A model generated the notes under the pieces. That model made no database searches, had not been told where the DNA came from, and was given only the letters and a program-made list of their open reading frames with translations. A stretch of 63,995 nucleotides of DNA, filler included, from Sanchytrium tribonematis (lineage: Eukaryota), in assembly GCA_018985235.1 (NCBI GenBank). It is 8 parts of 8 records of this genome, joined end to end, with 100 filler letters (N's around TTAATTAATTAA, not from the genome) between each part and the next. Parts side by side here need not be neighbours in the genome. Positions count along the whole stretch, not along the records: positions 1 to 5,349 come from JADGIG010000617.1; positions 5,450 to 32,037 come from JADGIG010000060.1; positions 32,138 to 37,475 come from JADGIG010000618.1; positions 37,576 to 42,910 come from JADGIG010000619.1; positions 43,011 to 48,338 come from JADGIG010000620.1; positions 48,439 to 53,765 come from JADGIG010000621.1; positions 53,866 to 59,172 come from JADGIG010000622.1; 1 more part is not named here. One strand, 5' to 3'. Positions 1 to 63,995 of this stretch are shown piece by piece. Positions within the stretch are counted from its first letter, which is position 1. Each line of letters begins with the position of its first letter. A program made the position numbers and the translations under genes.

Positions 1-157
1 CTGCCAAAGACTTGTGCTAAACCTGAAGGACTCGATAGTCTGTAATTCCACGCTCAGCACATTTAATTCTGGCTGGATCGACAGCGCCACAATTAGCTGT
101 AAAAGCTTCTTGCATTTGTGGAACGAATGCAAATAATGGAGCAGAAGTAATCAACAT
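1..157 (-). pseudogene. Partial or frameshifted third paralog of the secreted Cys-containing protein family (358-1029, 1644-2339)
   Basis: MLITSAPLFAFVPQMQEAFTANCGAVDPARIKC aligns with LVQQIDPFLEACGNNVEAARMQC and LVEQFNLNFIKHCGNSVEAARFRC. The frame stops at 17-19, near the window edge. Confidence 0.55.
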
Positions 158-357
158 AAAAAACGAGATGATGCTTCTATTTATCTTAAATTGTATTTCA
201 GGCCACTTTGTCAACATGACTTGAAATTGCAACATATAGCGACATTTGTCAATTTGCATTTCACGAAATGACGAATATCAACTATCTACATTATCTGGAT
301 GTGTTGTCGAGTCACATGAAGCACAATGTGATTAAATGTGAAATCAACTCATTTATT

Positions 358-1029
358 TCATTTTGATGCCCCTTCTTTAGGTCCAAAAGCCCACCATTTG
401 AAGAATTCAGGAAATTGTCCTGCCACCCAATTGAGTGGCGTGTATCCAGTCGCAATAAAGTACCCATGAAGTAGAAATTCCATGCATTTCTGATTGGCTT
501 GATCCACTGCTTTTGTGCCATGCATCACAAAAATGGGAAGTGTCACTATAGAAGTGGCAATTGAAAATGGAATCATCCAAAAGTAAATTCCAAGTCCTAC
601 CGCCACTACATAGATTCCAAAAAACCCTTTAAATGCTAATAAACTCTTTTCTCTTAAAAAATTGATGACTGGATCTTCTCTTTTTACAAGTCGATTGACT
701 CTTGAAGTATTCGGGCAGTAATCAACAAGTAAAGAAGATGATGACAAGGCACTTTCCTCACCCATTTGGGTCATTTCTGCTTCTTGAGATTCGCTTAATT
801 TTGGAAGTTCCCCATCAATAGGCAATTGCATTACTTCTTTAAACCACGCTTTACATTTTGCAATTGACTCTGGTGACATGATTTCATTTGTGCAACTTAA
901 TAATGCATTGAAATCTGCTTCTCTGGTACATTGCATTCTAGCTGCTTCCACGTTGTTTCCACAAGCCTCAAGAAATGGGTCAATTTGTTGTACTAATGTA
1001 GCCTGTAAAAGAGTTAATGTAGTCAACAT
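358..1029 (-). CDS. Secreted/membrane protein: signal peptide, Cys-containing pro-region, KR (Kex2-like) site, hydrophobic C-terminal helices
   Basis: N-terminus MLTTLTLLQA; LVKR|EDP motif; two hydrophobic stretches; clear paralog of 1644-2339; AATAAA directly after the stop. Confidence 0.75.
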   Translation of the reverse strand: MLTTLTLLQATLVQQIDPFLEACGNNVEAARMQCTREADFNALLSCTNEIMSPESIAKCKAWFKEVMQLPIDGELPKLSESQEAEMTQMGEESALSSSSLLVDYCPNTSRVNRLVKREDPVINFLREKSLLAFKGFFGIYVVAVGLGIYFWMIPFSIATSIVTLPIFVMHGTKAVDQANQKCMEFLLHGYFIATGYTPLNWVAGQFPEFFKWWAFGPKEGASK

Positions 1030-1424
1030 TGTCAGATATTTCACAGTGCCTTTTTATTCTTTTAGGTTTCAACAAAATGACACCATTTTTGATCATACGA
1101 TTGGAAATGTTGTCATCAATTTCACGCCATGACATCATGATTCAACAGGGTCACGACACTGCCAAAACATGGTACCAATTTCAAAATATCCATTTTAAAT
1201 TTAAAATAGCCAATGCAATACATTTAAGAGACAAAAGTCAAATGAATCATCAAAGTTTGAAATTTCTTGTCTTACTGTCATTCTATTGTGACGCTGTGAT
1301 GTCCTAGAGTCCAAACAAGCTACTCTTGTGTATTGATTTGAGTGAATTATAATAGGTTGACAGGGCTGCTAATTTCACAAAAGGAATTGGAAAATGTATA
1401 TAAACTGGAGATGAATTGTTTATT

Positions 1425-1628
1425 ATGCTCTTGTTTTACGCAGCATTATTATCAGCATTTCCAGGAACAGATGACTCAAAAAAAATTGCGGGAGGTCCTC
1501 AAAAGAAGCACCGACGTGGTCGCCATCATGGAAAATTTCGCCATCATAGTCATAGTCATCAGGATAAGCAGCGCCGTCACAATCAGATTATTCGAGAAGC
1601 TCTCCCAATCGGTAACACTCAGCAATAA
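1425..1628 (+). CDS. Small secreted His/Arg/Lys-rich peptide
   Basis: Signal-like MLLFYAALLSAFP followed by KKHRRGRHHGKFRHHSHSH; stop overlaps AATAAA (CAA TAA A). Confidence 0.6.
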   Translation: MLLFYAALLSAFPGTDDSKKIAGGPQKKHRRGRHHGKFRHHSHSHQDKQRRHNQIIREALPIGNTQQ

Positions 1629-1643
1629 ATCAAGTCACACGTT

Positions 1644-2339
1644 TTATTCAATTTCTTCTACTTTAGGTCCATTTTGCCACCAATCTAAAAATCCATCTAA
1701 TGGTGTTGCAAATCTCTCACCCAACCACATTAATGGTGCAAATCCAGTAGCAATAGAATATCCAATCAATAGAATATCTAAACATTGTCTGACTACAAAT
1801 TGATATTGATTTGTTCCAAAAAATAATAAAATGGGAAATGCCAACAATGAAGAAATAACACCAGCTGGAATATACCATAATACATATCCCAATTGAACTG
1901 CCATAAAATAAAGGCCAAATAATGTTTTAAATGCATGAAAACTCCATTCTCTTACAGATTTGACAATTTTAGGTTCTTCTCGCTTTCTTAAACTGGTTGT
2001 CGTTTGTTTTGGACAATGATCTGGGATCAATCTATCTGTGGAAGTGGCCATCATTCTACCAATCTCTTCAAATTGCGCTTTTTGTGCATCACTTAAAAGT
2101 GGCAAATTGTCTGTTGGTGCTTCTGCTGCTTCTTTTAACCACATTTTACAGCTATCTATATCTGATTGTTGCATACCATCATTAATACAAGTTAATATAT
2201 CATTCATTTCTGTCTCTCCATTACTTACACACCTAAATCGTGCTGCTTCGACTGAATTTCCACAATGCTTTATAAAGTTTAAATTGAATTGTTCTACTAA
2301 AGTAGCTAATAAAATAGATGTAATCATCAACATGAGCAT
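1644..2339 (-). CDS. Secreted/membrane protein, paralog of 358-1029
   Basis: Signal peptide, conserved Cys pattern, LRKR|EEP, hydrophobic C-terminal half ending WWQNGPK; stop overlaps AATAAA. Confidence 0.75.
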   Translation of the reverse strand: MLMLMITSILLATLVEQFNLNFIKHCGNSVEAARFRCVSNGETEMNDILTCINDGMQQSDIDSCKMWLKEAAEAPTDNLPLLSDAQKAQFEEIGRMMATSTDRLIPDHCPKQTTTSLRKREEPKIVKSVREWSFHAFKTLFGLYFMAVQLGYVLWYIPAGVISSLLAFPILLFFGTNQYQFVVRQCLDILLIGYSIATGFAPLMWLGERFATPLDGFLDWWQNGPKVEEIE

Positions 2340-2614
2340 GCAAGGTCATTTATTCTTTTTAATACATTTACATTTCAGGGCAATTGCCAATAATACGTCA
2401 TTTTGATTGCCAAAATTTAACAATGACGACATTCCAGTCAAGTTATGACGACATCTAGATATTACTTGAAATTTATGGCTATATTTCTCTGCACGGTTGC
2501 TTAATGAGCTAATTTGTTTATCATTTCAGAGATCCAATCAATTTGTGACATTAAATGACGCAGACTCTGTTTTTTATATTGGTACCATTTATAATCAGTC
2601 AACATTCCTTCCAT

Positions 2615-2782
2615 ATGATGTTCTTTTACATGACAATCTTACTTGCGTTTCCTTCATTTAAAAAACCAATTAAAGGACCACACCCTTACAAAGGACCAAG
2701 TCATCCTGGTAAAGGTGGACGTCATCCAAAAAAACCACAACCTTACAAAGGCCCAAGTCGACATCTTGATAATAAATTATGA
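2615..2782 (+). CDS. Small secreted Lys/Pro/His-rich peptide with PYKGPS repeats
   Basis: MMFFYMTILLAFP signal resembles that of 1425-1628; PYKGPS occurs twice; AATAAA just before the stop. Confidence 0.55.
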   Translation: MMFFYMTILLAFPSFKKPIKGPHPYKGPSHPGKGGRHPKKPQPYKGPSRHLDNKL

Positions 2783-3316
2783 TGCGTTGAATCAAATCTC
2801 ACAGAATGCAAGTGATACTACGGTTGAGGGAATTTTATATCTCTTTAAGTCAGCTAGAGCAGTAGGATAGTTTTAATCGTAGCTCTGTGTTTGTTTTGAC
2901 GAATGCCATTTAAACACTGCCACGTACCCAATAATCAAACGAGTGTCTCCTAAAATATGGCAGGTCCATCATTAGAGCACATGATGAATTTGATTAATTG
3001 TTTCAAAATGCAATTAGAGGCAATTCAGTTCAGAAGTAATTTCATTTACCAGATTGCCTTTGTTATTAATTAATAGGTAAATGAAGACTTGCCATACAAA
3101 CAATTATTGTCACGTGGACCATACATCGACTCCGATATTGGTCAGCAAGCATCACCCCAGCGTCATCGCAGGTTCTGATTGGTGCTTAAAATTTTGCCAG
3201 CAAGACGCCCAATCTCGTTGGCACATAAATAGAGACCATCCGACTGTCGCCAAATGCAATCTCAGTATATTCTGGTTATCAATAAAGGCGTACATATTCT
3301 ACCTAGTGATCATTTA

Positions 3317-3667
3317 ATGACACGTCACCCACAATCCAGATGTATGCAAATTCCTCATAAATTGACTGCAAAACTACTCAAGTATATCAAGCCCAAATTG
3401 ATCCCATTGGTTCTCAAACTGATTTGCTTATATCAGCTGAATGCTGAGCATGTTGCATTGGCGATAGAATACTATAAAATGTTGGATTGTGTGAGATCAC
3501 AAAAACACAAGATTATCGTATCTCTTTATTTGGCACTCAAAGTCAATCATGACTGCGTGATTAAAAGTAAAGCATGGGCTAAAGAATGCGGTATATCCAA
3601 TATCAAATTGAATGAATTAGAAATGATTTTATTGAAATTACTTGATTTCAACGTATATTTAAGATGA
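3317..3667 (+). CDS. Minimal PHO80/Pcl-type cyclin (cyclin box only)
   Basis: Motif IVSLYLALKVNHDCVIKSKAWAKECGISNIKLNELEMILLKLLDFNV matches the Pcl/PHO80 cyclin box. Confidence 0.75.
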   Translation: MTRHPQSRCMQIPHKLTAKLLKYIKPKLIPLVLKLICLYQLNAEHVALAIEYYKMLDCVRSQKHKIIVSLYLALKVNHDCVIKSKAWAKECGISNIKLNELEMILLKLLDFNVYLR

Positions 3668-3814
3668 ATAGACATGCTGTAAGCTACAAATAGTATTGGG
3701 ACTGGTAGGAACTTAATAAATCATTCTTTAATGGTCCTATTTACATGTTATTCAGTTGGTGCGCGTCTGTTTTTGCACATAAAAACACGGAGAAGTCTCT
3801 GAAACCCAATTTGC

Positions 3815-4772
3815 ATGACGATGATCGCAGGTAAATACAGATTGGGAAGGAAATTGGGCAGTGGATCATTTGGTGAGATCTATCTAGGCACTAATGTAGT
3901 CACTGGTGAAGAAGTAGCGATTAAAATGGAGTCTATACGTGCTCGCCATCCACAATTAGAATACGAAGCCAGAGTCTACAGATCATTAGCAGGTGGGGTG
4001 GGAATCCCATTTGTAAGATGGTATGGTCAAGAAGCAGAATATAATGCCATGGTCATAGATTTATTAGGCCCGAGTCTAGAAGATTTGTTTAATTATTGTA
4101 ATCGTAAATTTAGTTTGAAAACTGTTCTATTGCTCGCGGATCAAATGATTTCCAGAGTCGAATATATCCATTCTAAAAATTTCATTCACAGAGACATCAA
4201 ACCTGATAATTTCTTGATGGGACTCGGTAGAAGAGCCAATTTGGTCAATTTAATTGATTTTGGTCTGGCTAAGAAATACAGAGATCCTAGAACCCATTTA
4301 CACATCCCCTATAGAGAAAATAAGAATTTAACAGGTACTGCTCGATATGCGTCCATTAATACGCATTTGGGTGTTGAACAAGCTAGAAGAGACGATATGG
4401 AATCTTTGGGATATATGATGATGTATTTCTGTAGGGGCAGTCTGCCGTGGCAAGGATTAAAAGCAGCCACTAAAAAACAAAAATATGACAGAATTATGGA
4501 AAAGAAAATGACGACGCCCACAGAAGTCCTTTGCAGGGGATTTCCTAAAGAATTCACAGTGTATCTAAATTATTGTAAAGGATTGAGATTTGATGATAGA
4601 CCCGATTATGCGTATTTGCGTAGATTGTTTCGAGAATTATTCATTAAAGAAGGATTTAGTTATGATTATATATTTGACTGGACTATAATGAAATACGAAC
4701 GAGATGGAGAGAAAGGGTAATTTATATTTATTTAGAACACCTGAAGCACCTGTACAGCAACCACAGGAATAA
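3815..4772 (+). CDS. HRR25: Casein kinase I (HRR25/CK1 delta-epsilon type); exons 3815-4716 and 4736-4772
   Basis: [27 protein letters not shown] and [10 protein letters not shown] motifs. Removing the 19-nt intron gives the C-terminus [13 protein letters not shown], whose stop overlaps AATAAA. Confidence 0.95.
4717..4735 (+). other. 19-nt spliceosomal intron
   Basis: gtaatttatatttatttag; same length and 3' end as the other tiny introns. Confidence 0.75.
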
Positions 4773-4981
4773 ATAAATTCATTGTTTTTTAAACACAAAA
4801 TTGCAATTGATTTGCAAGTCGTGTCGTTTGGTTGAATGCGTACCAAGTATTCATATGAATTATCTGACTGGTTACAGAAAACAAAAGTTTAATATAAAAG
4901 CAATGAAAATGTCTCGCACCAATCATCGTTTCATTAATTTAGACGTAAAAGTCTATTTAAACCTCCACATCGCTCAAAATT

Positions 4982-5349
4982 ATGTTGATGATCCAAATTG
5001 TATTAAGTGCTTCTCTGAATGTCTGTTGGAATTGGGGTTATTATTATTTGCAAAGAGGCATGTTGAGTTCTGACAATTATTACAACTGGATTTCAGATTG
5101 TTGTGTATATGGTGCCCAACCAGCTCATTTAATTTTGGGAGATCCTTCTAAAAGCAAGACACCTGTAAATACAGGTCCATTGACCATTCCATTAAATATT
5201 CCAAATTCTGCAGTGAATGAAAATAGCAATGTGGTTTTAGCTTCTTCAATTTACAAAAATGCAAAAGGACATCGTGTTTATCGATATCAACGCACTATTT
5301 GTCTTAAATCAATTGTAAATTCAAATAACAAGGAAAAAGATTTCCAAAA
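4982..5349 (+). CDS. Hypothetical secreted protein, truncated by contig end
   Basis: Signal-like N-terminus MLMIQIVLSA; frame open to the gap. Confidence 0.5.
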
Positions 5350-5449
5350 NNNNNNNNNNNNNNNNNNNNNNNNNNNNNNNNNNNNNNNNNNNNTTAATTA
5401 ATTAANNNNNNNNNNNNNNNNNNNNNNNNNNNNNNNNNNNNNNNNNNNN
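5350..5449. other. Artificial contig spacer; others at 32038-32137, 37476-37575, 42911-43010, 48339-48438, 53766-53865, 59173-59272
   Basis: Identical 100-nt N44-TTAATTAATTAA-N44 blocks carrying stops in all six frames. Confidence 0.98.
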
Positions 5450-6170
5450 ATTTTCATTCCAGATCTATCTGTGATTGAACATTTGATCTTTTTTGGTATT
5501 TTAAAGGGGTTAGAATTGAAAACAGCAAAATCGCAAGCAGATGCTGCTTTATTACACGCTCAATTGAATGGATTTCAAAAGCGATTCCCTAATAAATTAA
5601 GTGGAGGAGAGAAGAGAAGAGTGTCTATTAGTATGGCAAATGTGAATAATCCATCTTTAATCTTTTTAGATGAACCAACGACGGGATTGGATCCAGAAGT
5701 TTTTTTGATTTATTTAGGTGCGTAGATGTATTTGGACAATGATTGAAGAAATGAAAAAGACATCTACTGTCATTTTAACCACTCATAATTTGGAAGAAGC
5801 AGAATATTTGTGTCATAAAATTGGAATCTTTGTGCGTGGTCAATTTAAATGTTTAGGGACATTGCAACGATTAAAACAGTTGTATGGCAGTGGATACCAC
5901 ATCACATTAAGTGTAGATAAATTAAAAGTTGAAAATGTCAAGAAAGAATTAACCAACATCTTTGAGGGATCTGAATACAAATTTGTAGATAATTTTGAGA
6001 ATTTGATTAATTTACAAGTCTCTTATTCAAAAGGATGTTTAACCAAATGGTTTAATTTGTTGGAATTGGCTAGACAAAACAAAACAGGGATTATTGATTT
6101 TGGTATTTCTCAAACGAGTTTAGAAGATGTCTTTTTGAGATTAGTTAGTGAGAGTGAAGCAGCTGCTTAA
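5450..6170 (+). CDS. ABCA-subfamily transporter, C-terminal NBD (5' part missing); 19-nt intron at 5699-5717
   Basis: LSGGEKRR signature; spliced [43 protein letters not shown]-terminal motif. Confidence 0.92.
5699..5717 (+). other. 19-nt spliceosomal intron
   Basis: gtttttttgatttatttag; removal joins two ORFs into the conserved [13 protein letters not shown] motif. Confidence 0.88.
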
Positions 6171-6242
6171 TAAATATATTCATGGCGTATTTTTAAAATT
6201 CATACGTGGTTTAAATTTGAGAAAATACATCGCCATTGTCTT

Positions 6243-8213
6243 TTATTGAATACAAATTGGATGCGAATGTCCATTTCTGATTCCAAATTTAAAGAAATTT
6301 AAAATCGATACAATGTTATGCTTTCCTTCCTGTTTAGCCAAATCAAATACGGTTTTTTCTCCATTATTTTTAGCATTTAAAGTGCTCATTGCCATATTCA
6401 TTTCCCCCTTTACAATAGGGTGATCAAAACAGCATTTGCGAATCATCGGATTTAAATTACTTGCTTGTGTTGTTTCCAAACATCCAAAAATGTACCGAAG
6501 CATTATTGTGAATATTTCTTCATTGTTAATAGCATTCATTAATGCAGTATATCCATGCGTATTTTGAATTTGAAAATATTCGATATCTGGCTTTAAATCC
6601 AAGAAATACGTTATACATTCCAAATTCTCAGCACTTGCGCAAAAATGCATTACAGTATAGCCACAGTCATCCGCAATAAATGGAACTAGAGTACCGCCGG
6701 ATATTCTGGATCTAATCCATTGATTGATTATTGAATTTTTGTCGAAATCAGATAATTCTTGAATCATAAACATGTTTGAAATAGCAGGCTGAAGTCTGTG
6801 TTGTTTTGATTTTATCTGTAACCATTTGTTTCCATCAGATTCTCTGGCTATGTTTGTTTTTGAAAGTAATAGATGAATTTTGTGATACGTCTTGAAATGA
6901 ACTCCATTTTGAATGGCTGTATTGTCAAATGCCACTTCCCCAAAACGAGTTAAAAATTTCGCCAAAACTTTAATGGAAGGAAATTCAGTCATTATTAATT
7001 GGAGATATGACCCAACTATGCGACTTGTAATCTTTTTGTCAATATCATAATTCATAATGAGCAACGAAACTTTGTCAATTCCCATTATTAATGAATGATG
7101 TAAAATTGTCATTTCATTATTGTCCTGTGCATTTATCATTGGTTTTTTATTATATTCAAAATATAATTTCAACACTTTGAAGGTGTGGTTTGGATCTTCT
7201 ATACCGGCTATGGCCTTGTGCATCGGCGTTTGTAAATTTGAATTAATTGGATTTAAATTCAAATTTGGCTGAACCAGCAAGTGGCCCATGAATTCGAGAT
7301 TGCGATTTTGCATTGCCAAATGTAGAATAGTGTCTTTTTCATTATTTGCAACATTTAAATCTGGCCTAAATTGAATTATAAATTGAAAAGAAAAGGAAAT
7401 AATTTCTAAATTATTTTCAAAAGTTAACAGGTGAAGTGGTGTATCTCCCTGGTGATTCTGTGCATTAATTTGATTTTCTTCTACTATATCATAAACTATT
7501 TGAAGTGCATATGGGTTTCTAATTGCTGCATGAATTAAATTATTCCCATTTTCATCCAATTGGTGGAAATTGTAGCGTCTTTGTTGCTGTATTTCAATAA
7601 ACGTCGGTAAATAATCCGGGTAATTTACAATACAGTCATGAATAATGGGATAATTGTCAAATGCGGCAATCCATTTACGATTTGGATGCTCAATTGCCTT
7701 TTTCCAAATTTCTCTATAATTAAATCCAAATTGCAATAGCCATTTCAAATCTTCTAATTTGTTATTTTTTACCAAATAATCATAATATTCATTATTAAAT
7801 TGCCCAAGTCTTATAAAATCTGTGAGTTCTGGACTCAGTTGATATTCGAGAAATTTCAGAGTAGCACGAGAGAATGGCAATTTTTCATCAGAATCTTTCA
7901 GTTTAACGTTTGCATGTAAAGTAAGCAGCAAATAAACAGCAGGCAAATTTGATTTCTCTGCAGCCATATGTAATGCACTGGTTTCTAAATTGTCACGCAC
8001 CCTCACAAGACCATTGACCTCTGGGTGTTTATCGAATACCAGTTTTAATATTTCTCTGGATTCACCCATTGTCGCAAATACCACATCTTCTGCAGTTGGA
8101 TTTGTTGGAGTTTGTAAGATTTCTCTAACTCGCTCTACATCTTGTTGTTCGATGCAATCAGTCAAAGTCTGACAATTGGCAAATATTACATTCCATAGCA
8201 AGTACATCAACAT
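6243..8213 (-). CDS. Ankyrin-repeat protein with short signal-like N-terminus
   Basis: Multiple GDTPLH/DTILH/QTPMH/GYTALM repeats; N-terminus MLMYLLWNVIFANC. Confidence 0.88.
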   Translation of the reverse strand: MLMYLLWNVIFANCQTLTDCIEQQDVERVREILQTPTNPTAEDVVFATMGESREILKLVFDKHPEVNGLVRVRDNLETSALHMAAEKSNLPAVYLLLTLHANVKLKDSDEKLPFSRATLKFLEYQLSPELTDFIRLGQFNNEYYDYLVKNNKLEDLKWLLQFGFNYREIWKKAIEHPNRKWIAAFDNYPIIHDCIVNYPDYLPTFIEIQQQRRYNFHQLDENGNNLIHAAIRNPYALQIVYDIVEENQINAQNHQGDTPLHLLTFENNLEIISFSFQFIIQFRPDLNVANNEKDTILHLAMQNRNLEFMGHLLVQPNLNLNPINSNLQTPMHKAIAGIEDPNHTFKVLKLYFEYNKKPMINAQDNNEMTILHHSLIMGIDKVSLLIMNYDIDKKITSRIVGSYLQLIMTEFPSIKVLAKFLTRFGEVAFDNTAIQNGVHFKTYHKIHLLLSKTNIARESDGNKWLQIKSKQHRLQPAISNMFMIQELSDFDKNSIINQWIRSRISGGTLVPFIADDCGYTVMHFCASAENLECITYFLDLKPDIEYFQIQNTHGYTALMNAINNEEIFTIMLRYIFGCLETTQASNLNPMIRKCCFDHPIVKGEMNMAMSTLNAKNNGEKTVFDLAKQEGKHNIVSILNFFKFGIRNGHSHPICIQ

Positions 8214-8349
8214 GTCAATCGTGTTTGACCCTGTTCCTTTTAACAGGATTGCTGTACAATCTTGTGTTTAATTTTTACCAATGAAATGGTCAGACAAAAA
8301 CACAACATCGTACAATCTGCTACATCATTTGTTATCACTATTTATTGAT

Positions 8350-10246
8350 TCAATATCGCATACGCAACAATCCCTTTGCAATATCCAATGCTTGTTTTGA
8401 ACCAGGATGCTGACATTGTTTTATTGCAAATATCTTCTCTTTACTTTTATTTTTAGCATTTATTGCAGCCAATGCCATTTCAACATGATCATGATACTGT
8501 ATACACCCTACAATATAGTTTAATAATACAACAAGTACATCTGCATGATCACAACTCATCATTAATGCCGTATTTCGTTGATTATTTTGAATTTGCAATT
8601 GGGGATGAAATTGAATAAAATATTGAATACATTCTAAATTGCCCAATTGTGCACATAAATGCATGACATTGTTGTTTTCAGTGTCATGTGCAAATATATC
8701 CAGTGATTGTTCAATAAATCGTTGTTGCATCCAAATTTGTACGATTTGAAATGCATTTAGAGATGGATAGCGTTGAGTTATTTGAATGTGTTGTAGATAG
8801 TAGTAGATTTTATGATAAGATGCATCATTTGCAGCAATTGAAATGGCATTAACATCCAATGGCAAATCGGGGAAATGTTTGATAAATTTTGAGAATAATT
8901 GAAATGGAAATGGATGTGTGATCAATTGCTGTAGATATGAGACTCCATTTCCATTTAAGATGGTTGGATTCAATGGATAATTTAATAATATGTTGATTAC
9001 ATTCATATAACCATGTTTTATTGCCAAATGCAATACCGTGTCACCTGATTGATCTGGTGTATTCAAATCTGGATGTGGGTTGTATTTAAGATAGATTTGG
9101 ATGGATTCCATAATGAGATGCTCTAGCTTACCAGGTTCTGAAACTGCTAAATGCAAAGGTGTTTGTTGATGGTGATTTAATTTGGTTAATAGTCGTGAAT
9201 CGACACGATGAATGATTTGAAGCAATTCATTTGGCTTTGAAATGGCTACATGTACTAATGTATTGCCATTTACATCCAATTGGTTAAAATTGTAGTTTGG
9301 AATTCTTTGGATTAATTCAGGCAAATAAGACGGGAGTCGCTTTATGCAAACATGCATAATTGGGGAATTATAAAAGGATCTAAGCCATTTGGGATCTGGT
9401 TGGTCCATTGCTTTGATCCAATTACCTTGAAATGTAAAACCAAATTGCAATAAATATTGCAAATCAAGTAATTTATCATTGGCTACTAAACATGTGTGCC
9501 ACTCCAATTCATTAAATATCAAATATTTAATAATCATTCCATTATCAATCCATATTCTATCTTATTTAGCGTATTAATGAGTATTTGTTACTGTTCTAGT
9601 CAATTCTTGAGCAATACGGGTCTAAAATCCATTCCTGTGAGTGTAGCCACATTAATTCGACGATCTAATGTCTTATTTGGTGTATTTTATGGCGTAGTCA
9701 TTTTTAATGAGTCATTGGATATTTACAGTATATGTGGCTGTTTGTGCATTATCGGTGTCGTATTGATATTGGCATATGAACAATATACCCATCAACGAGC
9801 TGCATTTTCATTGATATAGGCTATTCTGGAATAGGGACTGGTGTCTTTTTTACCCATATTCTTAAAAATTCCAATTTTGTATAGTCTTGTGGGATCTTGC
9901 CATGGTTGTCTTGAATGGTAGTAGATGCGCCATTTTGGAGTAGTAGAAAGACGGCTACAATCCTAGTATTTCGTACTGCGAGGTGTAATGGTGTACCAGG
10001 GTGTTTTTTGAAATGTTTTAATTGATGGATATTGATATCAATTCGGGGAACATTCAATACCATATCCAATATAGTGATGGATTCACCTTGTGCTGCATAA
10101 TGTAATGCGGCATATCCATTTGAACCCAATTGGTTGATATCCAAATCTGTATTTTGCAAGTAGGATGAAACCTGAGTCGGATTCTGTTGAATGATGCATT
10201 CATTTAAAGAATTGCAAGATGCGAATGATAATGGGATGAGCCACAT
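8350..10246 (-). pseudogene. Ankyrin-repeat paralog of 6243-8213 interrupted by a 304-bp insertion
   Basis: ORFs 9821-10246 and 8350-9537 align with consecutive parts of 6243-8213. Removing 304 bp between two CCATATTCT repeats restores EFLRIWIDNGMIIKY in frame. Confidence 0.8.
9559..9853 (+). pseudogene. Captured fragment of an EamA/DMT-family transporter C-terminus
   Basis: GLKSIPVSVATLIRRSNVLFGVFYGVVIFNESLDIYSICGCLCIIG is a typical EamA C-terminal pattern; no start codon. Confidence 0.7.
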
Positions 10247-10489
10247 TGATTTGAGATGGGGGCTGGATTCTTTTAACTTGCATTTATTGCGAATAAATTG
10301 CGACAGAACTGCGAATAAATTGCGACAGATTCGTGCACGTGTGCAAAAATCAAGATCATGGGACACTTTCATTGCTAATTGGATTAGCTAATCGAGTCAC
10401 ATGGGAACTCATTTGATAAAAGATTGCGAATATGATGAAATTAACAATTAAAAACTTTATCGTGGAAGTCTGCAATACTTCAAATTTAT

Positions 10490-11283
10490 TTAAAAATCAA
10501 AAGGGCATGCAGAATCTGGTAACTTGTAATAATCTGAACTATATTTTTGACATTTATAACCAGTTTTAGTTGAAATTGCATTTCTACTACAATATCCCAT
10601 TTCTTTATCACTTTTTGAATAACAATATCGATGGTAAAAATCACATTGCTTAATTTTACCATTTTGATCTTTTCCACATGGGAAACAATAACTATATTTG
10701 TGAGAACACAGTTGTTCCATGCTTAATGATGTAGGTTTCTTAGTGCATTTACCTGTAGAATCACCATCATTGATTTTACAAAATGGTGCTTCAAATGGAC
10801 ATGATTTGTTTTTGTCACAAGTAATTGGACAAATTTCTGGGTTGCTAAATTTTGAACATTGAAGATCTTTTTTAACCCATGCAGCACACCCCCAACCTAA
10901 CCAATAATCATATACGCAATACGGTTGATATAACTGACAATAGACTGGACCATCATTCCAGAATCCACATTGACCCGTATAGTTTGCTATATACGGTCCA
11001 TCATAGTCATTGAATTCGTTATCATATGAATCTTTTTCGTCAACGCACTTCCCTGTTTTAATGCTGCATAGTCGATCCTTGCTACAAAATTTCTTAATGC
11101 CATTCTGATCTCCACAGGTGCCATCATCTTGACAATCTCCTTGACTTGCACGTGGTTGACATCTTGTTTTATACCACTCATTGGTTCTACAATATCCCCA
11201 TAAACTACAATATCCCTCACAAATGGTATTGTTGTTTTGCCATCCGCACAATGCACCATTTTCCTTAACAACAGGAAGTTTGG
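10490..11283 (-). CDS. Cys-rich hevein/CBM18-like chitin-binding repeat protein; 5' end replaced by the LINE tail
   Basis: CGWQNNNTICEGYCSLWGYC hevein pattern plus further CG...C...YC repeats. The frame runs up to the LINE poly(A) with no ATG. Confidence 0.7.
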
Positions 11284-11359
11284 TTTTTTTTTAATAATAA
11301 TAGTTTATTTGATTGATGGGAGCTGTCAACACAGCATTTCCATCAATTTGATGAGTCAG

Positions 11360-14300
11360 CTAAGCTGACGAATGATCCTGATCAGCACCAGTTTCTTGAA
11401 TTATTTTTTCGCCAAATGTGGATTTTTTTAATTTCTTCAATAAATCAAATATTTCTGTCTCACTGCCATTTTTAAATGTGTTATAGATGTTGCTTGTTGC
11501 CAGATCTGTGTTTTCTACTAGGCATACTTCCTCAAAATGTGCAGTTGAATCAAATGGCTGCTCACAATACTCACAAATAGCTCGATATTCATCATTTCCT
11601 CGGAATGGCATTCGTCCCATTAAAAACAATACCCCCAATTTTAGTGTACTGTGGGAATATGTGTAATTGTATCGATTTTTCTTCAGTAAAATTAGCAAAT
11701 TTGAAGTTGTTTTTAATTTTGAGCCCCTATTAGCCCTGTTTTCATCCCACATGTCTTGTAATCTCTCTTCAACTGTTAATTGTAGTTCTTCAAGAGTATT
11801 GGCACTTAGTGGGGTGTAGCCATCCACAGTTTCACAGAAAGAAGTGTTAAATTTCAAGATTTCAATGTAATTTAGAGGAGTTCGCGGGTCAGATTGTAAC
11901 TGGTAAATGCAATTTCTCAATTGGGTCTCCAATGATATTCTATTTTTATTGTATAATTCATTGGAATTTAAAAATTTGCACAAGTATTCATGAATAAGCC
12001 TTGAGTGGCGAAAGACACCGTTGACAGCTCCTTTTCTAATTGATTCTAGTCTTTCTAGATATTTGACATCCCATAACGGTAGCCCGTAGCTCAAAATGGA
12101 TTCAATTACCCCTTTCACAAATAATGGTTGTCCATGAAATAGTTTATTTGCTTCTTCAGTATGGATTTTCTTTTGCACTGATGCGATTTGTTTATTTTTA
12201 TGAACCAGCTCGGCATCGTAGTCAATCCCATCACAATTGATGTGGATTCCCAGATATTTAATAAATTTTAAAGATTCTAATTCTTGATTATCTACCACAA
12301 ATGAGTATTCAGAAGATGCGCAAATTTGGTATTTATTAGGATTCGCCTTGAAATTATGGTCTTTGAGTTTACTAGTGATATTGTTGAGAATCAGTTGCAA
12401 ATAATTTGGATTATTTGCGCACAAGAATATATCATCTGCATACAAGCAGATGGCTATTTTGCTGTCATCGTAGTCTAGTTCTGAAAGAATTCGATCAATT
12501 ATAAATGAAAATAAGAGTGGTGAAAGTGTTCCACCTTGTGGAACACCCTGTTTCATTTCAATGGTTTGTTTTAATGAATCGCGCTTTAAGTAAAGAGATT
12601 GATTGACAATCAGAGATCTTAGTGCATTACAGTCAATAGGAGTAAATAAATTTACTACATTTTGTTCAATATCATCCCAATTGATATGATCAAATGCTGA
12701 AGATAAATCCAAAGATGCTAAATAAACATCTCCATTTCTTTTAAATTGTTTTATGGTATTTAATACGAAGTGCAACTGTGTCAAAGTGCTTCTAGATTGG
12801 CAGAATCCATGTTGACGGAAACTGGGGATTAAAATATACTTTAATTTAAAATAATACAAAATTTTTTCATATATTTTACGAACTGTAGGTAGGAGAGAGA
12901 TGGGTCTATAGAATTTCGGGTCACTATGGGATCCCTTGTTTTTATAAATCTCACAGATAGATGATTTGCACCAAGATTCTGGTAAATCGCCGTGAGTGTA
13001 GGCTTGTTGGAAAAGATGCTTCAAGACTTTGATGCCATTTGAAGGCAAGAACTTTATTGATGTATTTGGGAGTATACCACCAGCTGATTTCCTTGTATTT
13101 AATCTTCTTGCTTCCTTTCTAATTTTTTCACAACTGAAAAGTGATTTGGATTCTTGATAGGCTCGATTTATTTGTTCTTCTGAAGTGTGTTTCTTATTCC
13201 AACTATGATTTGGTGCATCAAAGTGATTTTTTTGATATGCAATCATTTCTTCTTCATTGCAGAATATGCGATTGGGATTAAAATTTGAATTTTTTATTTT
13301 GCAAAGTTTGTGGTAGGCATTTGTAGAGTCTTTATTAATTTCCTCCAACACTTCCAAGTGATTTTGATACACCTGATTCTCCATTTCCGAGTTGTATTTC
13401 TTGCGACATTGTTTAATTTCTTTTAACAAAATGATTCTGCGTCTCCTGGATTTGACTCGTGAGTAAGTCTGCTGCTTTCTTTTGATGTATTTGTTAATTG
13501 AATCCAAATTACTAGTAAGAATACGACACTCCGGGAAATTTGGGATTATTCCAAGTGTTTGTTTGTCAGCCGTGAGCACGCAACTTGTCAAGAAATTGTC
13601 AATTTCATTTACATTTATTGAATCTAACAGATTGTCATTATATTTCTTTATTAAATTCTGTAGCATTGATTGATATTGTTTCCTGAATTTGGGTATTTTC
13701 AATTTTTTCCAATTTATCTTCTCTAATGAAAGCATCATTTTATCAGTTTCTAATTCAATAATAGATGGCCAATGATCTGAGGTGTATTTGTCAGGTCTTT
13801 GTATAGTTAACAAGGACTTAACTGCATGTTGGAGGCTAGAATGGGACCAAAAGTGGTCCAATATTTTATTTGTATTTACCATTGTGCTGGTTGTTACATT
13901 ATGAAATACATACGATTTATTCAATAAATAACACTTCAATTGTTTGCTGAATAGATCTGATTTGGAATCTATTTCCAAGATGTTGAAATTCAGGTCACCA
14001 CAAATAAATGCATTGTGGGAAATTGCCTCATTGAGAATAGATTTGATATATTCTATATTTCGAGTTCTAATGTAATGAAATGGAATGTATGTGAATGCAA
14101 TATTTTGCCTATTTATCTTAAAAATATAACAATTGTCAAAAAATTTAATTTTATTCACACTTGTTACGGAATTATGAATGAACAAGTGCTGCTTATGGTG
14201 TAAATTTGAGTTTGGAAGATCCCATTGAGTATAATTATTGATATGTGGCAGATATTTATAGTTTTTAGACTCTTGTAACAGCAGAATGTGTGGCTCAAGT

Positions 14301-14584
14301 TCCAATAAATTGTTTAATTCTTGTTGATTCAGAACTCTTTTGTATCCACGGCAATTCCATTGCATGATTCTTAATTTGTTAGTGAATGTGCATGTGTAAT
14401 TGGACTCTCCATCTAAAGATTCAGGGATATTATAATTTATTTCTGATGGTGGATCGGAAATTTGTGTAAATAAAGTTGAAGAAAGTGTATTTCGAGCCAC
14501 TTTGTTTTGTCTAGTAGTGTTAATTGCTTGTCTTTTCAATGGAACCATGTCATTTGGTTCAGACTTCAAAATCTTTGTGGGCAT
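11360..14584 (-). CDS. LINE APE endonuclease-reverse transcriptase, uninterrupted 1074-aa frame
   Basis: All APE and RT motifs present, including YADD, plus the C-terminal CCHC. Confidence 0.93.
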   Translation of the reverse strand: MPTKILKSEPNDMVPLKRQAINTTRQNKVARNTLSSTLFTQISDPPSEINYNIPESLDGESNYTCTFTNKLRIMQWNCRGYKRVLNQQELNNLLELEPHILLLQESKNYKYLPHINNYTQWDLPNSNLHHKQHLFIHNSVTSVNKIKFFDNCYIFKINRQNIAFTYIPFHYIRTRNIEYIKSILNEAISHNAFICGDLNFNILEIDSKSDLFSKQLKCYLLNKSYVFHNVTTSTMVNTNKILDHFWSHSSLQHAVKSLLTIQRPDKYTSDHWPSIIELETDKMMLSLEKINWKKLKIPKFRKQYQSMLQNLIKKYNDNLLDSINVNEIDNFLTSCVLTADKQTLGIIPNFPECRILTSNLDSINKYIKRKQQTYSRVKSRRRRIILLKEIKQCRKKYNSEMENQVYQNHLEVLEEINKDSTNAYHKLCKIKNSNFNPNRIFCNEEEMIAYQKNHFDAPNHSWNKKHTSEEQINRAYQESKSLFSCEKIRKEARRLNTRKSAGGILPNTSIKFLPSNGIKVLKHLFQQAYTHGDLPESWCKSSICEIYKNKGSHSDPKFYRPISLLPTVRKIYEKILYYFKLKYILIPSFRQHGFCQSRSTLTQLHFVLNTIKQFKRNGDVYLASLDLSSAFDHINWDDIEQNVVNLFTPIDCNALRSLIVNQSLYLKRDSLKQTIEMKQGVPQGGTLSPLLFSFIIDRILSELDYDDSKIAICLYADDIFLCANNPNYLQLILNNITSKLKDHNFKANPNKYQICASSEYSFVVDNQELESLKFIKYLGIHINCDGIDYDAELVHKNKQIASVQKKIHTEEANKLFHGQPLFVKGVIESILSYGLPLWDVKYLERLESIRKGAVNGVFRHSRLIHEYLCKFLNSNELYNKNRISLETQLRNCIYQLQSDPRTPLNYIEILKFNTSFCETVDGYTPLSANTLEELQLTVEERLQDMWDENRANRGSKLKTTSNLLILLKKNRYNYTYSHSTLKLGVLFLMGRMPFRGNDEYRAICEYCEQPFDSTAHFEEVCLVENTDLATSNIYNTFKNGSETEIFDLLKKLKKSTFGEKIIQETGADQDHSSA

Positions 14585-16741
14585 CGAATTATTTTCAAAG
14601 TCATTTTTACGTTTATGGTTTTGTATTTGACTGCCACCAAGTTAATTTTTCTGAAGACGATTTGGTACGAGTTTGAATTTTCGAAAATTGAAATTTGGAA
14701 ATTGATCTCTGATTATTTGAAAAAGATGCATTTTGTTATATGGACATGCAAACTCATAGTGTTGTAAGTCATTATGGTTATTTAGAATGGTTAAATGGGC
14801 TGTGGTCCCGTCATGGAGCTCATGATATCTTGAGATGGACAGATTTAAAAATTGGCTGTTTATTGAATGACTAATAGAATAGATATTGAGTTTAAAAGGA
14901 AATGATGCAGATCTTAGTAATGATTGAGTATTAGGTAAAAGACATTGGCGGAGTGTGTGGCAGAGTATTGGCAAATCTGGCGTATTTGGATATTTCAATG
15001 AAATAGAGTTCGAATACATTTGAGTCATAATTTGGGTATCATGGTAAGCAGCATTAGCGCATGAATGATGATTGTTATTATGGATCTCAGTAAAATGAAA
15101 ATGACTTATATATTTGAGAAGAGAACAGATGCGAGTGTTCTCATTATCATAGAATGAATAAGAAATTATAGGTATATTATCTTTCGGCATCATTTCAAGG
15201 TGTTTATCATCATGCTGAGATTTCAAATTTGTAAATTGATGCAGTACTACTTGAATAAATAGAATTGAAAAGAAATCAAATTTATTTAATCTTCCAAGGT
15301 CATGCCAGTCTAAATGAGTACCAAATACCAAGATAGGCTTAATAGTTGTAATATGCAACATTTTGGCAATCTTTGCAGTAAAATCTTCATCCAATTCAAT
15401 GAATTCTCCGTCATCTGTGATTCCTTGATAAATAATATCCAAATCTCTAAATTCTGGTCCGTAGATTTTAACGTATTCCTCTTTAAGGGCACTGACTAGA
15501 TTTTCATCTTTGGGGAACTGAAATGATAGTGTCAAATCCTGTCCTGATTCGTCAGAAATGGTTAAATCAAATGATCTGGTCTCAGTTGAGTGATGATTGG
15601 ACTTCAATTGGCTAAATACTTTAGTATATCTAGATTTGTTAGATTCAAGGTCATGGGTGGCATTTTGGATACCAATTTGCTCAATATTGGCCATTAAACG
15701 TGTTAACGACTTGATTGCTGCCATTTTGATGATGGAATTGGTTCCCAAATTCTCACTCATTCCAAATGATGGGATCTGATCACTCTTTAATACCTACTTT
15801 GGGACCACGGATTTGAAGTAGTAATCTAATTGTGTTGCATTGCAACGATTAAATCCTTGTTCAGATACATATGCATTGGAATTAACCAATCTACTAGGAC
15901 TAGCAATGAGAGCAATAAATACGCATTTATATCGCACATCTAAATCTTCAGCAAGATGAATGAACTCACAAACTTGATGGTTGAGGCAATAATTTCTCAC
16001 TGTTTTGGCGGATTTCAATGCAGAGATGGGTCCAAAGAATACATTCAAATGGTAAGCATGAGTTAATTTGTAATTGGAATGGATAATTGATTGGATAGCT
16101 GGCATGTCTAAATCATAAATATCTGTGTTGGGATTTGGTGAATTCACGTGTTTGACGGAGAAAGTAGAGAAGTTTGTGGCTTGCAAATCGAGTGTAATAT
16201 GAAAGTAATTTGGGTCACTGACCAAATAACATGGTAAATTGGCGTCATTTTCTTCAATTTGCTCACAATATGATTTGATAAGCTCTAGATACTCCTTGTA
16301 AATCCCTGATTGTAGATGCTTCATAGGTGCAGTAATGTGGTTTCTTAAAGCCACAGTATCCATTTTTTCGGCTCGTAGACAGAACTTAGGGATTGTTAAT
16401 TCACGATTAAATTGTAAAGGTTTCCTATCCATGAAATAGTCGTGGGAACACCAGAATTCAATATGTTGTGCATATTTCTGTGAACCAATCGCTGCTGTGG
16501 TTCCTTGGGCTACTGCAGGGCAGGAAAGAGTGTGATTGGGGGTCAAATGTTTTGTTAATTTTATAATGGTCAATAAATGTCCTCTTGAAGTGTCTTTAAT
16601 AATGTTATCAAGATCTGCTATCTTTTGTGCATCTCTGGAGCCAGATTGGAATGCTTTTAAGCTTCCTTTTAACTGAGATGACATATCAGAAAGACCTTGC
16701 AAGAGTTTATAAAGTGCGAGCGCAATTGACATGTGAGCAAA

Positions 16742-16862
16742 TTGAATATGTTTATTGGTGTGAAGGCGCCATTGGCAAACTTGAATATGTTTATTGGTGT
16801 GAAGGCGCCATTGGCAAACTTGAATATGTTTATTGGTGTGAAGGCGCCATTGGCAAACTTGA
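16742..16862. repeat. Three perfect 39-bp tandem repeats at the 5' end of LINE copy 1
   Basis: Unit ttgaatatgtttattggtgtgaaggcgccattggcaaac x3. Confidence 0.97.
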
Positions 16863-18136
16863 TCTTTTGAAATGCAATCTGAGTGTTTTTTTAGTAAAGT
16901 GGAATGTTCAAGTTTCTCATTTTCACAAGTTAGTATGTAATAGATTTTAGTGGATGGAAGCCAATCTGTGTAGAAAATAAAGTGTTTTATTGAGAAAGAT
17001 GCATGAAATTCTGTTGCTTTATGAGCAGAAATAGCACATTCATTTGATAACAAGCGAATTATGCGAGTTGTGGTCCAGAAAGTCAAATTGGCAAAAAAAA
17101 TTAAAATTTTAAAAATTTTGCAGATCAAACTGGCAACTCCTCGTTTCATCAAATGACATCTTAAAAAGTCAATTGTATTTTTTTCAAATAGATTTTGAAG
17201 GGTTGAAGTATCAATTTTGTCCCATTGAACTGCAGCAATTTCATTTATAACTAGTTAATTGGGAATTGGAGATACAAGAGCCAATTATTGCCAGATTTTT
17301 AAATATTTGAGGGTATAATCCACACAGACTCCATTTGATTGAGTAATTAAGCGTCTAGCCACTTTAAAATTTCAACTAATTATTCAATTTACTCTCTTCA
17401 GTAGCCAAAAGTTATACAATACCAAGGAGATGAAAAAAATGAAAAAGCAACAAAGATCAGAGAATCTTATGAAAAACTGCTCTCTTGATACGCGATTAGA
17501 ATTAATAAATAATTATTTTAATAGTAGTAATTCCTGTTTGAAAATTATATTTGGAGTGATATTTTTATATTTTACAAATATAAATCTATTTTTTTAAAAT
17601 ATAAATAATTTCTAAAATCAGTTTAAATGAGTATAAGAATCTGGCAAGTTGATGGAAATGGCTTTGAAGAAAAACGCTTCCCTTTTATAAAAATTATATT
17701 TTTTCCATAACTTTATTTATTGTCCGGGTAAACTCACAGCTGATGGCCAATCACGTTACCCTTTTGAAACAATAAAATTTTATCTGTGAAGGTTCTATTT
17801 GGATACAAAAAACCCGACTCCCAGGACTATGTTGCACGTAATCAAAAAGAGACGCTCTTAGACCATCTAAAATAACGAAAAACTACGAAACTGGGCAATC
17901 TTTTTATTATGGTGTAATGTGAACAATGGGTGGGTTTTACAATCAAAAAAACTAGGATCAAAATGAGCTGAACTCGACTCTGTTGGTTTTACCTTTGATT
18001 TTTCAATTGCATCCCTGCACATATCGGGATCGAGAAAAAATTGAAATTTGATTCTGTTACAACATTCCTAAAAATAGATAAATAAACTCCTTTTCAGGTG
18101 TTTTGTGCACATTTGTTTGGCAAAATACATTATACA

Positions 18137-18328
18137 ATGACAGATGGAAGACAAAAGTGGACAAATGAAGAAGTAGTTACACTATTAAATTGGTTTTTAG
18201 AGATACAAGCTAGCCAGAGCAAAACAAATTGCAGTAAAGCTAGCGTCATTAAAGAAGGTAGTCTTTTTGATACCTATCTAGAGGAAAATTCAAACTTTAG
18301 ATGGAATTATGAGCAGTGTCTAAATAAG
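18137..18328 (+). pseudogene. N-terminal half of the Harbinger-associated Myb/SANT (trihelix) protein
   Basis: KWTNEEVVTLL...RWNYEQCLNK trihelix pattern; ends abruptly at the inversion breakpoint. Confidence 0.7.
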
Positions 18329-21110
18329 TAGAAGGCAATAAAGAAACTGAACAGACCACAGATCAGAGTAGACAACACACATACTGATGGTATGTGTTCT
18401 GTGGGATTCTAGCACAATACCTTCTTCATCATATACTTCTAAAGCATATGTGTATATTGGCATCACCACTTCTCGATAAAATTGCTTATAAGCACCTTGA
18501 AGTGACTCAAACGTGCGTGTCCATTTAATCTGCCCAATTGCAAAATTGACTTTGTCAATGCGTGACTTGACATCTACTGCATAATCAATATTATCCCATT
18601 TTAAATAAACACTCAGATACTTCATATTATTTGCTTTGGGACTGATATTTCATTAGAAAGATTTAAATGCGTAATTTTTGAATCGGATGTGACGTATTGA
18701 AATTTCTGACTATTAGCAATAAATCCATGATATTTAAGCTTTAATAATATAAGATTACTCAATAATTGTGCATTTTGGTAGCTATTGCACACCAATAGCA
18801 AGTCATCGGCGTAGATGTGGATTGAAAAATTATTAGAATTTGAGATGGATAGTAAAATGCGATCCATCACGTAGGCAAACAACAGAAAGCTTAGTGAGCC
18901 ACCCTATGGAGTGCTTCTCATGAATGGAATGGCTGTTTGATTAGAATCAAAAGGGAATTAAATTGATTGTTTTGTGATAATGATTTTTAATAGATTCAAA
19001 TAGTGTGATTATATATGAGGTTTGAGTAATTCATTAAGATCCTTATGCAGAATACAATCACAGGCAGATGGGAATGTTTGAATTTCTTAAACTGAATAGA
19101 TCTGGCTGCTGCAGCTGCGCTGTTTGCAGAATCCATGTTGGCGAATGCTAGGATGTATTCTATCGAGTAGTAACATATTTGTTGGAAAATTTTATATGTG
19201 CGTGATAATAGGTTGATGGGCCTATATCTGCTAGTATCCCTTTCATTTCCGCTTTTAAACACGTCAAAAGTAACTGAGAGGAGCCAGGCCGATGGGAAAT
19301 TGCATTCAAGATAACATTGACTAAAGAAACTTAGAAATAATTCATATCCGATTTCTGGTAGATTTTTGAGAAGAATAGCCGGTATGGCATCACCAGACAC
19401 TTTGTTGCTGTTTGAATGCTTAAATGCATTGGTTATACGTTCAGTCGTGAAGACCTCTCTTGCAACGGCATTCACTAGATGACTTAATTGAAGGATTTCT
19501 TCTGGCCAATCAGAAGAATTTGGGGAGAAATGAGTCAGTTGGTACTGAATAGCTCTCTCAAGATCACAATTAAAAGAGTGATTAGGTCTCTTTGACTGTC
19601 GTAGTCTGCATAAATCGACAAAGGCGCTACTTTGGTTTTTATTAATATTCTCAAGATATTTTTTCTTTTTGCTCCTTGGATCTCTGATTTTTGATTCCTT
19701 CCTGATGCAGTCAATTTGGTGTCTAATGTTATCTCTTCGTGTAACTATGATGTTTTTCTTCTTCAGTTTGCGCTTCAATTTATTTTTACGAATATTTAGA
19801 ATTTGAATAACATTATCAAAATCATTCATTTGCGAGTTATCCAGGATATTGCTTATACCAAGTATTTTGGTTGCATGTTTAGTACAGACCTTCAATAAGT
19901 AGCTCCATTTATCATTCACAGAAATATTTTCATATGCAATCTTATTTGTCTCAAATTCATGCTTTAATTTTTCTTGTAGGGATAGGCGAAGGATGGGATC
20001 ATTCTTTAATTTACTCCATCTGATATTACGTAGAATTGCAATTGGGGAGTCAAGAGAATATGTAAATTTGATGGGGAAATGGTCAGAGCTAGTATCTTCT
20101 TCTGTTAATACCTCAACATTGCTAGTGCGATCTAGTTTGGATTGGTGGACAAGTAGAACATCATTTACATTAATACCATTTCTCATGGTGCTTATATTGG
20201 GAGAATTTCTACACGAATATGCAAAATTACTTATAAATGTCTCAAATGATCTTCCTACCCTATTTGACCCATTTTGAATCATGGACATGTGCATGTTGGC
20301 ATCACCAACAACAATACTTTTTAATTCAAATGCTACTTGGAGTTCTGAATGGACCAAAGAAAGATTCCCCATAATTCTAGGGGGAATATAAAGAAAGGAG
20401 AAGACATGTCCATCAATTTTAACTGTATGACAATGCTTTGTATTATGATTCATTTGAGTGATGTTATTAATGCCAATTTTGATGTATATGCATTGTCTGT
20501 CCACCTCGTGGAGGAATTTGAATTTAAATTGTGAATATCCATTTAATCGAATATCCTTCTTCGTATCTAATCTATATTCATTCAAATGTAAGATATCTGG
20601 TCTGTGCATACCTATTAGAGATCTCAACTCTGTTTTTAGATTTCCTTGCCTGACTCCTCTACAATTGTAGCTTATGACGCAAAAATCATGAATTTGATCT
20701 GCCACACTGTGATCAGTGAGTAGATCACCATTTCCACCTCTAAGACGTACATCAAAGTCATCATCAATCAATTTTATCCCAGAATAGATCTTTGACTCAC
20801 TTCAATCCACATTTTCGATTCTTGAGTCAATGAAGTGCTTTACATCCTTTAAATTACATTGTTTAAAGTAGTAGAATGGGTATGAGTTGTTGTTATCCAT
20901 TTTAATCCATAATAAACTCTGTTTTGGCTTATTTGATTTTAGATACAAAATTGGTTGAATCACTGTTTTGGATGGTTCTGGTCTGCAGATTCTTTTGTTG
21001 TACACTGTATTAGCAGCAGGTGTTGCCATGGGACGCTTTAGAGAAGAGGAAACCAATGAATCAGCATTTATTGAATTAACTTTGATTCGCCTCTTCTCCA
21101 AAATTAAAGT
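18329..21110 (-). mobile_element. Degenerate LINE copy 2 (Ubl-RLRGG-APE-RT) with frameshifts and stops
   Basis: VRLRGG then ISYNCRG, LHLNE, GDANM, SDHFP, YRPINLL; IYADDL and KYL in the downstream fragments. Confidence 0.88.
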
Positions 21111-21318
21111 GAACTACCGACAAGGGGAGCAGAGTACTCGACTGTGAGTTCAATAACCCGTCCTGTAGTGATTCTTGCCAAGTGGCACTTGATCTGAGGT
21201 CTGTTGATGTCACATGTCAGTGATCCGTGAATAAATTTAATTGGTCAGTGATTACACAATAGTTTCACCTGCTTCGATTATCTTTCACGTCGATCGCAAG
21301 TAGGGTGAAGCGTGAAGT

Positions 21319-22440
21319 GTGAAGCGTGAAAGTGATTCTGACGAAAATATTGACTTGTTACTGCTTTATTTATATTTTAAGGCACCCAAGAAGATCCCAA
21401 GAAAGCCACGATCATTTTACCAACCAATTCCTAGAGCATACATTTGGTATCATTTACAAGTAGCTGTTTTACATGATAGACACTATAGATTCTTTTTTCG
21501 TATGACTAAATTGCAATACGAATCCCTTTTAAATATTTGCATGCAAAGCGATCATCATTATTTACTAAATTCCCCAGTCGCATTTTCGAAAAAATTACAC
21601 ATCTATTTATACTTTGTTGGGAATAATCCATATAATACAGAGATGGTAGATCGCTTTGGCGTAGGATCACCACTCACTTATGTATTGGAAGTTGCCAATT
21701 TATTGAATGAATCACTTTATAACAATTTCGTAAAATGGCCAGATTTGACAGAAAAAGTAGCCATAAAACAACAATTTGAACAATATTGTGGTTTTAAAAA
21801 TATAATTGGATGTATAGATGGAACCCATGTGGGGATATCTGGTATTGGCAAATTCAGAAATGGATATACAACAAGAAAGAGTGTCTACGCAATTAACGTG
21901 ACATTTGTGTGTGATTATAATAAACAAATAAGATATAGTATAATTGGCTGTCCAGGTGCATATCACGACAATCGCGTATTTGAATTATGTGATTTGCACA
22001 ACAATGAATCACAATATTTTGATGGAAATGATGTCATGTTGGGAGATTCTGCATACAAGGGATCCAATAATGTGGTTGTGCCTTATACAAGTCCATCAGT
22101 AAAAGAGAATGTCAGTTTTAATTATTTACACGCCAAAGCACGTGTAAAAGTTGAAAATACGATTGGATTAAACAAGGGAAAATTCAAGGTGATGGGAACA
22201 CAAATTAGAATCAAATCAATTAGAAAAATAGTGATTATCATCAAATCAATTACAGTGGTGCATAATTTTATCATTCAATACAGTTTGAGAAACAATACAG
22301 AAGATGTTTGGGAGGAGGATGAATTACATGAAAATGATTTGCAAGTTGTAGAGCAATATCCAGAGCATGCAGCCATAAATTATAGATTTAATGTATCAGC
22401 ATTTGAAAGAAAAGAGATTATGAAGAGGACAAATGAATAA
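21319..22440 (+). mobile_element. PIF/Harbinger DDE transposase (HARBI1-like)
   Basis: IIGCIDGTHV, GAYHDNRVF, LGDSAY, FNYLHAKARVKVENTIG motifs; convergent with a Myb/SANT partner gene. Start codon unclear. Confidence 0.92.
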
Positions 22441-22466
22441 ATAAATTTAAAACTAATTAATTTATT

Positions 22467-22994
22467 TTATTGTGCATGTAGGCCAGATATTTTTAATGCC
22501 AATGTCTCTTCCATTCCTGATGCTTTCAAGTTTGAATAGATAATTGATCTTTCTTTCAACTTCTGCAAATCTAACATTTCCAATTCCTTTTCTGTTTTGC
22601 TTTTCTTTAATGATTTAATGCACTCATCCTCATTTTCAATATCCTCACATTCTCTTTTCATTTTATTGGTAAAATAAGACTTGATCACACTAGAAACATC
22701 ATCATCGGATGACAAGTTCTTTTTTGCAGTTTTATCAGTGGCTTTCACACTAAATGGGTTGTTTTCATTATTATTCATTTCCACACATTCTGGATTTGCT
22801 TTTGGTGTTCCAACTAATGCCTTGTTGAAATTTTCAAGAATTTCTTTGGCCATTTGCTCTTCTTCTAATGATGCCGGTGTAACAATGGTATGATGTGAAC
22901 CATCCATACAATTATTCCCACTTTTTAAAATATTTTCATTGAATTTGTTGGCCCATTTAATAAAATCCTTTTCTTTTCCCTCAATAGAATTAAT
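22467..22994 (-). pseudogene. C-terminal half of the Harbinger Myb/SANT partner protein
   Basis: INSIEGKEKDFIKWA continues EQCLNK of 18137-18328 in frame; coiled-coil tail; convergent with the transposase; stop overlaps AATAAA. Confidence 0.65.
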
Positions 22995-23219
22995 AGATCT
23001 ATTGAATCCTTCCTGTGCCAATGTTGCGAAGAGCCATTGTATTGCCAAAGATTAACGGTTGTCTTTTTGAGCCATAATTAGACAATTTGATTGGTCAAAA
23101 CGATACAACGAATGCTGATTGGACTACATAAACTCGAAAATTGATTGGCTAATTTATTTTTTTTCACAACTCGATCTGTTGAGGCTACGGATCAAAGAAT
23201 GGAGCTGAAACAAGGATTT

Positions 23220-24357
23220 TCACACGTGCATCACGGGTAGGATCAATAGCCCTCTGCACTGCCCCTCTATTTCCTTGATTCCCTGGGGGATGTGTCTGTC
23301 TAAGATGGATTTGATTGTGCAGTCATCTGATTTCAAAGTGACGTATACTGGTTCTATCTTTGCTTTGTAATTCACTGGGTCCCAATATTTGATTTTCAAC
23401 AAGAAATCTCTCGGTAGAGTAACTGGACTGATGGTTGGCAATGGTGTGTAGTAGTCTGATACTATGGCTGGTGATGCTGTTGGTTCAATAACCATGGATT
23501 TTGTGGACTGGATAAGATTTTTGTGTAATTCGTGTCTTGCTGCTAAAAAGGCAGTTTTAAATGCTCTGATACCAAATGGCATACATGTATGTATCATATG
23601 ATCACATTACTGATGGCTACTGACTCTGGATGCCAAGTAAGAAGAGGAATGATAATTCGGGTCATTTCCGGATTTGATCTTGTGAAGTTGCTGGAGTACA
23701 CCATTAGATTGAAATAGATCAGCTGCATGTTCATATACAATCTGTATCATTTCTCGTTGACTGAGGAGATCAAATTGGGCCAATTTTAGCGTATTTAATA
23801 ATCTTTCATTATTCTTCTCAGAATCCATCTGTAAAACGATGAGAAAATATCCTTGTTTGCTGGCTTTGTGTTGAACTAGCTGCTTGTATGGAACTACTAC
23901 TCGACTACTAGGATCCTGGGACTTGATCAAATCCTTCAAATTTTGATCCCAAAGTATCACGGAGTAAAAACGTCTTAAAATTGAATTGTTTCTGGTGTTT
24001 ATAGTTCATAATTCAGACAATGAGACCAGGATCAGTAATTTCTCTCCAGTTATCAGGCAAATATGGCAATTTCAAGGAAAAATCAATAATTTTTTCAAAT
24101 TCAAAATGCTCTGCTTCTACTGCGTATCGATGAAATCCATATAGAGAGGGTAGCAACACCGCTGGTTTAAGTTCTAGGGAGTTAAGAATGTCCTCTAATA
24201 TCATAATTCTTTTAATAGCTGGCCCCTGGCAATATTGGCGATATTTATCATCAATTTTTCTCTGAAATGGAGTGATACATTGTCTCAAGATCACATCAAG
24301 CATTTTAGGCACATTAAATAAGTTAATAACCTTGCAAATTTGTCTCCATTCAGTCAA
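23220..24357 (-). pseudogene. Broken leader (ORF1-like) region of the same LINE family
   Basis: LPRDFLLKIKYWDPVNYKAKIEPVYVTLKSDDCTI resembles LPKKYNFNISFVNPDTYDVVYEPVRVIITDKNATI of 62950-63978. Confidence 0.55.
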
Positions 24358-24632
24358 GTAATCTTTCTACTATGTAATCACTGCGCAATCATGTAAGACA
24401 AGCATCTTATCAATCAACCTCTAGCCATAAATCATCACCAGATTCTGCAATTACCAACATAAACCAGTCTCATTTGGAAGATAGATTTCGGTCATTTATT
24501 TGATCTTTTTGATATGTGTATTACTATTCAGTCTCTATTTTTCAAATCAGCCAAACTGAATCATTTTTTAAGAGCTGCTCAAAGTGAATGTAATGAAGCA
24601 TTTCTGAAAATCCAATCATTTAGCGATACAAG

Positions 24633-25090
24633 ATGGAATCATTCTTCGGCAACAATTATTCAAATGATAATATTGAAGACAACACCTTCATAGTTGCTTG
24701 TGATGCTCATATTTCTACTAATAAAATTGGCATTGGATTAGTTGTTAAAAATGAGGCAAATCAAATTATAAATGAATTGGGCTTTCCAATAGTAGTAAAT
24801 ACAGATAATAAACCAACATCCACCGAAGTGGAGCTACTTGGAATTAAGAAATCACTGGATTATTTAGTTCAAAATGAAATTAAAAATGGATTAATTATTT
24901 GCGACAATATTGGAGCTGTGAATATATTTAACTACTTATAAGAAAAAGAAAAAGATCTCAGTAAACGCTCACTTGGTTATCACTTAAATTATTTACAAAA
25001 TTATAATATTCCGGACATTTCAGTAAAATGGGTCAAATTCTAGAATGGAAATGCAATGAATGAAAGAGCAGATTAATTAGCAAAACATGC
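24633..25090 (+). pseudogene. RNase H domain remnant (retroelement type)
   Basis: ACDA...GIG, STEVELLGI, ICDN and downstream VKWVK...GNAMNERAD*LAK with in-frame stops. Confidence 0.75.
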
Positions 25091-25253
25091 AGATAATAGA
25101 AATAGAATTTATATGCAATCTATTTCATATTCAAGGTTAAAGTTGAAAAATTATTTACACTTGATTGAAAAGAAAGTGAATCTTGATTTATAAGATTCAA
25201 CTCAAGGAGTTTTATTACATAATCGAATTAGAGCATTTCAGAATCATTTCAAT

Positions 25254-26540
25254 CTACATTGATTCATACAGGTATTTAAAATTGATTCTTGTCATTAGTA
25301 AATTAGTTTGTTGCTCATTCAAATTATTAATATTAATTTCATTATCAAACAAATAAATAATATTATTTAATCGTGGTTTAATAAAATTATTTGATTTAAA
25401 TGGTAATATTTGTGAATTTTGAGCACATACTTTACTTGTAGTTGAATGATGTCGGATAGCAATTGTGTTGGTGTGGTGATCAATTTGGCATTTCCCTCTG
25501 ATTAAAATATATTGAATATTTGCCTTTTTCACTTCTTCGACCTGATTCATTTCGCTTGCTGATCTCTTCATTGGGTTAACAAGTTGTGATTTTAATGCAT
25601 TTCCTGATTCTGTTCCTGATTCCGTTGGAGTTAATGCTGTCATTGAGGCATCCCCTGTTTCCAAACTGGCAATCAAAGAATCCATCACAAAATTGATATT
25701 TTCATTTACACTCAATAATTTGATATTATCATTAGCAGCACCAATAATACTATCCATGCATTTAAATGCACCATTTACGTATAAATCCATTAATACAGAA
25801 GCGAAATCCATATTATTCACTTTTGGGATTGTGAATAAATAATTGGCAGAATAAACCTGAAAAAATTGGTGTAAAGGGACTGGTAATTGATCTAGATGAT
25901 AATGATTCATCTTTTTATCATCTTTTAACATTTGCCATTTTAATTTGAAAATTATAATCATCCAGTTGAGAATCAAATTGGTTTTGCACCACTAAATCCT
26001 TTAAATAGGTTGAGAATGTATTTCTAATGATATCATTGTTAATGACAGATATTTATGTTGCAATTTTGAGATTTAATTTTTCGCAGCATTTTTAATATCA
26101 ATGGAATTTGCATTATTATATTGTGCAATAAAAAATTGATCAATGTATTGATGTAATTGAATCCATTTTACTTTGACATTTGATGGCTTGAATGTGTCAT
26201 CATAGTCTAAAAACTGTCTAAATTGATTTGAAAATTTAGACTCAATGATGAATTCATATTGAATATTTTTAACATTTTGAGGCAGTTTATGAGTTAATAT
26301 ACAAATAAATTTGACCGTTAGTCCCTGAATTCTTGGATATTGATCTTCACCATAGTAATCTTGAAATGCTAAATGGAAAAACTGGGCGATTGGGACACTT
26401 GCATACATTTCATCAATTATTTGATAGAATCCTGAGATTAAAATGGTTGTATAGATTGGTGGTGGTAGTTGGGTGTTGGTACTGGGTACGGGTGTACTGG
26501 GTTCGCTGAAAATTCGAAATTCGTCTTTTAGAGTTTGCAT
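25254..26540 (-). pseudogene. Unidentified broken ORFs, possibly TE-derived
   Basis: Two consecutive 155- and 240-aa minus-strand ORFs in a TE cluster; no recognisable motif. Confidence 0.3.
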
Positions 26541-26879
26541 TGGCGGTCTCCAGGCGTTTCATTCCCGCTAATGGATGTAAATCGCTACATAACAAAAAAA
26601 AGACGTAGATCGAACACCGCCATCAATTACAGAGGATTGGAAAATGAGATCTGGGTATTCTCATGATATATCTCAAAACTTGGACGGCGCAGATGAAGAA
26701 ATCGAAGAGATTCGTTTAATCACTGCGAGTGAAAATTCCGCCGCAAAATTTTTATTTTTGTATTACCATAATGATGTTGACGTATTACATAATTCTTTCC
26801 GACTTTTGCTTTATGATCAGTTTTTGGATCAACAGATGATTTTTTGACTGATAAACAAAGGGCACAACATTTGCAAGAT

Positions 26880-27213
26880 TATAATTCACTTAACAGCACA
26901 ATTTTGGGATGTGTCGTGTGGGGAATTGCGTTAACATTTGCTTAGATCATTTGAAATGGCAAGGTGATTCATTGTGCATCTTCTTTGCACATATGAAAAA
27001 TGACCAGTGTGGCACCAGACCTCAAGACACCCGTCATGTATATTCAAATCCACTTGTACAACAAAATTGCCCCATTTATGTTTGGGTATATATTTAATGT
27101 GTTTTCCAATTTCAAATAATCAAAATTATTTATTTCCAGGTGGTAGTCAATACAATAGATTTAAAAATGGGCTTGATAGAGAAGTCTTGCCAAATGGTGA
27201 TGGATGGACCTAA
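26880..27213 (+). mobile_element. Crypton-like tyrosine recombinase fragment, frameshifted
   Basis: MCRVGN...HLKWQGDSLCIFFAHMKNDQCG...RHVYSNP...CP / YLFPGGSQYNRF pattern of Crypton-type recombinases. Confidence 0.7.
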
Positions 27214-28659
27214 TCATGTCATCATCTTTTCCACACCAATGGAGCCCATAATTTGATGTTCAATATTCAATAAAACATTTCTTTTTTTCACTCACCTTTG
27301 AGATCATAATCTGGGTGATCACAAAATTCTTCTTTCTCTAAGGTTTCAATATTCCCAAAGTTGAGTGATTAGGCAAAGGGTTAAACGAAACGAATTTACA
27401 TTACTTATGGTAAGCTTTATCGCTGTTAATGGAAGACTAACTCAAGATCCCAAATCTAAAAAAAAATTAGCTGGGAGTTACACAAATTAGTATAATTAGT
27501 AACAATTACGATGTTAAAAAAATGCATTTTTCTTTTTTAACATCACTTTGTGGCCTGGAATAGTAGATGGCATGAAATAGCTATTAATAAAAGGATCTGC
27601 AGTGTTCATCACCAGAAAATATTATCAGCATCAATATGTCTTAAATTTTGATACGCGTTGGGACTGCATAATGGTTTTAATTCGTTTCTTTTTCACCTTT
27701 ACTTTCGAATCCAAGTCAATACCAATGTCCTCATTCATTTACTCAAATGCTTTTCCCATGAATTGAATAGATTGTTCGTTTTTTTAATTGTTTTTGCATT
27801 CTTTGCAATTGAGATCGAATTAACTTATCGAAGGGTTGCAATCTTAAAGTTTTGTTTGATGTTGCTTATTTTGAGAATATACCGTTTCATTTTCATAAAT
27901 TTGTATTTTTCCAATGAGTCGTACATTCATATTTGATACACTAACAGAAGTCCCAAAACTTCGAAGCAAGGAAACGTTTATATTTACGGTTAATCACTTC
28001 CATGGGAAATGGACTTACATCATATTGGTTATTCCATAATCTTGTGAGAATTGCTCCAATTGCTTGGAATGTTTCATTGATAGCTTCTGAAAGTCGATAA
28101 TCTACAGCATGTAGCATCCTCAATCAATATTTTGAATATACTTTTAAATTTTACATGTTCAAGTCCCCTTCAACCATCACAAAAGTGAGACAACACAATT
28201 CACCGTTGCTTACAAATAAGAAAAACCACAGCAGAAATGATACAATCAAATTAAGCAAGTAATTGCCCCTTCAAAAACTGAAACAAATAATAAAAATGAT
28301 CTACACTCAAAGCAACAGATCTTAAGAAGTTCCTAGATTTAGTTATGAAACTTAAAGTGAAAGAAATCCCTGGAGTAGTTGGTTACCATCGATTTGAATA
28401 ATTTGTCGATTTTAGGAAATGTTCAAATATATTTGATTTTACTCTTAAAATATCTCTGATCCCAGTAGAAAACAAATCTGTGACAAAATCAGATCCAAAT
28501 TCATTTTCCCTGTGTAATATTGAACAATTCTAATTTTAGATCGATTGAAGTCAAAAAGTAAGCAAGGAACATTTATATAGACTGTATTTAGAACTGTACA
28601 TCCCATAATGGAATGATAAATGTAAAATGGGGAGAAATTTGCCTGATGTCTTTCTTTTA

Positions 28660-29110
28660 TCGAATTTTACCTATTAAAAAAATGTGAAGGGCCAGATGAT
28701 GTGGCAAATGAATTAATGAAGCACTTTAGTGGGCGGTTTAAAAATGTTTTGCTTCGATTTTTTAATATTATTGCTGGGACGGGAATTGTGCCAGATATCT
28801 TTTGAAATTCTTCAACTATTGCAAAGGGTAGAAGTAACAATTTCCAGAACATCGTCTAATTGTAATTTGCTCGATTTTGATGAAACTTTTTGAAAAAATA
28901 TCAAAATCCAAATTAATGTCACTTCTTTAAACATCTGGTGATCAATCTGGATTTAAAAAAGCAACGAGTCTACTAGAAGCAGCGTAATATTTTGAGACCT
29001 GACTGCAGAAATTAAAGAATAAAACCGATGATTTAATAATTGTAAAGGGGTTATACGCTCTGCTTTTGATTCCTGTGATCATAGTGCTTTGCTGAAAATA
29101 TTTCACTCAA
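28660..29110 (+). mobile_element. Degenerate LINE RT fragment
   Basis: KCEGPDDVANELMK...GIVPDIF, DQSGFKKATS and SAFDSCDH in broken frames. Confidence 0.7.
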
Positions 29111-30789
29111 ATAATGGTAGTGGCTAAGTAAATCTATCAGATAATTATCTGGTTGCGTGTCATCATGCCCTATAACATGCAAAAATGAAGTATTTTCAAC
29201 ATATCACGGCATTCACTAATAATATCAAGCCCGTATATATTCCATTTTGGGATCAAATTGTCGTTATACTGATTAAATGATAAAACGGCACTTGTATTAT
29301 CGGAGAGCACGGTAATTGGATCATAATTTTGTGGCCATTTCTTTTTAATACACCTTAATACATCCAATTCCAAGTATCTCTGCACGAGTTGAGTCATCTG
29401 GCTTCAACTTAGTCAGATTATAGATTTTGTGAAATATTGTCATGTAAAGAAGCATCCAAAAATGCATGAATCGTGTTATCATCCATATTATTCTGATAAT
29501 TGGCAATAGTTTGAAACCATACTGTAGGGAAATCAATGCTGGAATGTTCAATCAATTTGGTACATTTTTAGAGAGACCCAAATGAAATATATTTAAACGA
29601 AATCCATTTAAATGAATAAATAAAGCGACTCCGACTCAGCAGACATTCCATAATGTAAACCATGTTATAAAAATGTATTTGTAGCCATTATTTTGATTAA
29701 TCTTCATTTGAATGAGCTGGATGTGGGTTGATTTATATGAATAAATAGTGCAGAACCATTATCTTCGACGTTTTCGTCAATGGATTATGGTTAAACTCTC
29801 GACGTGATCGTCAATGAGTTTTTGACAATTGTGGAAGCTAATTGGATAATTTAAATTTGTGTCCAATTTGAGTAAGTTTTGATTGGGTATCTTTTAATTT
29901 TAGTTTACCCGCTATTTTTTGGTAATGACACGTTCAAAAGAAACCCATAAAAGTAGCAATGCAATTAAAAACTTATCTTCCAAAGCTCCTAGTAAACATT
30001 ATTCCGGTAAATCTTTCAAAGAAGCACCATCAAACAATAATTTAAGATTGCAACCCATCGATAAATTAACTCGAACTCAATTGCGAAGAATGCAAAATGC
30101 ATTAAAGAAAAAGCAAGAGCAATCTTTTCAGATCATGTAAAAAGCATTTGAGAAAATAAATGAAGACGTTGGTATTGACTTGGATTCGGACGAAAAACAA
30201 GTTCTTACAGATGCGATTAAAGTAAAAAAGAAACGAATTAGAACCATTATGCAGTCACAACACGTCTCGAAAGTTGAGTTTACTTTGAAGAAGTGTCATG
30301 GAATGAAAATGACATCAAATGGTAGACTATCAGATCTAGACTTTTATTGTTTGGTTTCATGGAATGAAAAATTACTTCCTACCCCAGACTTCGTAAGATT
30401 GCAAGAGCAATCAAACCTCTTACAACAAATAACTATTTAATTTGACACTCGAAAACAAACAAAGAAATCCAATTAGATTTGATTCTTCATATAATTTATC
30501 AACTATAAACTGTTTTTATACTGTTATAAATCGTTAAAAAATGCCATTTGGATTGATAGATTATTGTTCTCAGGAGCTGTAACGCAGATTTTGATGTATC
30601 CACATTTGATTTATACAAATCTTCTGCCGTGTACTGTAGTCTGAATATTTGTAAAGGGATAGCACATAAAACGAGTAATCCGAATTTACTCAGGGGATTG
30701 TTTCATCTAAAATGGCTCATGTTCCACAAAACTCATTTTTATGGTCAAATTCTAATTGCAGAATGTGTTGCTGATTTAAAATTATAAAA

Positions 30790-31100
30790 GAGAAAATCAA
30801 TGGCAACAACCCCCTTGAGGTACACCTTACTTGTGTTTTATTGGAATATCGTTTTAAATATAAAGATTGAATCACAATCAAACATCTCTATGCATTTAAA
30901 TCCCATAGTTTAAAATTATTTTGAGTGATACAATTCCCATTTTCTCCATAAGATTTAAACAAAATGCAGCTGTGTCAATGTTCCACGACTAAATAATGTG
31001 ACATATGATTCTTGATGAATCCTTCATTAAGAAATTTGATTGAACTATTGCTAAGTGGTGATAGAGATGAAAGAATTAATTTATTTTTGTAATTTACTCC
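30790..31100 (-). mobile_element. Degenerate LINE RT remnant
   Basis: Minus-strand GVPQGG near 30810-30827; LSNSSIKFL resembles LPNTSIKFL of copy 1. Confidence 0.45.
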
Positions 31101-32486
31101 ATATCTTCCTTGATCTCTTCAGCCCTATACAGATTAAGCAGTATTTACTTGACCAGACCAGAGTTTCTTCAAATAATTGACTATTACTATAGCCATAACA
31201 GAATTTTTTGTCACGGGAATGCGTCTGTTTGAGGCGATCCTTTCAGCTGATTCAAATTGCATTGTCAGTATAAATTGGTAATTTATCACTCAAAACATGT
31301 TCTAAAGTAGCAATAGTGCTTGTGGACGTTACAAGGATAGTACGGCTGAACGCCTGACCACTAAAATTGCCAAAAACGATTAATCAGTATAAGATATAAA
31401 ATAATCAATCTTATCAATTACATCAAATTTAAACAATATGTTTTGAGCATTTTCACGTGCAACAATTTCTCATGAACTCTATGACATACATTGTCAAAAG
31501 CATTCCGGGTCTCGCCATATTTTACGATCGAAATTAAAATGAAAGATAGAAGAGAAAAAAGAAGGAAAAGATGTATAAGCATTTCAAATTTCCCATTAGA
31601 ACAACTGTGCAAAGGAAAGTTGTTGTCAATTAATTTTGTTACAAACAGATACATTGAACGTAGCAGGTAATGTGCATATTGTATGTGCTGTGTATCTGCT
31701 TTTCAAATTTTTATTAGTTATTCCAGGTAGTTGTCAGGACATCATTTTGCTGTAAATTTGTTAAAAAAAATTTCTTTGATAATTTAAGCTTATCGATATA
31801 AAAATTATTACAGGCTTCATTAGCTACAACTTCAAAACCATCCAATATACAACTATGTTACACACTATTGATCTACACTCAGATGAAACACCCCAACGAG
31901 ATGCTTCATGGAAATTCTGAAGATGCAAATCAAATGCGCGAGATTCTCTCTAGTAACGATAAACCTATCAAACAAAGATTAAGAAAGCCTAAAAGTAATA
32001 AATTTGAGCATATTATGGTAATGAATGAGTCCTTTGGNNNNNNNNNNNNNNNNNNNNNNNNNNNNNNNNNNNNNNNNNNNNTTAATTAATTAANNNNNNN
32101 NNNNNNNNNNNNNNNNNNNNNNNNNNNNNNNNNNNNNTTGTTGGATAATGGATAACAATTGTTTGCGCTTCATGGAGATTCTCCTATTACACAAGCAAAT
32201 TGACAATATGTCCACCCTTTCATAGTACCAATTGATAAGAAATAGATAGGTAAACAGCGCAATTTGTAGAATTTAGTCAATTGACAGGAGAACCTAGGAG
32301 ATTTTTAAGTTTTAGTCAATTCTACTAGTCTCTGTGCAACTTAATGCTTTTAAAGTATCGCACATTATATCATGAAATATAATCTCTAAAATGTTTTCAT
32401 TCATTCGTATTCAAGCACCAAAGAAACCTAAAAATCTGAAATTTATTTAAAACCAGGAGATTTGTTTCCCAAATGCCAACATCTTC

Positions 32487-33324
32487 TTGAATTCAATTAG
32501 AAATGAATCATCGGTAATATGCCACGATGATTCAACATTACACCATCGTGTGTACCCACCATCACGTACTTTCAATCTATTTCACAAAAAGCAAGCCACG
32601 TTTGTTTTAAAAATGGATTTCATTCAAGATCCCCAGATCTCTCCAGATGACTCGATCAAAAGATTAGAACAATGCTATGAACAAATAGGATTATCATTAC
32701 GTCCTAGATGGTTAGCATTGACTAAAAATGATCAATTAAAACTCTATTCCAGAGAAGAACCCATAGTTGAGCATATCCAACAATACACGTCTGAAATCAT
32801 CAATAAAGTACGCAAGAGACCCAACACGGTTATCGATGCACCACCAGAGATCACCATAACACCCACATCATCAAGCACTTCAACCACGAATCAACGTGCG
32901 TCTATTGACACCACCAGCAAAACGCGTAAAAGAACATCGTCAGCAAGTGATTCAGAAGACGGTGTAGAAGGTTTAAATGTCGTACAAGTCAAAAAGAATT
33001 GGTTAAAAGTATTTAAAGAGTCTAATGATTTAGAAGTCATTCATTCTCAAGAAATGAAAAAGTCACAATCCATTCCCCTCAGTGAATTCTCAATGGTATT
33101 TCTAATTTATATAGATTTCAGAAGCAACTAGTGATTCTAATGGCACTTTACAAGTAGATGAACAAAATTTGATTCAAATCATCAATTTAAATGAAAGTAT
33201 TAAGCATTATTGTGTTGGAGATTGCTTAGTTATCAAGAAAATAGATCAATTGATTAAGATTAAAGGGATAGATGTGCAAGATTGGGATGTAGAGATCTCA
33301 TTTGCTATTAAATCACAACAATAA
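32487..33324 (+). CDS. Hypothetical protein with Ser/Thr-rich linker, possibly PH-like; 19-nt intron at 33096-33114; start uncertain
   Basis: Splicing extends the ORF (SM|ISEATSDSNG...AIKSQQ*) to a stop overlapping AATAAA. Confidence 0.65.
33096..33114 (+). other. 19-nt spliceosomal intron
   Basis: gtatttctaatttatatag; removal opens about 70 more codons. Confidence 0.75.
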
Positions 33325-33493
33325 ACTCATACCATTCTCTTTGAATTAATTTAAGTATTAGTGAGTGTTTGAAAGACCTAAGTTACTCTAGAATGTCAAA
33401 GTAACAAACAGATCACTTATTCACGTGTCTCTCCTTTCACTAAAATGACGTCATTTATACTTTAAAATCGAAGATCCTCCCACATCTTTTAGA

Positions 33494-36400
33494 ATGGTCT
33501 ATGTCAAACTTTTAAAGGCTGAATTGCCATCTAATAATGAATTTACTCAACCATACATTGAAATTACATTTTGCAACGACACCCAAAAATCAGCCACATC
33601 TTCTGGAGAAAATCCTGAATGGGATAATGCAGAATTCATTTGGAGTAATAAGTCAGATACGCTCCTTATACGTCACAAAGATGTTAAATTGGGTAAAGAT
33701 ACTGTATTGACAAATTGTAATATTTTCGTCCCAAAACTCCCTAAAGTGGCTCATGGATGGTTTACACTGTTTAACGCGAATCAAGAAAAAGCTGGAGCTA
33801 TCCTGCTAATAATTGGTATCAAGGAAAGGCCAGATATGAACAAATTGCTAGCTGTTAGAGATTATTCATGCCAATTTGACTTGAAGCATACTGAAAATAA
33901 CCTATTTCAAGATAGCATCAAAAATATACTATTAAAAATCACTAATATATCAGATAATCACCATCAATCATTTTCCATTCTATCTCGTGAACCAGTCGAA
34001 AAGTTAGGATCCCTGGTTTACAAATTTATTAACTTATTCGATATTAATCTAAATCATGAACTTTTATTAAATACATATGGAAGAGTAACACCTGGAAGAG
34101 TCCCATTCATCATTGAAAATGGAATAATTACAAACCCAGAATTTGGACCAATTGATGAATCTGTGATGAATGAAGAATTAGGTGTATATCACTTTGCAAT
34201 GAGGCACACAAAAGACAAAGAAATTGGGTTTACTATAAAATGTGGAGAATTGGTGAAATTACCAGATTCAAGATTATTTAGCAGCAGTGAAGATGTAACC
34301 ATATTTACCGTTAGAATCACTAAAACGAAGAATTGGGTACGTGTATTGGCATCAAATAGAATCGATGGATACTCCATGAGTGACAAATACTATTTAAAAC
34401 GAGCAGAAATTTTAATTGTAGAATCTGGTAAATTTCATATATCCTCTAGTTCACACATAAAGAGGGTGGATTTCCAATTAACGTTACCAGATGGTAATAT
34501 GAACATGAAATTTGGTATTAATTACGGCATGGAGCAATCCGAATTGAAGTCTTTCAATTTAAGTGATAAGATCCCTTATGTAAAATACACATTTGATTTA
34601 TTGAGTCAAGATGAATACGATTCAGTTCATATGCCATCCGTAGTTGGAGTAGCAGATCGATTTAATGGATTTATCTCTAGTGCCTCTAGTTTCTTTTCAA
34701 TCCAAGGTAGTTTCCAGAATGCATCAGGTGGATCTGCAACATCTACTGGTGCTATTGGACCACCTGTTAATGGTGCAGCAATCATCGAATATCAGAAATC
34801 TCCAATAGATGATCTCTATCTTCTTTTTGACGGTGAAACCCCCTTGAGTTTAAATGGAATTGAAAAATGGCATATTTCTCAATTAAATGAGACACAAGTG
34901 ATTATTCACTACCATAATGAGATACTTGCATTGGAAAATGGCAAATTGGAAGTTCAAAAGTGGCAAGAATCATCAAGCCAACAAATTTGGAATATTTTAC
35001 GTGATTCTGATCATATCAGCAATGAAATACACTCATCTGATGGGGCAATTGACACTCTTTCAAAATATATTAAGAACAATTCAGACGAATCGCTTAAATC
35101 GATTAAATCAGCAACAGAAACATCTATTTCAATACTGAAAGTGGATGATCAAATTAAATGGTTGGAATCACTCATGAATGCTTTAGGTATCTCCACAGAA
35201 GAGATAGAATTGAATGAAATGAGTCCAATTCCGATTCAGTTTGGGAAACTAGGAAATGATCCAAGTAAGAAAACGCTACTTATTTATGGCCATTATAATG
35301 AATTAAATTCTATACTTAAATGGTTGGTAGCCATTAATGCACATATTAAATTTCAAGTGGAATTACCCATCAATTTATTATTCTGCTTCGATTGTTCGAG
35401 AAAAGACGAATCAATGAGTGAATCAATCATTACAGAGAGTCAAAAATACTTTGAATCTGCTGATTATGCGTATATTTGTGATGATATATGCTCAGATAAT
35501 GAATTAGAGTGCATTATTCCAATTATGAGTGAAAAAAAGCAATCAAAAAGCACTCGAATCCAATCTCTACTACGTAAAGTTGAAATCATCAGGTCACAAA
35601 TCTCCAATCCATCCACTCTTGCCATTCTTCAATATTTTGGCATTGGATTTCCACAAGATCATTTTGCAGCAATTCAAAGATTTGAAGCTTCTTTTGATTC
35701 TAATCAACTGGGACATGTATTCATTGGATATTCTTATCTTCATGGCCATGGTATCCAACAGAATGTTGATAAAGCATTGTTTCATCTCCAATTGGCATCC
35801 GATCAGAATATTCCTTCAGCTCATTATTATTTGGGTGATGTCCATCAATACATCAAGAATGACCTCCAAATGGCACTTGAATACTATCAGAAAGCAGCAG
35901 CATTGAATTATAGTGCAGCATTCTTTCAAATATCCAAATTAAAAGAGAATCATAAAAATCTAGAATATCTCCAATTGGGTGCTGATTATGGCAGTTCTAA
36001 ATGCAATTATAAATTAGCATATTTATTAGAATATGTCATGAATTGTTTCTTGAATATGGAAGCTGCTACTGAATATTACAAGGTATCTGCTTATTTGGGC
36101 TATTTTCCTGCTCAAATCAAACTAAATACTCTAAATATCACAATATCAACTGAAGTGGACGCACCTAATGTTCCAATTATTTACAAGTTTGATCAAACTG
36201 TTTCTGAGACGGTTCAAGTATCTGATACTATATCAGAATTAGAATCCGTAATTAAAAATATGAAACATATCAAAGTAGGGGGTGCCCCAATTCCAAGTTC
36301 TAAAAAATTACATGTTCAATTGATTGATGAAACAGATATTATGGATGAAATGGAAATCAGCAAGTCCGATTTACGCGGCGCTGGTGTCTATTTCAGGTTT

Positions 36401-37475
36401 TACTTGAGAAAGTGGCAAGGGAGAAATGTCGCTATTAAAAAATTTGAAAATATTCCCTTTAAAAATTCAAGGACAACCAGGTCTTTTTCTAATACTGCGT
36501 CGTTAAGGAGGCTTATTTTGAGTGAGATTATATCATTTCAAAATCTATCAAATGATCCAAATATATGTCAATTTTTTGGAGTCACATCCATTGATGGACA
36601 TTTAGGTGTCATTATGGAATATTTAGACAATTGCTCACTTCATACATGGCTTCATATAATGCCCAATGCTGATTTAAATCCAAAATCACTTACAAATCCA
36701 CAAATTAATAAAATTCAACTTGGGATTGCCAGTGGTTTGAAATACATGCACGACAATGAAATAGCCCATAATGATCTCAAACCAGCCAATATCATGCTAG
36801 ATCATCAATTTAATCCTAAATTAATTGATTTTGGAATGGTTGAAATTATTAATTCATCTTACAAATCAGTCCACAGCTCTAAAGAATTAAAATTAGGCAC
36901 AGCTAATTGGAGAGCCCCAGAATATTGGCAATTCAATCAACAATTTCATCAACATCAGAATCAATTTCCATTTGCAGGAGATGTTTTCTCCTTTGCAGTT
37001 ATTTTGGGAGAAATGGCAACTCGTCAAGTGCCATGGTCGGGTAACAGTAAAAGTAACATTGAAAAATCAATCCAATCAGGGAAGCGTCCATACACCAAAG
37101 ATCAAGTGAATCCCAAATTATTTGAAATTATGGAAATGGCTTGGCAACAACATCCAAAAGATCGACCCAATATATATTTAATCACTCAATTATTACATAA
37201 TTATATCCATCCATATGATATTTCATCTCCATTACCAATTGGGATTGAATTATTTAGATTATTCAAGAGATCCATTGAATTGGCAAATGTGGAATTATTT
37301 GAGAGATGTCTGCATGAATTAATCAAATACAATGACATAGATGATATAGAGCGGTATTTTACCCAAATTAAAGATCTAAGACCTAAATGGATTGAATTAA
37401 AGGCACAAATTACAAATCCATTCACAATTGCATTGCTGAATTATTTCAATATTGGCTATTTTCATTTCACTGACG
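33494..37475 (+). CDS. Mosaic protein: C2 domain, degenerate M20 dipeptidase (Dug1/CNDP2-like) fragment, SEL1 repeats, TKL-type kinase; 3' truncated
   Basis: C2-like N-terminus (PYIEI...ENPEW); LGNDPSKKTLLIYGHY and ELPINLLFCF; SEL1 (GYSYLHGHGIQQN, ALEYYQKAA); kinase VAIK, HNDLKPANIML, DFG, WRAPE. Confidence 0.85.
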
Positions 37476-37575
37476 NNNNNNNNNNNNNNNNNNNNNNNNN
37501 NNNNNNNNNNNNNNNNNNNTTAATTAATTAANNNNNNNNNNNNNNNNNNNNNNNNNNNNNNNNNNNNNNNNNNNN

Positions 37576-37912
37576 TCTTTTTTGAAGCTTTGTCATATTC
37601 GTTAGAGCCTGTCAAGTCTTGCCAAAATTGAACCCATGGTTGGTCTTCATCCGCTTGGTCTAAGCCATCAATACCGATGAATTTGAAAGTCGTATGATAA
37701 TTCTTTAAAATCAAGTCCTGAATTGCATGGTGAATTGCCAAAGTTTTTCCACTGCCAGGCATTCCGATAGCGAAAAGTAACAAAGAATCTCTTTTTTCAG
37801 AGATGCTAGCGCATCTATTAGAGATTGCACTTATTTCAAGTTTTCTTCCTTTTATAGCGTCGAGCTTAGTTTGATCAATACTTGTCGTTGGAATAATAAT
37901 TGGACGAACCAT
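37576..37912 (-). CDS. Divergent Cdc6/Orc1-like AAA+ ATPase N-terminal part, truncated by contig end
   Basis: Walker A GMPGSGKT followed by FKFIGIDG...PWVQFWQDLTG, resembling the Orc1/Cdc6 segment. Confidence 0.6.
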
Positions 37913-38075
37913 TATAGAATAAATTCTTCTGGCTATTAATACTTCTTTTGTAATTAAATTACGTTTAATTTTGCCACATTCAATAGATTAATCCATTCAG
38001 ACATAGAGAGAATCAATACATAGCAAATTGGATAATTTTAGAGCAAAAATGCAAAACAAAGAAATTTATCATAAT

Positions 38076-38657
38076 TTATTTAGTAGCCGTGAATGTAGAA
38101 TCAATCTTTTCACGTGAGATCAGCCACTTCTTGTACAGAAACAATCTTTGGGCAATAATTCCACCGAAGATTATTGTCAACCCAATTGATGCGATTCCTT
38201 GAGCGACCAAAGTAGATTTTTCTGCATTTTTCGCTGCGCTCAATTGATTGCCTTTAAAGCCAATAGAATCCATTTGATCAAATCGTTCATTGATGATTGC
38301 GCCTGCCGTGGACAGGATCACAATATAGAGAATAATGATGGCTATTATAGCTACCACAAAAGACCACATCGCGGAGTTTGCTATTTTCACTTTTTGAGAT
38401 TTGATGCTAGCAAAACCGATGAGAGATACTAGAACATATATGACTCCTTGAACAATGGAAATTGCTCCGTATGTGCTTTGACCATAATCAATCCCCGCTG
38501 GACCAGTAACAAAATTGAGGACCCCGTATGTGCTTTGACCATAATCAATCAACGCTGATCCAGTAACAAAACTGAGGACCCCGCCTAGTAAAAAAAACGC
38601 ATACATGATGCACAAACCTAATCTGATGCCGCCACAACAACACTTTGGTTCCTTCAT
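38076..38657 (-). CDS. Four-TM membrane protein with N-terminal CCC motif (LAPTM/tetraspanin-like topology); internal 57-bp duplication
   Basis: Hydrophobic helices; KCCCGG; tandem paralog of 38996-39523. Confidence 0.8.
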   Translation of the reverse strand: MKEPKCCCGGIRLGLCIMYAFFLLGGVLSFVTGSALIDYGQSTYGVLNFVTGPAGIDYGQSTYGAISIVQGVIYVLVSLIGFASIKSQKVKIANSAMWSFVVAIIAIIILYIVILSTAGAIINERFDQMDSIGFKGNQLSAAKNAEKSTLVAQGIASIGLTIIFGGIIAQRLFLYKKWLISREKIDSTFTATK

Positions 38658-38995
38658 GAGTGAGATATTCAACTTGGGAATGTTCACTTTAAATATTTGA
38701 CATCTTGCACTTGCAACTACCTTGCAAATTTCTTGCAGTTTCCTTGCTCCAATTGTAGGACATGTGAATAAATGAACTGCACCGTTTAATTAACTTCTTC
38801 AAAGTTGCGTGTAATACCGAATTGTTGAATATTATGAGTATGTGGTCAAATACAATTCTTTTCTCGTATCTTATAAAGTTTTTAAAATTTGCTTAATAAT
38901 TCAAGCTAATGAAATACTTTTGAAAGGAACGCCTAAAATAAAATACATAGCTAACCGAATGATTTAAGAATGCAAAATAAGGAATTCATCTTAAT

Positions 38996-39523
38996 TTATT
39001 GTGTACCCACTGACGAAGAATCAATCTTTTCACGTGAGACAAGCCACTTCTTGTACAGATACATTCGTTGGACAACAATTCCACCAAAGATTAATGTCAA
39101 TCCAATTACTACAATTCCTCCAGCAACCAAAGCAGTGGTTGTAGTAGCTTTGAGTGCTTTTATGGTGGCATCTGTTGAACTTGGATTACTTTTTTCTTGA
39201 TCAATTGTCTGATTGATAGTTGTGCCCATCATAGATAAACTTATAATAGAGAGGATAATCGCCACTGTAATCAGTGCTACGAAGGTCCACATTGCAGTGT
39301 TTGCAGTTTTGACTTTCTGAGTTTTAATGCTTAAGAACCCAACCATTGAAGCTACAATAAAAACAATTCCCTGAATGATATATATTGCACCTTCTGATTT
39401 AAATCCAAGATCGACGTACGTAGATCCTTTCGCAATGTCAACCGATCCACCAATTAAAAAAAGAGCGTACATAATGCATAATCCTAATCGGACACCACAA
39501 CAACAACATTTTGGTTCTCTCAT
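38996..39523 (-). CDS. Four-TM membrane protein, tandem paralog of 38076-38657
   Basis: Shared REPKCCC and YKKWL.SREKIDS termini; stop overlaps AATAAA. Confidence 0.8.
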   Translation of the reverse strand: MREPKCCCCGVRLGLCIMYALFLIGGSVDIAKGSTYVDLGFKSEGAIYIIQGIVFIVASMVGFLSIKTQKVKTANTAMWTFVALITVAIILSIISLSMMGTTINQTIDQEKSNPSSTDATIKALKATTTTALVAGGIVVIGLTLIFGGIVVQRMYLYKKWLVSREKIDSSSVGTQ

Positions 39524-39952
39524 GAGTAAGATAATTATTTGAGAATACGTCCTTTAAATGTATGACTTCAGACTTGCACCTTTATTGCAACTCCCTTGCA
39601 AATTTCTTGCAGTTTCCTTGCTCCAATAGTAGGACATTGTGATTAAATGAACTGCACCGTTGATTTACGTTGTCGGGTCTATGAGCTAAAAATCAATTTG
39701 TTCAAATGGGATTCTTTTCTCTGATATTATTTGGGACACGTTCTTTAGACTAGGAGAAAATCTTGGTTTTCTGTAAATTCAATTTGAAATTATTACCAGA
39801 CTTTAGACTATGAAAACTAGACTGGAGTGATATATGCTCCATAAGTCTATTTATTTCGACAATCCAAGTGACCTGTTTTAAAAATTACTGTTAAGTTTTC
39901 TCCAAAAAAGGATGTATCAATATTATTTGATCCTCTTTGGTCATAAATTTGG

Positions 39953-40288
39953 TTGCATACCAAATCTATCTATTCTGTTTGTGATGTTGTAGAAACGTAT
40001 GAGTGTCCGCATCTTGGAGACACGAATCAATGGGAGTTATTAGGCGTCTATGTCAGAGCAAATCTGGCATACGATAAAGTCGTAGAACTGAACATCAAGA
40101 AAGCAAAACGATTTCGGGAGAATGTCAGAAAAACGTTCGAAGCGTGTGTAAACAAATCTTACGCAAATGTAGCTGAAAGACATGAGCGCATTTATGATGG
40201 CTATCTGGATCTGCTTTATGGTAACAGTTATGTCCGAGAAACTGTTTATGCTGTAAGATTCGTAAAATTGTTTCAAGAAAACCAATAA
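39953..40288 (+). CDS. Hypothetical small ORF
   Basis: 111 open codons with non-ATG start; no recognised motif. Confidence 0.3.
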   Translation: MHTKSIYSVCDVVETYECPHLGDTNQWELLGVYVRANLAYDKVVELNIKKAKRFRENVRKTFEACVNKSYANVAERHERIYDGYLDLLYGNSYVRETVYAVRFVKLFQENQ

Positions 40289-41739
40289 TGTTGGAAAATA
40301 AATTAGTTTGATATCGTAATAATCGTATCTTCAAGAAAATATAAATTATTAAATTTTTTGTCATTCTTCTTCCAAACTTCCTGGCAAATTTTTGAATCTC
40401 CTTTGAAACAAATTTGCATTTACAAGCAAGTGTTAGGCATATCAAGTTGTCTAGATCTCTTGAAAATGTACTACAAATATAATTTATTGAAGCTTAATTG
40501 CTGAATCACCCAGTTATAAAACAATTGAATTTGTCATACTCGAGATTAAATTATTGATTTGATGATCGATTCGGCTATCAATCTCCATAATGTTGCATCG
40601 GCGTGGGTTCGTTTCGATTTGAGTACTATATTGGTTCAATGTACTCTTTGTTATAGCAAAATCGAGTCTAAGCACTATACAGAATCATAGGATCATTGAG
40701 AATTGCAATACCCATAGCAGAATTGCCAAAATTTGTGTGGATTTCAATTGGGCGACAGGAGAAAAGTTCGTATTTTGATTCTCCTTGTTACTTCAGTATT
40801 GAATAGGTACTGTTATTCCAGAGCATTGTTGTCTATAGCACCCCGTGCTTGTTAGGGTTCCAAATTGTTGGTCCGCATCCCATCGTACCTATTGACAAAA
40901 CTTCAAAATTGTTCTTTGTAGAGTCTACATGTGAATCTTCCGGTTTTTCAAATACATCGAGAGTGTTCTCTTTCTCATCTCTCACTTTTGAATTTCATTG
41001 CTGATCGGTACGTTTTTACTCCCTTTTAGTCGGTTCAAGATCCATAATTTATGAACTTTTCTGTAGCAGTAAAAGAATCTGCGCAAACCGCATCAGTTTA
41101 GTACGTTAATCTATATCAAGAACAACACATCGTTCATATTTTACGGTACAATCCGAAGATTGTACGATATAGTTCATTTCGATCTGTCAAAATTTTTGGG
41201 TAAAACAAATTGTAGATCTGAAATTAAGGAAAGTTGACAAATTCCATCAAATTTTAATCCGCTTGATATAAATATAATTCTATAGAGCCATTTAGGAGTC
41301 AAAATGCTTAGAGGAAATTTAAGAAATTAGTGTACTTAAACTTTATTTTGAAACCACGATTATTCGTGTCTCTCAAAACAGAAGAAGAATGTTTTTAACC
41401 AAGCCTTGTAATATATTTGCTATTTAATAGGGTTTAAAAATTAAATTTTGATTGTCCCAAAATAGCATACTTTGCTGCTTCTGCAATGCCATACGGCTGC
41501 ATCTCGTTGCATTTTTTTGATAAATCAAAATATTGTGGCACTTGTAGTCAAGTTATAATGTGTTATACCGCATAATTTAACATAATTTGATTGCAAGTGT
41601 GGATACCCCAGTTTTTTGACTCTACCAAATTGCCTCCATTGCATCCAATAATTCATATAAAATTTAGCCGTATGGTAATTAAGTAATTTTACTGATCAGT
41701 TTCAAAATAAAAATAAATTTACTCTAAACATCGGGATTA

Positions 41740-42910
41740 ATGCGACCTTATGAATTCCAAATTGAAATAGAAAGCGCGAGAAATATGTACCTCAAGGGAA
41801 GTTGGGATGGATGGAATGCAGCCACAGAATTGCATAGTAGTGGTAAAAAATGGACTTGCAAAAAAACTTTATGGCCAGGTGTCTTCGAGTTCAAGTTTTA
41901 TCAAAAGCTCGACGATAAAGTAATCTGGCACACCAGCTTCTTGCATCCACATCACAATTATGAGAATTTTAATAATTATATTGAAATTAAAAGATTTGAT
42001 TCAATTCTCATGGAGCGCTATTATTCATCTGATTATGACAAAAACTTTGTAAAATCTCTAAAGATTTTGAATTGGGAATTATTTTCCCGTAAATATGGTC
42101 TAACCAAAGACAAACCTAAGACTTTTGACGAAGGTTTAGCACTTATCCCAAAAATATCAGACAAAAGCGCATTATCGATGTTTTCATCCTTGTTGGAGGA
42201 TCATTTTAAATTTTATCACGATCATGTTTATTATTCGGGTTATATTAAGTATTACTTGCCTGACTGTTTCCCAAGTTGCTTTGAACTCAAATGTCAAAAT
42301 GGAAACTCCATTCCCGATTTTATAGGAGATGATACTGTACCTTATAAGACTTATCCACTCATTCGAGGAAGTTTTCCGATTACTAGTACACTTCATATGC
42401 ATGTTGTTAAAGTGAAGCATTTTTTAAATCTACTAGATGTTTTAAATTTGACTCAGGGCTATATCTCAAAAAAGGTTGACAACTGTAGATCAACCAACAT
42501 CACAGTTTTTCCAAGACTTCCTCATTTATACAATAGTGATTGTTCCTGGGACTGTACCCTGAGCGACTTTCACGATAAATCGCAACTTTCTTACTTTAAA
42601 GCCTGCGAAACTATAAAAAACGGAATAATTGAGTGGCGAACGCAAAATTTAAAAGTAGATACGTATATCGCATTCTTTGATTTAGCTAATTTTTTCGACA
42701 GAATTTATTCACAAACAATCTCTTGGTTACTGGCCAGTCAGAAGTTGCATGTTTATTTTAATCAAACGCAAATGAATTGTGTATGGTTCAATATGATTGA
42801 TTCTGCTGTTCAAAAAGCGAAAGGCTTTCGAGCGTATGGGATTTCAACTGGTTCTCTTTTAATATCTGACATTGCAGAATGTTATCTGCGTCTTTTGCAA
42901 ACCAAATTAC
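41740..42910 (+). CDS. CBM48 (AMPK-beta glycogen-binding-like) domain fused to an Abi/UG-class reverse transcriptase; 3' truncated before YxDD
   Basis: N-terminal YLKGSWDGW...LWPGVFEFKF...W...NNYIEI; RT segments GYIKYYLPDCFP, FFDLANFFDRIYSQTISW and IDSAVQ....RAYGISTGSLLISDIAECYL. Confidence 0.78.
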
Positions 42911-43010
42911 NNNNNNNNNNNNNNNNNNNNNNNNNNNNNNNNNNNNNNNNNNNNTTAATTAATTAANNNNNNNNNNNNNNNNNNNNNNNNNNNNNNNNNN
43001 NNNNNNNNNN

Positions 43011-43391
43011 AATATTGAAAGTGATTTAGATGTTGTAGTATCCCGTATTAATGAAATCAAGTTTCTAGTGGCTCAAGTAGACTCAAATGACAATGAATTG
43101 CTAAATATGCTGCAATTGTTGACGCAACATGAAGCTATCAAATTACTGATTGCATATTTGGATGATTTTGTGGAAATACGATTACAACATGACTCTAAAA
43201 GTGAAGAAATTAAATGGCTAGAAGAACAAATTGCAACACTAAAACACTCCGTGCAAGCTTACAGAGAAGTGGGTCAAAATGAAGATATGGAAGATTTATC
43301 ACCGTATATAGAAGAGCAATTAGAAGAGAATGCTAAACAATATTTAAAACATACTGTTGCTTCACAATTAAAAGTGAAAGCAGCAGAATAA
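43011..43391 (+). CDS. C-terminal part of a coiled-coil protein
   Basis: Open from the contig start; heptad-rich; stop overlaps AATAAA. Confidence 0.55.
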   Translation, partial: NIESDLDVVVSRINEIKFLVAQVDSNDNELLNMLQLLTQHEAIKLLIAYLDDFVEIRLQHDSKSEEIKWLEEQIATLKHSVQAYREVGQNEDMEDLSPYIEEQLEENAKQYLKHTVASQLKVKAAE

Positions 43392-43431
43392 AACTAATTT
43401 TATATTTTCATGTTTTTGACTTTTCCATCTT

Positions 43432-44570
43432 ATGTGGCTTGTGAAAATGTCTAATGTCCCAAACTATTCACTTGTCACGGATCCGATGTTAGCTCTGATT
43501 CTATATCTCATTTACGCGTGTATTGGATTATTCTTTTTCATTTATTTTAGAAATTCCATTACAATTCGAAATAGACTTCCAAAATTAGTATTAATAGAAA
43601 GTTTATTGATTATATTAAATGGATCATTTAGTATTTTGAATATACATCCATTTTTGGGTACCAGATTGAGTTGTGAGTGGTTTCAATTTATTGCTTCTAT
43701 TTTAGGATGTGTTTTATTGACATTTTTGATGATGCGAATGAGTTTTGTATACCAGTATCTGATGAATGAAGTAGATATTAAATCGTATGATGGATTAATG
43801 CTCATTTCAAAAACATTTTGGGATAAACACAACAATATTCGCAAATGGCCCATTTTCATCATCTTTATAGTGCTTTTAATAGCCAATATATTAAATGCTA
43901 TTCTACCCACTTATGCATTTCAACAACAAACTGGTTTAACCGTCTATCCCTTTGAATGTTTGCAAAATGGTGTCTTCTTTCTCACTTTATATGATTCCAT
44001 CTTAATGCTCTTATTTCTAGCATATTCCTTTCAATTTATACGCTATAGAATATTCGATCAAATCTACATGAGTGTCGAATTGATCTCATTTACATTTGTT
44101 TTAATAGGGGCAACGATTATTTATTTTGCATTAAATATGCATATTTACATTGATGCAGCCATTTTACAATGCTGGATTGGTCTATTTTTTGCATTATATT
44201 TCCCAGTATTAGCTTATTTAAACCATATGCATATGATCCACCGTGAATTATCCAAATCCGTCCATTCCATGATTGATGAAAAATTAATGTCACTTTGCCG
44301 TCAATTTTATTGTGAAGAAATTGGCATCTTTTTAGAAGCATATGAGAAATATAAAGTCAATAATATCACCATTGATTATATCATCACCATGTTTATTGGT
44401 ATTTTCATTTTTATTTAGAAACAGGTGCCCCATTTGAATTGAATATTAGTTCCAATTTAAAAGATAATTTGATGAATACCAATGGTGAATTACAAGTCAT
44501 GTATTTAAATCAAATTTATTCAGAAATGAAATTATTGGTGCAATTGAATATTTTACCGTATATGACGTGA
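43432..44570 (+). CDS. 7TM-RGS protein (GprK/AtRGS1-like architecture); 20-nt intron at 44399-44418
   Basis: Seven hydrophobic segments, IRNRLPKL motif, then CRQFYCEEIGIFL...MFI|ETGAPFELNISS RGS signature after splicing. Confidence 0.85.
44399..44418 (+). other. 20-nt spliceosomal intron
   Basis: gtattttcatttttatttag; removal restores FIETGAPFELNI. Confidence 0.85.
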
Positions 44571-44608
44571 ATAAATTTTTTATTTGACTTGAAACAGGTT
44601 CATTTGAA

Positions 44609-46861
44609 ATGGATTTGAGTCGTCATACTGGATTTATCGTGGTTGGGAATAAGACTGATCCAACTTGTAAAAATTTGAAAATTAGAATCGAAAACATCAT
44701 TAAAACAAAAAGCCAACACCATTATCAAATTGATCGCACGATTTATGCAGAATGGACAGAAATATGCAATACTTATAAAGATAGGGAAAATAGTGATCTG
44801 GATGTAAACAATCCTCAAAGAGTTGTGTTTATTCATGGCATGTTGATTAGATGCGCATCTGAAAACATTATCAAAAATACTAATCTTGATAATTGGATTC
44901 AAAGCTGCTATGTGAAAGAGTCTTTGATTATTATTATAGGGGATACTGATCAGATTGAAAAAGAAATCTTGTTTGACATCTTATTTGCTTGTAATGGGGA
45001 TGAGAAGGATACCGTAATGCTGCTTGAGAATGCTGTTCAATCCGATACTAATCTTTATGCCACCATCATCAATAACAAAGCCATGTTTCTGTTAAATCAA
45101 CCCACCATTGATGAATTTGAAGATTTATATCCAAAAGCATTGAAATCTTGCAATTCTGGAAAAATCAAAACCATATATTGTGGACATGGAAGTCAACATG
45201 GCATTCATTTAGCAGATGGCTCGTATAGTGGTGATAGATTAAATTGGATTCTAAAAGGTGTCACCTTAAAGCACAGCCCTGGTAGTGGAAAGGTCAGTTT
45301 TTATATCAATTCATGCTTTGGCATTGATTTTGCTATTCAAGCTGATGATAAATATGATTGTAATCACTTTGGAACGTCTTTGAAAGGCGGATTAAGCATG
45401 GCGGATAATTTTTCTAATTTGAGAAGAGGCACAGCACTTAGATTAAGAAATGCAAAAGAAATCACTGAAGAATTGAAAAATACCAATGTAAAGATGTGTG
45501 AAAAGCTCCGCAATGCTGATAGAAGCATAATTAGTTCAATTGAATTTTCCAACATTATAATGAACGTTGTTCCATTATCAGTTGGACCCTTGCACGCTGT
45601 AGGGGAAATAAATGAAGCATTGAGAAGGGATCTCAAATTGGATAAATTAGACAAGCCATTCAATCAGTTAATTACCCGTGGAAAAGAAGCCAGTCAATCC
45701 AAGAAAGAGACGGACAAGTTTCAAAAAATGAAAGAGAAATTCGAAAAAACTCACAATCATGACACTCCCAATCTTTACAAAAATCCCACTTTACATGTTT
45801 ATCAAGCTAAAAAGGGTGATTCATGTTTATTTCAATGGGATGGCATTAATATTCTGATTGATGGTGGATATTCTAAATCTCAAATTTGTTTTTGGCAAGA
45901 TGTACAGCATTTAGATATATTAGATGCTGTGATTGTGACGCATGGAGATGATGATCACATTAATGGGATTCTGCAATTATTTGATTATGCAATTTTGATA
46001 AAGAACAAGAAACTACCTGATAATTCTCAAATGCCAATGATTAAAAGCTTTATCGCACACGCATTAGATGAGAATTACAATCGAGGATTCAAACATAGCA
46101 AACAACTAGTAGATAAAGCAAAGGACCTCGAAATTGGAATTGTTAAACCAGCAAAATATTTAAAAATTGATAATTTATGGATTCATTTTATTCTACCAAC
46201 TGATGTGAATCTTAAAAATTACCAAGCCGAGATGAGATTAAGTGATATCAATAGATGGGGAATTGTCATGTGGTTTGAGTGTAAACAAGATGGCAAGAAA
46301 CCCATTAATTTGTTATTTACTGGGGATGCAGATGGTGAGGAAATTATTACCGGATTAAATGAATATTTAGACAATTATTACATGCATACTAAAACTAATT
46401 ATAATGGCGACACACATGTGTATCAGCCTCCTCCATCTTTTCAAGGCGATGCAAATCCAAGTAAAGTCACTATTCCAAAGTTTGATTATGTGGATATGCC
46501 ACATCATGGATCTCAAGAAAATAGTCATGTTAAATTTCTGAATGCCATTAGAACAGATAAATTAATGATTTCAAGTGATGGTGCTACGTATGGAAATCCA
46601 AGAAATGCAGTTGTGGATTTAATTAAGGAAAAGGAAAAAGGGGTCAAAGAAGAAAATGATTCAACTTGGTCATATAAGAAACTATATTGCAACTATAAAC
46701 AAGTTTGTAGAAGAATGAGTGATGTGGCAGATGGTGATTATGGTAAATCCATGTGGACGGGAACAAAAGTAATTTTCAGCGATGAAATCGCCACATTTCC
46801 AGTTGGACAAGAGACAAAAGTCACAATTCCAATTCAATTTAAAAAATTGAATAAACAATGA
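44609..46861 (+). CDS. MAP1/Futsch-N-terminal-like protein: caspase-like (clan CD) domain plus ComEC-type metallo-beta-lactamase domain
   Basis: IYCGHG and INSCFG; KGDSCLF, ILIDGG, CFWQDVQHLD, VTHGDDDHINGI, LFTGDA, PHHGS. Confidence 0.75.
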   Translation: MDLSRHTGFIVVGNKTDPTCKNLKIRIENIIKTKSQHHYQIDRTIYAEWTEICNTYKDRENSDLDVNNPQRVVFIHGMLIRCASENIIKNTNLDNWIQSCYVKESLIIIIGDTDQIEKEILFDILFACNGDEKDTVMLLENAVQSDTNLYATIINNKAMFLLNQPTIDEFEDLYPKALKSCNSGKIKTIYCGHGSQHGIHLADGSYSGDRLNWILKGVTLKHSPGSGKVSFYINSCFGIDFAIQADDKYDCNHFGTSLKGGLSMADNFSNLRRGTALRLRNAKEITEELKNTNVKMCEKLRNADRSIISSIEFSNIIMNVVPLSVGPLHAVGEINEALRRDLKLDKLDKPFNQLITRGKEASQSKKETDKFQKMKEKFEKTHNHDTPNLYKNPTLHVYQAKKGDSCLFQWDGINILIDGGYSKSQICFWQDVQHLDILDAVIVTHGDDDHINGILQLFDYAILIKNKKLPDNSQMPMIKSFIAHALDENYNRGFKHSKQLVDKAKDLEIGIVKPAKYLKIDNLWIHFILPTDVNLKNYQAEMRLSDINRWGIVMWFECKQDGKKPINLLFTGDADGEEIITGLNEYLDNYYMHTKTNYNGDTHVYQPPPSFQGDANPSKVTIPKFDYVDMPHHGSQENSHVKFLNAIRTDKLMISSDGATYGNPRNAVVDLIKEKEKGVKEENDSTWSYKKLYCNYKQVCRRMSDVADGDYGKSMWTGTKVIFSDEIATFPVGQETKVTIPIQFKKLNKQ

Positions 46862-47962
46862 TATTCCATTCCATCTCTTTGTTGTACCACCCAATGAAAC
46901 AGGTGTATGCTGTGATGGGGTATTTGGAAGCCATTCAAGGTTTTAAAAAGAGAAATGTGGCAATGGGATTATTGAATTATGGGAAAGTGAATTGGGATGG
47001 AATGGCATTATTTGTGAAATATTTAGTACGACAATTGAAAAATGAACCCATTCAAGGCTATTGAATCAATGCATTTTTAAGAGATTTTCAACGAGTGGAT
47101 GATTTTAATCATCAATTGAATATTCATGAATATCAAATGGTTGAAAATATCAAATTGATGAGACAATTAATGGGATTTATGACTGATTTACAATTGAACA
47201 TATTTATTAAAATCATCATGACGGGTAAAAGTGAATTGGGGGATGAACTATTGAATGAATTGGGGGTATTAAATGATAGGGAAATTGAATTGGTGTATAA
47301 ATATCAAGTAAAATATGGTATGATGGGTGAAACTAGACATTTTAAAGCAGTGGGGTTTGCAATTAAAAAGTTATTATTTGGCACATCCTGGTCATTTTGG
47401 ACACATGTCTGTGAAACAGATTCATTTGATTAAGGATGGAAATTATGTGCAACCATTAATTGATGCAGTGATTCAAAGCAAATGGGAGTTTAAGGATGTT
47501 TTTAGATTATTGGATGAATTGGTGTATCAAGGTCAATGTCACTTATTACAGAAAATATTCAGTCAGAAACCAATTATAGTGAATGGAAATGAATGGATTA
47601 TACTTGTATTAAATCCATATTTGCAATGTGATGCAAAAATGTCTGATTTGATTACCAAAGGACATTTAGAAATTAAATTTGATGTTCAAACATTGTTTGA
47701 ATTTGTACAAATTTTATTTGATGCAACTATTGATAACAAATTGTATTCTAGAAAATATTTACATGAAATTGTATTAAGTGAGTTTTGTAACAAGTTAGAT
47801 GAAACTGACTTGAGACCCTCTAAGGAACATTTGAAGGGTGTATCCTTTTCCCTACTTCCAAGTGATTTGGCTAATAAATACAAAGCATTTAGGGATGGAA
47901 ATGGACAATGTAGACGTAAAAGAACCTCACAACGTACACAAAGACAAGCAAGGCAACATTAA
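46858..47962 (+). pseudogene. Unknown protein broken by one in-frame TGA (47062-47064) and a frame change near 47400
   Basis: ORFs starting 46858 and 47095 share a frame; 47327-47962 continues in another frame. Confidence 0.4.
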
Positions 47963-48647
47963 AACAATAAAGTATTTTCAAATTTAACCCCTTTTTGCAA
48001 GTCATTGTCACCAAAATGGGAAGTCAATTGACCCATTCTTTGTTGTGTGACCATGATGTGATACAGACTCATATTGATTGGTTCATGGGTATTTTTTGAG
48101 GTACAAGGAGTCCTTTTCAAACATGAAAAGCAATCATGCGTTTCCATTGATGCTATTTGCCCTTACTATATTATTTGGGTTTCCTGATATTACCATTAAT
48201 GATGGACAGAAAATGTGTTGGATTAAAGTACTAAAGCACGGAACGGATAAGAGGATATACTGGTACCAATTAATTGATATTGAAAAGAAAACTGTTGTAC
48301 AAAATACGGTTTCAAAGAATCATCTAATTGAAGTGCTANNNNNNNNNNNNNNNNNNNNNNNNNNNNNNNNNNNNNNNNNNNNTTAATTAATTAANNNNNN
48401 NNNNNNNNNNNNNNNNNNNNNNNNNNNNNNNNNNNNNNCAGTGGTATCAAAAGCAAAAATGCCAAATCCAAATTCCAGATTTCTGCTCAAATTGATATTA
48501 AAAAATTCACAAACACTTTGGTGATCTTCATGGTTAGTCTCGCCCTGGACGAGACAATTATGTATTATCCATTTCACGGAAGTAATTTGATTTTATTTAG
48601 CTTTTACCAGAAATATTCAGTCAATACCATATGCCATTGCTATTATT

Positions 48648-48953
48648 TTGAGAGATTTGAGCATTTCGGTCGATCCTACAAAGTGGGAAAAAACCTTTGA
48701 AGTTGTGTGCCAGCAATTTCTAGAGCAATCTTGTCTTTACCTAATGAAATTGGAAAATGATAAAAGAGCCAAAAAAGTAAGTGCTGTCATGATGCTGTTG
48801 GAAAAGTTTACGCAACTGACTTTCACAAAGTACATTCACATTTTAAGAAGAAAAACCTGCTTACCTGCGAAGCAATATTATGTTGCAAGTGCTTGCCACT
48901 TTATAGCTAAGGAGTTTTACACGAAAGATAATCTCGATGATGACAAGGAATAA
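48648..48953 (+). CDS. 3' end of a hypothetical protein
   Basis: Stop overlaps AATAAA; upstream part broken or lost at the contig start. Confidence 0.35.
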   Translation: MRDLSISVDPTKWEKTFEVVCQQFLEQSCLYLMKLENDKRAKKVSAVMMLLEKFTQLTFTKYIHILRRKTCLPAKQYYVASACHFIAKEFYTKDNLDDDKE

Positions 48954-49082
48954 ATACACGTGTAAATTTTGAAACTAGACATGGTTTTTTATTTTGTTAA
49001 AATTAAAATTGTGAGTATCAAAGTGCTATTTAACCTTCAGGTGGCCAAATATGTATCACTTGTTTGAATGTATTGAGGCTTG

Positions 49083-51926
49083 ATGCTAAATCTTTTCTTT
49101 TTTATATGGATGGCTATTGTTTCTTGTTCAAAAAGCCTTTCGACTCAGGAAATATCTGACGAATATCATTCTTCTTCAAGCTATTCACCACAATTTTGGG
49201 AATTTTATGGTGGGAAATTTTTAAACGCGACAAATCAAAATGATGGTTCCACTCAATTACAAATATATAACGGCGACAAAACTTTAAATTATTATGGGTT
49301 ATATACTGCATTTAGCGGCGGAGCCGTTTTCATTGGTATAACCCTTTTCAGTTCGTTATTATTTTGCTGTCTGGCTCCTTTCTTGGCATGTGTTTGTGGT
49401 TGTTGTAAAAGTAGAAACTCGTACAGTACTAATAATGGCAAATTTTATGAACGGACGGCAACTTTTTTGTTAGTACTATGCGCTATTTTTTATGTATGCA
49501 TTGCCACAATTACTGGAATAAGTGGAAACACTCTTACATTAAGCATTGAAACTATAAAAGACTCAGTTGGATCTGTCTATAGTGAAGGCCTGAGCTTTAC
49601 TGGTGATACTAAGGATACACTTGAATCTATTTTAATTGATCTGACCAGGTTTGCTAGAACTGAAATTGGACATTTCAGAAACATTTCAATTAATGGCATG
49701 ATAAACAGCACTCAACAAAGACTTACCAGCCTCGGAGTTCAGCTTGAATCCGAGTTTGCATATGGAGACACATTCGTTGGAAATCTTAGCGCTGAAATGA
49801 TTGCTTTGGATAGCGAAATTAAAAAGGTTAAAGTATCATTGGCCGAGGAAAATTCCGAGTCAGATCAAATCAAAGCTAATTTGACAAGTCTTGGTACAGC
49901 TGCGCAGTCTCAAATTTGGTACAATGTCATTTATACCGCTAAAAATAATCCATTTCCGAGTTTTACATATATTAGCAATTTCGATGCTAATACGTTTCCT
50001 ACCAATCTTAGAAATAGTGCTTATAGTCTGAACCAATCCAAAAGTGCTTTTTCTTCACATATAGGAGTTATTACGGCTAATTTGCGTTCTCAATTAAATG
50101 ATGCAGAGGATCATTTGAGAAAGACATTCGACAATTTTGAGCTAAAATTGAATTCCAGTCAGCAAATAATGCTAGACATACTCAACAGAAGCTATATCAC
50201 GGCTATTTCAAATGCGAACACAAAGTATGCAGAGTACAACACAGTCACTGACAAATACCACTTTAACTACACCAAATATATATTCTATGGCGTCCTGGCA
50301 TTTGTATTATTAAATTTTATGCTATTCCTAGGAGTAATGTTTTGCATTGCATCTAAAAAACGGCGATTGGCAATGTCTGTTGCTAGTTGCTTATTTGCAT
50401 ATGCTGCAATAGCACTAATGCTGAGTGCATTAACATATATCGTAGCATTTGTGGTATCAGAAGGGTGCAACGAGCTTTATAGCAATTTTCCGTTGTTGCA
50501 AAATGTTTCCCCTCAATATTCACAATATGCAAATGCTGGAGTTTCCATTGTTAATTCGTGTGCAAATAACGATCCCATTGATACCATTATCCTCAAGCTG
50601 CCTGACATTCCAGGAAATTCCAGCCAGTTACTAAATATTTCAAAACAGTATGATCTTTTAGTCGGAAAATTGAATTTAAACCAATTTACTGGATCTCTGG
50701 ATTTTTCATTAACAGACCTGTACAATCGTACTCAGCTACAAGATGCATTGAGGGCTCTTCATGACATGGATCTACACGACGTGGATGTTGCAAACTTGAT
50801 ACCTACAAATGGTATTGATGTTTCGAAGCTTCAACAACTCAGTTTGTCTATAAGTTTTGCCGCCGAAGCAATTGATGAAAACTCTTTTAATTATCAAAGA
50901 ATTGTCAACGTTACTGAATCTAGTGCCTGTGTGTCAGACTATGTGTGGAATTGCCATACACAACAAAATAATACAGACGCCCTCATCCAACAAATTAGTA
51001 TGACCAATATGGATTTATTTTACATTCGAAATTTGTCAGCATCGGCAAATAAAAACAGGATTTTGCTGCCAGACCTGATGCTGAACATCACAGAGGACCT
51101 AAATGATAGTTTTGATAAATTTAATGAAACTCTAAGTAGCGGCAAAATGGGTATCATATCCAGTGTTAACAAAATGCCTCAAGATATTAAAGATGTCCTG
51201 GAGTCCCAATTTTCAATTTTAAGAAATGAGTTGCAGTGCCAGGCAATGGGCCAGACTATAAAGGTGATGGAATTTAACACTTGTCGAAAGATGCTGGATG
51301 CCTTGAATGGAATGTGGATATCATTATGGATTTTAGGCTATGCGATTGTCATTACATTTGTTGCACTCAATTTGGGAGCAAATATACTTTTTAGAACCAT
51401 TTACGAAGAAGACGATATTATAAAAGACAAAAGACTTAGCAACAGACCAAAAAGTGTAGCCGAAGATAAGAAGCAAAGTATAAAATTGGCAACGACAATT
51501 AAAGCTACCGCTGTATTGGAAGACATTGAACCAGCTATTGAGCCACAAATTCCACTGGATAATGATATTAATAATTTGGAAAATGTAAATTCATTGACCG
51601 TCGATGAGAAATCTGATGTGAGCTCAATTTATGAGATCCTTGAAATAATTGATTTGAAGATCGAGGCTGATAAACGGCCAAGTTATAGTTATGACAACTC
51701 TAAAATTTTTCAAAATGAAGTTGTAGACCCCTTAATTATTTCTAATACCAAGAGGCAATCTTTGGCAATGAACTCACCTGTAAACATTTCCCAAATCCGT
51801 AACTCCATCCCCCCTGTATTTGCAAGCATTTCTACTTCTCCACCTCAAAATCAATCTATATACAATGACGAAGAGTATCAAAGCGACGAAGCGGATTTAA
51901 TTAGTTTAGAAGAATTAAAAAAATAG
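49083..51926 (+). CDS. Prominin-like pentaspan membrane glycoprotein
   Basis: Signal peptide; Cys cluster after TM1 (CCLAPFLACVCGCC); two large N-glycosylated loops; LQCQ...CRKMLDALNGMWISL before the last TM. Confidence 0.75.
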   Translation: MLNLFFFIWMAIVSCSKSLSTQEISDEYHSSSSYSPQFWEFYGGKFLNATNQNDGSTQLQIYNGDKTLNYYGLYTAFSGGAVFIGITLFSSLLFCCLAPFLACVCGCCKSRNSYSTNNGKFYERTATFLLVLCAIFYVCIATITGISGNTLTLSIETIKDSVGSVYSEGLSFTGDTKDTLESILIDLTRFARTEIGHFRNISINGMINSTQQRLTSLGVQLESEFAYGDTFVGNLSAEMIALDSEIKKVKVSLAEENSESDQIKANLTSLGTAAQSQIWYNVIYTAKNNPFPSFTYISNFDANTFPTNLRNSAYSLNQSKSAFSSHIGVITANLRSQLNDAEDHLRKTFDNFELKLNSSQQIMLDILNRSYITAISNANTKYAEYNTVTDKYHFNYTKYIFYGVLAFVLLNFMLFLGVMFCIASKKRRLAMSVASCLFAYAAIALMLSALTYIVAFVVSEGCNELYSNFPLLQNVSPQYSQYANAGVSIVNSCANNDPIDTIILKLPDIPGNSSQLLNISKQYDLLVGKLNLNQFTGSLDFSLTDLYNRTQLQDALRALHDMDLHDVDVANLIPTNGIDVSKLQQLSLSISFAAEAIDENSFNYQRIVNVTESSACVSDYVWNCHTQQNNTDALIQQISMTNMDLFYIRNLSASANKNRILLPDLMLNITEDLNDSFDKFNETLSSGKMGIISSVNKMPQDIKDVLESQFSILRNELQCQAMGQTIKVMEFNTCRKMLDALNGMWISLWILGYAIVITFVALNLGANILFRTIYEEDDIIKDKRLSNRPKSVAEDKKQSIKLATTIKATAVLEDIEPAIEPQIPLDNDINNLENVNSLTVDEKSDVSSIYEILEIIDLKIEADKRPSYSYDNSKIFQNEVVDPLIISNTKRQSLAMNSPVNISQIRNSIPPVFASISTSPPQNQSIYNDEEYQSDEADLISLEELKK

Positions 51927-51957
51927 TAATAAATTAATTTTCAATACTCTCCTAAAA

Positions 51958-52392
51958 ATGGCGGTTCAATTTAAAATCTTTTCACTTGCTATGAAGACGA
52001 TTTCAAAGCCATTAGTCCAATCTTTTAAGACTTATGCGTTGCATAATAATCTTTTCAAAAATGCTTGCATACAAGTAGGGCAATTCATGCACCGAGTGGA
52101 AAAGGTTGGAACGCGTCGATTGAATATACCTGGGGCTCCACAAATCCTCCCATTATCCGAAGAAAGAGCGTTGGAGAATGGCGCTTCGATGTTAAGCGAG
52201 TTCATACTGTTTTCGATTGCGGCAGGAATCCTTGTCTGGGAAAATAAAAGGTCGCAAAAATCCACCTTGGACAAAGAAAATAAGCAAGAGCAAAAGGTTT
52301 TCGATCTTGAATGTAAAGTAGGTGACTTGATGGAATTGGTGTTGAAGCAGCAAGAAATATTAAGTAAAGTTAAAGTAAAAGAACAAATTTGA
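51958..52392 (+). CDS. OPA3: OPA3-family mitochondrial protein
   Basis: FKIFSLAMKTISKPL, PLSEERALENGASMLSEFILFSIA, C-terminal coiled coil. Confidence 0.9.
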   Translation: MAVQFKIFSLAMKTISKPLVQSFKTYALHNNLFKNACIQVGQFMHRVEKVGTRRLNIPGAPQILPLSEERALENGASMLSEFILFSIAAGILVWENKRSQKSTLDKENKQEQKVFDLECKVGDLMELVLKQQEILSKVKVKEQI

Positions 52393-52404
52393 ATAATAGT
52401 GCAT

Positions 52405-52623
52405 TTATTTGCGTTTGTATCCTTTTTCTATATCTGTCAACAAAGATTCCAAATTGAATATAGCTTCTCTCGTTAATTTTATATTTTCCAACACATTATC
52501 TTTGGAAGCTTTAACGTTGTGTAATCTGTATTTCATATTTTCGTTTGAGTGGCAAAGAAAAGCAATTCTTTGATTTAGCAAACGCTTGCGAGATTTCTCT
52601 TTTCTGGATATCAATGCACGCAT
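52405..52623 (-). CDS. Small basic coiled-coil hypothetical protein
   Basis: ATG start; stop within AATAAA. Confidence 0.4.
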   Translation of the reverse strand: MRALISRKEKSRKRLLNQRIAFLCHSNENMKYRLHNVKASKDNVLENIKLTREAIFNLESLLTDIEKGYKRK

Positions 52624-52748
52624 TACAATTTGGGGCGATCTTTAACTTTTAAAATCTGTCGAAATCTAGTTTTTTAAAAAAGGAGAAATATCTTACAAAT
52701 CGAAGTAATTAATGCATGACGAATCTTATCTTTTAATTTATTCAAATC

Positions 52749-53237
52749 TTATCTATCTGAGTCCTCACTTTCAGCTTCTTTAAATTCGTTTGTTGGAGTC
52801 CAAGTTATAAGACTTCCTTTTAAATCGAATCTTTCATTTGCAATAACTCCATTGGTTGAAAACATGTAGAAATGTCCATTGTTGCAACTTTCCATGCATC
52901 TTCTACAAGGCTGACTAACATGGTAACCGCAAATGTTGCCACAACGCAAACAAGCAACATCCTTAATTTGGCAAGCGCATTTCTGAGTAGTATAATCATC
53001 TCCAATAAGACTACTATTTTTTGGAGGTTGGTCTGTTGAATATAGTTCAACATGATTATCAGCAAGCAAGACTGCTTTCATGGCTCTACTGCAAAGATAA
53101 TTTAAGCAGTGTGAGCAGCTTAGCTCACACACTGGCTTTCTTCTTGGTGGTTCCATTGTTTGTCTCAACATTCTATTCATTCTCTCATCTTGGAATGGTG
53201 AGAAGTAATAAAGAAATTGCTGTTGCTGTTGAGCCAT
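52749..53237 (-). CDS. FAM72-family Cys-rich protein
   Basis: LCSRAMKAVLLAD..VELYSTD, C.C.IKDVAC..CGN..GYHV..PC..C..SCNNGH. Confidence 0.88.
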   Translation of the reverse strand: MAQQQQQFLYYFSPFQDERMNRMLRQTMEPPRRKPVCELSCSHCLNYLCSRAMKAVLLADNHVELYSTDQPPKNSSLIGDDYTTQKCACQIKDVACLRCGNICGYHVSQPCRRCMESCNNGHFYMFSTNGVIANERFDLKGSLITWTPTNEFKEAESEDSDR

Positions 53238-53343
53238 GAGCCACCAAGGCGCGTTTCGCAAAATTTATTTTTTTAAAAGGAATATCTTATGCGAAGCTGT
53301 GTACAATTAAAGCATTATTTATTTGCACGTAATGTGCAATTTG

Positions 53344-53765
53344 CTAGTATTTCCACCGACCATGGTGTTTTGGGTTATTTTCTGAAACACTAGATTCTGA
53401 AATAGGTCTATTAAATCCGATTAAATTTGGAGTTTTGTGATCAAGTCCCACAATTTTGTCCATAGTTCCAAATTCAATCAAGGATCTATTTATATCACTT
53501 GGAGGAATGCCCTCGCTCATATAAATACCTACTAAACCCGTTATATGAGGGGTAGACATACTTGTTCCTGACATTTTCTTAAAGCTCTTGTTGCTCGAAA
53601 CGTAAGCACTATAAATGTTTTCCCCGGGAGCATGAATGTTTACACAATTTCCCCAATTTGAAAATTTAGACTTTTGGTCATTCACATTTGTGCTACCCAC
53701 AGTTATCGCAAGAGGCTCACTACCAGGCGACTCTGAACAAGCGTCTATGTTGTCATTGCCGGCTG
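53344..53765 (-). CDS. Subtilisin (S8, proteinase K-like) C-terminal part
   Basis: AGNDNIDAC..SP, ITVGST, FSNWG.CV.IHAPG, catalytic SGTSMSTPH. Confidence 0.92.
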
Positions 53766-54106
53766 NNNNNNNNNNNNNNNNNNNNNNNNNNNNNNNNNNN
53801 NNNNNNNNNTTAATTAATTAANNNNNNNNNNNNNNNNNNNNNNNNNNNNNNNNNNNNNNNNNNNNCCCCCAAATACCCAAAGTTGGTCCCCAGCGAGAAA
53901 CAAACGTACGCACAGCCATGTTTCAAAATAGTTATCCCAGTGGATAAATTTCAAAATTTGTCCACAGATGAAAGTAATAAAATCAAAAATGCAAATAGGA
54001 TCTAAAATCTGTTATCAGACAAGATTTGTTGATTGATTGGGAACATCAGACCCAAGGCCTATTATGTTGTACTTAATTAGAGCTTTCCCACTGTTGAAAG
54101 ATATCA

Positions 54107-55636
54107 ATGGGCGGCAGATCACCAAATAGCAATAAGATTAAGCCCACGATGACGGTTTACAATGGAATTGCATTAGTTGCCACAATGATGATTGGAAGTG
54201 GTATCTTCGTCACTCCTGGCTTAATTGTGGCCAAGATTGGATCAATTGGCACGGTTTTATTTCTATGGGTACTAACAGCATTTATTAGTTTTTGTGGTGC
54301 CAACACCTTTGTGGAATGGGGAATGTTATTTCCTAAAAGTGGGGGAAGCTTATCATATTTGGCCTACGCTTACAAAAAACCAAAATACCTCGCCAGTTTC
54401 ATATACTGTCTAACACAGGTTGGAATCATTTGGCCAGCTATGATCACAGCAGAAGCAGACGCATCCTCAAAGCAATTGCTTTATAACGTCACTGATTTAG
54501 AGCCTTGGATGGTTAAAGTTTCCAGTGCTGTTCTTGTTACAATAATTGTGCTTATCAATTATTTTAGCGTTGAATTTGCTTTGAAATTATCAACTGGATT
54601 AACTTACTTAAAGATCTATACCCTTTACGCTCTGTGCATCGCTGGTATTTTTGCTTATTGCGGAATAAGCTCTAAGCCTATGGCAGAGAGTGTGGATTAT
54701 GTTGGCACTCCCTCAACAAAGCCCGCAGATTATGCTTCGGCAATTTACAAATTATTGTGGGTATTTGATGGTTGGAATAATTTGAATTACGCAATTGAAG
54801 AAATGAAGAATCCTGCAAGAGACTTTCCAAGATCAGTTTACTTTGGTTTTGGGATCACAACAGTTCTCTATATATTGACCAACTTCTTTTTTATTACGAT
54901 TGTTCCTTATGATCAAATTTTATCCAGCAAAACTTCTATTGCAACAGTCTATGCAACGATTATTTTTGGTGATTTTGTGGGTGGGAAAATGGTTCCATTT
55001 ATTATCTTTCTCGGATGCTACGCTACAACGGACAATATGGTATATGGGGTGTCTAGAATTATCCACGCTTCAGCAAGTAGTAATATTTTACCTTGGAGCA
55101 GGACATTTGAAAAATTAGACACAAAAAGAGGAACGCCAAGAAATGCTCTTATTTATGTATGGTGCATTTGTATGGCTTTGATTGCGATTCCACTTAGTGA
55201 GGACGCTTTTAGCTTTTTCTTACAAATGGCCATGTATCCAAAGTGGATTTTTTATGGGATGGTTATTTCTGGTTTACTTTACTTGAGATACAAGGAGCCA
55301 TTTTTAAATAGGCCTGTTAAATCATATCTCTTTTCCGGAATTACAATAGTTATAGCAAGCGTATTTTTGGCTATATTTCCACTGTTGGGAAGCGATATGA
55401 TCCCATCTGTTGCATCTCTATTAGTTATCTTTTTGAGTGCTATGATTTACTTTGCAAGACGTAAGAAAGTAGAAGAAGCTGATTTTGGATTCCATGATAC
55501 CGCTAATCTGAAAGAACACAAATCAGCATTAGAAAATACCATATACACTGAAATGGGATCCTCAGATTACGAATTTGTGAAAGAATTTGCAAACGCTAGA
55601 TCTACAGTAGCAACAACTGTGGCTACCGCGGAATAA
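54107..55636 (+). CDS. APC-superfamily LAT-type amino-acid permease (Mup1-like)
   Basis: MIGSGIFVTP, E.G...PKSGG..Y, FDGWNNLNYAIEEMKNP; about 12 TM. Confidence 0.92.
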   Translation: MGGRSPNSNKIKPTMTVYNGIALVATMMIGSGIFVTPGLIVAKIGSIGTVLFLWVLTAFISFCGANTFVEWGMLFPKSGGSLSYLAYAYKKPKYLASFIYCLTQVGIIWPAMITAEADASSKQLLYNVTDLEPWMVKVSSAVLVTIIVLINYFSVEFALKLSTGLTYLKIYTLYALCIAGIFAYCGISSKPMAESVDYVGTPSTKPADYASAIYKLLWVFDGWNNLNYAIEEMKNPARDFPRSVYFGFGITTVLYILTNFFFITIVPYDQILSSKTSIATVYATIIFGDFVGGKMVPFIIFLGCYATTDNMVYGVSRIIHASASSNILPWSRTFEKLDTKRGTPRNALIYVWCICMALIAIPLSEDAFSFFLQMAMYPKWIFYGMVISGLLYLRYKEPFLNRPVKSYLFSGITIVIASVFLAIFPLLGSDMIPSVASLLVIFLSAMIYFARRKKVEEADFGFHDTANLKEHKSALENTIYTEMGSSDYEFVKEFANARSTVATTVATAE

Positions 55637-55648
55637 ATTAATCCATTT

Positions 55649-57161
55649 TTATTGTGATGGCTCTCTTAGTGGCGACAACTCGTTTAGAGACATATACTCT
55701 ACCAGTTGGTTTGGTATTTCAGCTAGCAATTGCGCTGGAAGTTGAGTTAGTATTTGATCATAAGAGGTGAAGTCTCTCATAGCTACAAATTGAACTATAT
55801 CTCTAGTAGCTGACTTTCCATTTATGCTAATCGGCTTGATATCTCCATCTAGCACTGCCATTTTGGCAAAATCTGCTGGCCCTACTCCCACAATCACAAT
55901 AGATAATGGACAGGCACATGCTTCGATAATCGCTGCGATCGTGTCATCCATATCAGTTATTTCACCATCTGTCGTTATCAACAAAACAAAATACTTTTGC
56001 GCTCCATTTCTCTCCACCTTGCTAATTTCAGTCAATTTACGAATAATTGGTGCAAAATTCTAAATTAAACGTAATTACGGTAGGTCCATACAAATCAACT
56101 TGATAAATGCAATTTCTGTATGCGCCAAGAATACCTTGTACTCCAAAAACTTCTGGGTTCGGTTGAAGTGTGACATTAAAATCATGGAATACTTGTCCTT
56201 TGATTTTTGCACCAAATCCAAATACGGGAAACATCCGGTCTGCATCATAATACTCTAGAACATTTCCAATGCTTGTTATCGCCTGTTCATAAGCAGTAAA
56301 TTTTTGAGATGGATTGGCTTTATCTCCAATGTAGTGAAGACTTTTTGCATCCTTTGGGTCACCATTACTCCCTGTAAAGTCAATTGCAACTGCAAAATTT
56401 AGTAGTGTGCCATTTTGAATATAATCTAAAAATGTATATTGCTTTACGACTCTGATTGATGTGAATTTCAAGCTTCCTGCTTTTTTATTCTTCTTACTAA
56501 TTAGATCTATCTCAAACGGTTCATTAAATTGATCCGCATTGAAAGTACCACTGCCAATTAAGTCATGATCGCTATTTTTATCCCAATCAAAACAATCAAC
56601 TCGATACTTTTCAACATATGGGATCGATAATGGTTGCCATGCTGGATTTAATGTGTTTTTGATGGTCTCGGAAGTAAAAAGTTTTTGATTTGTCAGCGCA
56701 TTGTAAATGTGGAGATAAGGATCAGATTTGCCAAAAGTATCTTTCTTGTCCAAATTAATCCCATTAATAGTCATTTTTACGACTCCAGCTCTTAATTGTT
56801 TTATTTCCTTACCGCTTATAATGATACTACCTTTTTCTTTGCTATTTAATACCAATGGCTTCTCAATTTGAGATTTAGTCATTATTTCAGCAAGGGTGAT
56901 AGAAAGTAAGCCGAGTTCATCCCATTTTTTGCCATCGTCATCCCTGACATGAAATTCAAGCTTTTGCACTTGTTCAAAGAAATAATTCACTTGAATTTTG
57001 GTGTTGAAAATTGGATTCAAATTATTTTTCACGGTTTCCGTCTTTCCCACTTCTTTTTGATTTTCCAATACGACACAAAACGGATCGCTCTTACTTAGCG
57101 CATCTTTGTTTGCTATCCCTTTGCATGAGATAGAAAGCAATACCGGAACAGAAATATTCAT
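55649..57161 (-). CDS. Copine (C2-C2-vWA); 19-nt intron at 56060-56078
   Basis: Two KSDP C2 domains; AIDFTGSNG; spliced LYGPT|NFAPII; ITTDGEITD; RDIVQFV. Confidence 0.95.
56060..56078 (-). other. 19-nt spliceosomal intron
   Basis: Minus-strand gtaattacgtttaatttag; removal restores the copine motif GPTNFAPII. Confidence 0.92.
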
Positions 57162-57563
57162 GAGTTTCAGATTTATACATTTGAGACACAATCAGTAATA
57201 ACTGGAATTTTTTTTCGAAAATTTCTACAAGCGAAAAAATGTCCATGAATTTTTAAATTGAAGTCTTTCTAAATTTCCAGTTTCAAATTTAAAGTCCACA
57301 TCCGATTCACTCAGCAGCGTTTAAAAAAATTGAATTCATCTTCGTTAGGAATTGCTGCTAGAGTGAATATGCGAGTCAACTGTCAAACATTAATTACATG
57401 GATTACTGGTTAAGAATCCACCACGTTTTCCATTAATTGACGGTTTGTCGTCATTGGTAGTATTTGATGGGCTGTTTAATTAGTAGTTCAAGCCATTAAA
57501 AGATTATTTATATAATGGGAAAAGATGCAAAAAGATTTTTGTATTCAAGGTCCCATTCTTTAT

Positions 57564-58775
57564 TTAAAATTCGAGATTATAATTTTCAAAAATGTCCTTT
57601 TTCAATTGACCTAATTGAAATTTTAAGTGAGAATAGAGTTTTTCATATTTTTTTCGTAATGAACTTTCTTCTAGTAAAGCCTTTGAGTTTCCAAACAGCC
57701 TCTGTTTCTTGAGACCATTTTCATACTCATCTACAATCTTAGACACAGCATTAAATTTTATTTGCAGATTTGATAACTCCAGTAACAAATCTAAACATGA
57801 ATCGTATTGTTCCGGTTCTATGGATAATCCCAATTTTAAAATATATGTAATATGGTCTGATTTCGGAATTCCTAATAAATATAACGAATGATTGAGCTTG
57901 ATAATTTGATCTTTGGTCATAAGACAACTTGTGAGATGCGAATACATTTCAGGGTCTATTGGTACAGGTGCTTTGACATTTACAACAGACTTTCCCTTTT
58001 TATTCTTTACCGTCAAGGATTCTTTGGTATTTTTCATTTCTGATTTAAATTTATTTAGGCCCTTATCATTGCAAATCGCCAATATTATTTGGAAAAGCTT
58101 TTCGTCTTTCCATTGGACATCTCCGGTACGTCGTAAATATGGGAGAAGCAAATCATTTTTTGGAAAAGAATTAAAAATGACCGACAAAAAACTCTGGAGC
58201 TCTTCTTCAGACATGGATACTATGACTTTCTGAGCCCATTTAAAAAATTTGTCTTCTGTTAATATGTCTATTTCTTCAAATGCAGATTCAATTGAAGTGT
58301 GTTGTAATTTGAGAGCCACCTCTGCCTGAAGTAATTTTTCAGAACTGATCTCTTGGGATACGTTATTTAATTCTTTAGGTTCCATTAATGAAGAGTTTGA
58401 GTATGATTTCGCCTTTTTGTCTTTAAATAAAGTGTATTTGACAAGGATGTGTTCCAAGTATTTAAAATTGAATGTTTCAGAGGGTCTTATTTCCTCGATT
58501 GGAGGATTGTCTTTACTTGAAGTAGACATTGGCTTCTCAAATCTAAGACTAAGTAAAGAGTCACATATACATGACATGCTCTGTGTAAAATCGATGTTTT
58601 TTAGTGCAGAGGAGAGTTGCTGAGAATCCTTTTTTGAAATATTGAAATTTTGAATCCCGTTTTCATATAGTTTTACTTGAATCACATTACAAAGCAGCTT
58701 TTCCATTTTCTCATCTAATTGGAAACTGAATTGCTTTCTAATAAATTGCTGAATCTGATGTAGCATAAAAAGCAA
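57564..58775 (-). CDS. Hypothetical helical protein; 5' structure unresolved
   Basis: 403 open codons; stop overlaps AATAAA. Confidence 0.6.
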   Translation of the reverse strand: MLFMLHQIQQFIRKQFSFQLDEKMEKLLCNVIQVKLYENGIQNFNISKKDSQQLSSALKNIDFTQSMSCICDSLLSLRFEKPMSTSSKDNPPIEEIRPSETFNFKYLEHILVKYTLFKDKKAKSYSNSSLMEPKELNNVSQEISSEKLLQAEVALKLQHTSIESAFEEIDILTEDKFFKWAQKVIVSMSEEELQSFLSVIFNSFPKNDLLLPYLRRTGDVQWKDEKLFQIILAICNDKGLNKFKSEMKNTKESLTVKNKKGKSVVNVKAPVPIDPEMYSHLTSCLMTKDQIIKLNHSLYLLGIPKSDHITYILKLGLSIEPEQYDSCLDLLLELSNLQIKFNAVSKIVDEYENGLKKQRLFGNSKALLEESSLRKKYEKLYSHLKFQLGQLKKDIFENYNLEF

Positions 58776-59399
58776 GGCTGGACGGGCCTATGTTCACTTT
58801 TGAATTTAGCAAGACTTGTAATAACATTTATTAGTTTAAGCAAAAGTAACAAATTTGTATTCAAACCATTACACATATTGCACCTAAATCGACAATATTT
58901 TAATACTTGTAAGCTTCTTAAATTCTAAAAATTAAAAATAATGATAATTTTGTAGATCCCAGTTTATGAACTTACATTATTTTTGTCCGAATTTAGCAAT
59001 ATGTAATTTCTTCTTTAGTCTTGTTTTTTGTCACTAATTTAATGCTCCTCTGAATCAAATGTTCTAAAAGGTATTTTTGAAATGAATCTTCTTCGCTCAA
59101 TCAGTTGCTGCTGTTCTCGAAGACCTCCGAATTGTTAAATTTTTAATCATAACTAGAGGGTGATCAATTTGANNNNNNNNNNNNNNNNNNNNNNNNNNNN
59201 NNNNNNNNNNNNNNNNTTAATTAATTAANNNNNNNNNNNNNNNNNNNNNNNNNNNNNNNNNNNNNNNNNNNNATAAGCGAGAAATGACTATATTTTCAGT
59301 AAATATCACTGAAAATTTACTTTATTCTCAAATAATGTCACAAATTGTTTTTATATTCTAACATTTAAGATCTGTCAGGAAAATCAAATATACACGCCC

Positions 59400-60080
59400 A
59401 TGTATCTAGGAATGCGGTCCAATTTGAGTACGCCCAATTTTATGAGCAATGGACTCAATCAACATAATTCCATTAATGCATGATCCAGATGATACTCCTA
59501 GTCGTGTAATAGGATCTTCTACATCATAGTCATTAATTATGCAGCCTTGATCCTGTAAACATTATTTATAAAATTCAATTCATTATTTTTTCTAATTTGG
59601 ACCATGCCACAATTTTAGTCACCAATCATAAAGAAATTATTAGATGATGCACGTCTTACATTTTAATAATTCATTATAAAACACATTTCCATCAATACTA
59701 TTTGTCTTATGTAAAAATACAATGAAATAATCACAAAATTGGACAAATAGAATAACTGGTGATTCAAACAATACTATTGGTTTATAACTGGATAACATTG
59801 GATGAATATATAGTGCCATTCCCAGTTGGGTGGATTCTGTTCTATTTGTGACATATTTTATATTCTTGAACTTTGAGTGGAATTTTGAGAGTCTGGCCTC
59901 TGCGTATCCCAATATATGGATGTTGTTGGATGTCATGAAGTTCATAATGGCTGTATTTTTGTTCCGTGGCATTCCCTGGCCATTTACAAATCCCACTTTA
60001 AAATGTTTCATATTTGGTGAATTTGACGTATTTCTTGATCCATCACGGGCTTTTCGATTCCACCAAATGGACAGGAACAT
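59400..60080 (-). mobile_element. Degenerate LINE APE endonuclease fragment
   Basis: VGFVNGQG, ILGYAE, GMALYIH motifs. Confidence 0.65.
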
Positions 60081-60215
60081 AGTCGGATTCTATAAATAAA
60101 CCATGACTTAATTTTAATCCGGAAGGATTTCTCCAATTGTCTCAATTCCATCATGATCATAATATTCCAAACCCCACAGGTTCTTTTTTTCTAAAATTAT
60201 AAGAATTAACTTGTA

Positions 60216-63995: not shown

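Follow-up and report, generated by a model that had tools for sequence, protein, structure and literature searches.

In the sanchytrid fungus Sanchytrium tribonematis, a parasite of algae, genes are interrupted by inserts of 19-20 bases. Judging by their sequences, the major spliceosome probably removes them, using a predicted branch adenine that lies six bases from the 3' end. Because these inserts have intron-like ends and their removal restores conserved proteins, they are probably shorter than any spliceosomal intron so far reported from fungi. The window, meaning the whole stretch of DNA analysed (64 kb in all), consists of eight contigs separated by N-padded linkers, and carries six such introns:

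4717..4735, plus strand: 19 nt, phase 2, near the 3' end of a CK1 (Hhp1/Hrr25-type) gene at 3815-4772.
5699..5717, plus strand: 19 nt, phase 0, in the D-loop (between DPE and VRR) of an ABCA-type transporter gene running from 5450 (the contig end) to 6170.
33096..33114, plus strand: 19 nt, phase 0, in a gene at 32613-33324 lying 5' of a separate kinase gene.
44399..44418, plus strand: 20 nt, phase 1, in a membrane-protein gene at 43447-44570, whose C-terminus we take to be RGS-like.
48582..48600, plus strand: 19 nt, phase 1, in a gene at 48440-48953 that is cut by the contig start.
56060..56078, minus strand: 19 nt, phase 0, in a copine gene at 57161-55649 (between GPT and NFAP).

Five of these introns, on five different contigs, had been put forward by the initial annotation, and their coordinates and strands proved right, as did their lengths (19, 19, 19, 20 and 19 nt), their GT...AT(T/A)TAG form, their non-3n size and their A at -6. 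The intron at 48582-48600 (+), 19 nt long and of the same form, adds a sixth contig, giving five introns of 19 nt and one of 20 nt, all of them frame-breaking and all with an A at -6. GT...AG ends and a pyrimidine at -3 are common to the six window introns and to the four decoded from relatives. The longer end motif holds in the window but not across the lineage, where the T at -3 and the T/A at -4 vary (the A. gromovi copine ends in ...TCAG, two ENA relatives in ...GTAG). The five placeable introns all lie within the last 30% of their genes.

The signal of the six introns exceeds chance. Held-out introns ranked 2-12 among 6,394 GT..AG spans of 17-40 nt in leave-one-out scoring, and 48582..48600 ranked third when the model was trained on the other five. 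A motif scan over spans of 12-60 nt, with a pattern that was written from the introns themselves and is circular for this training set, matched 12 of 13,137 spans; six of the matches measure 19-20 nt, and each of them is one of the introns listed above. Five of the six introns join frames that stay open for 40 codons or more on either side (the exception being CK1, with a last exon of 12 codons), as do none of the six longer matches, the background being 3.3%. The chance of finding an A in one column in all six introns is roughly 0.007 once 14 columns are allowed for. All window introns and decoded relatives (19 nt in three, 20 nt in one) fall in a length class of up to about 21 nt, and no high-scoring in-frame intron of 18 or 21 nt was found in the window. 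Long open frames add up to roughly 39 kb and hold about six introns; with so few introns in 64 kb, other parts of the genome may still contain a longer class.

A weak seventh candidate was left out of the count because its gene, which has an in-frame stop upstream, may be a frameshifted pseudogene instead of an intron-bearing gene:

47318..47336, plus strand: 19 nt, with GT, an A at -6, TAG and 58% AT, joining frames of 84 and 207 open codons.

Four other motif-like spans, at 63063-63082 (-), 58884-58906 (-), 4928-4942 (+) and 44501-44523 (+), were discarded: each either interrupts a continuous frame or a homolog alignment or joins nothing.

The earlier claim that removal restores conserved proteins is borne out by gap-free alignment to uninterrupted homologs for the copine, the ABCA transporter and the RGS-like gene. 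In the copine, the Pfam Copine match splits at profile positions 86/87, exactly at the intron, and GPT-N is uninterrupted in 110 of 112 full-length homologs. The spliced ABCA product aligns without gaps to the intronless ENA ortholog P0244 (69% over 226 aa), and the S. tribonematis EukProt protein P0242 is identical to the window's ABCA exon, intron read-through tail included. Across species, the ABCA intron appears to occupy three nearby positions, the others apparently following DEPTTGLD and DEPT in A. gromovi and relatives. The spliced junction of the RGS-like gene, whose first exon had no match in a Pfam search, is crossed gap-free by 31 of 36 family members; of the other five, four end earlier and one is the read-through product of the window itself. 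The CK1 site is uninterrupted in four of four close relatives, and removing the intron yields a Q/P-rich tail resembling those of the uninterrupted relatives P0002-P0004. The remaining two introns were recognised by motif and frame join: 33096..33114 joins frames of 215 and 69 open codons in a gene without a match in a Pfam search, and 48582..48600 joins frames of 47 and 116 codons in a gene with low recognition in the ESM Atlas, where only weak HEAT-like leads were returned. At the sequence level, the reading of these inserts as introns is thus supported by homology for three of the six, weakly so for CK1, and by motif and frame join for two. An RNA run search with 3600-5349 listed no run that holds this stretch, which tells neither for nor against splicing.

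One of the intron sites, that of the copine, is shared with relatives. All seven related copines, from separate sources, are interrupted at the same codon (between GPT and V) with GT. Their introns were decoded from protein read-through tails instead of DNA, with three of the seven tails too short and each decoded tail having a single solution among the lengths that it can show. This gave 19 nt for A. gromovi P0123 and for ENA P0124 and P0126, and 20 nt for P0122; the window's own copine, P0121, served as a control and decoded to 19 nt. Since the four tails decode to 19, 19, 19 and 20 nt, the tiny-intron trait appears common to the lineage. A copine-alignment scan of JGI contigs returned 80 distant loci, with best-segment identities of 28-52% and no sanchytrid among them; the motif sites printed for these loci read GPT-N/L/Y with no insert, and many of the loci may be transcripts.

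It is highly improbable that the inserts are not introns at all, but assembly or amplification artefacts, pseudogene insertions, transposon footprints, programmed frameshift sites or Ire1-type introns. In its favour, published sanchytrid assemblies were made in the single-cell mode of SPAdes; against it, seven of seven related copines from separate sources are broken at one codon with GT. Frameshifting is excluded by lengths that require both +1 and +2 shifts and by several in-frame stops. The six sequences differ from one another and bear no introner or transposon signs, with junction repeats of 0-2 nt and end complementarity of 2-4 of 6 in AT-rich sequence; stable hairpins are absent (-2.6 to -8.4 kcal/mol per 49-50 nt). 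Ire1-type non-spliceosomal introns, HAC1-like and about 20 nt long, are flanked by stem-loops, each with a CNG-NAG loop. Two of the six inserts show a loose form of this pattern at one junction, none shows it at both ends, and the folds are weak.

Nor do the contigs seem to come from a contaminating protist of a known tiny-intron lineage, such as a heterotrich ciliate or a cercozoan, a reading to which the closeness of the intron consensus to that of Stentor lends some colour but which is already largely refuted and vanishingly improbable. Placed by a CK1 tree, as the initial annotation had suggested, the organism is a sanchytrid fungus. In this tree, which holds fungi only and is midpoint-rooted, the window's CK1 (98% identical to that of Amoeboradix gromovi) forms one group with A. 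gromovi and three environmental relatives (100/100), and the group joins Blastocladiomycota (8 rows, 100/99). The best non-sanchytrid CK1 matches are also fungal (84%), and orthologs of the copine and the ABCA transporter were found in both sanchytrid proteomes, those of S. tribonematis and A. gromovi. Searching JGI metagenome contigs, GTDB genomes and IMG/VR with a CK1 DNA pattern specific to sanchytrids gave no matches.

Another reading, possible though doubtful, accepts the introns as real but holds that they are mostly retained, as in microsporidia, with truncated proteins or message decay as the main outcome and the introns acting as regulators. It is compatible with the explanation that we prefer, from which it differs in splicing efficiency. 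Encephalitozoon cuniculi supplies a precedent, with 30 of 37 introns spliced in under half of transcripts (PMC3629993). All six introns break the frame, the placeable ones sit late in the CDS, and Upf1 is annotated in A. gromovi. Retention would, however, cut through the middle of two domains, the vWA domain of the copine and the nucleotide-binding domain of the ABCA transporter, and the ABCA exon 3' of the intron is conserved at 69% without gaps, which argues that the spliced product is under selection.

Returning to excision by the major spliceosome, the -6 A is likely the branch point and likely belongs to a degenerate form of the fungal branch box that has merged with the acceptor. In the 20-nt window intron, the A tracks the 3' end (position 15) and not the 5' end (n = 1), and among the decoded copine tails it is forced in the three 19-nt relatives and unconstrained in the 20-nt P0122. 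An unlikely alternative is that the branch A lies upstream, at -10 to -13 (CTAAT, TTGAT, TTCAT), and that the -6 A extends the acceptor signal. By a crude score, the upstream A pairs better with U2 GUAGUA in four of six introns (one tie; -6 better in one), and an A at -10 is present in three of six window introns and forced in four of four decoded relatives. The upstream A wanders, however, whereas the -6 A is fixed in six of six; branching upstream would leave a loop of just 7-10 nt that runs into the 5' splice-site pairing; and an A at -10 is itself predicted by an ACTAAC box with its branch A at -6, a box found in A. gromovi, where the copine intron decodes to an ACNAAY-TC-AG ending.

We propose that U2 snRNA would pair with a worn-down fungal branch box, in which ACTAAC has become (A/T)TT(T/A)AT with A at -10 and -6. 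The initial annotation's statement that such introns leave no room for a branch box was too strong, as this box adjoins the acceptor. A box adjoining the YAG acceptor would make a separate polypyrimidine tract unneeded. Spacing from the branch A would determine the 3' splice site, the 5' site would have shrunk to GTWWT, and the lariat would have a loop of 14-15 nt and a tail of 5 nt. A length of 19-20 nt may be the least that still accommodates pairing with U6 and U2. Sanchytrids would have come down to it as their parasitic genomes shrank, separately from ciliates, nucleomorphs, mikrocytids and microsporidia. Yeast Slu7 is dispensable where the branch-acceptor distance is short, and so short a distance here could make the second-step factors Slu7 and Prp18 dispensable.

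The suggestion of a modified spliceosome fared only partly well. A search of the annotation of the sister species A. gromovi did not turn up Slu7, Prp18 or an SR-protein KO, a weak pointer in its favour, but most core factors are annotated, including Prp8, SF3B1, Brr2, Prp22/16-type helicases, U1-70K and Prp40, as well as both U2AF subunits, BBP, Isy1, Cwc25 and Yju2. In the window itself, Rfam gave no matches, to snRNA genes or otherwise.

Tiny-intron systems are already known from Stentor, nucleomorphs and mikrocytids, and sanchytrids are a new case. Stentor coeruleus introns are 15-16 nt long, the commonest being GUAAUUUUUAUAUAG, with a putative branch A at -6, and resemble those of sanchytrids in being GT-AG, AU-rich and of fixed length with a +1 class, in having the -6 A in both length classes, and in their near-identical ends, GUAAUU...UUUAUAUAG (PMC9505925). 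Sanchytrid introns are 4 nt longer, their host is a fungal parasite, and the five placed here lie late in the CDS, whereas Stentor introns are reported to be 5'-biased. Chlorarachniophyte nucleomorphs (18-21 nt; PMC10245619, PMC2483917) share the 19-nt class and a reduced AT-rich genome, but are intron-rich, with more than 800 introns in about 300 genes. Those of Mikrocytos mackini (16-17 nt; PMC10245619) are likewise few, uniform, ultra-short and found in a parasite, but the mikrocytid spliceosome has 17-19 proteins (PMC10245619), unlike that annotated in A. gromovi. Among fungi, the shortest range found in the literature is 22-76 nt, in Encephalitozoon cuniculi (PMC3629993, PMC6349667, PMC2483917). 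Microsporidia are also intron-poor holomycotan parasites with short frame-breaking introns and a branch box near the acceptor; sanchytrid introns are shorter, more uniform and late in genes, in a lineage sister to Blastocladiomycota, and their box is degenerate where microsporidia have a strong CTAAYTT box and a GTAAGT donor. Yarrowia lipolytica, with ACTAAC-NN-AG, a branch A at -6 and no polypyrimidine tract (PMC2483917), recalls the A. gromovi ending, but has a strong box and long introns (median 204 nt; PMC2483917).

Our literature search found no description of such introns in sanchytrids, and introns are plentiful in the sister group, Blastocladiomycota (Blastocladiella has 19,375); an origin independent of other tiny-intron lineages is therefore likely. 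It should be noted that public sanchytrid proteomes are plain ORF calls from genomic contigs, and intron-bearing genes such as those for the copine, the ABCA transporter and CK1 are therefore truncated in them, which bears on gene-loss claims for the sanchytrid phylum. A bolder reading, possible though doubtful, is that sanchytrids have the shortest fungal intron system, a spliceosome that has lost Slu7 and Prp18, and 19-base introns that are still arising or shifting, preferentially in the last third of genes. If this is true, three species would have the ABCA intron at three different positions, all within 18 nt, and a fourth would lack it, and the CK1 and RGS-like introns would each have been gained in a single species. 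With sanchytrids, a fungal phylum joins the few lineages with near-minimal introns, and the likeness of the end sequences and the -6 A to those of Stentor points to a common physical floor of the spliceosome. With two cultured species and several environmental relatives, intron gain, intron sliding and the Slu7/Prp18 prediction are directly testable.

The five segments proposed in the initial annotation stand at the coordinates it gave, with lengths of 19, 19, 19, 20 and 19 nt, the form GT...AT(T/A)TAG throughout and an adenine six bases from the 3' end (A at -6). The window consists of eight contigs with N-padded linkers between them; scanning it for frame joins and for the motif turned up a sixth insert.

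4717-4735, in the CK1 gene
5699-5717, in the ABCA gene
33096-33114, in a gene upstream of a kinase
44399-44418, in a membrane-protein gene (43447-44570) that we take to be RGS-like
48582-48600, the sixth insert
56060-56078, minus strand, in the copine gene

In leave-one-out scoring, each insert ranked 2-12 among 6,394 GT..AG spans of 17-40 nt. The insert-derived motif has 12 matches among 13,137 spans of 12-60 nt, and the six matches of 19-20 nt are the six inserts, a count that is circular for this training set because the motif was written from the inserts themselves. Long open frames are joined by five of the six 19-20-nt matches versus none of the six longer ones (background 3.3%). A weak seventh candidate, 47318-47336, was left out of the count; the gene at 46893-47959 (+) is interrupted by an in-frame TGA around 47062 and changes frame around 47320-47430, and may be a pseudogene or the carrier of an atypical 19-nt intron.

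That the inserts are real introns is predicted from sequence and well supported by homology. The claim that their removal restores conserved motifs is upheld by homologs for ABCA, the RGS-like gene and copine. In copine, the Pfam match is split at the insert (profile positions 86/87), GPT-N is present in 110 of 112 full-length homologs, and the seven nearest relatives (49-64% identity; two paralogs from Amoeboradix gromovi, the other cultured sanchytrid, and five ENA sequences) all end soon after GPT, in every case with Val, i.e. GT, as the next residue. Sanchytrid proteins were called by running TransDecoder on genomic contigs, a procedure that takes no account of introns (available text of PMC8371127). 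We decoded the read-through tails against family-like continuations where they were long enough (4/7 relatives; three were too short): the window's own tail, used as a control, returned its true 19 nt, A. gromovi P0123 and the ENA copines P0124 and P0126 gave 19 only, and the relative P0122 gave 20 only. The spliced ABCA product aligns without gaps to the intronless ENA ortholog P0244 (69% over 226 aa), and the RGS-like junction is crossed without gaps in 31 of 36 family members. These 36 membrane proteins (P0366-P0401) have an RGS-like tail and <50% mutual identity, and the membrane portion of the member found in the window has no Pfam match. For CK1, the Q/P-rich tail obtained after splicing resembles those of relatives, which hints at an intron, while for the genes at 33096 and 48582 the evidence is motif and frame only. 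Alternative GT-AG pairs listed with the same stop lose residues in all but one copine pair, which is of equal length but would put out-of-frame residues into the GPT-NF motif. Readings of the inserts as artefacts, frameshifting sites, introners or Ire1-type introns were rejected because the inserts are conserved across species, have mixed +1/+2 lengths, contain internal stops and lack repeats or hairpins.

Of the features of a U2-type intron, the inserts show GT...AG ends with a pyrimidine at -3 (6/6 in the window, 4/4 decoded relatives) and, in copine, ABCA and the RGS-like gene, a reading frame restored by their removal. Their last ten bases read (A/T)TT(T/A)AT-(T/A)TAG, and the A at -6 is retained in the 20-nt intron. 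If the branch A of an ACTAAC box lies at -6, the box also places an A at -10, which is found in 3/6 window introns and 4/4 decoded relatives. The A. gromovi copine intron, decoded from its protein tail, reads ACNAAY-TC-AG, matching the commonest branch-box-to-acceptor geometry in Yarrowia (available text of PMC2483917). We infer a degenerate U2-paired box with a predicted branch A at -6: U2 would pair with a branch box fused to the acceptor, giving a lariat loop of 14-15 nt and a tail of 5 nt. However, a crude pairing score favours an upstream A in four of the six introns.

The A. gromovi eggNOG sheet (3,755 rows; supplement file 4 of PMC8371127) contains Prp8, SF3B1, Brr2, Prp22/16-type helicases, U1-70K, Prp40, both U2AF subunits and BBP, with further rows for Isy1, Cwc25, Yju2, cactin, Sub2 and Upf1. 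Slu7, Prp18 and the SR-protein KO K12890 had no matches by name or identifier, and a 'CDC40' query returned CCDC40 only; as the sheet covers only about half of the proteome, these absences are weak evidence. The missing Slu7 and Prp18 annotation is in keeping with work on yeast, in which both are unnecessary at short branch-acceptor distances (available parts of PMC3392075 and bioRxiv 212811). In the same sheet, two neighbouring ORFs of a single contig (rows 1135-1136) carry the annotation of the A. gromovi branchpoint-bridging protein, a pattern that division of the gene by a tiny intron or a frameshift would produce.

In the CK1 tree suggested for placing the organism (23 fungal rows, midpoint root; dinoflagellate match P0006 and most ascomycetes excluded), the window's CK1 groups with A. 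gromovi and three environmental sequences at 100/100 support, next to Blastocladiomycota; it shares 98% identity with A. gromovi EP00835 and 84% with Blastocladiella. The ABCA exon matches S. tribonematis EP00834 P007111 at 100% identity, and the match extends through the eight residues read from the intron. The ABCA stretch that 5450-6170 shares, read-through included, with the S. tribonematis protein P0242 is recorded for P0242 on a contig of 5,571 bases, but in the window it opens a contig of 26.6 kb; this would be either a recently duplicated copy or an overlap in the assembly. Published genomes of sanchytrids measure about 11 Mb, with 35% GC (available text of PMC8371127). Elsewhere in the window lie a multidomain kinase (33447-37474, +) that combines Sel1 repeats with a kinase domain at its C-terminus and is separate from the intron-bearing gene upstream, and intronless tandem paralog pairs or triplets of secreted-looking, ankyrin-like and small membrane proteins (361-2345, 6246-10387, 38079-39553). 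Judged by reading the translations, 11363-31700 and 59273-63995 appear to contain non-LTR retroelement ORFs with endonuclease and reverse transcriptase, some intact-looking (such as 11363-14641) and some broken, with a Harbinger-like transposase (21316-22437) and further transposon remnants.

The five placeable introns lie at 70-96% of the CDS (p about 0.002, calculated post hoc against uniform placement) and the sixth 353 nt upstream of its stop; because the motif scan was independent of ORFs, it should also have picked up any introns of this form near 5' ends. In contrast, introns of Stentor and ribosomal-protein introns of E. cuniculi are reported to be 5'-biased (Stentor: available text of PMC9505925). 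In S. tribonematis the ABCA break comes after [10 protein letters not shown]; A. gromovi breaks after DEPTTGLD, with the tail VFMN-stop, and ENA P0246 after DEPT, with VI-stop, and P0244 has no break. Judged from protein tails, these breaks, if introns, would occupy three positions, all phase 0 and no more than 18 nt apart, a near-intron set that suggests sliding or repeated gain (near-intron concept: PMC2891723, available text). The RGS-like site is uninterrupted in 31 family members and the CK1 site in four relatives, a distribution that suggests either that these introns were gained recently or that they were lost many times. In P0367, the nearest relative of the RGS-like protein, the sequence stops at VDDK-VI-stop, some 37 codons before the position of the window's intron, and this may mark a further tiny intron at another site. 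Ongoing 3'-biased intron gain or sliding combined with Slu7/Prp18 loss strikes us as rather unlikely.

The predicted sanchytrid system works like the fixed-length tiny introns of Stentor (15-16 nt; PMC9505925), nucleomorphs (18-21 nt) and mikrocytids (16-17 nt; both PMC10245619), and resembles the short introns of myxobolids (median 22-27; PMC13644364), as far as the available text of these sources goes. Searches outside subscription journals for sanchytrid introns, spliceosome or gene prediction, and for tiny or shortest introns, yielded no description of them, and where the papers examined used the word 'intron' it stood in a reference title or concerned Blastocladiella; the shortest fungal range found was that of E. 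cuniculi, 22-76 nt (PMC3629993, available text). On sequence grounds, the predicted sanchytrid introns are a new, independent case alongside the known tiny-intron systems, and are likely the shortest in Fungi.

What the first reader, a model, noticed from the sequence alone, without database searches (positions are those of the whole stretch)
20680..20930. LINE family with a ubiquitin-like domain ending in RLRGG directly before the endonuclease
Seen: copy 2 reads LLWIKMDNNNSYPFYYFKQCNLKDVKHFIDSRIENVD*SESKIYSGIKLIDDDFDVRLRGG, then APE (ISYNCRG) about 20 aa later. Known: this tracks ubiquitin (QIFVKTLTGKTITLEV...IENVKAKI...RLIFAGKQLED...LRLRGG). Deubiquitinases cleave after LRGG, and some other LINEs carry 2A-like skipping peptides at this same position. 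Inference: these elements borrow host DUBs to release APE-RT from a polyprotein, a processing strategy I do not recall being described for this type of element.
Basis: partly seen in the sequence, partly recalled or inferred. Interest (0 to 1): 0.78.

Follow-up and report, generated by a model that had tools for sequence, protein, structure and literature searches.

The report
Jumping gene with ubiquitin-like cut site
A small family of LINE retrotransposons, with relatives labelled as a sanchytrid fungus, has a predicted ubiquitin-fold domain ending in an invariant Gly-Gly just before its DNA-cutting enzyme; host deubiquitinases likely cut there, which would be a way of processing LINE proteins that I did not find described.

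Summary
On the minus strand, copy 2 reads ...VRLRGG (20733-20747), then 19 residues, then the APE motif ISYNCRG (20655-20675).

- **Not chance.** A second window copy (KLRGG, 62560-62574) has the same junction. So does every relative that keeps sequence upstream of APE: 10 of 10 database proteins carry a ~70-residue domain ending in [RK]xxGG.
- **Conservation.** GG is the only invariant pair in the domain. It is as conserved as the APE catalytic residues.
- **Fold.** AlphaFold models of two members give a beta-grasp fold whose best PDB matches are ubiquitin and Ubls (TM 0.70-0.77; Z up to 10.1).
- **Weak sequence similarity.** A family profile hits mono-ubiquitin only at E 0.0025-0.04. Single sequences and Pfam find nothing.
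- **Linker.** The stretch after GG is variable (18-87 residues), predicted disordered, and never starts with Pro.
- **Upstream region.** It is long and in frame, which fits a polyprotein.

Cleavage by host deubiquitinases is the best reading, but it is untested. Copy 2 itself is dead: in-frame TGA, 11-column gap in the Ubl, broken RT. Nine full-text searches on this point found no prior description. The scan earlier noted Ubls at the other end of CRE-like elements in other genomes.

The parts
18386..21113 (-). Copy 2: a degenerate LINE copy (Ubl, APE, broken RT). It lacks the N-terminal region, and the C-terminal region is lost or unrecognisable.
   Evidence: tblastn of P0005 residues 174-1081 maps to 20981-18386 in three frames. 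ORFs are and Pfam APE and RT hits. The open frame runs upstream to a stop at 21113.
20733..20918 (-). Copy 2 ubiquitin-like segment (SLLWIK...VRLRGG). The GG codons are at 20733-20738. An 11-column gap against its relatives precedes the tail.
   Evidence: alignment A1. A family HMM that includes this row scores it 60.9 bits. A profile built without it and its close relatives does not detect it.
20802..20804 (-). In-frame TGA stop inside the copy 2 Ubl.
20676..20732 (-). Nineteen-residue linker between GG and the APE motif (NGDLLTDHSVADQIHDFCV). The first residue after GG is Asn.
20064..20678 (-). Copy 2 AP-endonuclease (APE) domain.
   Evidence: Pfam Exo_endo_phos_2 (E 1.5e-8, residues 238-348) and Exo_endo_phos (residues 147-278) of the translation that starts at 21113.
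18622..18903 (-). Copy 2 reverse-transcriptase fragment, with the YADD motif, in a different frame from the APE.
   Evidence: Pfam RVT_1, E 2.1e-10.
60827..63993 (-). Copy 3: a second, related element, 88-93% identical to P0003. It runs off the window end and most of the RT core is missing.
   Evidence: tblastn of P0003 and P0005.
62950..63993 (-). Copy 3 upstream open frame of 347 codons, open at the window end. It holds the long N-terminal region and the conserved N-domain, in frame with what follows.
   Evidence: Translation P0040. Residues 2-177 match P0008 residues 257-432 (BLASTP E 1e-5). The N-domain matches P0003 residues 19-155.
62738..62953 (-). Copy 3 Ubl, first unit (RLVFIKLPNEST...LLLKL), cut short by the duplication.
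   Evidence: Family HMM 52.7 bits, positions 2-73.
62554..62730 (-). Copy 3 Ubl, duplicated C-terminal part ending in LKLRGG (KLRGG at 62560-62574), followed by AQGEHL... and the APE.
   Evidence: Family HMM 35.6 bits, positions 20-78.
62569..62898 (.). Tandem duplication of 169 bp (2.0 copies, 96% matches) inside the copy 3 Ubl. Because 169 is not a multiple of 3, it shifts the frame.
   Evidence: Tandem Repeats Finder.
11360..14641 (-). Copy 1: an intact 1093-codon APE-RT ORF of a sister LINE lineage (49% identical to P0014). It has an A9 tail at 11284-11292. No recognisable Ubl was found upstream in this copy.
   Evidence: The Ubl HMM finds nothing there. Its relative P0014 does carry the Ubl, ending in RLLGG.

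Best explanation
The segment is a predicted ubiquitin-fold (beta-grasp) domain built into the single long reading frame of an APE-type LINE, and its invariant C-terminal Gly-Gly is likely a cleavage site for host deubiquitinases or Ubl-specific proteases.

As reconstructed from intact relatives, the frame reads: a long N-terminal region of unknown fold (up to about 630 residues in P0008), a conserved ~100-residue N-domain, a disordered spacer, the ~70-residue Ubl ending in [RK]xxGG, a variable linker of 18-87 residues, then APE, RT and a C-terminal Cys/His motif.

Inferred mechanism: as the polyprotein is made, a host enzyme that trims ubiquitin or Ubl precursors would cut after GG. This would separate the upstream protein, which may stand in for ORF1p, from the APE-RT enzyme in equal amounts. 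Bicistronic LINEs reach a similar end with two ORFs, and some single-ORF LINEs with a 2A skipping peptide.

Shown here: the sequence, its position, conservation of GG and of the basic residue, and the domain order. Predicted: the fold and the disorder after GG. Inferred: the cleavage, the enzyme, and any ORF1-like role of the upstream part. The two window copies that carry the Ubl are both inactive relics.
For: **Recurrence**
- A HMMER search of 1.84 billion representatives with P0002 gave 25 hits.
- Ten of these keep at least 40 residues upstream of APE, and all 10 have exactly one [RK]xxGG there.
- Eleven are fragments that start inside or after APE.
- Four distant hits (E 7e-7 to 3e-4) start at APE and have no Ubl.
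- The two window copies add RLRGG and KLRGG.

**Conservation**
- In the 11-row Ubl alignment, the only invariant columns are the two glycines.
- In the whole-protein alignment, the only invariant columns are Met1, the GG pair and four APE positions.

**Fold**
- AlphaFold2 on the P0003 Ubl gave pLDDT 85.7 and pTM 0.70 with strand-strand-helix-strand-strand-strand order.
- Foldseek against the PDB gave 212 matches at E<=0.001. The listed top matches are almost all ubiquitin, with TM 0.70-0.77 over 74-78 columns.
- A separate AlphaFold job modelled a second member, P0019, using an alignment of largely the same proteins. Its residues 218-292 match Ubl folds at Z 8-10.1, including ISG15, ubiquitin, FAT10, SUMO and Fubi.

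**Sequence**
- The family profile A1 aligns end to end with ubiquitin (positions 6-77 against ubiquitin 3-77), GG on GG. Mono-ubiquitin chains score E 0.004-0.04.
- The subfamily profile A5 scores E 0.0025-0.05. Nearly all listed hits are ubiquitin or Ubls.

**Features expected of a processing site**
- The linker after GG varies from 18 to 87 residues.
- It is modelled as disordered from GG itself: P0019 residues 291-313 have pLDDT below 50, and GG is 291-292.
- The residue after GG is N, A, S, F or T and never Pro in 12 distinct junctions. That Pro blocks most deubiquitinases is recalled knowledge.
- The basic residue five positions back matches ubiquitin Arg72 in the profile alignment.

**Polyprotein context**
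- P0008 has about 630 residues upstream of the Ubl in the same ORF.
- Window copy 3 has 347 open codons upstream in frame, homologous to that region.

**Precedents**
- 2A peptides occupy the same N-terminal position in other APE LINEs (PMC3708506 and PMC3894237, passages).
- Cytopathogenic pestiviruses use an inserted host ubiquitin that cellular ubiquitin C-terminal hydrolases cut to release NS3 (PMC8310069, passages).
Against: - No cleavage was observed; there are no protein or RNA data. One DNA run and no RNA run hold the stretch.
- Sequence similarity to ubiquitin is weak. Pfam finds no ubiquitin family in the 4 window translations or in 10 of 10 relatives.
- phmmer of the copy 2, copy 3 and P0003 Ubls against the PDB finds no ubiquitin.
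- A profile built from the 8 xLGG-type rows does not detect the window's own Ubls (copy 2 scores -2.2 bits, i-E 1.7; copy 3 is not listed). Their link to the rest therefore rests on position, continuous BLAST alignments, the predicted fold and the GG.
- Both AlphaFold jobs used shallow, mixed alignments (11 and 10 rows).
- The tail outside GG is not ubiquitin-like in most members (QLGG, GCGG, LPGG). From recalled knowledge, many ubiquitin-specific deubiquitinases need Leu73 and Arg74, so a generic deubiquitinase may not accept these tails.
- P0005 and P0014 have only about 200 residues before the Ubl, so the long upstream region is not shown to be universal.
- Window copy 1 shows no recognisable Ubl.
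Confidence: 0.55

Rival explanations
1. The Ubl is a permanent, uncleaved domain of the LINE protein. It would act as an interaction module, as in Rad23, Dsk2, BAG6 or parkin-type Ubl domains, docking the protein on the proteasome, Cdc48/p97, a ubiquitin-binding host factor or chromatin. The GG would be kept only as a flexible hinge.
For: Integral Ubl domains are among the structural matches: BAG6/BAT3 at Z 8.9, Dsk2 at Z 8.6 and hHR23B at Z 8.2, and BAG6 in the profile hits. The tail residues between the basic residue and GG are not ubiquitin-like in most members. Nothing here shows cleavage.
Against: From recalled knowledge, integral Ubl domains generally do not keep a C-terminal GG. Here GG is the only invariant pair in a domain that is otherwise 9-26% identical, and it is as conserved as the APE active-site columns. 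It lies exactly at the fold boundary, followed by a length-variable linker predicted to be disordered, and Pro never follows it.
Confidence: 0.25
2. The site is cut, but by a protease the element itself encodes in its uncharacterised N-terminal region, in the way viral papain-like or OTU proteases cut after GG, rather than by host enzymes.
For: Up to about 630 residues upstream of the Ubl have no assigned fold or family, so a divergent protease cannot be excluded.
Against: No protease family was found by Pfam in 10 of 10 relatives or by phmmer of P0008 against the PDB. P0005 (1260 aa) and P0014 (1302 aa) read through to the C-terminal Cys/His motif with only about 200 residues before the Ubl, mostly the N-domain. 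That leaves little room for a protease.
Confidence: 0.07
3. Cleavage occurs, but its purpose is to set the N-terminal residue of APE-RT, an N-degron made by the ubiquitin-fusion route. This would tune the enzyme's half-life rather than separate two functional proteins.
For: Residues after GG include Asn (copy 2, P0002) and Phe (P0007, P0008). These are destabilising in the N-degron pathway (recalled knowledge).
Against: The other 8 of 12 junctions expose Ala, Ser or Thr, so no single class of N-terminal residue is conserved. The long conserved upstream region argues that the upstream product matters as well.
Confidence: 0.05
4. The resemblance is a chance or decay artefact of one dead copy.
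For: Copy 2 is a pseudogene with an in-frame stop and a deletion in this very segment. Its own sequence has no significant match to ubiquitin.
Against: The same domain and GG are present in 10 of 10 relatives with upstream sequence, including P0005 (1260 aa) and P0014 (1302 aa), which read through to the C-terminal Cys/His motif. The fold prediction is confident.
Confidence: 0.01

Closest known systems
APE-type LINEs with 2A 'ribosome-skipping' peptides at the N-terminus of ORF2p (L1Tc, Ingi, some CR1, Crack and others; PMC3708506 and PMC3894237, passages read)
   Same: A short module placed just upstream of APE in a mostly single-ORF element, proposed to split or regulate the translation product.
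   Different: No 2A motif is present: D.E.NPGP, NPGP and NPG are absent from 12 of 12 family proteins, and D.E.NPGP and NPGP from all six window frames. Here the module is a folded ~70-residue Ubl, and the split would be post-translational proteolysis by a host enzyme rather than a ribosomal skip. Neither paper mentions ubiquitin (0 occurrences).
Cellular ubiquitin and Ubl fusion precursors (polyubiquitin, ubiquitin-eS31, ubiquitin-eL40, Fubi-eS30)
   Same: A beta-grasp domain ending in GG is fused in frame to a downstream protein, and host deubiquitinases remove it. eS31 and eL40 fusions are among the profile hits and Fubi is a structural match at Z 7.9. As I recall it, Fubi's tail is R-M-L-G-G, which fits the family's [RK]xLGG pattern.
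   Different: Identity to ubiquitin is only about 20%. The Ubl is internal, with a long protein upstream. A linker of 18-87 residues, not the mature protein itself, follows GG. Cleavage is untested.
Cytopathogenic pestiviruses with captured host ubiquitin upstream of NS3 (PMC8310069, passages read)
   Same: A replicating genetic element uses a ubiquitin moiety inside its polyprotein as a processing signal cut by cellular ubiquitin C-terminal hydrolases, releasing the downstream enzyme.
   Different: In pestiviruses these are recent captures of near-identical host ubiquitin in individual strains. Here it is an old, highly diverged, family-wide domain of a retrotransposon.
CRE-like (restriction-like-endonuclease) non-LTR elements with Ubl domains after the endonuclease
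   Same: Non-LTR retrotransposons that have fused ubiquitin-like domains to their main ORF.
   Different: They belong to a different endonuclease class and carry the Ubl at the opposite end of the protein (C-terminal). No sequence overlap with this family was found in the scan index.
Ordinary bicistronic APE LINEs (L1, Tad1 and similar)
   Same: APE, then RT, then a C-terminal Cys/His motif, with a short 3' UTR ending in an A-run (copy 1).
   Different: The upstream protein is in the same frame, and a Ubl-GG joins it to APE-RT. The APE is very divergent (only 25 hits at E<=0.001 in 1.84 billion representatives). The clade was not assigned: the RT's PDB matches at E<=0.01 are R2, group II intron and retron RTs, and no LINE-1 ORF2 chain is among them.

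Membership tests
Ubiquitin-like (beta-grasp) superfamily, ubiquitin-type modifiers | Beta-grasp fold (strand-strand-helix-strand-strand-strand) | tested here: met
   This rests on prediction only. The P0003 Ubl model has pLDDT 85.7, and its Foldseek top matches are ubiquitin at TM 0.70-0.77 and E 3e-5. P0019 residues 218-292 match Ubl folds at Z 8-10.1.
Ubiquitin-like (beta-grasp) superfamily, ubiquitin-type modifiers | Significant sequence match to ubiquitin family models | tested here: inconclusive
   Family profiles hit mono-ubiquitin at E 0.0025-0.05 (17-21 bits), end to end for A1. Pfam finds no ubiquitin family in the 4 window translations or in 10 of 10 relatives. Single-sequence phmmer finds no ubiquitin.
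Ubiquitin-like (beta-grasp) superfamily, ubiquitin-type modifiers | C-terminal Gly-Gly at the end of the fold | tested here: met
   GG forms the only invariant columns in the 11-row alignment. It is present in 10 of 10 relatives with upstream sequence and in both window copies.
Ubiquitin-like (beta-grasp) superfamily, ubiquitin-type modifiers | Precursor processing after GG by a deubiquitinase or Ubl protease | not testable with these tools
   This needs a cleavage assay.
APE-type non-LTR retrotransposon (LINE) | AP-endonuclease domain followed by a reverse transcriptase in one ORF | tested here: met
   Copy 2 has Exo_endo_phos_2 (E 1.5e-8) and RVT_1 (E 2.1e-10). Copy 1 has both domains in one 1093-codon ORF. 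P0005 and P0014 carry RVT_1 at E 1e-33 and 6e-29.
APE-type non-LTR retrotransposon (LINE) | 3' A-rich tail and no LTRs | tested here: met
   Copy 1 has a stop codon, about 70 nt of UTR, and then A9 at 11284-11292. Copies 2 and 3 are too decayed to test. Target-site duplications were not examined.
APE-type non-LTR retrotransposon (LINE) | Assignment to a named clade (L1, Tad1, I, CR1 and so on) by RT phylogeny | not tested
   No reference RT set was available. The only indication is that the PDB matches of P0005 at E<=0.01 are R2, group II intron and retron RTs, with no LINE-1 ORF2 chain listed.
2A-containing LINEs | D(V/I)ExNPGP motif upstream of APE | tested here: not met
   D.E.NPGP, NPGP and NPG are absent from 12 of 12 family proteins, and D.E.NPGP and NPGP from the six-frame translation of the window.
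Captured host ubiquitin (as in pestivirus insertions or ribosomal fusions) | Near-identity to host ubiquitin | tested here: not met
   Identity to ubiquitin in the structural alignments is 14-24%.

The most novel reading that the evidence does not exclude
The element encodes its own conjugatable modifier. After the host cuts at GG, the upstream (ORF1-like) protein is left carrying a ubiquitin-fold domain with a free [RK]xxGG tail. The host E1-E2 machinery then activates that tail and attaches the whole retrotransposon protein covalently to lysines on host or element targets, such as chromatin or the APE-RT itself. That would make it a retrotransposon-borne ubiquitin-like conjugation tag, not just a cleavage signal.
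Probability: 0.07. Interest if true: 0.92.

Novelty: new variant of a known kind. Interest (0 to 1): 0.68.

Why it matters
How LINEs make and balance their two protein activities is a standing question. The known answers are two cistrons with unconventional re-initiation, or a 2A skipping peptide.

A family-wide ubiquitin-fold domain with an invariant GG at the junction suggests a third answer: a fused polyprotein trimmed by the host's own ubiquitin-precursor proteases. Cytopathogenic pestiviruses are known to reach the same solution by capturing host ubiquitin.

- It gives a simple testable prediction, GG-dependent cleavage.
- It would tie retrotransposon expression to host deubiquitinase activity.
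- With the scan's earlier notes of Ubls at the C-terminus of CRE-like elements, it suggests that non-LTR elements have recruited ubiquitin-like domains more than once.
- The diverged, compact Ubl could also be of practical interest as a cleavable fusion tag.

Tried and rejected
- **Whole genome.** None is held for this window, so copy number and full-length copies could not be surveyed.
- **Nucleotide self-comparison.** It found no DNA-level repeat of copy 2.
- **Rfam and tRNA scans of the window.** Both found nothing.
- **Metagenome contig scan with alignment A2.** Thirty-nine pattern matches, none confirmed by tblastn.
- **Word-indexed protein searches.** The search with A4 recovered only 2 of the family plus 10 distant LINEs; the six whose sequence starts at or before the APE have no Ubl upstream and the other four are fragments. 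The search with A1, set to longer proteins, returned only 6 of the training members. The word filter limits both.
- **ESM Atlas on P0008 residues 1-620.** No usable hit.
- **phmmer of P0008 against the PDB.** Nothing at E<=1.
- **hhalign of the N-domain against the Ubl profile.** Probability below 1%. The idea that the N-domain is a second beta-grasp rests only on its predicted strand and helix order and on two VIA rows that span residues 45-290 on linear polyubiquitin.
- **Copy 1 upstream region.** No match to P0008 or to the Ubl HMM. The nearby 'RLQKN*LGG' string was considered as a decayed tail and left as unproven.
- **Alignment A6 (RLRGG subfamily alone).** MAFFT misaligned it, so it was not used.
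- **Complex prediction.** Not used, because an enzyme-substrate pair with no eukaryotic deubiquitinase reference on offer is a poor use of it.
- **Clade assignment.** Not achieved.
- **Literature.** Ten full-text searches were run. Nine were aimed at a prior description and found no paper describing a ubiquitin-like domain in a LINE or other non-LTR ORF; the tenth sought the pestivirus precedent. One apparent hit, PMC8912903, only cites an unrelated Mpe1 paper. Repbase and Dfam entries, subscription journals and bioRxiv supplements were not searchable.
Full report
**What is at the coordinates.**
The finding lies on the minus strand. Reading 21113 to 18996 gives an open frame with one in-frame TGA (20802-20804).
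- LLWIK lies at 20901-20915 and RLRGG at 20733-20747.
- Nineteen linker residues follow, then ISYNCRG at 20655-20675.
- Pfam places an AP-endonuclease right after it (Exo_endo_phos_2, E 1.5e-8) and an RT fragment further down in another frame (RVT_1, E 2.1e-10).

This is "copy 2", a decayed LINE. It has the internal stop, an 11-column gap in the Ubl relative to its relatives, a broken RT, no N-terminal region, and no recognisable C-terminal region.

**Other copies in the window.**
tblastn with the copy 2 pieces finds two more elements.
- *Copy 3* (60827 to the window end, minus strand) is 34-44% identical to copy 2. It reads ...LLLKLRGG-AQGEHLISICSVADQHDRFRV-ISYNGRG, the same junction.
- Its Ubl is interrupted by a 169-bp tandem duplication (62569-62898, 96% matches) that shifts the frame.
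- *Copy 1* (11360-14641) is an intact 1093-codon APE-RT ORF of a sister lineage, about 25% identical to copy 2. It has a short UTR and an A9 tail.
- I could not recognise a Ubl upstream of copy 1, although its 49%-identical relative P0014 has one.

**Relatives elsewhere.**
No whole genome is held for the window.
- A word-indexed search gave one informative relative, P0002, 60% identical to copy 2. It reads ...IEIQARIRGG-NGDILTDYSVADQIHTFDI-ISYNCRG.
- A full HMMER search of 1.84 billion representatives with P0002 gave only 25 hits at E<=0.001, so this is a small and very divergent LINE lineage.
- Six of the hits carry the EukProt label Sanchytrium tribonematis, a sanchytrid fungus. Others come from unnamed ENA or NCBI contigs.
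- P0003 is 88-93% identical to window copy 3, so the window probably comes from the same or a closely related organism.

*How the 25 hits divide:*
- Ten keep at least 40 residues upstream of the projected APE start. All ten have exactly one [RK]xxGG there: RIRGG, KLRGG, KMLGG, RQLGG, KGCGG, RLPGG, KGLGG, RLLGG, RVLGG and RTLGG.
- Eleven are fragments that begin inside or after APE.
- Four distant ones begin directly at APE and have no such domain.

More distant LINEs retrieved with a family profile also show no Ubl where their sequence reaches the APE start.

**Conservation.**
- In the alignment of 11 Ubl segments, identity to the first row is 9-26%. The only invariant columns are the two glycines.
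- In the whole-protein alignment of 10 members, the only invariant columns are Met1, the GG pair and four APE positions.
- GG dipeptides occupy 18 of 7264 positions in these proteins, so the alignment of GG in every member is not chance.
- The residue five positions before the cut is always Arg or Lys. In the profile alignment it pairs with ubiquitin Arg72.
- The residue after GG is N, A, S, F or T and never Pro.
- The distance from GG to APE is 18 residues in five proteins and 30, 49, 59, 63 and 87 in the others.

**Is it ubiquitin-like?**
By fold prediction, yes.
- AlphaFold2 on the P0003 Ubl (the intact counterpart of window copy 3, with the 11-row alignment) gives pLDDT 85.7 and pTM 0.70, with the strand-strand-helix-strand-strand-strand order of a beta-grasp.
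- Foldseek against the PDB returns 212 matches at E<=0.001. The listed top matches are almost all ubiquitin, at TM 0.70-0.77 over essentially the whole length and about 20% identity.
- A second model, the whole 387-residue P0019, folds residues 219-290 the same way. VIA-align places residues 218-292 on Ubl folds at Z 8-10.1, including a TINCR-encoded Ubl, ISG15, ubiquitin, FAT10, SUMO and Fubi.

By sequence, the link is weak.
- The family profile aligns end to end with ubiquitin, GG on GG, but mono-ubiquitin chains score only E 0.004-0.04. The strong E-values for polyubiquitin are sums over repeats.
- A profile of the xLGG subfamily alone gives E 0.0025-0.05.
- Pfam reports no ubiquitin family for any sequence.
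- Single-sequence searches of the copy 2, copy 3 and P0003 Ubls find no ubiquitin.
- A profile built without the window's subfamily fails to detect the window's own segments.

The RLRGG subfamily is therefore tied to the rest by position, by continuous BLAST alignments that run through the Ubl into APE, by the predicted fold and by the GG. It is not tied by independent sequence statistics.

Ubiquitin's IENVKAKI helix aligns with copy 2's LKDVKHFI.

**Context in the protein.**
Relatives show the order N-domain, spacer, Ubl-GG, linker, APE, RT, C-terminal Cys/His motif.
- P0005 (1260 aa) and P0014 (1302 aa) read from about 200 residues before the Ubl through to the C-terminal motif.
- P0008 has about 630 residues before the Ubl in the same ORF.
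- Window copy 3 has 347 open codons upstream of its Ubl in frame. Its residues 2-177 match P0008 residues 257-432 (E 1e-5).
- At least some elements are therefore long polyproteins in which the Ubl-GG sits between an upstream protein and APE-RT.

In the P0019 model, the N-domain (residues 46-145, pLDDT about 73-84) is a separate folded unit, residues 146-216 are disordered, and residues 291-313, beginning at the GG, are again disordered before APE starts. The upstream region has no family or fold assignment. The hint that the N-domain is a second beta-grasp is weak.

**Mechanism.**
The features fit a processing site, not an ordinary internal Ubl domain:
- a ubiquitin fold with an invariant terminal GG;
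- a conserved basic residue at the Arg72 position;
- a disordered linker of variable length after GG;
- no Pro after GG.

The most likely reading is that host deubiquitinases or Ubl proteases cut after GG, as they do for polyubiquitin, ubiquitin-ribosomal protein fusions and Fubi-eS30. This would release APE-RT from the upstream protein.

The position matches that of 2A peptides in other APE LINEs (PMC3708506, PMC3894237). No 2A motif is present here. Cytopathogenic pestiviruses offer a viral precedent: an inserted ubiquitin is cut by cellular ubiquitin C-terminal hydrolases to free NS3 (PMC8310069).

The cleavage, the enzyme and any ORF1-like role of the upstream part are inferences. The non-ubiquitin tails of most members (QLGG, GCGG, LPGG) are a real caveat for a generic deubiquitinase.

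The main rival is an uncleaved interaction domain, which I put at about 0.25. The others are a protease encoded by the element, a purely N-degron role, and chance, which is excluded.

**Novelty.**
Nine full-text searches aimed at a prior description found no paper describing a ubiquitin-like domain in a LINE or non-LTR ORF. A tenth search sought the pestivirus precedent. The two 2A papers do not mention ubiquitin. Repbase and Dfam could not be searched.

This scan earlier noted CRE-like non-LTR elements with Ubls after the endonuclease in other genomes (not checked by me). Those are a different class with the Ubl at the opposite end, and nothing in the scan index resembles this family.

I rate this a new variant of a known kind: a LINE with a new accessory module, and a predicted processing strategy known from cells and pestiviruses but not, as far as I could find, from retrotransposons.

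**Limits.**
- There are no expression or protein data.
- The family is small: about a dozen proteins, six of them from one labelled organism.
- The alignments behind both models are shallow.
- The clade is unassigned.
- The two Ubl-bearing window copies are dead relics.

Noticed in passing
window 5350-5449, 32038-32137, 37476-37575, 42911-43010, 48339-48438, 53766-53865, 59173-59272: There are seven pairs of 44-base N runs, each pair split by 12 bases. Six of the pairs are spaced about 5.4 kb apart. They cut through ordinary genes, for example the kinase ORF that ends at 37531, and no 5.4-kb repeat underlies them. They look like masking rather than biology.
   Followed up: partly
window 21316-22440 (+): An open frame of 374 codons encodes a PIF/Harbinger-type transposase (DDE_Tnp_4, E 7e-27). 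It lies immediately beside the 5' end of LINE copy 2.
   Followed up: no
window 14642-17254 (-), upstream of copy 1: About 870 codons lie in the same frame as the intact copy 1 ORF, broken by only two stops. They include a threefold 13-residue tandem repeat (VCQWRLHTNKHIQ) and the string 'RLQKN*LGG' one codon before the ORF. There is no match to the family's N-terminal region or Ubl. It may be a diverged or replaced upstream protein.
   Followed up: partly
P0019 residues 46-145; window copy 3 about 62989-63399 (-): A conserved ~100-residue N-domain lies upstream of the Ubl in six relatives. It is predicted to fold as strand-strand-helix-strand-strand-strand-helix. Two VIA rows lay it and the Ubl together on linear polyubiquitin, but profile comparison with the Ubl shows no similarity. 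It may be a second beta-grasp.
   Followed up: partly
window 30744-30902 (-): An isolated RT fragment, 50% identical to P0014 residues 892-947. It is probably the remnant of another LINE insertion.
   Followed up: no
window 33449-37531 (+), 6243-9561 (-), 54098-57191: The host genes around the elements are a Sel1-repeat protein kinase (1360 codons), two ankyrin-repeat proteins, an amino-acid permease and a copine with C2 domains. Each gives one long intron-free open frame, although some Pfam matches are partial. G+C content is 33%.
   Followed up: no
P0005 residues 780-1007: The PDB matches of this family's RT at E<=0.01 are R2 element RTs (E 1e-12 to 2e-6) and group II intron and retron RTs. 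No LINE-1 ORF2 chain is listed, despite the APE-type architecture.
   Followed up: no

Follow-up and report, generated by a model that had tools for sequence, protein, structure and literature searches.

Background

Class 1 UG/Abi polymerases have so far been treated as prokaryotic, and their active sites are illustrated here by AbiK, DRT4 and DRT3b, as described in the published sections available to us. In AbiK the active site contains D163, D247 and D248, Y245 stacks on the product and the D247N mutant is dead (PMC9508834); D247A/D248A is also dead and R96A leaves only a faint signal (PMC3177184). In DRT4 all three aspartates (D149, D240 and D241) mediate metal binding, the dNTP is held by R75 with N271 and K274 and the product by Y238; R75A impairs defence and polymerase activity tracks defence (PMC12783706). 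The Mg ion of DRT3b is coordinated by the motif A Asp D182, by I183 and by D278, with which the two Asp of the YVDD motif begin (PMC13174585). The priming Tyr is found at differing places: Y44 in AbiK (PMC9508834), Y125 in DRT4 (PMC12783706) and Y666 in DRT3b (PMC13174585).

As regards eukaryotes, Mestre et al. 2022 analysed their set only after taking eukaryotic sequences out of it, and the group they give as occurring in eukaryotes, in the part of that paper accessible to us, is rvt (PMC9226505). The accessible text of the DRT10-telomerase preprint names TERT and PLE (Penelope) reverse transcriptases (RTs) as eukaryotic links, and DRT10 is the only RT link to eukaryotes mentioned in the accessible text of a 2026 review.

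Results and discussion

An in-frame CBM48-RT gene at a contig end

The window (the whole stretch of DNA that was analysed, 63,995 nucleotides of Sanchytrium tribonematis) consists of contigs chained by the linkers described in Table 1, and the RT gene lies at the end of contig 37576-42910. Its ORF comprises 390 open codons up to that end. The translated protein, hereafter P0001, carries in frame a domain recognised by Pfam AMPK1_CBM (E 5.7e-11; 42.9 bits, the cut-off being 26.8) and an RT domain recognised by PADLOC, as the first-pass annotation of this DNA had proposed; all the motifs quoted there are present in the translation in the order given, and the reading frame is indeed cut by the contig break, at 42910, before YxDD.

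In run X1, one contig of 1873 nt matches 41655-42910 throughout (0 differences) and continues 617 nt past the break, so that CBM and RT are found on one contig, with no sign of an assembly chimera at their junction; the agreement itself brings no independent support, X1 being possibly the window's own source. By eye, the first 30 letters beyond 42910 read as 10 sense codons in frame with no stop, which gives about 400 stop-free codons at 34% G+C for the ORF plus its continuation. The alignments place the expected motif C of P0001 19-22 codons past the break, and the 10 visible codons of the extension end short of it. The aligned relatives extend about 270-310 residues beyond the break point, and judged from them the predicted full length of P0001 is about 660-700 aa.

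As to read continuity across 39.7-41.7 kb, all 30 bins of the contig are covered in run X1, no listed piece spans the whole 5.3 kb, and variant contigs at about half depth (12-14 versus 24-26) with skips of 447 and 773 bp were seen at 39858-41684, upstream of the RT gene, which could be another haplotype or repeat copies. These variants begin just upstream and none differs across the P0001 ORF. A short repeat (39746-39797), also upstream of the gene, shows many loose ends in the same run. A transposon reading of the RT gene was rejected, as no flanking terminal repeats were found and the ORF is matched at >=85% by no further contig.

Table 1. Position of the fusion gene, its domains and motifs, and the neighbouring features in the window
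Feature	Position	Strand	Basis or remark
Two tandem-duplicated small membrane-protein genes, AATAAA overlapping stop	38076..39523	-	same contig as RT gene; eukaryotic context
CBM48-RT fusion gene, 5' part (P0001, 390 aa, no stop)	41740..42910	+	ORF translation
CBM48 / AMPK1_CBM, residues 12-85, with W22, W25, K52, W63, N78/N79	41773..41994	+	Pfam PF16561
N-terminal helical extension, family-specific, from Met91	42010..42219	+	alignments with P0005, P0015, P0017
Fingers and palm of class 1 UG/Abi RT (GYFP-like motif through motif B)	42220..42909	+	PADLOC; hhalign residues 159-390; phmmer
Fingers hairpin R209-K224, no Arg/Lys between (equivalent of DRT4 R75 / AbiK R96 absent)	42364..42411	+	sequence; alignments
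Motif A, catalytic Asp314 (equivalent of AbiK D163 / DRT4 D149), kept	42679..42681	+	alignment
Motif B, G367 to E380, kept	42838..42879	+	alignment
Contig-join linker N44-TTAATTAATTAA-N44	42911..43010	.	sequence after 43010 is a different contig

Affinity of the RT domain with class 1 UG/Abi polymerases

All 11 PADLOC matches of P0001 were to AbiK, AbiP2, UG14, Drt4, Drt6 or UG30 (best, AbiK, E 1.4e-8); there was no UG37 (rvt) row among them, the presence of a UG37 model in the library being unconfirmed. Residues 159-390 were aligned by hhalign to a family-plus-bacteria profile, and against a profile of 46 RTs, built from bacterial loci and database matches all outside the family described below, P0001 scored 41.5 bits, compared with 7.7 for the best of 500 shuffles and 19.2 for the LINE RT of the window. 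Searched against the PDB, the family profile retrieved Abi-P2, DRT6, AbiK, DRT4 and Drt3b, and no other RT at E<=1.

P0001 being too truncated for useful folding, its best full-length match, P0005, was modelled instead (pLDDT 75, pTM 0.70); 11 of the 21 rows in the underlying alignment are bacterial, so that the model is pulled towards bacterial folds, and an earlier model from 8 sequences was unusable (pLDDT 46.5). The comparison with AbiK and Abi-P2 suggested by the first-pass annotation was thus made with a relative: Foldseek's top matches were Abi-P2 (1e-12), UG15/DRT4, DRT6, AbiK and AbiA, with E between 1e-12 and 2e-8, and group II intron RTs appeared only from E 9e-7. With VIA, the RT plus helical domain gave Z 19.7 for both DRT6 and Abi-P2 (358 and 352 residues aligned, rmsd 3.9 and 4.6), 18.1 for DRT4, 18.0 for AbiK and 12.6 for a group II intron RT. 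The C-terminal helical domain belongs to the P0005 model, of which residues 82-509 align to DRT6 1-495; P0001 ends before that region. In the ESM Atlas, all leads for the P0001 RT were below 0.9, and P0005 matched bacterial RVT_1 clusters at 0.94-0.95.

The LINE RT of the window (11363-14641; RVT_1 E 4.8e-33) shows the differing motifs, which bears out the distinction drawn earlier between the Abi/UG and LINE patterns. It is part of a LINE with endonuclease and RT (1093 aa) at 11363-17254 (minus strand), preceded by two unannotated ORFs; another ORF with an endonuclease and a gene for a DDE_Tnp_4 transposase also lie in this stretch and in 18999-22437. We rejected P0001 itself as a LINE RT, as Pfam matched neither RVT_1 nor an endonuclease in it and its grouping with the LINE was rejected by the AU test (p-AU 0.029); the whole family and the LINE as one clade were not rejected (p 0.12). 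The RT phylogeny that had been called for places P0001 in a clade among class 1 RTs, in trees that contain no rvt, retron, group II intron or TERT sequences. Taken together, sequence, profile and model support a class 1 UG/Abi RT rather than a LINE, retron or group II intron RT.

Filing P0001 within AbiK, Abi-P2, DRT4 or DRT6 was also rejected: the fingers Arg is absent, its relatives have no YxDD, and scores with the NCBIfam Drt4 model (NF041749) are far below the cut-off of 450 bits (22 with P0001, which is truncated, and 34-100 in the scan of 9 relatives). At most, P0001 would work in the manner of these four.

A family with members in sanchytrid fungi

A phmmer search with P0001 over 1.84 billion cluster representatives gave 8 matches, the nearest at 34% identity over 248 residues and 50% over 79; two profile searches added relatives, and 10 were left after removal of near-duplicates. 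P0007, P0009 and P0018 are from Amoeboradix gromovi and P0017 is from Sanchytrium tribonematis; P0023 is a EukProt protein, and P0005, P0006, P0008, P0010 and P0015 are ENA proteins, three of these five being near EukProt proteins (P0008 and P0015 at 61-64% identity; P0010 pairs with P0023 at 100). Sanchytrids are zoosporic fungi parasitic on algae, and the available text of their genome paper describes the genomes as single-cell and decontaminated (PMC8371127). Two sanchytrid relatives are 76% identical across the genera Amoeboradix and Sanchytrium. At least three paralogues exist in one sanchytrid, A. gromovi: P0007, P0009 and P0018 are about 20% identical to one another; one combines RRSDN with the motif A Asp, which the other two lack.

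In the profile search, nine family matches scored 126-195 bits, eight of them being in or close to the query profile, and the next match scored 82. P0001 and its 10 relatives form one clade inside the sampled bacterial class 1 RTs, with support of 100/98 in the tree with 10 family rows and SH-aLRT of 88 and 95 with 11 rows, motif C columns dropped. The bacterial sister group of the family has no supported placement in either tree. P0001 is sister to P0006, an RRSDN protein, at 94/83 in the 10-row tree, and in the 11-row tree both lie in an unresolved group of 6 rows. The trees omit the fragments L002 and L019, L024 (which stops before motif B) and the near-duplicates P0011, P0013 and P0016; the 11-row tree also omits L005 and L018 and adds 24 of 96 further non-family profile matches.

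The GTDB scan yielded no family member: its 9 confirmed loci (9/9) are at 23-32% identity, and motif C has DD in 7 of the 8 examined, the eighth ending early. The metagenome scan likewise yielded none, all 9 of its loci having DD. Loci of both scans are distant class 1 RTs, outside the family clade where tested. No viral relative was found in the IMG/VR scans, and the best structural match in BFVD is partial (E 2.2e-8, TM 0.28).

A conserved but non-canonical active site

The first-pass annotation had anticipated a canonical catalytic Asp pair downstream of the break. In all 10 relatives, motif C reads instead RRxD[N/T] (RRSDN in 7, RRMDT in 2, RRGDT in 1) in place of YxDD, the corresponding segment of P0001 lying beyond the contig end. 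Among the 110 proteins aligned, the 100 non-family ones have DD (97) or YVDN (3), and in a separate alignment of bacterial class 1 RTs 24 of 25 rows reach motif C, every one with DD. The fingers Arg is present in 11/11 bacterial rows and in 0/8 family rows, two of which have Lys. P0001 and all 7 RRSDN relatives keep the motif A Asp, which the remaining 3 have lost, and these 7 also have an intact N..K pair in motif D. Alignment is poor ahead of motif A, and no priming Tyr was matched.

RRSDN is identical in 7 proteins of which several pairs are only 22-38% identical, a degree of conservation that, judged from these alignments, is not random decay. Because both metal-binding Asp and motif D are kept jointly in 7 relatives and changed jointly in 3, the former are presumably active and the latter dead paralogues. 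A normal AbiK-like processive polymerase is unlikely because of RRxD[N/T] in the relatives and the absent fingers Arg; the loss of Tyr, second Asp and fingers Arg in the family argues against long processive synthesis.

The explanation that we prefer, and that we hold to be evenly poised between right and wrong, is that P0001 is the product of a eukaryotic CBM48-RT gene, likely derived from a bacterial class 1 UG/Abi anti-phage polymerase. It would transfer nucleotides without a template, slowly or non-processively, by means of a retuned two-Asp site. We infer its functional steps as follows. Motif C of P0001 would also be RRSDN, as in its sister P0006; Asp314 and the first Asp of motif C would coordinate metal, and a protein hydroxyl would receive a single nucleotide or a few, in the absence of the Tyr and the Arg by which AbiK and DRT4 hold primer and dNTP.

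The main rival has a real probability, clearly short of even: the proteins would be pseudoenzymes, the RT fold serving as a sensor of nucleotides or nucleic acids or as an oligomeric scaffold, with RRSDN retained for ligand binding and CBM48 localising the sensor. Three catalytic features are altered together in the family (Arg replaces the motif C Tyr, Asn/Thr the second Asp, and the fingers Arg is absent), the motif A Asp is also missing in 3 relatives, so that dead copies are tolerated, and P0001 carries further substitutions, departing at near-invariant sites from H to Q at 325 and from D to Q at 387. However, the DRT3b-type metal Asps and the motif D N..K pair are jointly kept in 7/10 and jointly altered in 3/10, which fits a mix of active and dead paralogues, and the dead mutants in the published sections available to us alter the first Asp or both, none the second Asp alone.

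Three non-family RVT_1 proteins of Drt3b size (P0035, P0066 and P0072) carry a natural YVDN, and two of them group with Drt3b in the 11-row tree; they are useful for asking whether the second Asp of motif C is dispensable.

The CBM48 module is a likely lineage-specific addition

The residues W25, K52, W63 and N78/N79 of the module are, we assume, those of the AMPK-beta sugar-binding site. PDB sequence searches with P0001 and with the CBM alone gave nothing significant, the CBM query matching no CBM. The yeast protein Crp1p, which binds cruciform DNA, may be linked to CBM48-like domains.

The fusion was seen once, in 1 of 11 family members. No CBM was matched in any of the 10 relatives, 6 of which have a full N-terminus; that of the nearest relative, P0006, is incomplete, and a CBM may be present there. 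A word search for longer fused relatives among 832 candidates found none, which is weak evidence. Since relatives without CBM start at the position of P0001 Met91 (in the alignments of the full-length ones, 6 residues after the CBM end), the fusion is likely a lineage-specific addition and not the core of the family. Regulation by glycogen as the logic of the whole system, put forward in the first-pass annotation, is therefore not borne out. On the preferred nucleotidyltransferase explanation, CBM48 would have been placed ahead of Met91, the former start, in this one lineage, and would anchor the protein on glycogen or a different alpha-glucan.

It is very unlikely, in our judgement, that the family is real but P0001 is decaying, or that its CBM fusion is incidental, be it a recent, functionless in-frame capture or one bypassed by translation mostly from Met16 or Met91. 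The single occurrence of the CBM, the 6-residue linker and the retained Met91 fit such a view, as do H325Q and D387Q, the lack of a close relative of P0001 among the 1.84 billion representatives, and a branch longer than that of its sister P0006 in both trees (1.06 versus 0.56 with 10 rows, 0.80 versus 0.67 with 11). Against it, 400 codons are open at 34% G+C, the CBM scores above the Pfam cut-off with its tryptophans kept, and no X1 variant contig differs over the ORF, though variants exist just upstream.

Eukaryotic context and origin of the gene

Two neighbours on the RT contig have the AATAAA signal overlapping the stop codon, as noted earlier for host-style genes; the 175-aa product of the tandem-duplicated gene is present in EukProt, as are two proteins of the contig after the RT contig, and other window contigs encode casein kinase I, a copine and a LINE. 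The G+C content of the RT gene (0.343) and its GC3 (0.321) are inside the range of 13 host genes. Codon usage does not discriminate, the RT gene scoring 0.091, host genes 0.045-0.193 and six bacterial RT genes 0.04-0.225. We consider it very probable that the gene of P0001 is a class 1-derived gene residing in a eukaryote. The claim of a bacteria-derived RT in a eukaryote is supported for class 1 identity and eukaryotic context, and is not supported for a canonical catalytic Asp pair.

A source other than the host, be it a mobile element, endosymbiotic bacterium or giant virus associated with these fungi, appears highly improbable for the gene, as does an assembly chimera. The contigs are short and none listed spans the 5.3 kb, codon usage fails to separate host genes from AT-rich bacterial RTs, five relatives are known as ENA records, and the sanchytrid genomes are, in the available text of their description, single-cell and decontaminated; but one contig spans the CBM-RT junction, the neighbours are eukaryotic, no family member came from the IMG/VR, GTDB or metagenome scans, terminal repeats were not found around the gene, and identity among the three A. 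gromovi paralogues, only about 20%, is not that of transposon copies.

Other genes of the window were noted. At 37576-37987 (minus strand), on the RT contig, a truncated P-loop ORF matches NPHP3_N (E 5.7e-5) and nSTAND3 (E 6.5e-4), both below the cut-off, and may be a STAND/NLR-like NTPase. On the next contig, 44609-46861 (plus strand) encodes a 750-aa protein listed in EukProt, with a C-terminal MBL-fold hydrolase that matches models of anti-phage effectors (LmuA 1.8e-27, RT-associated MBL 3.8e-20, Avs1a 6.9e-18) and also the MBL-like domain of MAP1B; GHG and NSC motifs in the N-terminal half look by eye like a caspase/CHAT dyad, with no Pfam support. This protein may be a eukaryotic case of a protease fused to a hydrolase in the manner of bacterial defence, and is not linked to the RT because a contig join lies between them. 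The 1327-aa ORF at 33494-37475 (plus strand), cut by the contig end, has Sel1 repeats and a kinase domain, which we take to be typical of the expanded fungal Sel1-kinases.

For the preferred explanation, a two-Asp nucleotidyltransferase of class 1 origin, we propose one old transfer from bacteria to a lineage of zoosporic fungi, which duplication would have followed, giving presumably active RRSDN and dead RRMDT and RRGDT paralogues. Defence against fungal viruses or mobile elements would be a guess from ancestry, as would the immune or cell-death role suggested earlier. A bolder version, which we find unlikely, holds that zoosporic fungi domesticated a bacterial abortive-infection polymerase into a new RRSDN two-Asp class that would nucleotidylate proteins or make short oligonucleotide signals, with dead paralogues as regulators of antiviral defence, and, in the copy described here, a CBM48 tether to glycogen.

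Comparison with known systems

No sanchytrid or chytrid entry was found in the supplements of the DRT10-telomerase preprint (one file being incomplete), and RTs are unmentioned in the main text and 9 supplements searched of the sanchytrid genome paper (PMC8371127). Our literature search, made at abstract level with most subscription papers outside its scope, returned no report of eukaryotic or fungal homologues of class 1 UG/Abi/DRT enzymes. The family appears to be a eukaryotic branch of the class 1 UG/Abi RTs that has so far gone undescribed, and its site is conserved though non-canonical. A eukaryotic AbiK/DRT4-like clade would, if true, mean that eukaryotes have acquired a further module of anti-phage origin; conserved RRSDN offers a natural test of the need for second Asp, Tyr and fingers Arg in template-free synthesis, and since complete sanchytrid relatives exist, the family can be assayed now.

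With the AMPK beta-subunit (PF16561, CBM48), P0001 shares residues 12-85, which pass the Pfam cut-off; its CBM precedes an RT domain and not the C-terminal domain of AMPK-beta, and sugar binding is predicted at most. With Abi-P2 (PDB 7r08) and AbiK (7r06/7r07; Figiel et al. 2022, PMC9508834), which include its best PADLOC and PDB sequence matches, it shares class 1 motifs A and B, and the P0005 model shares their RT plus helical domain (Z 19.7 and 18.0). By contrast, the relatives have RRSDN and not RYRDD or RYVDD, the family has no fingers Arg, is eukaryotic and bears an extra N-terminal helical extension, to which the P0001 copy adds CBM48. DRT4 (UG15) and DRT6 (UG12) (PMC12783706) resemble P0001 in their single-gene layout with no RNA partner seen, they fold like the P0005 model (Z 18.1 and 19.7), and the motif D Asn/Lys are kept in 7 relatives; unlike in DRT4, the equivalents of R75, Y238 and D241 are changed in the family, and the Drt4 score is 22 versus 450 bits. 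The closest biological precedent is rvt (UG37), described in the accessible part of its account as non-mobile, protein-primed genes of the UG/Abi group, patchy in eukaryotes (PMC9226505). According to the same description (PMC9226505) rvt has an N-terminal coiled coil; the model matches of the present family are all to class 1 AbiK/DRT4/DRT6.

Follow-up and report, generated by a model that had tools for sequence, protein, structure and literature searches.

Sanchytrium tribonematis encodes a probable two-enzyme protein, a predicted clan-CD peptidase joined to a ComEC/Avs1a-type MBL hydrolase, that appears to be an uninterrupted relative of animal MAP1

A 63,995-nucleotide stretch of DNA from Sanchytrium tribonematis (GCA_018985235.1; hereafter the window, along which all positions are counted) encodes a 750-aa protein, P0001, that probably combines a predicted clan-CD domain with a ComEC/Avs1a-type metallo-beta-lactamase (MBL) domain, both with their catalytic residues kept, and is an uninterrupted relative of the degenerate, split module of MAP1. 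Judging from its residues, P0001 is likely to be active both as a cysteine peptidase and as a metal-dependent phosphodiesterase or nuclease. Among microtubule-associated proteins, those of the MAP1 family are major ones in neurons and cilia, and, to our knowledge, no mechanistic explanation of their conserved N- and C-terminal domains has been given so far.

The P0001 ORF (44609..46861, + strand) is complete and single-exon, running from an ATG through 750 codons to a stop at the position where it had been claimed. The peptide PTLHVYQAKKGDSC...THGDDDHINGI quoted in the preliminary description is found at residues 393–454 of the translation, which also contains the quoted blocks LIIIIGD, LLNQPT and HLADGSYS, and a codon-level check places YCGHG at 190–194, INSC at 233–236, HGDDDH at 445–450, TGDA at 571–574 and PHHGS at 631–635. 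P0001 can be aligned end to end with homologues of 690–881 aa. An exhaustive search of 1.84 billion proteins retrieved 18 other representatives matching its N-terminal half (E <= 0.001). The family is rare and eukaryotic, its named members belonging to Amoebozoa and Chrysophyceae, i.e. two eukaryotic supergroups; no prokaryotic protein carrying the N-terminal domain was identified among these 1.84 billion proteins, most matches having no taxonomic name. The neighbouring ORFs that were scanned are eukaryotic and uninformative, with no STAND NTPase among them, and no paralogue expansion of P0001 was found within the window. In an upstream membrane protein, a 20-nt intron seemed, by eye, to be followed by a terminal RGS-like segment, but this reading obtained no Pfam support. 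A single-sequence AlphaFold2 (AF2) model of the whole of P0001 reached a mean pLDDT of only 33.5.

The C-terminal half (residues 391–700, 45779..46708, +) is a ComEC/Avs1a-type MBL domain that matches two Pfam families above their cutoffs: MBL_MAP1B (PF25281; 57.8 bits vs 37.6, on profile positions 19–87 of 279 only), which is matched by 15 of 21 family members at E <= 1, and Lactamase_B (PF00753; 28.5 bits vs 22.7, residues 411–457). The PADLOC models LmuA (1.8e-27), RTasMBL (3.8e-20) and Avs1a (6.9e-18) also match this half, as do ComEC chains in the PDB (4e-7). P0001 falls short of membership of either named family, the NCBIfam Avs1a model NF041809 giving 1.7e-19 and 69.8 bits against an equivalog cutoff of 420, and the ComEC/Rec2 model TIGR00361 giving 19.5 bits against 190.05 on its last ~55 profile positions only. 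The ComEC competence membrane domain PF03772 has no match in P0001.

The metal-ligand motifs 1 to 5 are all present, namely D404/D418, H445-x-D447-x-D449-H450, N548, D573 and H632/H633, so that the claim that the MBL ligands (HxDxDH, TGDA, PHHGS) are kept holds for the full ligand set of the clade. Eight residues (D418, G419, G420, H445, D447, D449, H450 and N548) are invariant in all 16 full-length members, including the four ligands of motif 2 (H-G-D-D-D-H, 445–450; 45941..45958, +), and eight others are nearly invariant: D404, T571 and D573 of motif 4 (T-G-D-A, 571–574; 46319..46330, +) and the five residues P631, H632, H633, G634 and S635 of motif 5 (P-H-H-G-S, 631–635; 46499..46513, +), a motif common to Avs1a and ComEC. 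The HxDxDH form of motif 2 occurs in 14 of 19 bacterial Avs1a/ComEC matches, the other five having HxHxDH. The motif-3 position is occupied by an Asn (N548) rather than a His, as in the Avs1a/ComEC matches, and its role as a ligand is putative. ComEC-type MBL domains are reported to bind two metal ions and to cleave phosphodiester bonds. The MBL domain of P0001 would do both, with H445/D447/D449/H450, D573 and H632/H633 as its metal ligands.

The N-terminal half begins with a small alpha/beta region (residues 1–100, 44609..44908, +; block pLDDT 54–82) that weakly resembles the thioredoxin fold (Z 6.4–7.1, within the background range stated for the tool, VIA-align) and contains no CxxC motif. 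It is followed by a predicted domain of the clan-CD (caspase-haemoglobinase) fold, probably homologous to MAPB1_N of animal MAP1 (residues 101–345, 44909..45643, +). The AF2 model of the N half has a pLDDT of 73.1 and a pTM of 0.71, with core blocks at 86–96, and is predicted to adopt the alpha/beta fold that defines clan CD. When it was compared with 48,161 chains by VIA-align, the first rank was obtained by chain 4c of the MAP1S-containing entry 9ijj (Z 10.7, rmsd 4.0, 173 residues aligned, chain residues 15–212), which is presumably MAP1S and whose model is itself AlphaFold2-derived and fitted into a 5.5 Å map. The next matches, over model residues ~101–344, are CHAT, legumain, caspases, GPI8 and metacaspases (Z 10.0–8.0), and clan-CD proteins, judged by title, fill 25 of the 28 places from rank 2 to rank 29 (Z 10.0–7.3). 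By the tool's own account, a best Z of 7–8 is usual for models that match nothing clearly, so Z values of 10–10.7 are only moderately above background. The Foldseek check proposed for caspase/CHAT likeness gave a weaker result: caspases appear in the PDB at 2.4e-3 to 8e-3, interspersed with GTPase rows, with nothing at E <= 0.001 in the PDB or among viral models.

Only four columns of the N half, P165, G192, H193 and C236, are invariant among 21 sequences that share ~20–25% identity. His193 (codon 45185..45187, +; YCGHG) lies just past strand 185–191, which runs into G192-H193-G194 in the AF2 model, and Cys236 (codon 45314..45316, +; INSC) just past strand 229–234, which runs into S235-C236; both residues are also invariant in the 16 full-length members. 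In caspases the catalytic His and Cys are spaced 42–48 residues apart. Structural alignment ends place model residue 237 at residue 286 of the caspase-1 chain and at residue 164 of the caspase-6 chain (VIA-align). H193 and C236 thus located are candidates for the His and Cys of a peptidase dyad. The Cys strand is separated from the last two strands by a variable, low-confidence helical insert (residues 245–306, 45341..45526, +; pLDDT <50 at 261–279 and 292–306), whose length differs across the family and whose place in the modelled topology would correspond to that of the caspase inter-subunit linker.

By sequence, no named peptidase family is recovered. The N half of P0001 has no Pfam match at E <= 1, none of the named clan-CD families (C14, C13, C11, C25, CHAT, C50) reaches its cutoff in P0001 or in any of the 21 members, and an N-domain-only profile found no peptidase among PDB sequences (best match 0.039, an unrelated protein). 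The non-MBL Pfam families with matches in at least two of the 21 members at E <= 1 are MAPB1_N (6/21), the caspase-like Raptor_N (4/21) and legumain C13 (2/21); ESM Atlas leads, all below 0.9, include Peptidase_C25 in 46% of one cluster and CHAT in 41% of another. The clan-CD-like dyad put forward in the preliminary description is supported by the predicted caspase fold and by the invariant H193 and C236, which sit at the strand ends that carry the dyad in clan-CD enzymes, but is not backed by assignment to a named peptidase family. If the domain acts as a peptidase through the invariant H193-C236 pair, it might remain latent until assembly or until cleavage in the variable insert 245–306, as in other clan-CD enzymes. 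The cellular role of P0001 could be regulated self-destruction or defence, or else housekeeping.

The likeness to animal MAP1 put forward in the preliminary description was recovered by database searches. BLASTP aligned residues 393–456 with residues 274–339 of a fish MAP1B-like protein, P0027 (33/67 identities, E 1e-13), and mouse MAP1S is the best PDB-chain match by phmmer (E 7.1e-7, 392–458 vs 233–298). In the MBL half, bacterial Avs1a (5.5e-22) and MAP1 (6.8e-25) match about equally strongly. The N half was compared by hhalign with MAP1 N-regions restricted to the parts upstream of the MBL domain and gave 93.9% (E 1.6e-7), whereas the reversed control gave 0.2% and 30 shuffles at most 0.6%; profile similarity to MAP1 in this half, which had been set as a test, is thus far above controls. 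Together, hhalign, the structural match and BLASTP extend the relation to both halves rather than to the MBL core alone, and on sequence grounds the likeness of P0001 to MAP1 is far beyond chance. Against the Pfam model MAPB1_N (PF23415) itself, P0001 has no match at E <= 1, and the 6/21 members that match do so weakly (best 0.0035, below the cutoff).

MAP1 differs from P0001 by its degenerate state, as had been proposed. The His193 position is occupied by Y, Q and Y in three MAP1 proteins, and the Cys236 position, in a low-confidence part of the alignment, by Cys in two and Ala in one. Nearly all metal ligands are gone: motif 2 is replaced by TRLNNSN, THIGADN or TRLNEKN, and motif 4 by PGSS, PGNA or PGST. 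The CFW motif that follows IDGG is found in the family and in MAP1 but is missing from four aligned bacterial sequences. In the phylogeny proposed with MAP1 and bacterial MBLs, the three MAP1 MBL domains group with 16 protist members, apart from all 19 bacterial MBLs, but the eukaryote-versus-bacteria split has a support of just 85/53, with bacterial sequences selected by word. The MAP1 rows P0026 and P0027 were cut over-generously, their envelopes extending to the C-terminus, which may add noise even though only columns at least 30% filled were retained. The MBL domain in MAP1 is not new, as it is already in Pfam (PF25281) and, for MAP1A/B/S, in print in PMC11377751, the only paper found on MAP1S and lactamase. 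Nothing relevant was found in the literature on a caspase-like fold of the MAP1 N-terminal domain.

The stretch that leads from the motif-4 helix to the motif-5 strand is only 38 residues long in P0001 but about 2900–3260 in MAP1, where it is the long projection/microtubule-binding region; P0001 is therefore a relative and not a member of MAP1. This loop (residues 589–626, 46373..46486, +) is, from spacing and alignment, the site of the long insert in animal MAP1. The distance from D573 to Y627 is 53 residues in P0001 and 21–35 in 14 other members, one member being truncated. The family MBL HMM matches MAP1 as two complementary pieces, with flanking blocks at 198–432 and 3342–3419 in P0026, and to about 540 and from 3765 in P0027. 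BLASTP places residues 627–674 of P0001 on 3765–3815 of the 3876-aa P0027 (E 0.002), an HMM of the tail scores 23.0 and 9.1 bits on MAP1 (shuffle maxima 4.1 and 6.0), and in the MAFFT alignment the C-terminus of MAP1 lines up with those of all 13 protist sequences, only this C-terminal block being used because the global alignment scrambles the protist N-part across the MAP1 low-complexity region. Motif 5 aligns with Y-x-D-L-x-Y-[IV]-P-[HN]-[HN]-[CG]-[SN], a block at the very C-terminal end of MAP1. As the last MBL block of P0001 aligns there, MAP1 likely carries a split MBL fold.

A complex predicted between residues 254–545 and 3752–3876 of the fish MAP1B-like protein supports such a split. 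It scored 0.90, the best of three controls scoring 0.00, a mark reached by 51/78 solved complexes and 2/108 mismatched pairs and, for eukaryotes, by 39/65 solved pairs that have no similar complex among older structures and 2/126 unrelated pairs. At least 86% of contacts agree between runs, the partner pLDDT is at least 87, and the tightest predicted contacts join 499–503 with 3766–3770 and 275–278 with 3872–3874 (P0027 numbering). This prediction was made without alignments and concerns fish MAP1, not P0001, and the halves of one fold may pass through likeness to solved or remembered structures. The MAP1 light-chain C-terminal domain is reported to bind the heavy-chain N-terminus (PMC3496707). 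If the long projection region does break up the MBL fold of MAP1 between motifs 4 and 5, this binding would be the meeting of two pieces of one fold. Taken as a whole, MAP1A, MAP1B, MAP1S and Futsch can reasonably be viewed, with the balance of probability in favour, as a domesticated protease-nuclease in which the N-terminal domain would be a pseudo-caspase and the MBL domain, split by the projection region, would be re-joined, the P0001 family being the intact survivor. A further idea, that MAP1 polyprotein cleavage survives from autoprocessing by the ancestral caspase-like domain, is much less likely.

Among other readings, P0001 could act in the immunity or cell death of a microbial eukaryote as a self-activating protease-nuclease effector, in the manner of bacterial anti-phage effectors, a reading that is possible but leans towards the unlikely. 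The matches of its MBL half to the defence-derived LmuA, DRT RT-associated MBL and Avs1a models, the rank of an activated SAVED-CHAT defence protease as second-best structural match of its N half (Z 10.0) and an occurrence so rare and patchy (19 representatives among 1.84 billion proteins) that it would resemble that of conflict genes all point this way. However, the same MBL clade holds ComEC, which does not serve defence, P0001 showed no sensor domain, its neighbours and the lack of paralogue expansion within the window offer nothing in favour of such a role, and the two-domain form is absent from viral contigs, where the two loci found are both MBL-only.

It is unlikely that the MBL domain alone is enzymatic, with the caspase-fold domain serving as a non-catalytic scaffold or regulator, as in Raptor, c-FLIP and MAP1. 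The structural matches do include clan-CD pseudo-enzymes (c-FLIP, Z 7.2; Raptor, Z 6.9), and Raptor_N is the best Pfam lead (1.1e-5 and 25.7 bits vs a cutoff of 27 for the family member P0030; 2.6e-4 for P0034), all peptidase family models remaining below cutoff. Yet H193 and C236 are two of just four invariant columns in 21 divergent sequences, and the MAP1 proteins, which lack the catalytic set, have replaced the His in three cases out of three, a pattern expected if this residue matters in the protist family.

A non-catalytic cytoskeletal or ciliary structural protein, functionally similar to MAP1S, is very unlikely, even though one family member comes from a chrysophyte and chrysophytes are flagellates. 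MAP1S is located in the C2b projection of the sperm central apparatus, bound to HYDIN, and Chlamydomonas FAP312 is called its homologue, according to PMC12297659. FAP312 is a proteomic C2 candidate. On the other side, both catalytic residue sets are fully conserved, which is unexpected for a purely structural protein, and P0001 has neither the long projection region nor the repeat region. Another member comes from Stygamoeba regulata (Amoebozoa/Discosea), an organism not known to bear flagella. Lastly, the recent acquisition by a eukaryote of a bacterial defence MBL gene whose likeness to MAP1 is only superficial would fit E-values to bacterial Avs1a as strong as those to MAP1 but is most improbable given the independent link of the N-terminal domain to MAP1, the CFW motif, the grouping of MAP1 with the family in the tree, named members in two eukaryotic supergroups and a base composition of the gene that is that of its AT-rich surroundings.

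If P0001 is the intact two-enzyme relative of MAP1, the terminal domains of MAP1 would descend from the fusion of a clan-CD peptidase with an MBL hydrolase of the ComEC type, the light chain would bind the heavy-chain N-terminus as one fold split by a giant insertion, and a tractable 750-aa enzyme would be available for assaying the ancestral activities. P0001 would also add a protease-plus-nuclease architecture in eukaryotes whose closest prokaryotic MBL relatives include components of defence systems, which makes its family worth examining in work on the immunity or regulated cell death of protists.

Compared with known systems, the N half of P0001 is predicted to share its fold and strand order with the clan-CD peptidases (caspases C14, legumain/GPI8 C13, CHAT and clostripain C11), with a His-Gly after one strand and a Cys after the next parallel strand, 43 residues apart; it differs from them by a ~60-residue helical insert past the Cys strand and belongs to no named family. 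The caspase-like N-terminal domain of Raptor (PF14538), a pseudo-peptidase scaffold, is matched by relatives of P0001 below the cutoff but not by P0001 itself, the structural match being to Arabidopsis Raptor, and the downstream domains are unlike. The MBL half belongs to the same sub-clade as the ComEC MBL, Avs1a, the LmuA type and the DRT RT-associated MBL, and shares with ComEC/Avs1a-type MBLs the GD, IDGG, HxDxDH, conserved Asn, TGDA-like, PHHGS and S-x-N/D-G blocks. Unlike these systems, P0001 is eukaryotic and lacks both the membrane domain of ComEC and any STAND, SMC or RT partner, whereas the listed bacterial Avs1a-type matches, from their precomputed Pfam content, lack the clan-CD-like domain fused in P0001. 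Animal MAP1A, MAP1B, MAP1S and Futsch (MAPB1_N PF23415, MBL_MAP1B PF25281 and the light-chain domain) appear to have the same domain order as P0001, with both their halves probably homologous to its own; but P0001 is uninterrupted at 750 aa, without the microtubule-binding repeat region, and keeps H193, HxDxDH, TGDA and PHHGS, whereas MAP1 has replaced the His by Y or Q, no longer shows motifs 2 and 4 and has kept motif 5 only in part.

The gene at 44609–46861 (+) is an ATG-to-TGA ORF that runs without interruption and encodes a protein of 750 aa (ORF listing and translation of the window). This ORF and all the motifs quoted in the preliminary description were verified codon by codon on the + strand: YCGHG (residues 190–194) and INSC (233–236) in the N-terminal half, and HGDDDH (445–450), TGDA (571–574) and PHHGS (631–635) in the MBL half. 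The window is AT-rich (GC 0.30–0.38) and its gene content is eukaryotic, with ankyrin-repeat proteins, kinases, a copine, an amino-acid permease, a LINE-type RT/endonuclease and a Harbinger-type DDE transposase. The LINE-type element is a 1074-aa ORF with Exo_endo_phos endonuclease and RVT_1 Pfam domains (11360–14584, −); a second endonuclease-RT-type ORF, from a mobile element, lies at 18996–20771 (−), the DDE_Tnp_4 transposase at 21319–22440 (+) and a protein kinase of 1345 aa, which carries a Sel1 repeat N-terminal to its kinase domain, at 33494–37531 (+). The window holds neither tRNA nor Rfam matches, and no second copy of the gene was found within it by tblastn. Runs of N at about 42920–42966 and 48340–48430 (X in the ORF translations) were read as assembly gaps; they break an ORF that contains AMPK1_CBM and others near 48.3 kb, so that gene models are incomplete there.

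The ORF located 5' of the studied gene encodes a multi-pass membrane-like protein of 328 aa without Pfam match (43432–44570, including a possible extension). It may extend beyond a possible 20-nt GT...AG intron (44399–44418) and would then reach its stop around 44570, which leaves only ~40 nt to the ATG of the studied gene. An RGS-like tail, which was a by-eye impression, has no Pfam support and was rejected. A 107-aa ORF at 43068–43391 (+) gives a sub-threshold Swt1-like HEPN match (E 3.4e-4, 21.3 bits for a cutoff of 27.5) that may be due to chance.

Residues ~391–460 match the Pfam families MBL_MAP1B (PF25281; 57.8 bits, cutoff 37.6) and Lactamase_B (28.5 bits, cutoff 22.7), and models from defence systems extend over a larger part of it (LmuA, 1.8e-27; RT-associated MBL, 3.8e-20; Avs1a, 6.9e-18). 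The NCBIfam models of Avs1a and ComEC also match this half, with scores far under their equivalog cutoffs, and a family profile search matched solved ComEC chains at 4e-7. Eight residues (D418, G419, G420, H445, D447, D449, H450 and N548) are invariant in all 16 full-length family members, whereas D404, T571, D573 and P631–S635 are near-invariant. All six members whose motif 2 was checked have HxDxDH there, and so do 14 of 19 bacterial matches, the other five having HxHxDH; this form is thus the normal one of the clade and does not indicate a defect. Judging from its sequence, the C-terminal half is a ComEC/Avs1a-type MBL domain; its ligand residues are intact, as the preliminary description had proposed. 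Members of the family were found in Stygamoeba regulata (Amoebozoa, Discosea) and Pedospumella encystans (Stramenopiles, Chrysophyceae) and some others sit on contigs of 0.6–3.9 Mb; the relatives carried by viral contigs are MBL-only.

An exhaustive phmmer search of residues 1–390 against 1.84 billion representatives retrieved, with the query itself counted, only 19 proteins at E <= 0.001, and no known peptidase or MAP1 is among them. Of the 15 new matches, 11 carry MBL_MAP1B at E <= 0.01, with Lactamase_B as well in 10 of these, and four are short pieces with the N-domain only. In an alignment of 21 sequences sharing ~20–25% identity, P165, G192, H193 and C236 are the only invariant columns, G111, Y190 and D203 being near-invariant. 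When non-MBL Pfam families matched by more than one of these 21 members at E <= 1 were counted, MAPB1_N was hit in six, the "CASPase-like" Raptor_N in four (best 1.1e-5, 25.7 bits, cutoff 27) and legumain C13 in two; the N half of the window protein itself matches no Pfam family at this threshold. AlphaFold2 with the 21-sequence alignment gave a model (mean pLDDT 73.1, pTM 0.71; blocks 100–250 at 86–96) in which H193 and C236 immediately follow strands 185–191 and 229–234, respectively. The first 100 residues (44609–44908) are predicted to form a small alpha/beta unit that resembles the thioredoxin fold weakly (Z 6.4–7.1, within the background of the tool); they lack CxxC, and P18 is near-invariant across the family.

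Foldseek gave no significant match, its probability-1.00 rows being caspases and C11 proteases (E 2.4e-3 to 8e-3) among high-rmsd GTPase rows. However, VIA-align against 48,161 chains ranked first 9ijj_4c, a chain from a MAP1S-containing entry (Z 10.7, rmsd 4.0, 173 aligned, chain residues 15–212), and 25 of the 28 rows at ranks 2–29 are clan-CD proteins, as classed by title: SAVED-CHAT (Z 10.0), legumains (9.7 and 9.3), OaAEP1 (9.2), caspase-9 (9.2), GPI transamidase (9.1) and caspase-3 (9.1), together with metacaspases, MALT1 and clostripain. The three exceptions are GSU0716, a chain of a T6SS complex and ArnAB. As best Z values of 7–8 are common for unmatched models, those obtained here are moderately above background, and the weight of the result comes from a list pointing uniformly to one clan. 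For two large-subunit-only caspase chains, the aligned ranges stop at model residue 237 opposite residue 286 (caspase-1) and 164 (caspase-6). C236 would therefore lie opposite residues 285 and 163, which we take to be the catalytic cysteines. A clan-CD (caspase-type) domain is predicted for the N-terminal half, with H193/C236 as its conserved candidate dyad.

Both halves are related in sequence to animal MAP1, in agreement with the likeness to the MAP1/Futsch N-terminus initially noticed. The "longer" profile search retrieved three MAP1-family proteins (6.8e-25 to 1.2e-17), from a firefly (3466 aa), a fish (MAP1B-like, 3876 aa) and a third one of 2246 aa (P0028), each harboring MAPB1_N then MBL_MAP1B. 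With the input limited to residues upstream of the MBL domain, an hhalign comparison between the family and the N-regions of the three MAP1 proteins gave 80.7% with six sequences and 93.9% with 21 (E 1.6e-7, residues 150–223 versus 43–117), compared with 0.2% for the reversed target and at most 0.6% for 30 column shuffles. According to phmmer, the MAPB1_N region of mouse MAP1S is 16–213 and MAP1S sequence is present in two chains of 9ijj; chain 4c is presumably the second. In this entry, the MAP1S model comes from AlphaFold2 and was fitted to a map of 5.5 A (PMC12297659). Of the catalytic residues, MAP1 has lost the His and most metal ligands. The H193 column holds Y, Q and Y in the three proteins, mouse MAP1S having, by our reading of a pairwise alignment, Pro opposite the fish Gln; opposite C236, where the alignment is a low-confidence extension, two of the three have Cys and one has Ala. 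Motif 2 (TRLNNSN, THIGADN, TRLNEKN) and motif 4 (PGSS, PGNA, PGST) are lost, but GD, IDGG and a CFW motif are kept; the latter also occurs in the protist family, and the four aligned bacterial sequences lack it. In a maximum-likelihood tree of 38 MBL domains, the three MAP1 and 16 protist members group together, apart from all 19 bacterial ones, but this split has a support of only 85/53.

The MBL fold of MAP1 appears, from sequence and modelling, to be split between motifs 4 and 5. Residues 627–674 of the window protein, from the PHHGS block onward, match fish residues 3765–3815 of 3876 (BLASTP, 33% identity, E 0.002). The family MBL HMM (337 positions) matches the firefly protein twice, positions 7–211 at 198–432 and 214–285 at 3342–3419, and its second match in the fish protein lies at 3765–3818 (i-E 6.9e-7). 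An HMM built on the tail alone scored 23.0 bits (fish) and 9.1 bits (firefly). The respective controls reached 4.1 and 6.0 with tail shuffles (181 and 200 scored), 1.1 and 0.2 when whole proteins were block-shuffled (20 each), and −2.9 and 0.9 with reversed sequences. MAFFT independently placed the C-termini of 13/13 protist sequences on that of MAP1, with Y, D and P invariant. P0028 is truncated and ends with the start of the same block, having P-H-H-G at the motif-5 position where fish and firefly have P-N-H-C and P-H-N-G; MAP1 lineages thus differ in the extent of motif 5 retained. The D573–Y627 spacing is 53 residues in the window protein versus 21–35 in 14 other members, one more being truncated; its motif 4–5 loop (residues 589–626; 46373–46486) is ~20–30 residues longer than in the 14 other complete members. 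In MAP1, the same loop holds ~2900–3260 residues.

MAP1 proteins are synthesised as polyproteins whose cleavage gives heavy and light chains, and the light chains' conserved C-terminal domain (~125 aa) binds the heavy-chain N-terminus (PMC3496707). Complex prediction with fish 254–545 and 3752–3876 scored 0.90 (best of three controls 0.00), a result that concerns MAP1, not the window protein, and that halves of one fold can reach by likeness to known structures. This mark is met by 51/78 solved complexes and 2/108 mismatched pairs and, for eukaryotes, by 39/65 solved pairs without like older complex and 2/126 unrelated pairs. Runs, which did not use alignments, share at least 86% of contacts, with partner pLDDT of at least 87. 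The tightest contacts join 499–503, aligned with the motif-4 strand of the family, to 3766–3770, the strand leading into the motif-5 position, and the first MBL strand (275–278) to the last residues (3872–3874), as would be expected of a single continuous MBL sandwich. Already known were the MBL-like domain of MAP1A/B/S (PF25281; PMC11377751), MAPB1_N as a Pfam family and heavy-chain/light-chain binding (PMC3496707). In open-access papers and bioRxiv, two relevant supplementary figures aside, we found none that describes the N-domain of MAP1 as caspase-like or its MBL fold as split, and none that reports an uninterrupted relative in which all catalytic residues are present.

Taken as a whole, sequence and models suggest that the window protein is likely an active two-enzyme protein, in which a clan-CD cysteine peptidase acting through the candidate dyad H193/C236 would be joined to a ComEC-type phosphodiesterase or nuclease with a binuclear metal centre. 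An immune role, as put forward in the preliminary description, or one in cell death would be a candidate that agrees with what both domains are related to. In the main rival reading, the N-domain would be a scaffold, as in Raptor or MAP1; against it, H193 and C236 are invariant in the family, while each of the three MAP1 proteins has lost the His. A ciliary role of a purely structural kind, as for MAP1S/FAP312, fits poorly with fully conserved catalytic residues and with a member from Stygamoeba regulata, an amoeba not known to have flagella. In the two-enzyme protein, the peptidase would probably remain latent until assembly or until cleavage in the variable insert 245–306, which would be located where the inter-subunit linker of caspases lies.
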